13,437 nucleotides of DNA from a virus: IMG/VR virus record IMGVR_UViG_3300045988_131345, positions 1-13,437 of that record. One strand, 5' to 3'. How positions within the stretch are numbered: position 1 is the first letter of the stretch; each line of letters begins with the position of its first letter. The notes below the pieces were generated by a model. The model worked only from the letters and a program-made list of their open reading frames with translations. It searched no databases and was not told where the DNA came from. Positions 1-13,437 of this stretch are shown piece by piece. The position numbers and the translations under genes were made by a program.

Positions 1-20
1 TTATTTTATCACTATACCGC

Positions 21-59
21 ATTAACGTATTCCCCTATTAACGCATTAACGCTTTAACG
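21..59 (+). repeat. Four direct iterons (A/T)TTAACG inside the ITR (mirrored at 13379-13417)
   Basis: ATTAACG occurs at 21-27, 37-43 and 45-51, and TTTAACG at 53-59. The longer GCATTAACG occurs at 19-27 and 43-51. The last three copies are spaced 8 nt apart. Confidence 0.85.
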
Positions 60-77
60 TGATAAAATAATAAAGCA

Positions 78-97
78 CACTTTAATACTTTAAAGTG
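78..97. repeat. 8-bp inverted repeat (hairpin or palindrome) inside the ITR
   Basis: CACTTTAA (78-85), TACT loop, TTAAAGTG (90-97). The arms are perfectly complementary. Mirrored at 13341-13360. Confidence 0.7.
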
Positions 98-169
98 ATA
101 CAAGTGCGTTGAAGTACAATAACGTAGATTTGTCTGAATATTACGACTTTTATAAATTTGAAAAATCTA

Positions 170-197
170 TTGCTTTTTATAGAGACTATGCTATAAT
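170..197 (+). promoter_or_regulatory. Sigma-A-type promoter inside the left ITR, firing inward
   Basis: -35 TTGCTT (170-175), 16-nt spacer, extended -10 TGcTATAAT (189-197). The predicted start near 204 precedes the SD GAGAGG (215-220) and ATG 229. Confidence 0.55.
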
Positions 198-228
198 AGA
201 CTTATCAAATGAAAGAGAGGTAATTGAT

Positions 229-450
229 ATGAGAATTAGAGAAAGAAGCTTATACGAAATTGAAGTAGACTATAATTGCGGATTGATTGAAAACAAGTAT
301 GCTAATACTGCAATGAGCATAGAAGAAGTTAAAGAACTTTGCAAAACTGACTATGTAGACGGTTACTTAAATTTAAAGAGAGAATTTGTAATACTATTAT
401 CTAATAATAGATATTTTAAAGTATTAAATAGGAGAGCTTTAGGATGGTAG
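229..450 (+). CDS. Hypothetical early protein (73 aa), first gene inside the left ITR
   Basis: ATG 229 lies 8 nt after GAGAGG (215-220). The ORF track extends it in frame to TTG 109, but that stretch has no SD and lies upstream of the predicted promoter. No recognisable motifs. Confidence 0.6.
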   Translation: MRIRERSLYEIEVDYNCGLIENKYANTAMSIEEVKELCKTDYVDGYLNLKREFVILLSNNRYFKVLNRRALGW

Positions 451-504
451 ACGCAATAGCAATTACTTTATTATGCTTAGGATTTTATTTAGGGGGGTAC
501 GACA

Positions 505-759
505 GTGCAAAGGAAAAATATGGAAAGAAACATTGACTTTGATAAGAGCGGATATTGCAAAGATAGGGACACATACAAAAGTCCCTATTTTGCGACTAAA
601 GCTTTTAACAATAATGAGCACAACAAAGGGTGTAACACATACGATATTGAGAAACGCCCTATATTAAGAAAAACAGAGCAAGGTGACTATATAATATTAG
701 GAGAAACAATCGAAATTGGATATGAAAAGGTGATTACAAATGGAAACAGTAAGAATTGA
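505..759 (+). CDS. Hypothetical early protein (84 aa; 79 aa if ATG 520 is used)
   Basis: GTG 505 lies 7 nt after GGGGGG (492-497); ATG 520 is an in-frame alternative. No recognisable motifs. Confidence 0.6.
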   Translation: MQRKNMERNIDFDKSGYCKDRDTYKSPYFATKAFNNNEHNKGCNTYDIEKRPILRKTEQGDYIILGETIEIGYEKVITNGNSKN

Positions 760-1306
760 TTTAAGACGTAAAGATATAGATATTGAAGCAGTAAGAAGTA
801 TTAGGAGAAAACTTGCGAAAAGAGCAAACCAAAGATTGCGTGTTTTAGAAAAAAATAAACTTACAAAGAACGCTTACAGAGTAGCTACATACTATACACA
901 GCAGACAAGAGGAGAAGACAGATTTAGTGAAGCAAAAATGGTTAAGGCAGATATGCGATACTTAAAGCAAGAAATACTTGAATTGGAAAGATTTTTAAAT
1001 TCCACGACTTCTACCTTGACGGGATATAAGAAATTAAAACAACAGAGATTGAAAGTTTTTCGAGAATACGGGCTTGAGGTTAAAGACGAACAAGAGTTTT
1101 TTGACTTTTTAAATTCTGAAATCTACAAACAACTTGCTAATAAAGCTATTTCTTCTGATATTCTACAAGAATTTTACGATACAGTGAAATCGAAAAAGGA
1201 CGCAAAGAAAGAGGAAATACAGAAAGCCCTTGAAAAGTTTAGGGAAGGAAATATAGACACAATAGAAGAGCTATACGAAGAATTTGACTTAACGTTTATG
1301 GAGTAG
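740..1306 (+). CDS. Hypothetical Lys/Glu-rich protein (188 aa); candidate terminal protein by position only
   Basis: ATG 740 follows AAAGGTGA (726-733). It overlaps the previous ORF by 20 nt and stops 3 nt before the polymerase ATG. It sits immediately upstream of a protein-primed PolB, like phi29 gene 3 and the Cp-1 TP gene. The C-terminus is acidic. I recognise no sequence similarity. Confidence 0.8.
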   Translation: METVRIDLRRKDIDIEAVRSIRRKLAKRANQRLRVLEKNKLTKNAYRVATYYTQQTRGEDRFSEAKMVKADMRYLKQEILELERFLNSTTSTLTGYKKLKQQRLKVFREYGLEVKDEQEFFDFLNSEIYKQLANKAISSDILQEFYDTVKSKKDAKKEEIQKALEKFREGNIDTIEELYEEFDLTFME

Positions 1307-1309
1307 ATT

Positions 1310-3343
1310 ATGGTAAAGTTTAATTTAACGGGAGAATTTAAAAATGAAGAAGCATTGTTTTACGAGGTGGAAGACCTTACCCCGTTAGATTATGCTATGA
1401 ACTGTGATATAGTATATAGTAAAGCAAGAAACAATAAGAAAGCATATTACAATTATCCGAACACTTTTGATATTGAAAGTACGACAGTAGATTGTGAAGA
1501 ACCTTATGCTTTTATGTATATTTTTATGTTCTGGTACAATGGAAAGGCTATTTGTGGCAGACGCTGGGAAGAATTTGTTAAATTTATTGATAATGTAGTA
1601 AAGTACAATAATGATGATATAAAGGTAGTATTTTATGTACATTATTTATCTTATGAATTCCAATTTATTAAAGATTTTTTTAATTGGAAAGAAGTATTTG
1701 CAGTTGAAGCACATAAAGTACTTAGAGCTACTTATAAGAATATCGAATTTCGATGCTCTTTTTATTTATCCAACATGAATTTAGAGAAGTTTTGTGAAAG
1801 TGGGAAGAATGTAAAACATCTGAAACAAGCAGGGCATTTTGACTACAAAGTATTAAGAACGCCAGATACGATTTTAACGAATGAAGAATTGACATATTGT
1901 TATTGTGACGTAGTCGGATTACATGAAAGATTATTGGAGTCTTTGGAAGACGATACAATGATTACAATACCATACACAAGTACAGGATATGTGAGAAGAA
2001 ACTGCCGTTTAGCAATGCGAAAAAACAAAGCAAATAGAGAACTATTTTTAAAGACGCGTTTAAATAAGGAAACTTACACTTTATTAAAAGAAGCCATGCG
2101 TGGCGGAAACACACACGGAAATTCTTTGCACGTAGAACAGATAGAGCATGATGTTAAATGTTTTGACATTGCTAGCTCATATCCAGCCGTAATGATGATG
2201 AAATATTATCCTGTTACTTGCTTTACAAAGGTAAAACCTACTATAAAAAGCTTTGAAAAATACTTAAAAGAGTATTGTTGTTTATTTAGGGTGCACTTTA
2301 TCGGATTAAAGATAAAGAAAGAAGTTCCAGTACCGTATATTTCCGAGCATAAGTGTTTAAAGAAAATGAACCCTTTAATTTTTAACGGGCGAGTAGTCGA
2401 AGCAGAAGTTATCTCCATGACAGTTACAGAAATTGACTTTGACATTATCCGTTCTGAATACACTTACGAAAAATTTGCTATTTCCGATTTTTATATTGCA
2501 AAACGAGGAGAACTACCAAAAGAGTTAAAAGATGAAATTATGACTTATTTTTATAATAAAACTACTTTAAAGAAAGTTGACCCGTACTTGTACGCAAAGA
2601 GTAAAAATCTATTAAATTCAATTTTCGGAATGGCTTGTACAGACCCTGTGCGTGAAATAATGTTATATTCTGAAACGGTCGGGTGGGTAAAAGAAACGGA
2701 AGATATAGAAGAAGCACTTGATAAATATTATCGTTCTTATAATAGTTTTTTGCCGTATCAATGGGGGATTTGGGTTACTGCTCATGCAAGATTGCAGTTA
2801 GAAAAGTCTTTAAGATTGACTAAAAGCCATACAGTCTACATTGACACAGACAGTAATAAGTGTGTAGACATACCCGACAACATTTTAGATGAATTAAATG
2901 AAGAAATAAAGAAAGAAGCAGAGGAACATAAAGCATACGTTGATTTTAACGATGAACGTTATTATCTAGGAGTATTTGAACAAGAGGACACTTGTAAAGA
3001 TTTTATAACAATGGGTGCGAAGAAATACGCTTATACGGAAGATGACGATACATTTCATATAACAATTTCTGGTGTATCTAAAAAATTAGGTGCGCAAGAA
3101 ATGATTGAAAAAGCAAAAGAAGAAAACGCTCTACCTATTGAACAGTTTAAAAGGGGGTTTATATTTTATAATTGCGGAAGAACAGTACACCGCTACAACG
3201 AAGAAAGACCGCATTATATTACAGTAAATGGTTGCAAGATACTGAATGCAAGTAACATCGCAATTACTGACAGTACATACAAGTTAAGCACGACTGATGA
3301 TTTTGAAAGTTTTATTGAAAATAACCTTGACATTATGATTTAA
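1310..3343 (+). CDS. Protein-primed family-B DNA polymerase (677 aa)
   Basis: Motifs read in the translation: Exo I FDIES (nt 1466-1480), Exo II region YLSYEFQF, Exo III YCYCD, motif A DIASSYP, motif B KSKNLLNSIFG, motif C YIDTDS (nt 2837-2854), and KxY as GAKKYAY. GGAG sits 6 nt before the ATG. Confidence 0.97.
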   Translation: MVKFNLTGEFKNEEALFYEVEDLTPLDYAMNCDIVYSKARNNKKAYYNYPNTFDIESTTVDCEEPYAFMYIFMFWYNGKAICGRRWEEFVKFIDNVVKYNNDDIKVVFYVHYLSYEFQFIKDFFNWKEVFAVEAHKVLRATYKNIEFRCSFYLSNMNLEKFCESGKNVKHLKQAGHFDYKVLRTPDTILTNEELTYCYCDVVGLHERLLESLEDDTMITIPYTSTGYVRRNCRLAMRKNKANRELFLKTRLNKETYTLLKEAMRGGNTHGNSLHVEQIEHDVKCFDIASSYPAVMMMKYYPVTCFTKVKPTIKSFEKYLKEYCCLFRVHFIGLKIKKEVPVPYISEHKCLKKMNPLIFNGRVVEAEVISMTVTEIDFDIIRSEYTYEKFAISDFYIAKRGELPKELKDEIMTYFYNKTTLKKVDPYLYAKSKNLLNSIFGMACTDPVREIMLYSETVGWVKETEDIEEALDKYYRSYNSFLPYQWGIWVTAHARLQLEKSLRLTKSHTVYIDTDSNKCVDIPDNILDELNEEIKKEAEEHKAYVDFNDERYYLGVFEQEDTCKDFITMGAKKYAYTEDDDTFHITISGVSKKLGAQEMIEKAKEENALPIEQFKRGFIFYNCGRTVHRYNEERPHYITVNGCKILNASNIAITDSTYKLSTTDDFESFIENNLDIMI

Positions 3344-3425
3344 TTGTACTATTATATACTTGTAACAAAGAAACAGATTTATTAAGAAAGAACAACACTA
3401 TATCTGATTAAAAGGAGAAAACAAC

Positions 3426-3773
3426 ATGAACAACAAAATTATGGTAAACGTAACAGCAAAGGACATTTTTAATGCACAGGTAGGAAAAGGATTTAAAGAA
3501 GCAGGCAGCGGAAAAATTGAAGGAAAGCTTACTGGATATGCAGTTTATGACACAGAGTCTGAGAATGAAGAAACTGGAGAAATTGAAACAAAAACAATCT
3601 CCTTAATGGTTGTTGACGGAGTAATCTATTCTGGTGAAAGTATTGTAATTGCAAGCAGAATAAGACAAATAAGACAGTTCACAACAGAAGAAGAAATTAA
3701 AGCGGGCATTCCTATTCAGTTCGGCGAATTGAAAGTAGGAAGGGGAACAGCAACAACGTTCATATTGAAATAA
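3426..3773 (+). CDS. Small acidic protein (115 aa); possible ssDNA-binding or replication accessory protein, function unproven
   Basis: Consensus SD AAAGGAG (3411-3417) lies 8 nt before ATG 3426. The gene sits between the polymerase and the packaging ATPase. The sequence looks beta-rich with an acidic central loop (ESENEETGEIE). The SSB idea rests on size and context only. Confidence 0.85.
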   Translation: MNNKIMVNVTAKDIFNAQVGKGFKEAGSGKIEGKLTGYAVYDTESENEETGEIETKTISLMVVDGVIYSGESIVIASRIRQIRQFTTEEEIKAGIPIQFGELKVGRGTATTFILK

Positions 3774-3783
3774 GAAAGGGGGA

Positions 3784-4815
3784 ATGGCGGTCTATCGACT
3801 GCCTTTCTTTATGTATTTAAACTTAGAAACATTAGAAAATAAATTAGATGTGTTTAATATAATTTTAGGAAATCGTGGCGGCGGAAAGACATATACTTGT
3901 TTAAGAGATTGTATAAAGAATGGAAAGAAATTTATATATTTAAGAAGAACACAAAAAGAGATACAGCGTATTGCAAAGAAGAAAGTAGATGTGTCCTTAT
4001 CTCCTTTTGAACCTCTTAATAAAGACTATCCAGATTGGCATTTAGAAGTAGAAGCCCTTGACGATGATATATACACAGTGACAAATGGATTTATTGGAGA
4101 TGAAAAGAAAAGTGTTGGTCTTATGTGTCCTTTAAGCACTTTTGCAAGTATGAGAGGTTTTTCTGCCCCCGACATAGAAGTGATTATATTTGATGAATTT
4201 AATCCAGAATTACATGTAAGAGGTATTAAAAATGAAGATGACGCATTTTTTAATATGTACGAAACAGTAAATCGAAACAGGGAACTGCAAGGAGAAAAGC
4301 CCGTACAAGTATTTTTGTTAGGTAACACAAATAATATTGCAATTCCAATTCTAGAAACACTCGGCTTAATTGAAGTAATAGAGGGTATGCAGAGAAAAGG
4401 AAAGAAATTTTATAATAACAGAAATCGAAACTTATTTTTAATGCTAATGGAAGACAGTGATTACATAGAGAAAAAATCCAAGACAGCTTTATATAAACTT
4501 ACAGCTGGTACAGAATTTTATGAAATGGCACTTGAAAACAAGTTTGCATATAATGACTTTAGCGACATAGAAGTTAAAAAACTGAATGAATACCGATTGG
4601 AGTTTACTTGTAATGATTTTGCAGTTTGGAAACACAAAAGCCGATTCGAATTTTATGTAACAAAGAATACAACAGGACGAGTAGACTATGAAAACACAGA
4701 AGCTGAAGCTGTGGCTTTACGAAATCGTATGAGATATTTATATAATGCTTATGTTGGAAGAAAAATAATTTATCAGAATTACAGGGTAAAAAAGTCCTTT
4801 ACAAATTATGTGTAA
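3784..4815 (+). CDS. DNA encapsidation ATPase, phi29 gp16-like (343 aa)
   Basis: Walker A GNRGGGKT (nt 3868-3891) and Walker B VIIFDEF. Blocks FIYLRR, TVNRNRE and GTEFYEMALENKF parallel my recollection of phi29 gp16 (FIYVRR, TVFRNRE, GTEYGEMSLDNQF). SD AAGGGGG lies just upstream of the ATG. Confidence 0.95.
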   Translation: MAVYRLPFFMYLNLETLENKLDVFNIILGNRGGGKTYTCLRDCIKNGKKFIYLRRTQKEIQRIAKKKVDVSLSPFEPLNKDYPDWHLEVEALDDDIYTVTNGFIGDEKKSVGLMCPLSTFASMRGFSAPDIEVIIFDEFNPELHVRGIKNEDDAFFNMYETVNRNRELQGEKPVQVFLLGNTNNIAIPILETLGLIEVIEGMQRKGKKFYNNRNRNLFLMLMEDSDYIEKKSKTALYKLTAGTEFYEMALENKFAYNDFSDIEVKKLNEYRLEFTCNDFAVWKHKSRFEFYVTKNTTGRVDYENTEAEAVALRNRMRYLYNAYVGRKIIYQNYRVKKSFTNYV

Positions 4816-4826
4816 TGTGTTATTAT
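4798..4826 (+). promoter_or_regulatory. Candidate promoter at the 3' end of the ATPase gene
   Basis: -35 TTTACA (4798-4803), 17-nt spacer, extended -10 TGtTATTAT (4818-4826). The predicted start near 4833 coincides with the first base of the structured element. Confidence 0.35.
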
Positions 4827-4833
4827 AATAATC

Positions 4834-4901
4834 GAGGAAGGGAACAACTCAAGGCTCGGAAAGCCGTTCATGGGTGGGAGCACCTAAACCTTCCTCTTTT
4901 T
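4834..4901 (+). ncRNA. Structured RNA element ending in a U-tract (candidate small RNA, or atypical terminator/attenuator)
   Basis: Outer 8-bp stem GAGGAAGG (4834-4841) pairs with CCTTCCTC (4889-4896), followed by TTTTT (4897-4901). The 47-nt interior can form two GC-rich 4-bp hairpins: GGCT/AGCC (4853-4856/4862-4865) and GGTG/CACC (4873-4876/4881-4884, GGAG loop). It is visibly more GC-rich than its surroundings and lies in the largest internal non-coding gap. Confidence 0.33.
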
Positions 4902-4904
4902 CCT

Positions 4905-4929
4905 AAAGGACATGAAATTCATGTTCTTT
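4905..4929. promoter_or_regulatory. Palindrome/hairpin upstream of the lysis genes (possible operator or RNA processing site)
   Basis: 10-bp stem AAAGGACATG (4905-4914) pairs with CATGTTCTTT (4920-4929), including one G-T pair, with loop AAATT. The core ACATGAAATTCATGT is a perfect 15-bp palindrome. It does not cover the holin SD (4935-4941). Confidence 0.4.
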
Positions 4930-4948
4930 ATGGAAAGGGGGAAACGAA

Positions 4949-5161
4949 ATGAATGAAATCGTGACAGTAGTCACAAATGCTATTAGCAATGTCGGTTTTC
5001 CAATCTGTTGTGTCGGTGCATTAGGTTATCTTCTGTATCGTGAGCAGGAATTACACAGAGAAGAAAGCAAGATGTTTACGAGCGCAATTAAAGATTTAAC
5101 AGTCGCGCTCACACAACTTTCAGAGAAGTTGGGGGGTAATGAAGATGCTGAGGATTATTGA
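4949..5161 (+). CDS. Small single-TM membrane protein (70 aa), YvrJ-like; putative holin
   Basis: SD AAGGGGG lies 7 nt before ATG 4949. One hydrophobic segment (VGFPICCVGALGYLLY) is followed by a charged helical tail. The N-terminal pattern NxGFPI...YLL resembles the YvrJ family as I recall it. The gene sits immediately upstream of, and overlaps, the endolysin gene. Confidence 0.8.
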   Translation: MNEIVTVVTNAISNVGFPICCVGALGYLLYREQELHREESKMFTSAIKDLTVALTQLSEKLGGNEDAEDY

Positions 5162-5738
5162 TGTAAGTAATTGGCAAGAAGGGCTTGTAGATTTAGCACA
5201 TCTGGAAAAGTACAACGCTGACGGGGTAATGATGAAAGCAACAGAGGGCAGAACTTTTACCGATAAGTCTCTTGATAGCTTTTATGACCGATTGCACGGA
5301 GCGAAAGACGGAAAACCAGATAAGAATAAAATTTATGGTTTCTATCATTACGCAAGACCAGAAAATAATTCCCCAGAACAGGAAGCAATGCATTTCCTCG
5401 ACAAAGTCGGACACCATGCAGGTAATGCGATTTTTGCTTTGGATTGGGAAGGAAAAGCATTAAACTATCCCATTACATGGGCTATTCGCTGGCTTGACTA
5501 TGTTTATGAAAAAACAGGTGTTCGCCCCTTGATTTACACACAGGGAAGTTACACAAAGTATTTGCAGAAAGTCTTAAACAGAGATTATGGACTTTGGGTT
5601 GCACATTACGGGGTAAAAAAGCCAAACATTGGAGTTTATCCGTTCTATGCAATGTGGCAGTACAGTGCAGACGGCATTGACCAGAATTATTTTAATGGTG
5701 ATGAAAAAACATGGAGAAAGTATTGTGAGGTGAGATAG
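5145..5738 (+). CDS. GH25 muramidase endolysin, catalytic domain only (197 aa; 199 aa from ATG 5139)
   Basis: GH25 signature blocks: IIDVSNWQ, KATEG, YGFYHYARP, ALDWE, MWQYS. GGGGGG (5131-5136) is 8 nt from ATG 5145 and only 2 nt from ATG 5139. No cell-wall-binding domain follows the catalytic domain. Confidence 0.92.
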   Translation: MLRIIDVSNWQEGLVDLAHLEKYNADGVMMKATEGRTFTDKSLDSFYDRLHGAKDGKPDKNKIYGFYHYARPENNSPEQEAMHFLDKVGHHAGNAIFALDWEGKALNYPITWAIRWLDYVYEKTGVRPLIYTQGSYTKYLQKVLNRDYGLWVAHYGVKKPNIGVYPFYAMWQYSADGIDQNYFNGDEKTWRKYCEVR

Positions 5739-5790
5739 TGTCTAGTATTTCAAAAATCTTAACAGAAAATAACAACGGAGTGCCTACATA

Positions 5791-6867
5791 ATGACTTGGA
5801 TAACAGGAAACAGGTATCTATCACAGTCGGAAATGGATGACAACGCTCTAATTGTTGCTCAAATACTTTTAGAGTTTGGATGGACTCATAACGCTATTGC
5901 AGGGACTTTAGGTAATATGCAATATGAGTCTAACATAAACCCCGGTTTGTGGGAAAATTTGAATGAAGGAAACACAAGCAATGGTTTTGGATTGACACAA
6001 TGGACTCCTGCAACAAAATTGATAAACTGGTGTAATAGTAAAGGACTTAACTACAAAGACGGAAATGCACAGTTACAACGATTGCAGTATGAAGTCGAAT
6101 GGGACGCACAGAGTCCCAATCAAGGTCAATGGATAAATCGAGATGGGCTATCCTTTGCCGAATACATTAAAAGCACTGATACTCCGACTAATCTTGCAAG
6201 AGTGTTTATCCGTTCTTACGAACGTCCAGCAAATGAAAACCAACCACAAAGGGGAACAGCTGCCGAACGATACTTTAATTTGATAAAGGATTTAGTAGGC
6301 GGAAAACTGGAAAAAGTGATTGAAGCAATTATGGGAAGAACAGTAGAATACAACGGGCACAAGGGATTGAACCTTTATTCACAGGACGCAGTATTGCGTA
6401 CACAAGTTTTTAATTTGCCGACAGGTCATTCTGACTGCTCCTCTCTAATGTGGAAAGCATTTGAAATCTACGGTGATACCTTTATTGGAACATGGACAGA
6501 AGAACAGAGAACACATGGTGAACTAGTTTGGACGAACACAAATCCAGACTGGCACACTGTCCCTTTAGAGGAACAAAGTAAAATCATGCGAGGTGATTTA
6601 ATATTCTATGGTACTTTAGGCGGGCAAAGCGAACACGTAGAAATGTTTCTAGGGGATAATCAACAGGTCGGTCATGGTTCTGGATGGGGACCGACTTTAA
6701 AGGTAACAAGCAACTATCGGCATCCGTACCCAGTAATGGAAGTAAGAAGATATTTATACGGGGGTGGAATTATACCACCGACAAGTCCACTTTGGAAAAA
6801 ATACTTGGGTGGAATTGTTAAAAAAAGGAGGAAAAAACAATGCAAACAAGTGATATTGTTAAATTAG
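5791..6867 (+). CDS. Two-domain peptidoglycan hydrolase: N-terminal phage-tail-lysozyme-like domain plus C-terminal NlpC/P60 endopeptidase (358 aa); probable virion tail lysin
   Basis: N-terminal pattern: GTLGNMQYESNINPG...GFGLTQWT...SYERP. C-terminal NlpC/P60 pattern: DCSSLMWKAF, GDLIFYG, HVEMFLG, VGHGS. It parallels phi29 gp13 (lysozyme-like plus peptidase) in architecture. Confidence 0.9.
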   Translation: MTWITGNRYLSQSEMDDNALIVAQILLEFGWTHNAIAGTLGNMQYESNINPGLWENLNEGNTSNGFGLTQWTPATKLINWCNSKGLNYKDGNAQLQRLQYEVEWDAQSPNQGQWINRDGLSFAEYIKSTDTPTNLARVFIRSYERPANENQPQRGTAAERYFNLIKDLVGGKLEKVIEAIMGRTVEYNGHKGLNLYSQDAVLRTQVFNLPTGHSDCSSLMWKAFEIYGDTFIGTWTEEQRTHGELVWTNTNPDWHTVPLEEQSKIMRGDLIFYGTLGGQSEHVEMFLGDNQQVGHGSGWGPTLKVTSNYRHPYPVMEVRRYLYGGGIIPPTSPLWKKYLGGIVKKRRKKQCKQVILLN

Positions 6868-7208
6868 TAAACGCAGGGTTTACGAAAGAGGAGATTATGC
6901 AGTTGGCTAGTCCAGCACAGCCACAGGTTCAGACACAGGTTCAGACACCAACACTGGTTCAGCCACAGGTTCAGCCACAGGTTCAGACACCAACACTGGT
7001 TCAGCCACAGGTTCAGCCACAGGTTCAGACACAGGTTCAGCCACAAGTTCAGATGCAGATGGCGCCGAATGTGGACTATAAAATGCTTTATGAAACACAG
7101 AAACAGATGCTTGCCGATATGCAGTCTTTAAATCAGAGAATGAATGTTGGTGCACCGATTGACACCGTGGAGAGCGTCATGAAGGATTTTCTTGGGGGTG
7201 AAAAATAA
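6840..7208 (+). CDS. Repeat-containing protein (122 aa); putative scaffolding protein
   Basis: Strong SD AAGGAGG lies 9 nt before ATG 6840. The gene sits directly upstream of the capsid gene, with a TAATG overlap at 7206-7210. A short helical N-terminus and a helical C-terminus flank a (P/T)QVQ array. The function is assigned by position, as for phi29 gene 7. Confidence 0.85.
   Translation: MQTSDIVKLVNAGFTKEEIMQLASPAQPQVQTQVQTPTLVQPQVQPQVQTPTLVQPQVQPQVQTQVQPQVQMQMAPNVDYKMLYETQKQMLADMQSLNQRMNVGAPIDTVESVMKDFLGGEK
6912..7052 (+). repeat. In-frame tandem repeat array (12-nt unit, with an exact 42-nt higher-order duplication)
   Basis: Units of (C/A)CACAGGTTCAG fall at 6921, 6933, 6963, 6975, 7005, 7017, 7029 and 7041. 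ACACCAACACTGGTTCAG occurs at 6945 and 6987. Segments 6945-6986 and 6987-7028 are identical. Confidence 0.95.
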
Positions 7209-8386
7209 TGCCGGCTAATGAATTAAGTATCAATCAGGTCAGTACAATTTTAAATGCAGTGGTTAAGCAGGCAACAGGAAACACAGCTTTAGCAACAGTA
7301 GACGGAAATAATTTTGCAACAGTGGCACAGTTACCATTGAAAATTGGATATGACCCTGTTATTAACGCTATTTCTCAGGTTCTGTCATCTACAATCTTTT
7401 CTGTCAGACCGTATTCAAGGAAATTTTCTGGTATCAATGTTAGCGAGCAGAAGTTTGGAAACATTACTAGAAAGTTGAACATTTCTGACAGTGAATGGTC
7501 TGATGACGACAGAATAGAGTTAGAGGATGGTAAAAGTGTTGACATGTATCCAGTCAAGAAACCGTCTGTGTTACAGACTAATTTTTACGGTGCTAATGCC
7601 TATCAGAGAATGACAACTATTTTTAAAGACCAGTTAGACGTTGCCTTTTCCTCACAGGAAGAATTTGGACGATTTATCTCCATGCTGATGACCAATGTTT
7701 CCGATATGATTGAGCAGGGGCATGAAAGTATGGCAAGAATGTGTATTCTTAACTACGTTGGTGGAAAGCTTGCTAGTGCAGATGAAGCAAATAACCGTAT
7801 TCATTTGCTTACAGAATACAATGCGCTTACAGGTTTGACTTTAGATGATAAAGACGTATATAAACCAGATAATTTTCCGTCATTCATGAAGTTTGTTGTT
7901 GCTAGAATTAAATCGATTTCCAACCTTATGACCGAAAGAAGTGAAAAGTTTCACACTAACGTTACTGGAAAAGAGATTATGCGCCATACACCACTTTCAA
8001 AGCAGAAATTGTATCTGCTTGCTCCACAGCAGTATTTAATGGAAACGTCCGTGCTGTCAGATTTATTTAATGATAAATACATGAAAATGACTGACTTAGA
8101 GTTAGTGAATTTTTGGCAGAATATCGATAAACCATCTAATATTGATATTAAGCCAATTTATATGGATAAGACTGGAAGTTTAAAACAGCCTACTGATACA
8201 ATCAAAGAGCCTCACCTTTTCGGTGTAATTTTTGATGAAGAAGCTCTGGGTTATACTACTGTAAACAGGTGGTCTGCACCTACACCTTTTAATGCAAGAG
8301 GGGGTTATCATAATATCTTCTGGCACTATACAGATAGATACTGGAATGACTTTACAGAAAATGGTGTTGTTCTACTGTTAGATTAA
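7208..8386 (+). CDS. Major capsid protein, phi29 gp8-like (392 aa)
   Basis: Placement by position (after the scaffold candidate, before the tail knob) and size. Two blocks resemble my recollection of phi29 gp8: ILNAVVKQATGN...FATVAQ and KDQLDVAFSSQEEFGRFISML. A hairpin follows the stop codon. Confidence 0.85.
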   Translation: MPANELSINQVSTILNAVVKQATGNTALATVDGNNFATVAQLPLKIGYDPVINAISQVLSSTIFSVRPYSRKFSGINVSEQKFGNITRKLNISDSEWSDDDRIELEDGKSVDMYPVKKPSVLQTNFYGANAYQRMTTIFKDQLDVAFSSQEEFGRFISMLMTNVSDMIEQGHESMARMCILNYVGGKLASADEANNRIHLLTEYNALTGLTLDDKDVYKPDNFPSFMKFVVARIKSISNLMTERSEKFHTNVTGKEIMRHTPLSKQKLYLLAPQQYLMETSVLSDLFNDKYMKMTDLELVNFWQNIDKPSNIDIKPIYMDKTGSLKQPTDTIKEPHLFGVIFDEEALGYTTVNRWSAPTPFNARGGYHNIFWHYTDRYWNDFTENGVVLLLD

Positions 8387-8400
8387 CAAGATAGGGGGTA

Positions 8401-8420
8401 AAGGGGACGTTAGTCCCCTT
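8401..8420 (+). other. GC-rich hairpin after the capsid gene, without a U-tract
   Basis: AAGGGGAC (8401-8408), loop GTTA, GTCCCCTT (8413-8420). It is followed by GAAATC, so it is not a canonical intrinsic terminator. Confidence 0.6.
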
Positions 8421-8429
8421 GAAATCTAG

Positions 8430-9794
8430 ATGGAAGTAATTTTTTATAAATTCAGTAAAAGAAAAAATAGTACGAAACAGGCTTCTAGAGGACTTTCTTA
8501 CAGGCACGGCACTTTAAAGGAGTTTTGTAGTATTACAAAGCCTATAATTCTTGTAGACATGGGGAAAATTCCAGATTACAATTATGCTTATATTACAGAA
8601 TTTAAAAGATATTACTATATTACTAATGTAGTAGTAGAAAGCGGTACAATGTGCAGAATTTACATGACTGTGGATGTATTGGCAAGTTACAAAGATGATA
8701 TCTTAAATGCGGATGTGTTTGTACAGCGTTGGAGCCGTTCGGAAGTCATTGACTTAGTGGATGGAGAATGTATCGCAAAAGCAAACCCTAAAATTATGAT
8801 AGAAACAGGTCGTATGCCACTCGATACGAAAGGGATTTTTGTTTTAGGAATAGCTGGAAAGAATGGAGAAGAAGCAATAACTTACTTTGACTTGTCTCTA
8901 GGACAGATGGAACGTTTTAATTATTTTATGTTTACGGAAGAAACTTTTGCGAGCGTAATATCCGAAGACGTAGTTAAATCATTTTTTAATCCCTTTGAAT
9001 ATGTAACATCTGCAATGTGGTTTCCATTTCCACATAGTCTGCAAGAAGCAAAGAAAATTGACTTCGGATGGTTCGAAAGCGAAGAAATGAAAGGTGTTCC
9101 GTTAAAAGGAAACTCTCTTACAAGTGGAGAACTTTGGATTAGAATTCCTAAAATGTACCCTAACGGAGATTTCAGAAATGGGACTTTTGGGCAATATGAA
9201 ATATACATTCCTTTCTTTGGCTCTATACCTCTGGACAGTAACATCATAAACAGTGCGGATGTTATTTCATATAAATTTGTTGTCGATATTGCAACAGGAA
9301 AAGCGCAATGCCAACTCGGATATGGTGATGAAAGCATAATAGAAAGTGGAAGTGGTACAGTGTTTAAAAGAATAGAGGGGCAAATGGGATGCCCTGTCGC
9401 TCTTGCACAAAGTAAAACAGATATTATAAATAGTGCTTTTAGTGGTGTTGGTAGTCTTGCAAGTGCACGTCCGTCCGCTGGTGGTGTTGTAAACGCTGTG
9501 CATGGGGTTTACAGTGCAGTACAGAACGCAATGCCTAAAATGGAAACAAAAAGCGGAAATGGTTGTAGAAGCATTATGGATTTTGAAAAGGACGTAAAAC
9601 TGACTGCCACATTTTATCGAGCTAATGTATTAAATCCAGAAGATAGGGGGTATATACACTGTAAAAGACAAACTCTCGGTAGTCTCGGCGGTGGTTTTGC
9701 TATTTGCGATAATGCAAGCATTTCGTTATCTGCAACGGAAGAAGAAATTACAGAAGTTAATAACTATGTGAATGGGGGAATTTATATTGAGTAA
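8430..9794 (+). CDS. Tail knob / distal tail protein, phi29 gp9-like (454 aa)
   Basis: Only possible start is ATG 8430, because an in-frame TAG lies at 8427. The N-terminal block YAYITEFKRYYYITNVV...MTVDVLASY parallels phi29 gp9 (YAFVTELEF...FEIDVLQTW), and the C-terminal LSATEEEITEVNNYVNGGIY parallels gp9 (NNNDLQEIRTIFDNGITLW). Both gp9 sequences are from memory. The gene sits between capsid and portal, as in phi29. Confidence 0.85.
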   Translation: MEVIFYKFSKRKNSTKQASRGLSYRHGTLKEFCSITKPIILVDMGKIPDYNYAYITEFKRYYYITNVVVESGTMCRIYMTVDVLASYKDDILNADVFVQRWSRSEVIDLVDGECIAKANPKIMIETGRMPLDTKGIFVLGIAGKNGEEAITYFDLSLGQMERFNYFMFTEETFASVISEDVVKSFFNPFEYVTSAMWFPFPHSLQEAKKIDFGWFESEEMKGVPLKGNSLTSGELWIRIPKMYPNGDFRNGTFGQYEIYIPFFGSIPLDSNIINSADVISYKFVVDIATGKAQCQLGYGDESIIESGSGTVFKRIEGQMGCPVALAQSKTDIINSAFSGVGSLASARPSAGGVVNAVHGVYSAVQNAMPKMETKSGNGCRSIMDFEKDVKLTATFYRANVLNPEDRGYIHCKRQTLGSLGGGFAICDNASISLSATEEEITEVNNYVNGGIYIE

Positions 9795-10677
9795 TTATCC
9801 TGTGGACTTTGATGGAGTAGCACGTTACAACACTAAAGTAACCCCTAGTACTGTGCATACATGGGGGACTTACAATGTAGAATTTTATAAGAGATATTTG
9901 CTTACTAAAGCAATGTCAGTTTTTGAATGGACTGTACCGAAAGAATGGTCGTTAGATTATTTTAAAAATTGTATATATGTAAACGGTAAAATATGTGTGA
10001 TAAATACAAATCGTTTTGGAGTAATCCCACAAATGTTTACGCCAGCAGGATATGACATCTATTATGAGCCTAACACAGCATACATTGCTAGCCCAATTTT
10101 AGGAGAGTACACACTGGAAATAGGTAAACAATGTGAAGTGATAAAGCTAAAAAGAGATTGGTGTGGAATTATGGATATTATTAACAATTATGCAGAATTG
10201 CTTGCCGAATGTGATAAGTCTATCGGTGTCAATCTTTTAAATACGAAAGTTGCTTTTACTTTTGCGGTAAACAGTAAAACAGAAGCCGAAAAAATGAAGA
10301 AAATCTATGACCAAATTACTTCTGGAAATCCGGCTGTATTTTACAAAGACGGCGGGGAAAAGTGGGATTACTTTAGTCAGAATTTAAAGCAAAATTACAT
10401 TGTACAAGATTTAATTATTGCTAAAAAGTCCATTATGGACGAGTTTAATACTCTTGTTGGTATTCCAAACGCAAACACGGAAAAGAGAGAAAGACTGGTC
10501 AAGGATGAAGTTAATGCAAACAATGCGGACACGTATTCGCTGGCTGAGGAATGGCTAGAAGAATTAAAAATCGGATGTGAAAAGGTTAATAGAATGTTTG
10601 GACTTAACTTGTCTGTTAAATTTAGGGAATGGGTGAAGCAGAATGGCGAAAATAACACTGTGGGGAATTTTGAATAA
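9772..10677 (+). CDS. Portal / upper collar connector, phi29 gp10-like (301 aa)
   Basis: FNTLVGIPNANTEKRERLVKDEVNANN...CEKVNRMFGLNLSVKFR closely parallels phi29 gp10 ([23 protein letters not shown]...CEKINELYGLNVKVKFR), and VFEWTVP parallels LFEWENLP. The start is uncertain: ATG 9772 has no SD, whereas in-frame TTG 9787 follows GGGGG (9774-9778). Confidence 0.93.
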   Translation: MGEFILSNYPVDFDGVARYNTKVTPSTVHTWGTYNVEFYKRYLLTKAMSVFEWTVPKEWSLDYFKNCIYVNGKICVINTNRFGVIPQMFTPAGYDIYYEPNTAYIASPILGEYTLEIGKQCEVIKLKRDWCGIMDIINNYAELLAECDKSIGVNLLNTKVAFTFAVNSKTEAEKMKKIYDQITSGNPAVFYKDGGEKWDYFSQNLKQNYIVQDLIIAKKSIMDEFNTLVGIPNANTEKRERLVKDEVNANNADTYSLAEEWLEELKIGCEKVNRMFGLNLSVKFREWVKQNGENNTVGNFE

Positions 10678-11212
10678 TTACCCCGAAATTATTAAAGGTG
10701 TGGAACTGCCGAACAACGTGGATTACGAAACGTTGTTGGAAGTTATAATATTTAAAGCAGGGGAAAATGAGGTCATGTACCCAAACCCTGTTTTCATGGA
10801 AATAGCAGTTCGTGCATGGTTTAGAGCGAAAAAGTACGAGTTTGATAAACTTGCAGAAACTTTGGATTTAGAATACAATCCGATTGAAAATTACGACAGA
10901 AAAGAAGAATGGACGGATAGAACAGAAAGTACAAGTAATTCCAGTACGAAAGGAAATGGAACAAGTATGGAAAGTAAATATGCGTTCGACAGCACGAGCT
11001 TTAATCCGTACACACGTACAGAAAACACGAACAATGATACTGATACTGTGCAGGGGAACGGGGAAACGGTGCACAGTGGAAAAATTCACGGGAATATTGG
11101 AGTTACAACGTCACAGCAGATGATACAATCTGAAAGAGAAGTTGCTAACTTTGATATATATGACTATATCGCAAATAAATTTGAAGACGCTTTTACGCTT
11201 GCGGTTTATTAA
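10643..11212 (+). CDS. Putative lower collar / head-tail adaptor protein (189 aa)
   Basis: Position directly after the portal gene, as for phi29 gene 11. Helical N-terminal and C-terminal parts flank a Ser/Thr/Asn-rich insertion. It overlaps the portal gene by 35 nt. Confidence 0.8.
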   Translation: MAKITLWGILNNYPEIIKGVELPNNVDYETLLEVIIFKAGENEVMYPNPVFMEIAVRAWFRAKKYEFDKLAETLDLEYNPIENYDRKEEWTDRTESTSNSSTKGNGTSMESKYAFDSTSFNPYTRTENTNNDTDTVQGNGETVHSGKIHGNIGVTTSQQMIQSEREVANFDIYDYIANKFEDAFTLAVY

Positions 11213-11228
11213 GAAAGGAGAAATAATT

Positions 11229-12815
11229 ATGAGTTTTGAAGTGTTTCCGTATACTAATTTTCATGAAATGAATTTGGATTGGTTAATTGAAAAAATGAAA
11301 GAGTTAGTAAAAGAATGGATGGACGTAGGCAAAAAGTGGGAAGAGATTAGAGAACTAATTGAAAACTTCTTAGACCACGTAGCAGTAGACATTTCCGAAG
11401 AAGTCAAGAAACAGTTAAAAGTGATGCTGGATAACGGAGAGTTAGAAGCAATTATCACAAGTTCCTTGGGAATTGTGACAAGCGTAGATACTTGCGTAGA
11501 ACTTAAGAAATCTACGAAATATAAGGTAGGGCAGGTTATTGTTACAAGGGGGTATCACAAAATCGGTGACAATGGCGGTGCAACTTATTACTTGTCAGAC
11601 ACTGCTTTTGAGGACACGGGGGTTTTCGAAAAAACAGCAAACGGATTATTTGCAAATATGCTGTACAATGATGTAATTTCCGTTGAACAGTTAGGTGTCG
11701 TTAGCAATGCTACTGGTGATTACACTACAAAACCTGCTAATAATGCGGTAGTTTTTAATAATGCCCTGACGCTTTGCAAAAGCAATTCTACAAGAAAACA
11801 CAAATTTAAACTTGTAGGTTACGGAAATTATTATGTAGAAACATCTTTGGATTTCGGCGGAACGAATGAAGCGAAAGTTTCAGACAGTGATTTCAAAACA
11901 GACTTTTCTGGTTCAACGATTTTCACAGATAAAAGCTTAGACGCTCTTATTTCTATTAAAAACGCTCAAGAAATTATTTATAGTTTTGGGTATATCAATG
12001 CAGAAACTTGTAATTACGGGATTAAAATTACCTCTTTGGAGCGCTATGACTGGACACAGTATGTTACTTTACAATGTTTAGATGTAAGAGCTTCAACAAA
12101 GTCCTTATATGTCAGTAACAATAATAAGGGCGGTTGGGTGAATGAATTACATGTTATCGGTGGCTTATATCCAAATGGAATATTTATAGATTGCCCGAAT
12201 CGAGTGGATGAAGTTTTTGTAACTAATATGCTCTCTGGTTTTTATTTTACGGACGTGTCCTGTGAAGGTGCTGATACGTGGTTTACGTTAAAAAATGTTG
12301 TTTACACATATATAAATAACGCGAGAACAGCAGACGTTAGTGACAAATGGCTTGAAACACAGCAAAATTGCAGTAACATTTATTTAACAGGTTCTTTTAG
12401 AACAGACCAATTAACAATATCACAGGAAACATACAATATCAACATAAGGGGCTCTTTAAATGTTCCTGATAACTTCACAATAAAAAATCCTATTTATATT
12501 AAAGGTGGGTGGGTTACAGATTTTCTACCGATTGCTTCATCACAAGGAAATGGGCGTGGCTTCATTAGAAATAATGATGTATCTCCTACAATTATTCAAT
12601 TTAAAGGAGATTGTTCAAAACTTATTCTACCGAAAGAATATTCAGACTATCTGGGTATAAATAAGTTTGAAGCATACTTCGATAGCAACTGCACGGGTAT
12701 CGTAAAAGACTCATATAAAGTAACAGTTGTTAATACAGAAAGTTATAGAGGTAGATATGCTACTATATACTATGTCGGAAATGCTTGGTGGATTAACTCA
12801 CCATCAAATAATTAA
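11229..12815 (+). CDS. Tail appendage / receptor-binding protein (528 aa)
   Basis: ATG 11229 lies 8 nt after AAAGGAG (11214-11220). The ORF-track start at 11142 lies inside the previous gene and has no SD. The N-terminus (FHEMNLDWLIEKMKEL) is coiled-coil-like and is followed by a long beta-rich region. It is the last gene of the structural block, like phi29 gene 12, but I recognise no sequence similarity to gp12. Confidence 0.88.
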   Translation: MSFEVFPYTNFHEMNLDWLIEKMKELVKEWMDVGKKWEEIRELIENFLDHVAVDISEEVKKQLKVMLDNGELEAIITSSLGIVTSVDTCVELKKSTKYKVGQVIVTRGYHKIGDNGGATYYLSDTAFEDTGVFEKTANGLFANMLYNDVISVEQLGVVSNATGDYTTKPANNAVVFNNALTLCKSNSTRKHKFKLVGYGNYYVETSLDFGGTNEAKVSDSDFKTDFSGSTIFTDKSLDALISIKNAQEIIYSFGYINAETCNYGIKITSLERYDWTQYVTLQCLDVRASTKSLYVSNNNKGGWVNELHVIGGLYPNGIFIDCPNRVDEVFVTNMLSGFYFTDVSCEGADTWFTLKNVVYTYINNARTADVSDKWLETQQNCSNIYLTGSFRTDQLTISQETYNINIRGSLNVPDNFTIKNPIYIKGGWVTDFLPIASSQGNGRGFIRNNDVSPTIIQFKGDCSKLILPKEYSDYLGINKFEAYFDSNCTGIVKDSYKVTVVNTESYRGRYATIYYVGNAWWINSPSNN

Positions 12816-12834
12816 GAGGGCTTACAGCCCTCTT
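12814..12834. terminator. Bidirectional hairpin terminator between convergent genes
   Basis: AAGAGGGCT (12814-12822), loop TAC, AGCCCTCTT (12826-12834): a perfect 9-bp stem. It overlaps the TAA of the + strand gene (12813-12815) and the TAA of the - strand gene (12834-12836). T/A-rich runs flank it on both strands. Confidence 0.7.
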
Positions 12835-13034
12835 TAATTGTATTCTATTTTAAATATTCCTAAAGCCCTTAACTCTTCATTATCAAATTGCCAATGTATA
12901 AGCCTGTTCTTTAGTGCCCTATACCCTCGTTCATTTATGTATGCAATCCTTGTTTTTCTGTCGATTGTTACAAATACAGTAGCGTATTTCTTATTTATCG
13001 TGCTTTTCGCCGTCAACATTGTTTGCAATCTCAT
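12834..13034 (-). CDS. Hypothetical right-end early protein (66 aa)
   Basis: ATG 13034 lies 8 nt after a strong SD GGAGGAG (13043-13049 on the - strand). It ends at the shared terminator. The protein is basic, with no recognisable motif. Confidence 0.7.
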   Translation of the reverse strand: MRLQTMLTAKSTINKKYATVFVTIDRKTRIAYINERGYRALKNRLIHWQFDNEELRALGIFKIEYN

Positions 13035-13085
13035 TTTTTGTACTCCTCCAATTTACGCAATAGATGATAATTTTCAATATATAAA

Positions 13086-13208
13086 TCATTTATTTTTTTT
13101 TGTTGATGTGCAGATAGCGTACACATAATCGCAATAACGTATTTCTTCTAACAATTCCCTACTAATTATAGCACCGTCAAATTTCATTACTTCTTTCTGT
13201 TTAAACAT
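13086..13208 (-). CDS. Small hypothetical protein (40 aa), first gene inside the right ITR; possibly truncated at an A9 tract
   Basis: Not in the ORF track because it is too short. ATG 13208 lies 9 nt after the ITR-borne GAGAGG (13218-13223). My hand translation is MFKQKEVMKFDGAIISRELLEEIRYCDYVYAICTSTKKNK, with the stop at 13086-13088. Confidence 0.45.
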   Translation of the reverse strand: MFKQKEVMKFDGAIISRELLEEIRYCDYVYAICTSTKKNK

Positions 13209-13214
13209 CTTATC

Positions 13215-13437
13215 TTACCTCTCTTTCATTTGATAAGTCTATTATAGCATAGTCTCTATAAAAAGCAATAGATTTTTCAAATTTATAAAAGTCGTAATAT
13301 TCAGACAAATCTACGTTATTGTACTTCAACGCACTTGTATCACTTTAAAGTATTAAAGTGTGCTTTATTATTTTATCACGTTAAAGCGTTAATGCGTTAA
13401 TAGGGGAATACGTTAATGCGGTATAGTGATAAAATAA
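13215..13437. repeat. Right inverted terminal repeat (223 bp)
   Basis: Perfect reverse complement of 1-223, ending at the last base of the window. Confidence 0.97.
13241..13268 (-). promoter_or_regulatory. Identical ITR promoter at the right end, firing inward on the - strand
   Basis: Mirror image of 170-197. It is followed on the - strand by the same GAGAGG (13218-13223) and a different ATG (13208). Confidence 0.55.

Follow-up and report, generated by a model that had tools for sequence, protein, structure and literature searches.

Small protein-primed podophages

The phage phi29 of Bacillus (Salasmaviridae, 19.3 kb) encodes a family B DNA polymerase (PolB), the gp16 packaging ATPase, a major capsid protein (MCP), a tail knob, a portal, a lower collar and the tail lysin gp13, with late genes in the order scaffold, MCP, knob, portal, collar and appendage. 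Smaller cultured phages related to the genome described here include Vibrio K58 g2 (10.4 kb), Astrithrvirus (Salmonella phage astrithr, 11.6 kb), Acinetobacter phage Phanie (11.9 kb) and Amedibacillus AD70P2 and AD70P3 (12.3 kb; assigned to Guelinviridae in GenBank), and many 12-15 kb gut phi29-like genomes were listed by Evseev et al. 2024 (PMC11476376). In Astrithrvirus and Phanie, the tail knob is split across two genes (PMC11476376), and Phanie requires a helper myophage according to the work of Pourcel et al. as summarised in the same paper.

We analyzed a 13,437-nt viral sequence (the window). It shares with phi29 all the genes named above and the late gene order, with 40% identity for the tail lysin and at most 28% for the other proteins. 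By contrast, phi29 has a 6-nt inverted terminal repeat (ITR), early genes on the opposite strand, an ATPase gene that closes the late operon and a left-end prohead RNA (pRNA) of 174 nt. It also encodes p4, p6 and a head fibre, homologues of which are missing from the window, as a preliminary description had stated. The closest cultured relatives are AD70P2 and AD70P3, which have the same order of terminal-protein candidate, PolB, ATPase, scaffold, MCP, knob (~450 aa), portal, lower collar (~200 aa) and tail protein (~550 aa). They also have an ITR (55 nt). They differ by an amino-acid identity of only 24-40%, a GC content of 26.7% vs 35.3% in the window, and lysis genes located elsewhere than between the ATPase and scaffold genes. 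Astrithrvirus and Phanie are likewise small protein-primed podophages. Their PolB (32% identity), MCP (23-25%), ATPase and portal are related to those of the window, and their ATPase gene is followed by one for a small YvrJ-like membrane protein, but they infect Gram-negative hosts, carry the portal gene before the MCP gene and have no intergenic spacer after the ATPase gene. The uncultured 12-15 kb gut phages (human-faecal 'Bacteriophage sp.' records MT83xxxx of GenBank, UViGs of IMG/VR and the MCP clusters of Evseev et al., PMC11476376) belong to the same class: they match the window in size range and in the content and order of their genes, and they likewise have ITRs and the late-leader RNA. 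Uncultured public contigs also include the window's own genus, at 91-99.8% nucleotide identity.

The size of 13.4 kb is typical of a large and already sampled gut clade, because at least 461 contigs of IMG/VR encode related ATPases, the 19 relatives delimited by ITRs have lengths of 12.5-15.1 kb and some cultured relatives are smaller. The 90% protein clusters of the window itself have 137-237 members, on contigs topping out at ~13.1-13.8 kb. The preliminary description had seen an unusually small genome near the lower limit for tailed phages and a candidate minimal-virion lineage; this is not supported, since the 12-15 kb class is large and catalogued and cultured relatives go down to 10.4 kb. 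No described phage was near-identical to the window (megablast against 50,697 phage records, 0 matches). Public databases nevertheless already contain uncharacterised contigs that are nearly identical (99.8% in ENA, ~91% in IMG/VR). It had also read the YvrJ-like protein as a sign of a Gram-positive host, but the same family occurs in the Salmonella and Acinetobacter phages, and such a host is presumptive. Two scans of genome contigs for a host found nothing.

Genome ends, gene content and self-sufficiency

By our count, 17 protein genes span ~93% of the genome, in agreement with the ~17 genes and near absence of spacers first described. All are on the plus strand, except two small right-end genes. 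The ends and the early region comprise:

1-223, no strand: left ITR; mirror arm at 13215-13437, 100% complementary, out to the first and last base
229-450, plus: first left-end early gene, 73 aa; Shine-Dalgarno sequence (SD) inside the ITR; conserved within the genus only
520-759, plus: early gene, 79 aa, called in the near-identical contig L001; genus-restricted
740-1306, plus: terminal-protein candidate, 188 aa, assigned solely by its position directly upstream of PolB
1310-3343, plus: protein-primed family B DNA polymerase, 677 aa (PF03175 E 1.2e-10; phrog_1907 E 1e-44)
3426-3773, plus: phi29 p5-like single-stranded DNA-binding protein (SSB) candidate, 115 aa (PF17427 E 4.3e-4, 20.9 bits, under the Pfam cut-off of 25)
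3784-4815, plus: gp16-type DNA packaging ATPase (PF05894 E 5e-21; phrog_2150 E 1e-41)
12814-12834, no strand: bidirectional intrinsic terminator separating the right-end genes from the late operon (9-bp stem, both strands)
12834-13034, minus: right-end early gene, 66 aa, 93-100% conserved within the genus
13086-13208, minus: first gene from the right end, 40 aa, with its SD within the right ITR; replaced by a 55-aa gene in relatives
13215-13437, no strand: right ITR, mirroring the left arm, with the promoter and SD of the minus-strand 40-aa gene

The first gene starts at ATG 229 rather than at TTG 109 as previously given, and the ATPase probably starts at ATG 3811, giving 333 aa, as its relatives begin at residue 10. 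Pfam and PHROG profile searches returned no family for the 73-aa protein. AD70P2, HM2 and gut contigs encode homologues of the terminal-protein candidate at the equivalent location (25-35% identity); comparison of the candidate with phi29 gp3, PDB, Pfam and PHROGs gave no match. PolB is 40% identical to the HM2 and AD70P2 polymerases.

In the left ITR, a tandem-repeat search revealed about five 8-nt iterons (18-59, unit CGCATTAA), and the 12-nt terminal sequence recurs inverted at 59-70 (inverted-repeat arms 1-25/46-70). By eye, we observed an inward-facing extended -10 promoter (TGcTATAAT, 189-197) and an SD (GAAAGAGAGG, 211-220). By analogy with phi29, the putative terminal protein would prime PolB from both 223-nt, iteron-bearing ITRs. 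Since both ITRs present an SD and an extended -10 promoter directed inward, the left end would express the early operon (two small genes followed by those for terminal protein, PolB, SSB and ATPase), and the right ITR promoter would drive the two small genes as far as the bidirectional terminator. This early/late assignment relies on consensus promoter matches, of which 51 were found window-wide vs 49.8 expected by chance.

The late region comprises:

4949-5161, plus: single-pass membrane protein, 70 aa, holin candidate (N-terminal NVGFPI motif; phrog_4898 holin E 0.0023)
5139-5738, plus: GH25 muramidase endolysin, 199 aa, catalytic domain only (PF01183 E 5e-33; phrog_291)
5791-6867, plus: tail-associated lysin, 358 aa, counterpart of phi29 gp13 (PF18013 E 6e-35; PF00877 E 2e-8)
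6840-7208, plus: scaffold candidate, 122 aa, a putative function suggested by its location just upstream of the capsid gene
7208-8386, plus: phi29-type MCP, 392 aa (PF25622, Phi29_MCP, E 1e-19, whole profile)
8430-9794, plus: tail knob, 454 aa, one piece (AF2 pLDDT 85.8; residues 328-367 a disordered loop)
9772-10677, plus: portal/upper collar, 301 aa (PF05352 E 5e-27; phrog_2038)
10643-11212, plus: lower collar, 189 aa vs 293 aa for phi29 gp11 (hhalign to gp11 91.7%, 42 columns)
11229-12815, plus: tail spike/appendage candidate, 528 aa, at the position of phi29 gp12

The late transcript would open with the genes for the YvrJ-like membrane protein and the GH25 endolysin, continue with tail lysin, scaffold and capsid, and end with knob, portal, lower collar and spike. 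The gp16-type ATPase would package DNA at the portal as in phi29. The YvrJ label given to the first protein is a sub-threshold resemblance (10.9 vs 29.5 bits), although YvrJ was the top Pfam match, always under the cut-off, for 10/10 family members; this family was detected at 59/110 loci across the clade. The tail lysin combines a phage tail lysozyme domain (Phage_lysozyme2) and an NlpC/P60 peptidase, its 40% identity being to a stretch of the phi29 protein. A 42-nt tandem repeat (6918-7032) encodes a (P/T)QVQ array in the scaffold candidate, which varies from 102 to 126 aa among strains. The best public relatives of the MCP are on human-faecal contigs (46-49% identity). Foldseek matched the knob model to phi29 gp9 (E 4e-11), C1 gp12 and the Andhra knob, all with probability 1.00. 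For the lower collar, a weak PDB match (6qz9) was obtained, and phrog_3225 'adaptor Ad4' was matched by 2/9 family members. The spike candidate, whose start is ATG 11229 instead of the one first proposed, is probably a right-handed beta-helix, although its model is weak (AF2 pLDDT 62); it has distant homologues with PF12708, and Foldseek placed only tailspike depolymerases of phages at the top (best E 0.01). The full virion and lysis gene set initially claimed is supported by Pfam/PHROG matches, by fold for the knob and by profile for the lower collar.

A perfect ITR might reflect an assembly artefact on an incomplete or chimeric contig, as assemblers can generate terminal inverted duplications. 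Indeed, the ends of the related contig L007 form an inverted repeat of 89 nt unlike the ITR of this genome, and one long-read contig, at 16.2 kb the only related contig of that length, is a fold-back copy of the left end. However, ~15 independent assemblies terminate within the ITR and 0 run beyond base 1. Among independent assemblies, L001 (ENA) is 99.8% identical to the genome, and L004 (IMG/VR), at ~91%, carries an ITR that is itself at least 219 nt long; in L004 and L023, from other samples, the ITR is found at both ends with 93-95% identity and the same changes at either end. The convergent lengths of the cluster-member contigs (~13.1-13.8 kb), the functional-looking ITR signals serving two different genes and the ITRs of 24-262 nt in relatives also argue against an artefact, which we regard as very improbable. 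Dependence on a helper, as in Phanie, deserves just as little credence. Phanie is a distant relative (PolB 32%, MCP 25%) and its group shares the short lower collar, but the one-piece knob with a full gp9 fold is unlike those of Phanie and Astrithrvirus, the window encodes a tail lysin, an endolysin and spike and holin candidates, and AD70P2, with the same structural gene order, is on deposit as a phage isolate whose host strain is named. Taken together, the ITR reaching both ends, the hallmark genes identified by Pfam/PHROG and the assemblies stopping at these ends support the complete protein-primed phi29-like podophage genome of the preliminary description. The window is, with high probability, the complete linear genome of an uncultured virulent member of a large gut-associated clade normally of 12-15 kb.

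A conserved RNA at the head of the late operon

Between the ATPase gene and the late genes, we identified three elements:

4798-4826, plus: late promoter, near-consensus (TTTACA, 17-nt spacer, TGtTATTAT, extended -10)
4834-4896, plus: conserved three-way-junction RNA, with a U5 run at 4897-4901 (fold z-score -5.1)
4897-4938, plus: predicted second hairpin, in which the U-run pairs with the SD region of the downstream gene; seen within the window's genus only

The promoter would start the late transcript, the first 63 nt of which fold into the three-way junction, as covariation shows. In homologues, a promoter with at least 9/12 matches ends 3-14 nt 5' of the RNA in 50/62 cases (81%) vs 2.2% of random positions. 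Helix P1 is formed by 4834-4841/4889-4896, P2 has a 5' bulge of 7 nt and, at its distal end, a hairpin whose loop is CGGAA, and P3 is a hairpin; the bulge triplet CUC is complementary to GAG of the P3 loop. The covariance model R1 scored the window RNA at 41.9 bits (E 1.6e-7) and matched 71/90 relatives, one per genome, with no further match at E<1 in 1.13 Mb. Compensatory changes were seen in 4/4 helices, and the covariation score was 0.71 vs 0.20. Pairing was observed in 80% of cells vs 51% in shuffled and 37-45% in slid controls, the 80% being inflated because the helices were partly selected for in seed choice. The bulge-loop complementarity of 3-6 nt averaged 4.15 nt in own pairs vs 2.30 nt in mismatched pairs, with 28 duplex types, and 0/5000 permutations reached the observed value; across the 62 covariance-model hits, it was 4.05 vs 2.31 +/- 0.09. 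An RNA of the same topology follows the ATPase gene in AD70P2 and AD70P3 by manual parse, with a CGA loop and no R1 score. The 45-aa ORF at 4815-4952, previously called as a gene, is disrupted by 1-nt indels in relatives, indicating a non-coding RNA region instead.

Leader or packaging RNA

The preliminary description reported no recognisable pRNA. This is correct for the Rfam model RF00044, which had no match in the window and scored the phi29 pRNA used as positive control at 145 bits; the conserved RNA at 4834-4896, in contrast, has the pRNA topology. As in phi29 prohead RNA (structural facts from PMC5066667), a three-way junction is closed by 5'/3' end pairing, one arm has a 5'-strand bulge and then a capped helix, and the hairpin loop of the other arm is Watson-Crick complementary to the bulge and covaries with it across species. 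This likeness is one of predicted structure; multimerisation and prohead binding are known from the phi29 pRNA. The phi29 RNA is ~120 nt vs 63-75 nt here and is a separate early gene, whereas the RNA described here lies at the late mRNA 5' end and has an invariant C(G/A)GAA loop without counterpart in phi29.

The 63-nt RNA could therefore be a miniature packaging RNA docking the gp16 ATPase onto the portal, split off the late transcript's 5' end through U-run termination or processing and assembling into a ring as the bulge of one copy pairs with the loop of another. Its elements follow the order of pRNA domain I (end-pairing helix, bulged arm with distal hairpin, second hairpin), the bulge and second-hairpin loop covary in complementarity, the RNA is single-copy in genomes that encode a phi29-type ATPase and portal, its 5' end is the predicted transcription start, and 20/62 copies have a U-run after P1. 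Conversely, 68% of copies are without U-run, and the SD and first late gene always lie within ~30 nt (SD and start codon at a median of 31.5 nt 3' of the RNA). In genomes with divergent modules, the RNA accompanies the late operon, not the ATPase, and its position is the late operon head in all cases. R1 RNA is missing in Astrithrvirus, Phanie and HM2 despite the same ATPase and portal types. The RNA is half as large as pRNA domain I and, with both directions searched, has no sequence or covariance-model similarity to RF00044; its bulge-loop pairing is equally possible intramolecularly. According to the account in PMC9965433, a basic patch at the portal N-terminus binds pRNA in phi29; by eye, the portal N-terminus of the window has no such patch. 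Overall, we hold a packaging role to be possible but the less favored reading.

Cis-acting phage leader RNAs that modify transcription include lambda nut, with its boxB pentaloop, and HK022 put. They are, like the RNA described here, structured RNAs of ~65-70 nt that begin a long operon just past its promoter and contain a conserved hairpin loop of 5 nt, but they are not known to have the closing helix, three-way junction and covarying bulge-loop contact present here. It is slightly more likely that the conserved RNA acts in cis as a leader of the late operon, binding a protein or attenuating transcription, than that it is a miniature packaging RNA acting in trans.

Genome ends and completeness

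The inverted terminal repeat (ITR) is 223 nt long, its arms (1-223 and 13215-13437) are 100% complementary, and it spans both ends, from base 1 to base 13437. An ENA assembly (L001) covers positions 47-13391 of the window at 99.8% identity, and an IMG/VR relative (L004, 13,757 bp, about 91% identity) ends in an ITR of its own, 219 nt or longer, that begins at window base 9. About 15 independent contigs run into the ITR from inside and none goes beyond base 1. The capsid protein of the window was also found on seven contigs, each of at most 20 kb, and the 90% clusters of five window proteins range in size from 7 to 237; among the contigs listed, the longest measure about 13.1-13.8 kb, with a single exception of 16.2 kb. 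Taken together, these assembled contigs support a complete genome. The GC content is 35.3%, the GC skew is positive over the whole window, consistent with nearly all genes being on the plus strand, and no tRNA gene was found in the window.

The 16.2-kb contig was rejected as a sign of a longer genome, its extra 2.4 kb being a fold-back of the left end. In this long-read contig of a relative (L021, ena:ERZ27273294 contig_2281, 16,242 bp), positions 17-2459 are an inverted, error-rich left-end copy, about 90% identical to its partner. The fold-back is head-to-head with its junction inside the ITR, and may have arisen in assembly or as a genuine by-product of replication. Another relative (L007, IMGVR_UViG_3300045988_080211, 13,114 bp) is without the first 440 nt of the window and has an 89-nt exact terminal inverted repeat unlike the window's ITR; either its ends differ or they are artefacts of assembly.

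Putative transcription and replication signals of the window
18-59, in the ITR: iterons, about five copies of an 8-nt unit
59-70, in the ITR: the terminal 12 nt repeated in inverted orientation
189-197, in the ITR: inward extended -10 element, TGcTATAAT, as read from the sequence
211-220, in the ITR: Shine-Dalgarno (SD) sequence, as read from the sequence
12814-12834: bidirectional terminator, 9 bp, placed between the two genes of the right end and the late operon

Beyond position 223 the two ends diverge, into a 73-aa gene on the left (ATG at 229, plus strand) and a 40-aa gene on the right (ATG at 13208, minus strand). One ITR set of promoter and SD serves these two different first genes, and the ITR looks like a combined origin, early promoter and ribosome-binding site.

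Gene content, size class and host

Family searches recovered a protein-primed family B polymerase (PolB; PF03175, 41.3 bits against a cut-off of 25.8; phrog_1907, E 1e-44) and, above their cut-offs, a gp16-type packaging ATPase (PF05894, 75.9 bits), a phi29-type MCP (PF25622, 71.5 bits) and a portal (PF05352, 95.6 bits). They also identified a GH25 endolysin and a tail lysin made of Phage_lysozyme2 and NlpC/P60 domains, and a p5-like SSB candidate had a Pfam match under the cut-off. In the endolysin (5139-5738, 199 aa), the GH25 catalytic domain stands alone, with no recognisable cell-wall-binding domain. Close relatives have an extra 103-aa gene between endolysin and tail lysin (L023:5719-6030, L022:5543-5854); at this boundary the window has a spacer of only 52 nt (5739-5790).

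Three large proteins (454, 189 and 528 aa) had no match in family searches or by sequence in the PDB, and phmmer and profile searches of the PDB with the 454-, 189-, ~528- and 188-aa proteins gave only a weak gp11 match of use. We therefore turned to structure prediction for the 454-aa protein, since hhalign of its family against phi29 gp9 reached an E of just 0.038. The AlphaFold2 model, built from a 120-sequence alignment (pLDDT 85.8), matched the tail knobs of phi29, C1 and Andhra in Foldseek (E 4e-11 to 1.5e-8, probability 1.00), the best match being 5fb5, of gp9 fold (E 4e-11). On this predicted structure, the 454-aa protein is a tail knob with the gp9 fold. The knob (8430-9794) contains a 40-residue loop of low model confidence (residues 328-367), which may match the membrane-active loop of phi29 gp9. 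The profile of the 189-aa family aligned with phi29 gp11 at an hhalign probability of 91.7%, and two of its nine members matched the PHROG 'adaptor Ad4', the GenBank label of phi29 gp11; by profile comparison, the 189-aa protein is the predicted lower collar, counterpart of gp11. The 528-aa protein (start ATG at 11229) has few homologues, with PF12708 on distant ones, and its weak model (pLDDT 62) matched solely phage tailspike beta-helices, at E of 0.01 or above.

The 188-aa ORF lies directly before the PolB gene, the expected place, and its homologues occupy the same position elsewhere. No likeness to phi29 gp3 or to any annotated family was detected in hhalign, PHROG and PDB scans; by its position, this ORF is a terminal-protein candidate. 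The scaffold candidate contains a 42-nt tandem repeat (6918-7053, 2.7 copies, 98% matches) that encodes (P/T)QVQ repeats; it varies from 102 to 126 aa between strains, and the repeat is the break point of many short-read contigs.

Given these family, fold and profile identifications, the gene list of the preliminary description was essentially right, as was its account of a complete genome with an ITR at both extremities. The head fibre is indeed absent, because only 43 nt separate the capsid and knob genes, and neither p4 nor p6 has a match in the window. No near-identical described phage exists among the 50,697 deposited phage records, where a megablast with the complete window found no match at the DNA level. 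The same description called the genome unusually small and near the lower limit for tailed phages, which we did not retain. Several protein-level relatives are smaller than the window (10.4-12.3 kb), and Evseev et al. 2024, whose list of phi29-like sequences exceeds 2000, include many human-gut genomes of 12-15 kb (PMC11476376). In addition, 19 of the 77 relatives fetched are bounded by terminal inverted repeats that match exactly over 20 nt or more, and these 19 measure 12.5-15.1 kb. The size of the window is therefore the norm of its clade. The tail-knob family counts at least 463 clusters; for the 120 of them that were listed, no contig exceeds 14.6 kb. Likewise, at least 461 IMG/VR stretches carry related ATPases. 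Overall, the window is a typical member of a known and populous size class and not an outlier; as it adds one more member to a large uncultured set, the lower size limit of tailed phages is unmoved.

The nearest PolB relatives, at 40% identity, are Clostridium phage HM2 and the Amedibacillus phages AD70P2 and AD70P3, and the nearest MCP relatives (46-49% identity) are contigs from human faeces sampled in Mexico, which carry no annotation. More remote at the protein level are Astrithrvirus, Phanie, DU_PP_III and Vibrio K58 g2. The ITR, PolB, the ATPase, MCP and portal, and the knob and collar place the window in the phi29-like assemblage (Salasmaviridae/Rountreeviridae/Guelinviridae, in the sense of Evseev et al.). 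Pairwise identity to AD70P2, which is filed under Guelinviridae, is 24-40%, and the Amedibacillus phages were described as grouping separately from the Clostridium Guelinviridae (Evseev et al., PMC11476376). Membership of Astrithrvirus was ruled out by the lack of DNA similarity and by the gene order: Astrithrvirus has a knob split over two genes and a portal upstream of the MCP, whereas the window has neither, its knob being one 454-aa protein.

We infer that the host is a Bacillota gut bacterium because of the GH25 and NlpC/P60 enzymes, the strong SDs, the sigma-A-type promoters and the kinship with Amedibacillus and Clostridium phages. Scanning the 185,579 species genomes of GTDB with the MCP and with the tail lysin returned no relatives. 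A YvrJ-like protein had also been taken as a sign of a Gram-positive host, and this argument had to be dropped. The small membrane protein concerned (4949-5161; also L011:4164-4352 and L020:4307-4519) has a clade-wide N-terminal x-GFP-I motif (NVGFPI in the window) and a helical, often NNT-rich tail; its family, found at 59 of 110 loci, is usually encoded directly 3' of the ATPase gene or of the RNA described below, a placement shared by the Salmonella and Acinetobacter phages. It scores 10.9 bits against YvrJ (PF12841; gathering threshold 29.5), and all ten family members tested were likewise below threshold (10.7-19.3 bits), YvrJ being the top hit in most. As these include Salmonella and Acinetobacter phage proteins, the family is uninformative on Gram type.

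A conserved RNA in the late leader

Between the ATPase gene and the one that follows, a spacer of 133 nt holds a conserved folded RNA (fold z-score of the stretch, -5.1), with the following elements:

4834-4841 with 4889-4896: closing helix
Within it, first arm: 7-nt bulge on the 5' strand and distal hairpin with a CGGAA loop
Within it, second arm: hairpin; after the RNA, UUUUU (to 4901)

A 45-aa ORF across this stretch (4815-4952) was ruled out as a gene, as 1-nt indels break its frame in five relatives; the stretch is better conserved than the flanking coding genes. At 81 of 100 loci, a C(G/A)GAA loop on a 4-bp stem was found 30-130 nt past the ATPase stop codon, the stem sequences varying freely among genomes and the loop being invariant across the copies of the RNA.

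We then analyzed covariation on 52 distinct sequences parsed into one common element set, 36 of which entered a sequence-only MAFFT alignment. In this alignment, 80.1% of cells were paired, compared to 51.1% in shuffles and 37-45% with slid partners, the observed percentage being inflated because the sequences were chosen for parsing into these helices. Cells changed on both sides numbered 259 against 86.6 expected from shuffles, the covariation score was 0.71 against 0.20, and all four helices showed compensatory changes. Two checks are without this selection bias. A search with a covariance model of the RNA (R1), derived from the same alignment, over 90 sources (1.13 Mb, both strands) gave 71 hits, one per source (for example L052:5566-5632 and L039:5681-5747), ten of them in genomes outside the seed, with no further hit at E<1. 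The second check is how far the arm bulge is complementary to the loop of the second hairpin, which the parse never required: this complementarity averaged 4.15 nt within a genome and 2.30 nt across genomes, with 28 different duplexes (such as AGUCA/UGACU, GGUCA/UGACC, GCACA/UGUGC and GUAUCA/UGAUAC) and none of 5000 permutations at or above the observed value. For the 62 distinct R1 hits, the values were 4.05 against 2.31 +/- 0.09 (0 of 3000 permutations). The match in the window itself is just 3 nt (CUC/GAG), and R1 does not score the AD70P2 and L016 variants. Overall, a broad sister clade has, in one copy per genome, an RNA with the topology of the phi29 prohead RNA (pRNA) and its covarying loop-loop pairing.

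Rfam gave nothing for the window at E up to 5, including the pRNA family RF00044, and a scan of the window and nine related loci, at permissive and gathering thresholds, returned only the phi29 pRNA control (145 bits in the same run) and one tRNA, the latter among eight related genomes at the gathering threshold. Thus the earlier statement that no pRNA is recognisable holds for Rfam, but it overlooked the conserved RNA of pRNA topology at 4834-4896. No published report of this RNA was found in the literature. As an undescribed late-leader element to which no Rfam family corresponds, it is the most interesting feature of the window.

Two further structures were observed beside this RNA. In a hairpin at 4897-4938, seen in the window's genus only, the U-run is base-paired to GGAAAGG, the SD of the 70-aa gene, which suggests that alternative structures could couple termination and translation. 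In L015 (MT836587), a weak R1 match is followed after 5 nt by a tRNA gene (8491-8563 beside 8568-8633, both on the minus strand), and the late leader may there be followed by a tRNA.

Possible functions and significance

A near-consensus promoter ends 3-14 nt 5' of the RNA in 50 of 62 copies (81%, compared to 2.2% of random positions). In 60 of 62 the next signals are an SD and start codon, at a median distance of 31.5 nt, and a U-run follows in only 20 (32%). From this, the late mRNA begins with the RNA, and the low proportion of U-runs rules out a plain intrinsic terminator as a general explanation. A cis-acting role in the late leader seems to us about as probable as all other explanations together; such a leader could work by protein binding, attenuation or antitermination, for which nut and put sites are precedents. 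A self-cleaving ribozyme or riboswitch appears less likely, in view of the absence of any Rfam match and the short, unconserved junctions.

We consider it possible, with a somewhat lower probability than the cis-acting leader, that the RNA acts in trans as a miniature prohead RNA for packaging, in at least 71 related genomes. Its element order is that of phi29 pRNA domain I, namely A helix, C helix, CE bulge, E hairpin, D hairpin and CE-D pairing (PMC5066667). Like the prohead RNAs, it has a three-way junction, formed by a helix that pairs the two ends, one arm with a bulge and one that is a hairpin, and a covarying Watson-Crick complementarity of CE bulge and D loop. However, it is half the size of domain I and has no model-level similarity to pRNA (RF00044), it forms the 5' end of an mRNA with an SD and a gene within about 30 nt, and the N-terminus of the window's portal is not basic. 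A physical tie to the ATPase gene was also ruled out: in three genomes with divergent replication and structural modules (L012, L099 and L109), the ATPase gene lies far from the RNA, which remains beside the structural operon. In addition, R1 did not find it in Astrithrvirus, Phanie, HM2 or phi29. The small remaining probability goes to something other than a leader or a packaging RNA.

Reviews and surveys to 2025 state that pRNA is unique to the Bacillus phi29 relatives (PMC5066667, PMC11476376, PMC12670572), and the RNA described here may bear on how other phi29-like motors dock a nuclease-less ATPase on the portal. A packaging role could possibly be examined in AD70P2, which was deposited as an isolate together with the name of its host strain. 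If the RNA is a cis-acting leader, it would represent a control element of a new class, acting on the late genes of phages with no recognisable transcription regulator. If it is a packaging RNA, it would be a natural minimal version, at half the size, of a molecule much used in RNA nanotechnology; the origin of pRNA would predate the split of these lineages, and RNA-assisted packaging would be widespread among small phi29-like gut phages, beyond the Bacillus phi29 relatives.

Follow-up and report, generated by a model that had tools for sequence, protein, structure and literature searches.

A conserved structured RNA at the predicted start of the late operon of small phi29-like phages

INTRODUCTION

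Positions 4834-4896 of a complete 13.4-kb phi29-like genome almost certainly encode a conserved structured RNA of a family outside Rfam. The RNA would be transcribed from a promoter at 4798-4826, with its predicted 5′ end at the first base of its outer helix (helix A), and would form the first element of the late (holin-like, lysin, structural) unit. The DNA analysed, called the window in what follows, is the 13,437-nt IMG/VR record IMGVR_UViG_3300045988_131345.

About a hundred small phi29-like phages carry the family; their hosts are gut and rumen anaerobes, and one of the phages, Amedibacillus phage AD70P3, is in culture. In AD70P3 (OP172639.1) the RNA is at about 6365-6305 on the minus strand. 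The ATPase family of the window has at least 437 related loci in IMG/VR. According to reviews, only phi29 and its close relatives among Bacillus phages have the packaging RNA (pRNA) (PMC5066667, PMC11476376). Judged by sequence comparison, the family presented here is previously undescribed and abundant, and has the pRNA topology and kissing-loop signature at half size. Because it includes the cultured phage AD70P3, the packaging-RNA question is directly testable. If the pRNA reading is right, the RNA would be a minimal natural self-assembling module, of interest for RNA nanotechnology; if it acts in cis instead, the smallest tailed phages would have a new class of RNA controlling the late operon. 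On either reading it is an undescribed, strongly supported structured RNA.

THE INTERGENIC REGION AND ITS PROMOTER

The RNA lies in a 133-nt non-coding gap (4816-4948) between the ORF of a gp16-type ATPase (3784-4815) and the next ORF (4949-5161). The first-pass annotation had marked the gap, a promoter, a fold, a U-tract and a palindrome, and all were found where it had placed them. Its description of the region as GC-rich holds for the RNA core, at 55% GC against roughly 32-39% in surrounding 200-nt windows, and not for the gap as a whole. A 45-aa mechanical ORF (4815-4952), which it had overlooked, runs across the gap.

The sigma-70-type promoter (4798-4826, + strand) comprises a -35 element TTTACA (4798-4803), a 17-nt spacer, TG at 4818-4819 and a -10 element TATTAT (4821-4826). 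It is present as first read, scoring 10/12 with an extended -10, and overlaps the ATPase stop codon (4813-4815). Promoter-like matches are not enriched as a class in the window (51 found versus 49.8 expected), so this site alone proves nothing. It is kept in the relatives L001-L005, L012 and L013, and a promoter scoring at least 9/12 stands upstream of the RNA in 57 of 62 distinct family members; in 46 of the 62 the -10 ends 4-9 nt 5′ of the outer helix. In the window the predicted transcription start is G4834, the first base of helix A.

Downstream of the RNA a second hairpin of 19 bp (4897-4938, + strand) pairs the U-tract and CC with GGAAAGG of the Shine-Dalgarno (SD) region. It contains the palindrome ACATGAAATTCATGT (4910-4924), with 7-bp arms about one central base and a single occurrence in the window, which confirms the perfect 15-bp palindrome noted earlier. 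The hairpin is absent from L005, L012 and L013 through a 27-nt indel, and related palindromes occur in relatives at varying positions around the same promoter. Since comparable palindromes sit elsewhere around that promoter, ACATGAAATTCATGT is probably a DNA operator lying outside the conserved RNA, and the operator reading of the first-pass annotation gains support.

ARCHITECTURE OF THE RNA

The minimum free energy (MFE) fold of 4834-4901 is a three-way junction exactly as first described (dG -25.9 kcal/mol, z = -2.74), and 2 of 200 shuffles folded equally well. These single-sequence folding statistics are modest; what makes the element more than chance is its conservation, with covariation, in relatives. 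The fold of the whole gap reaches z = -4.36 because the second hairpin pairs the U-tract with the SD region.

In the MFE fold, helix A joins GAGGAAGG (4834-4841, + strand, as for all parts below) to CCUUCCUC (4889-4896). It is the fastest-evolving part, varying from 5 to 15 contiguous bp across the family (8 bp in the window), and in L005 (GUAGCAAG/CUUGCUAC) four of the eight pairs are changed on both sides. Helix C pairs GAAC (4842-4845) with GUUC (4866-4869), and double changes are found across the family at all of its pairs except one. A 7-nt bulge on the 5′ side, AACUCAA (4846-4852), leads into hairpin E (4853-4865), which has a GGCU/AGCC stem (4853-4856 and 4862-4865) and a CGGAA pentaloop (4857-4861); the 3′ strand of E is continuous with that of C, and there is no 3′-side bulge. 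The E stem is 100% paired, with double changes at 4/4 pairs in a MAFFT-only alignment, and its loop has the form C-N-G-A-A with the C, G, A and A invariant among 60 sequences. Hairpin D (4871-4886) consists of UGGGUG (4871-4876), the loop GGAG (4877-4880) and CACCUA (4881-4886). It carries compensatory changes in L005, L012 and L013 and, in a gapless alignment of 16 members (A7, see below), its helix is 100% paired with double changes at 4/5 pairs. The junction bases AA (4887-4888) then precede the 3′ strand of helix A. Family-wide, the junction strands measure 0-1 nt (A/C), 0-2 nt (C/D) and 2-8 nt (D/A); they are variable and without conservation, the conserved bases sitting in the hairpin loop. 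The core is 63-79 nt long across the family.

The bulge and the D loop are complementary. In the window CUC (4848-4850) can pair with GAG (4878-4880); the counterparts are UGC:GCA in L005, L012 and L013 and CGC:GCG in L011, and the pairing is 3 bp long in the window's clade. More than 20 pair types are found across the family, and in A7 this helix is 98.8% paired, with 3/5 pairs doubly changed. Within a sequence, bulge and D loop share on average 4.15 bp of Watson-Crick complementarity; between sequences the mean is 2.40 bp (0/2000 permutations). A test for diversifying selection on the kissing bases gave only a weak signal: in close pairs the bulge and D loop change at about the rate of stem E, and helix A changes faster. 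Four members (L022, L023, L025 and L029) differ solely in the bulge and D loop.

A U5 tract (4897-4901) lies directly 3′ of helix A, and the two together resemble a branched intrinsic terminator, with helix A (8 bp, five of them GC pairs) as its stem. A simple terminator scan passes over this site because the stem closes a branched fold.

CONSERVATION, COVARIATION AND CONTROLS

Compensatory changes are found in relatives in all four helices. Of 82 related sources, 73 gave a match to a covariance model (R1), one each and always on the + strand (E = 3e-14 to 0.02); the window is among them (4833-4898; 43.4 bits, E = 1e-7), and most of the sources without a match have divergent variants by eye. 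Because helix lengths vary, helices A and D are out of register in R1 and in its alignment, A4 (62% and 48% paired); R1 and A4 were replaced by a per-sequence descriptor with a shuffle null and by a gapless fixed-window alignment. The strict descriptor finds the fold in 62 distinct sequences, with any match at all in 4 of 310 dinucleotide shuffles, each of these under the lowest real score. A relaxed version for distant genomes was too unspecific, its null maximum overlapping real scores.

Alignment A7 is gapless, uses a fixed window and sequence only, and holds 16 distinct members. In it 99.7% of cells pair; the figure drops to 71.9% on shuffling (0/500) and to 30-41% on sliding. Changes on both sides are found at 13 of 18 pairs. 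G:U pairs number 79 of 1501, so that the + strand is the folded strand.

The stems thus co-vary across relatives, and the region is retained down to ~34% ATPase identity; both results support the first-pass claim of a discrete, promoter-driven structured RNA. No such RNA was found in L006 and L098 (32% ATPase identity), nor a comparable fold in the PE3 and PL1 leaders of Streptococcus phage Cp-1. Rfam searches of the whole window and of small sub-windows gave no family match, only chance miRNA-like matches on the second hairpin, and ARAGORN found no tRNA or tmRNA genes in the window.

GENOME CONTEXT

The genome encodes a phi29-type DNA polymerase, major capsid protein (MCP), portal and gp16, with Pfam matches to DNA_pol_B_2, Phi29_MCP, Phage_connector and Podovirus_Gp16. 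The ATPase profile aligns with phi29 gp16 in PDB 7JQQ over query 1-333 and 1-320 of 332 (E = 2.7e-30), the C-terminal domain included. The basic N-terminal RNA-binding segment for comparison is that of phi29 gp10; the portal here starts MGEFILSNYPVDFDG, without the basic cluster, and the first-pass remark to that effect was correct.

The first late gene, which has the SD AGGGGG and an ATG at 4949-4951 (4936-4951, + strand), encodes a 70-aa single-TM, holin-like protein with a weak match to holin family phrog_4898. In most relatives, too, the gene after the RNA encodes a member of this protein family; L032, L045 and L057 have another first gene. A search of genome contigs with this protein returned just five mis-binned copies of the same phages.

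Whatever the genome layout, the RNA is always at +1 of the late (lysis and structural) operon. The ATPase gene next to it, to which the first-pass annotation had attached meaning, is an incidental neighbour: in L096 the ATPase gene is on the opposite strand, at a distance of ~8 kb, in L101 the RNA is ~90 nt from the contig end, and in both the RNA still stands at the 5′ end of the late operon.

Downstream of the RNA, three different architectures are found across the family. By an automated criterion 15 of 62 distinct members have a U-tract after helix A, and by eye a few more do. U-tracts directly after helix A recur in several separate clades, which favours the pRNA reading given below (the window's clade, the L051/54/70 group, L076, L096, AD70P3 and L112), and U4-U5 is kept in L005, L012 and L013. 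The U-tract is not general, and therefore the earlier proposal of an independent small-RNA gene with its own terminator fits the window's clade and not the family. The SD of the next gene is 14-25 nt downstream in many members, 14-33 nt in most and 14-61 nt overall. A downstream stretch complementary to hairpin E (anti-E) is present in ~22 of the 62 members and in L096, and points to conformational switching within the leader. In metagenome contigs, which are DNA assemblies, no pile-up of contig ends was seen at the transcript start or the U-tract.

INTERPRETATION

Our best single reading, put forward tentatively, is a miniature self-associating packaging RNA of the pRNA type, corresponding to the 63 nt of phi29 pRNA that bind the prohead. 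Bulge/D-loop kissing would link copies head-to-tail into a ring at the prohead portal vertex, and the ring would dock the gp16-type ATPase. In the window's clade, termination at helix A and U5 would free the RNA, and read-through would give the late mRNA; in clades lacking the U-tract, the RNA may persist as a nuclease-resistant 5′ remnant of that mRNA. As most members have no terminator, and the SD comes soon downstream, release of a free RNA has to be assumed. The pRNA hypothesis of the first-pass annotation is on firmer ground than that annotation knew, given the helix order, the 5′ bulge and the co-varying bulge/D-loop pairing, but the Rfam pRNA model does not match. Also against a pRNA, in L096 and L101 the RNA goes with the late promoter and not with the ATPase, helix A varies in length and is short, the portal is without a basic N-terminus, L006 and L098 have no such RNA, and in part of the family anti-E lies downstream of hairpin E. 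The E loop is invariant across phages whose ATPases are just ~35% identical; such constancy is easier to reconcile with a highly conserved (host) partner than with phage proteins, which evolve fast. It is possible, if rather doubtful, that the RNA is a true half-size homologue of phi29 pRNA, and that a large (Guelinviridae-like) clade of phi29-like phages of 12-15 kb from gut and rumen anaerobes needs it for DNA packaging. RNA-dependent packaging motors would then be ancestral and widespread and not a Bacillus-phage peculiarity, and the minimal ring-forming module would be ~63 nt, made as the 5′ end of the late transcript.

The main rival, which we also regard as possible, is a cis-acting element controlling late transcription through the very polymerase that synthesises it. 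One version is a put-like RNA, which would make RNA polymerase resistant to termination along the 8 kb of the late operon. The other is a gate in the style of lambda PR′/tR′: the leader would end at helix A and U5, and the holin, lysin and structural genes would be reached only when a phage factor lets the polymerase through. The short distance to the SD in many members makes a cis-acting role a serious rival, and an expression platform would be unnecessary, which suits members with the SD directly downstream. The constant place of the RNA, at +1 of a strong near-consensus promoter and first in the late operon, agrees with such a role, as does the order in the window (promoter, short structured RNA, U5, lysis genes and then structural genes), which is the layout of the lambda late region. 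The invariant E loop would suit a conserved host partner such as RNA polymerase, and operator-like palindromes cluster at the promoter and leader, so that late transcription would be regulated here. However, termination gating is excluded as the function common to the family, since just about one member in four has a U-tract; put folds into two hairpins without a junction or kissing pair, no Rfam antitermination family matches, and no convincing internal terminators were seen in the late operon. Anti-E would moreover dismantle hairpin E soon after synthesis, which is hard to square with a persistent modification of the polymerase, and the exact pRNA-like topology would have to be a coincidence. 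We consider it unlikely that the RNA is a post-transcriptional leader, be it one that stabilises the long late mRNA at its 5′ end or caps it against exonucleases, or one that serves as translational operator of the holin-like gene through a protein on the E loop or an E/anti-E switch. The 5′ end buried in helix A, the SD a few nt from helix A in many members and its partial occlusion by the second hairpin in the window all speak for a leader. Anti-E, complementary to E and co-varying with it, would give two exclusive conformations, and resembles the loop-to-downstream pseudoknot of viral exonuclease-resistant RNAs. Yet a co-varying bulge/loop pairing and an invariant loop are both more than a simple stabiliser requires, the holin-like gene does not come first in L032, L045 and L057, the SD distance ranges over 14-61 nt, no consistent anti-E/SD complementarity was found by inspection, and the U-tracts after helix A go unexplained.

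A riboswitch-type sensor, in which a small-molecule aptamer would time lysis and late genes, is distinctly improbable. The c-di-GMP riboswitch in the lysis module of a Clostridium phage is a precedent, a compact junction with long-range pairing in a 5′ leader is suggestive, and helix A would double as a terminator stem in the window; but the junction strands are short and unconserved, the conserved bases lie in a hairpin loop and not in a pocket, the three downstream architectures share no consistent expression platform, and no Rfam riboswitch matches. Least credible of all, and very nearly dismissed, is that there is no RNA element here, the region being the 45-aa ORF at 4815-4952, a chance fold of a GC-rich spacer, or solely a terminator of the early operon. 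That frame is indeed open, as is a shorter counterpart in L005. Outside the promoter-encoded MCYY, however, the L005 peptide differs nearly everywhere from that of the window, with changes that are pairwise compensatory for the stems; the core lengths of 63-79 nt are not spaced in threes, and the ORF has no SD and an ATG upstream of the predicted start. With an unconserved peptide, no three-periodicity and no SD, the coding ORF was rejected. A frame is open across the core in 42 of 62 members, the level expected of short GC-rich segments, and is no evidence of coding. A chance fold might be suspected from the single-sequence z of just -2.74, but covariation and the shuffle controls exclude it. 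No terminator lies between the ATPase gene and the region, and helix A with U5 could also stop early transcripts; conservation of a bulge/loop pairing, though, is not to be expected of a plain terminator, and the U-tract is missing from most members.

COMPARISON WITH KNOWN SYSTEMS

In the Rfam consensus placed on phi29, pRNA runs helix A, 1 nt, helix C, a 9-nt 5′ bulge, hairpin E, the C′ strand, UUU, hairpin D and the A′ strand. The window RNA has the helix order of pRNA domain I, with the same three-way junction of A, C and D and a one-sided 5′ bulge on arm C followed by hairpin E. Its D loop is complementary to the bulge and co-varies with it, as do the CE and D loops that are the hallmark of pRNA. 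Nucleotide 1 of phi29 pRNA lies in helix A, consistent with the Rfam consensus, and the predicted transcript start here is likewise in the outer helix. Both RNAs are encoded by phages with a gp16-type ATPase, phi29-like portal and MCP, and a protein-primed polymerase. In pRNA the bulge/D-loop pairing mediates self-association, and the prohead-binding region covers bases 22-84 (PMC5066667); the core of the window RNA is as large as this 63-nt region.

The differences are also considerable. The RNA is half as long (63-79 nt versus 117-174 nt), helix C has 4-7 bp versus 9 bp, the junction has its unpaired strand between D and A where phi29 has it between C and D, and the conserved domain II is absent. 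Helix A has 5-15 bp and no CCA bulge, as against about 25 bp in phi29, where the ATPase is docked by this long helix and its CCA bulge (PMC5066667). The RNA stands at +1 of the late operon, usually without a terminator, whereas phi29 pRNA is a separate early unit at the genome end, and the portal lacks the basic N-terminal RNA-binding segment of the phi29 protein. Sequence or covariance-model similarity to RF00044 is absent: at E <= 10 this model had no match on the whole window, on 4825-4945 of the window (121 nt) or on 2785-2920 of L011 (136 nt), with phi29 itself, the positive control, scoring 145 bits.

The put RNAs of HK022, which bring about RNA-only processive antitermination, are likewise phage-encoded folded RNAs of ~70 nt that are promoter-proximal and head a long operon, and both they and the window RNA would act without a dedicated expression platform. 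They consist of two stem-loops, with no junction or co-varying loop pairing; these features are found here only, and sequence similarity is absent. The lambda late leader, the PR′ 6S transcript that ends at tR′ and is read through with Q, shares with the window a strong, constitutive-looking promoter and lysis genes before structural genes; a short leader transcript ending at a terminator would be a further likeness. The lambda leader is without a conserved tertiary fold, and here the U-tract occurs in about a quarter of members; no Q-like protein was identified.

The purine riboswitch and the hammerhead resemble the window RNA in joining two arms on an outer helix by a long-range Watson-Crick contact. 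In them a long junction strand between the arms allows side-by-side packing, and the conserved bases are in the junction, whereas the C/D linker here is 0-2 nt and the junction is unconserved. By the Lescoute-Westhof rules for three-way junctions, the strand lengths of the present family place D away from the C/E arm, which favours pairing of bulge and D loop in trans.

A structured RNA at the head of the late operon

A new and real family of structured RNAs at the head of the late operon in small phi29-like phages is strongly supported by the comparisons that follow; literature searches found no published description of it. In the window, the first-pass annotation had marked out a non-coding gap after the ATPase gene together with a promoter, a three-way junction with a U-tract, and a palindrome, all of which are confirmed. 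The gap spans 4816-4948 (133 nt). The promoter consists of TTTACA (4798-4803), a 17-nt spacer and TG-n-TATTAT (4818-4826), scoring 10/12, and the junction plus U5 is the MFE structure of 4834-4901 (-25.9 kcal/mol, z = -2.74). Its 63-nt core (4834-4896) comprises outer helix A (4834-4841/4889-4896), helix C (4842-4845/4866-4869), hairpin E (4853-4865) and hairpin D (4871-4886). For the whole gap z is -4.36, owing to a second hairpin of 19 bp (4897-4938) in which the U-tract and the SD region are base-paired. The palindrome, ACATGAAATTCATGT, maps to 4910-4924 and has no second copy in the window.

Promoter-like matches are no more frequent in the window than in shuffles, and 2 of 200 shuffles match the core in folding energy; taken alone, the window-sequence statistics are only suggestive. 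A mechanical 45-aa ORF (4815-4952) covers the entire gap. It was rejected as coding: it has no SD, its ATG precedes the point where transcription is predicted to begin, and L005, a related phage locus, shows no conservation of its peptide.

The genome that carries the RNA

The window is a complete linear phage genome with perfect inverted terminal repeats of 223 bp (1-223 and 13215-13437), and is of the protein-primed, phi29-like type. Chance matches to Rfam rne5, placed symmetrically at the two ends, were the first hint of these repeats. The plus strand carries all major genes: a B-family protein-primed DNA polymerase (1310-3343), a phi29-type SSB (3426-3773), a gp16-type packaging ATPase (3784-4815), a single-TM holin-like protein of 70 aa (4949-5161), a GH25 lysin, a tail lysozyme, a phi29-type MCP (7208-8386) and a portal (9772-10677). 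Phi29 gp16, in the cryo-EM motor structure 7JQQ, aligns end to end with the ATPase family profile (E = 2.7e-30).

With TTGACA, 17 nt and TATTAT (11/12), a site at 3327-3355 is the top promoter match of the window; it falls where the polymerase gene ends, upstream of the SSB and ATPase genes, and no terminator was found between this two-gene unit and the RNA. The late operon ends in a bidirectional terminator-like hairpin, AAGAGGGCTTACAGCCCTCTT (12814-12834), on which small minus-strand ORFs at the right end (12834-13208) converge. The cultured Amedibacillus phage AD70P3 (OP172639.1) has the same layout at one end, with three small opposite-strand genes.

Conservation and covariation

Relatives were gathered through the ATPase: 271 protein clusters (E <= 1e-20) and at least 437 IMG/VR stretches, plus individual contigs. 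Promoter and fold are both retained in L005, the nearest of the diverged relatives (79% ATPase identity), with 4 of 8 outer-stem pairs changed on both sides and compensatory changes in all other helices; the second hairpin is missing from it through a 27-nt indel. Further compensations occur in L012 (85%), L013 (79%) and L011 (60%). Under a strict descriptor the fold is present in 62 distinct sequences, immediately 3′ of the ATPase gene or past one inserted ORF, while of 310 dinucleotide shuffles of these regions just 4 yielded a match, each scoring below the weakest real one.

Helices C and E emerge from a sequence-only MAFFT alignment of 60 members, with 8/8 pairs doubly changed. A covariance model, R1, matched 73 of 82 sources, once each, always on the plus strand and in the same place. 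Most of the loci it missed carry a variant whose E loop differs or whose D arm is reduced (L019, L037, L039, L050, L057, L078, L101 and AD70P3, of the Guelinviridae). The sole relative truly without the element is L006/L098 (32% ATPase identity). An R1 search of all 14.6 kb of L098 (IMGVR_UViG_3300021426_000446) found no copy, and its ATPase is followed by a promoter and short leader only; the RNA is therefore not universal among gp16-encoding phages.

Helices A and D are out of register in the alignment that R1 produces; we therefore took fixed windows, anchored at the E loop, and assembled them into a gapless alignment of 47 columns (A7). Here 99.7% of cells are paired, the figure falling to 71.9% for shuffles (0/500) and 30-41% for slid controls, and 13 of 18 pairs show double-sided changes, so that the stem covariation proposed as a check is indeed seen in relatives. 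G:U pairs number 79 of 1501, and the plus strand is therefore the folded strand. The C-N-G-A-A pattern of the E loop does not vary even between phages sharing only ~35% ATPase identity.

A 7-nt bulge between helices C and E, not noticed in the earlier annotation, contains bases complementary to those in the hairpin D loop. The pairing is CUC:GAG in the window, UGC:GCA in L005, L012 and L013, and CGC:GCG in L011, and extends to 4-5 bp in most other clades (e.g. GGUCA:UGACC, GACCA:UGGUC, AGUCA:UGACU, GCACA:UGUGC), with more than 20 pair types overall. The mean contiguous Watson-Crick match of bulge and loop is 4.15 bp when both come from one sequence and 2.40 bp when they come from different ones (0/2000 permutations); in A7 this helix is 98.8% paired, with 3 of 5 pairs doubly changed.

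Promoter, leader and palindromes

Of the 62 distinct members, 57 have an upstream promoter with a consensus match of 9/12 or better (12/12 in several). A distance of 4-9 nt separates the end of the -10 element from helix A in 46 of 62, and the first base of the fold is therefore the predicted transcript start. Three architectures follow helix A. In T1 (the window clade, the L043/51/54/70 clade and AD70P3) come U4-5, often a palindrome, and the SD, with a gap of 52-61 nt; in T2 (~22 members) an AU-rich linker, a 6-9-nt anti-E stretch and the SD; in T3 the SD within 14-25 nt, with no terminator. A U-tract after helix A was scored in 15 of 62 members by an automated criterion.

The anti-E stretch is the exact complement of the 5′ strand of hairpin E plus the first loop bases, and co-varies with that hairpin (AGCCGGA:UCCGGCU, GCCCGG:CCGGGC, and ACGGACGGA:UCCGUCCGU in L096). 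It lies between outer helix and SD in L096 (1125-1145), L022, L023, L029, L020, L021, L044, L060, L068, L087 and others; L096 combines it with a U5 tract. Anti-E pairing and hairpin E are mutually exclusive, and the window clade has no anti-E.

The RNA had been described as following the ATPase gene. This is its position in the window, but the adjacency is incidental, as L096 (MT835998.1, human faeces) and L101 indicate. In L096 the minus strand encodes the ATPase and polymerase, ~8 kb from the RNA, which stands behind its own promoter, immediately before the holin-like gene and at the beginning of the late region; in L101 promoter and RNA, at most ~150 nt from a contig end, head the late genes. 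The RNA thus travels with the late promoter. Both phages have early genes (ATPase, polymerase) on the strand opposite the late genes, and late promoter plus RNA near the left end. The first gene downstream is usually, not always, that of a holin-like protein. In L011 (2927-3105) an early stop breaks the holin-like frame after the RNA and no gene is called, which could reflect a pseudogene or an assembly error.

The window palindrome is absent from L005, L012 and L013 and only loosely similar to those of other clades. A related one, TGTTTCAC(G/A)TGAAACA, lies inside the promoter spacer in L046, L056, L074, L075 and L079, and is probably an operator for some regulator. L011 has related copies on both sides of the RNA (2796-2823 and 2889-2906), which can also pair to extend the outer helix by 26 bp; L039 and L050 have two copies downstream, and L043, L051 and L054 have GTATAC-type palindromes downstream. 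Position relative to the RNA thus varies while closeness to the late promoter is constant, which fits a DNA operator, as had been guessed for the window.

Possible functions

We tentatively regard the element as a pRNA-type, trans-acting packaging RNA, on the grounds of its exact topology and kissing-loop signature, the full-length gp16 homologue encoded by the genome, and the recurrence of U-tracts right after helix A in several separate clades. In three-way junctions, strand lengths set arm orientation (the Lescoute-Westhof rules); the lengths here (C/D 0-2 nt, D/A 2-8 nt) should orient hairpin D away from the C/E arm, which would favour pairing in trans. Such a role assumes that free RNA would be released, for example as a nuclease-resistant 5′ remnant, but in many members the late mRNA has this RNA as its 5′ leader and the SD follows after a few bases. 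Helix A is also short, length-variable and fast-evolving, the constancy of the E loop despite ATPase divergence suggests a very conserved partner, and the anti-E element implies switching inside the leader.

These same features favour cis-acting roles. Control of transcription, by put-like antitermination or, in U-tract clades, a lambda-PR'-like gate, is only slightly less likely than the packaging role; a post-transcriptional leader controlling translation or stability is doubtful, and a riboswitch improbable. That there is no RNA element here at all is, beside the covariation, scarcely credible.

Comparison with phi29 pRNA

According to reviews, pRNA is known from phi29 and related Bacillus phages only (PMC5066667, PMC11476376). 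The Rfam pRNA model, RF00044, scores phi29 at 145 bits, and the new RNA shows no sequence or model similarity to it. In the Rfam consensus the phi29 order is A, 1 nt, C, 9-nt 5′ bulge, E hairpin, C', UUU, D hairpin, A'; in the new family it is A, C, 7-nt 5′ bulge, E hairpin, C', D hairpin, 2-8 nt, A'. Helix order, a bulge on the 5′ side only and its complementarity to the D loop are common to both, and in pRNA this intermolecular pairing mediates self-association (PMC5066667). The prohead-binding region of phi29 pRNA (bases 22-84) is likewise 63 nt. Unlike the new RNA, phi29 pRNA has domain II and a long A helix, with a CCA bulge, that binds the ATPase; the unpaired junction strand and the genomic location also differ, and the window portal, as already remarked in the first-pass annotation, lacks the basic N-terminus of the phi29 portal. 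The new RNA is thus not a member of RF00044 and has a half-size pRNA architecture.
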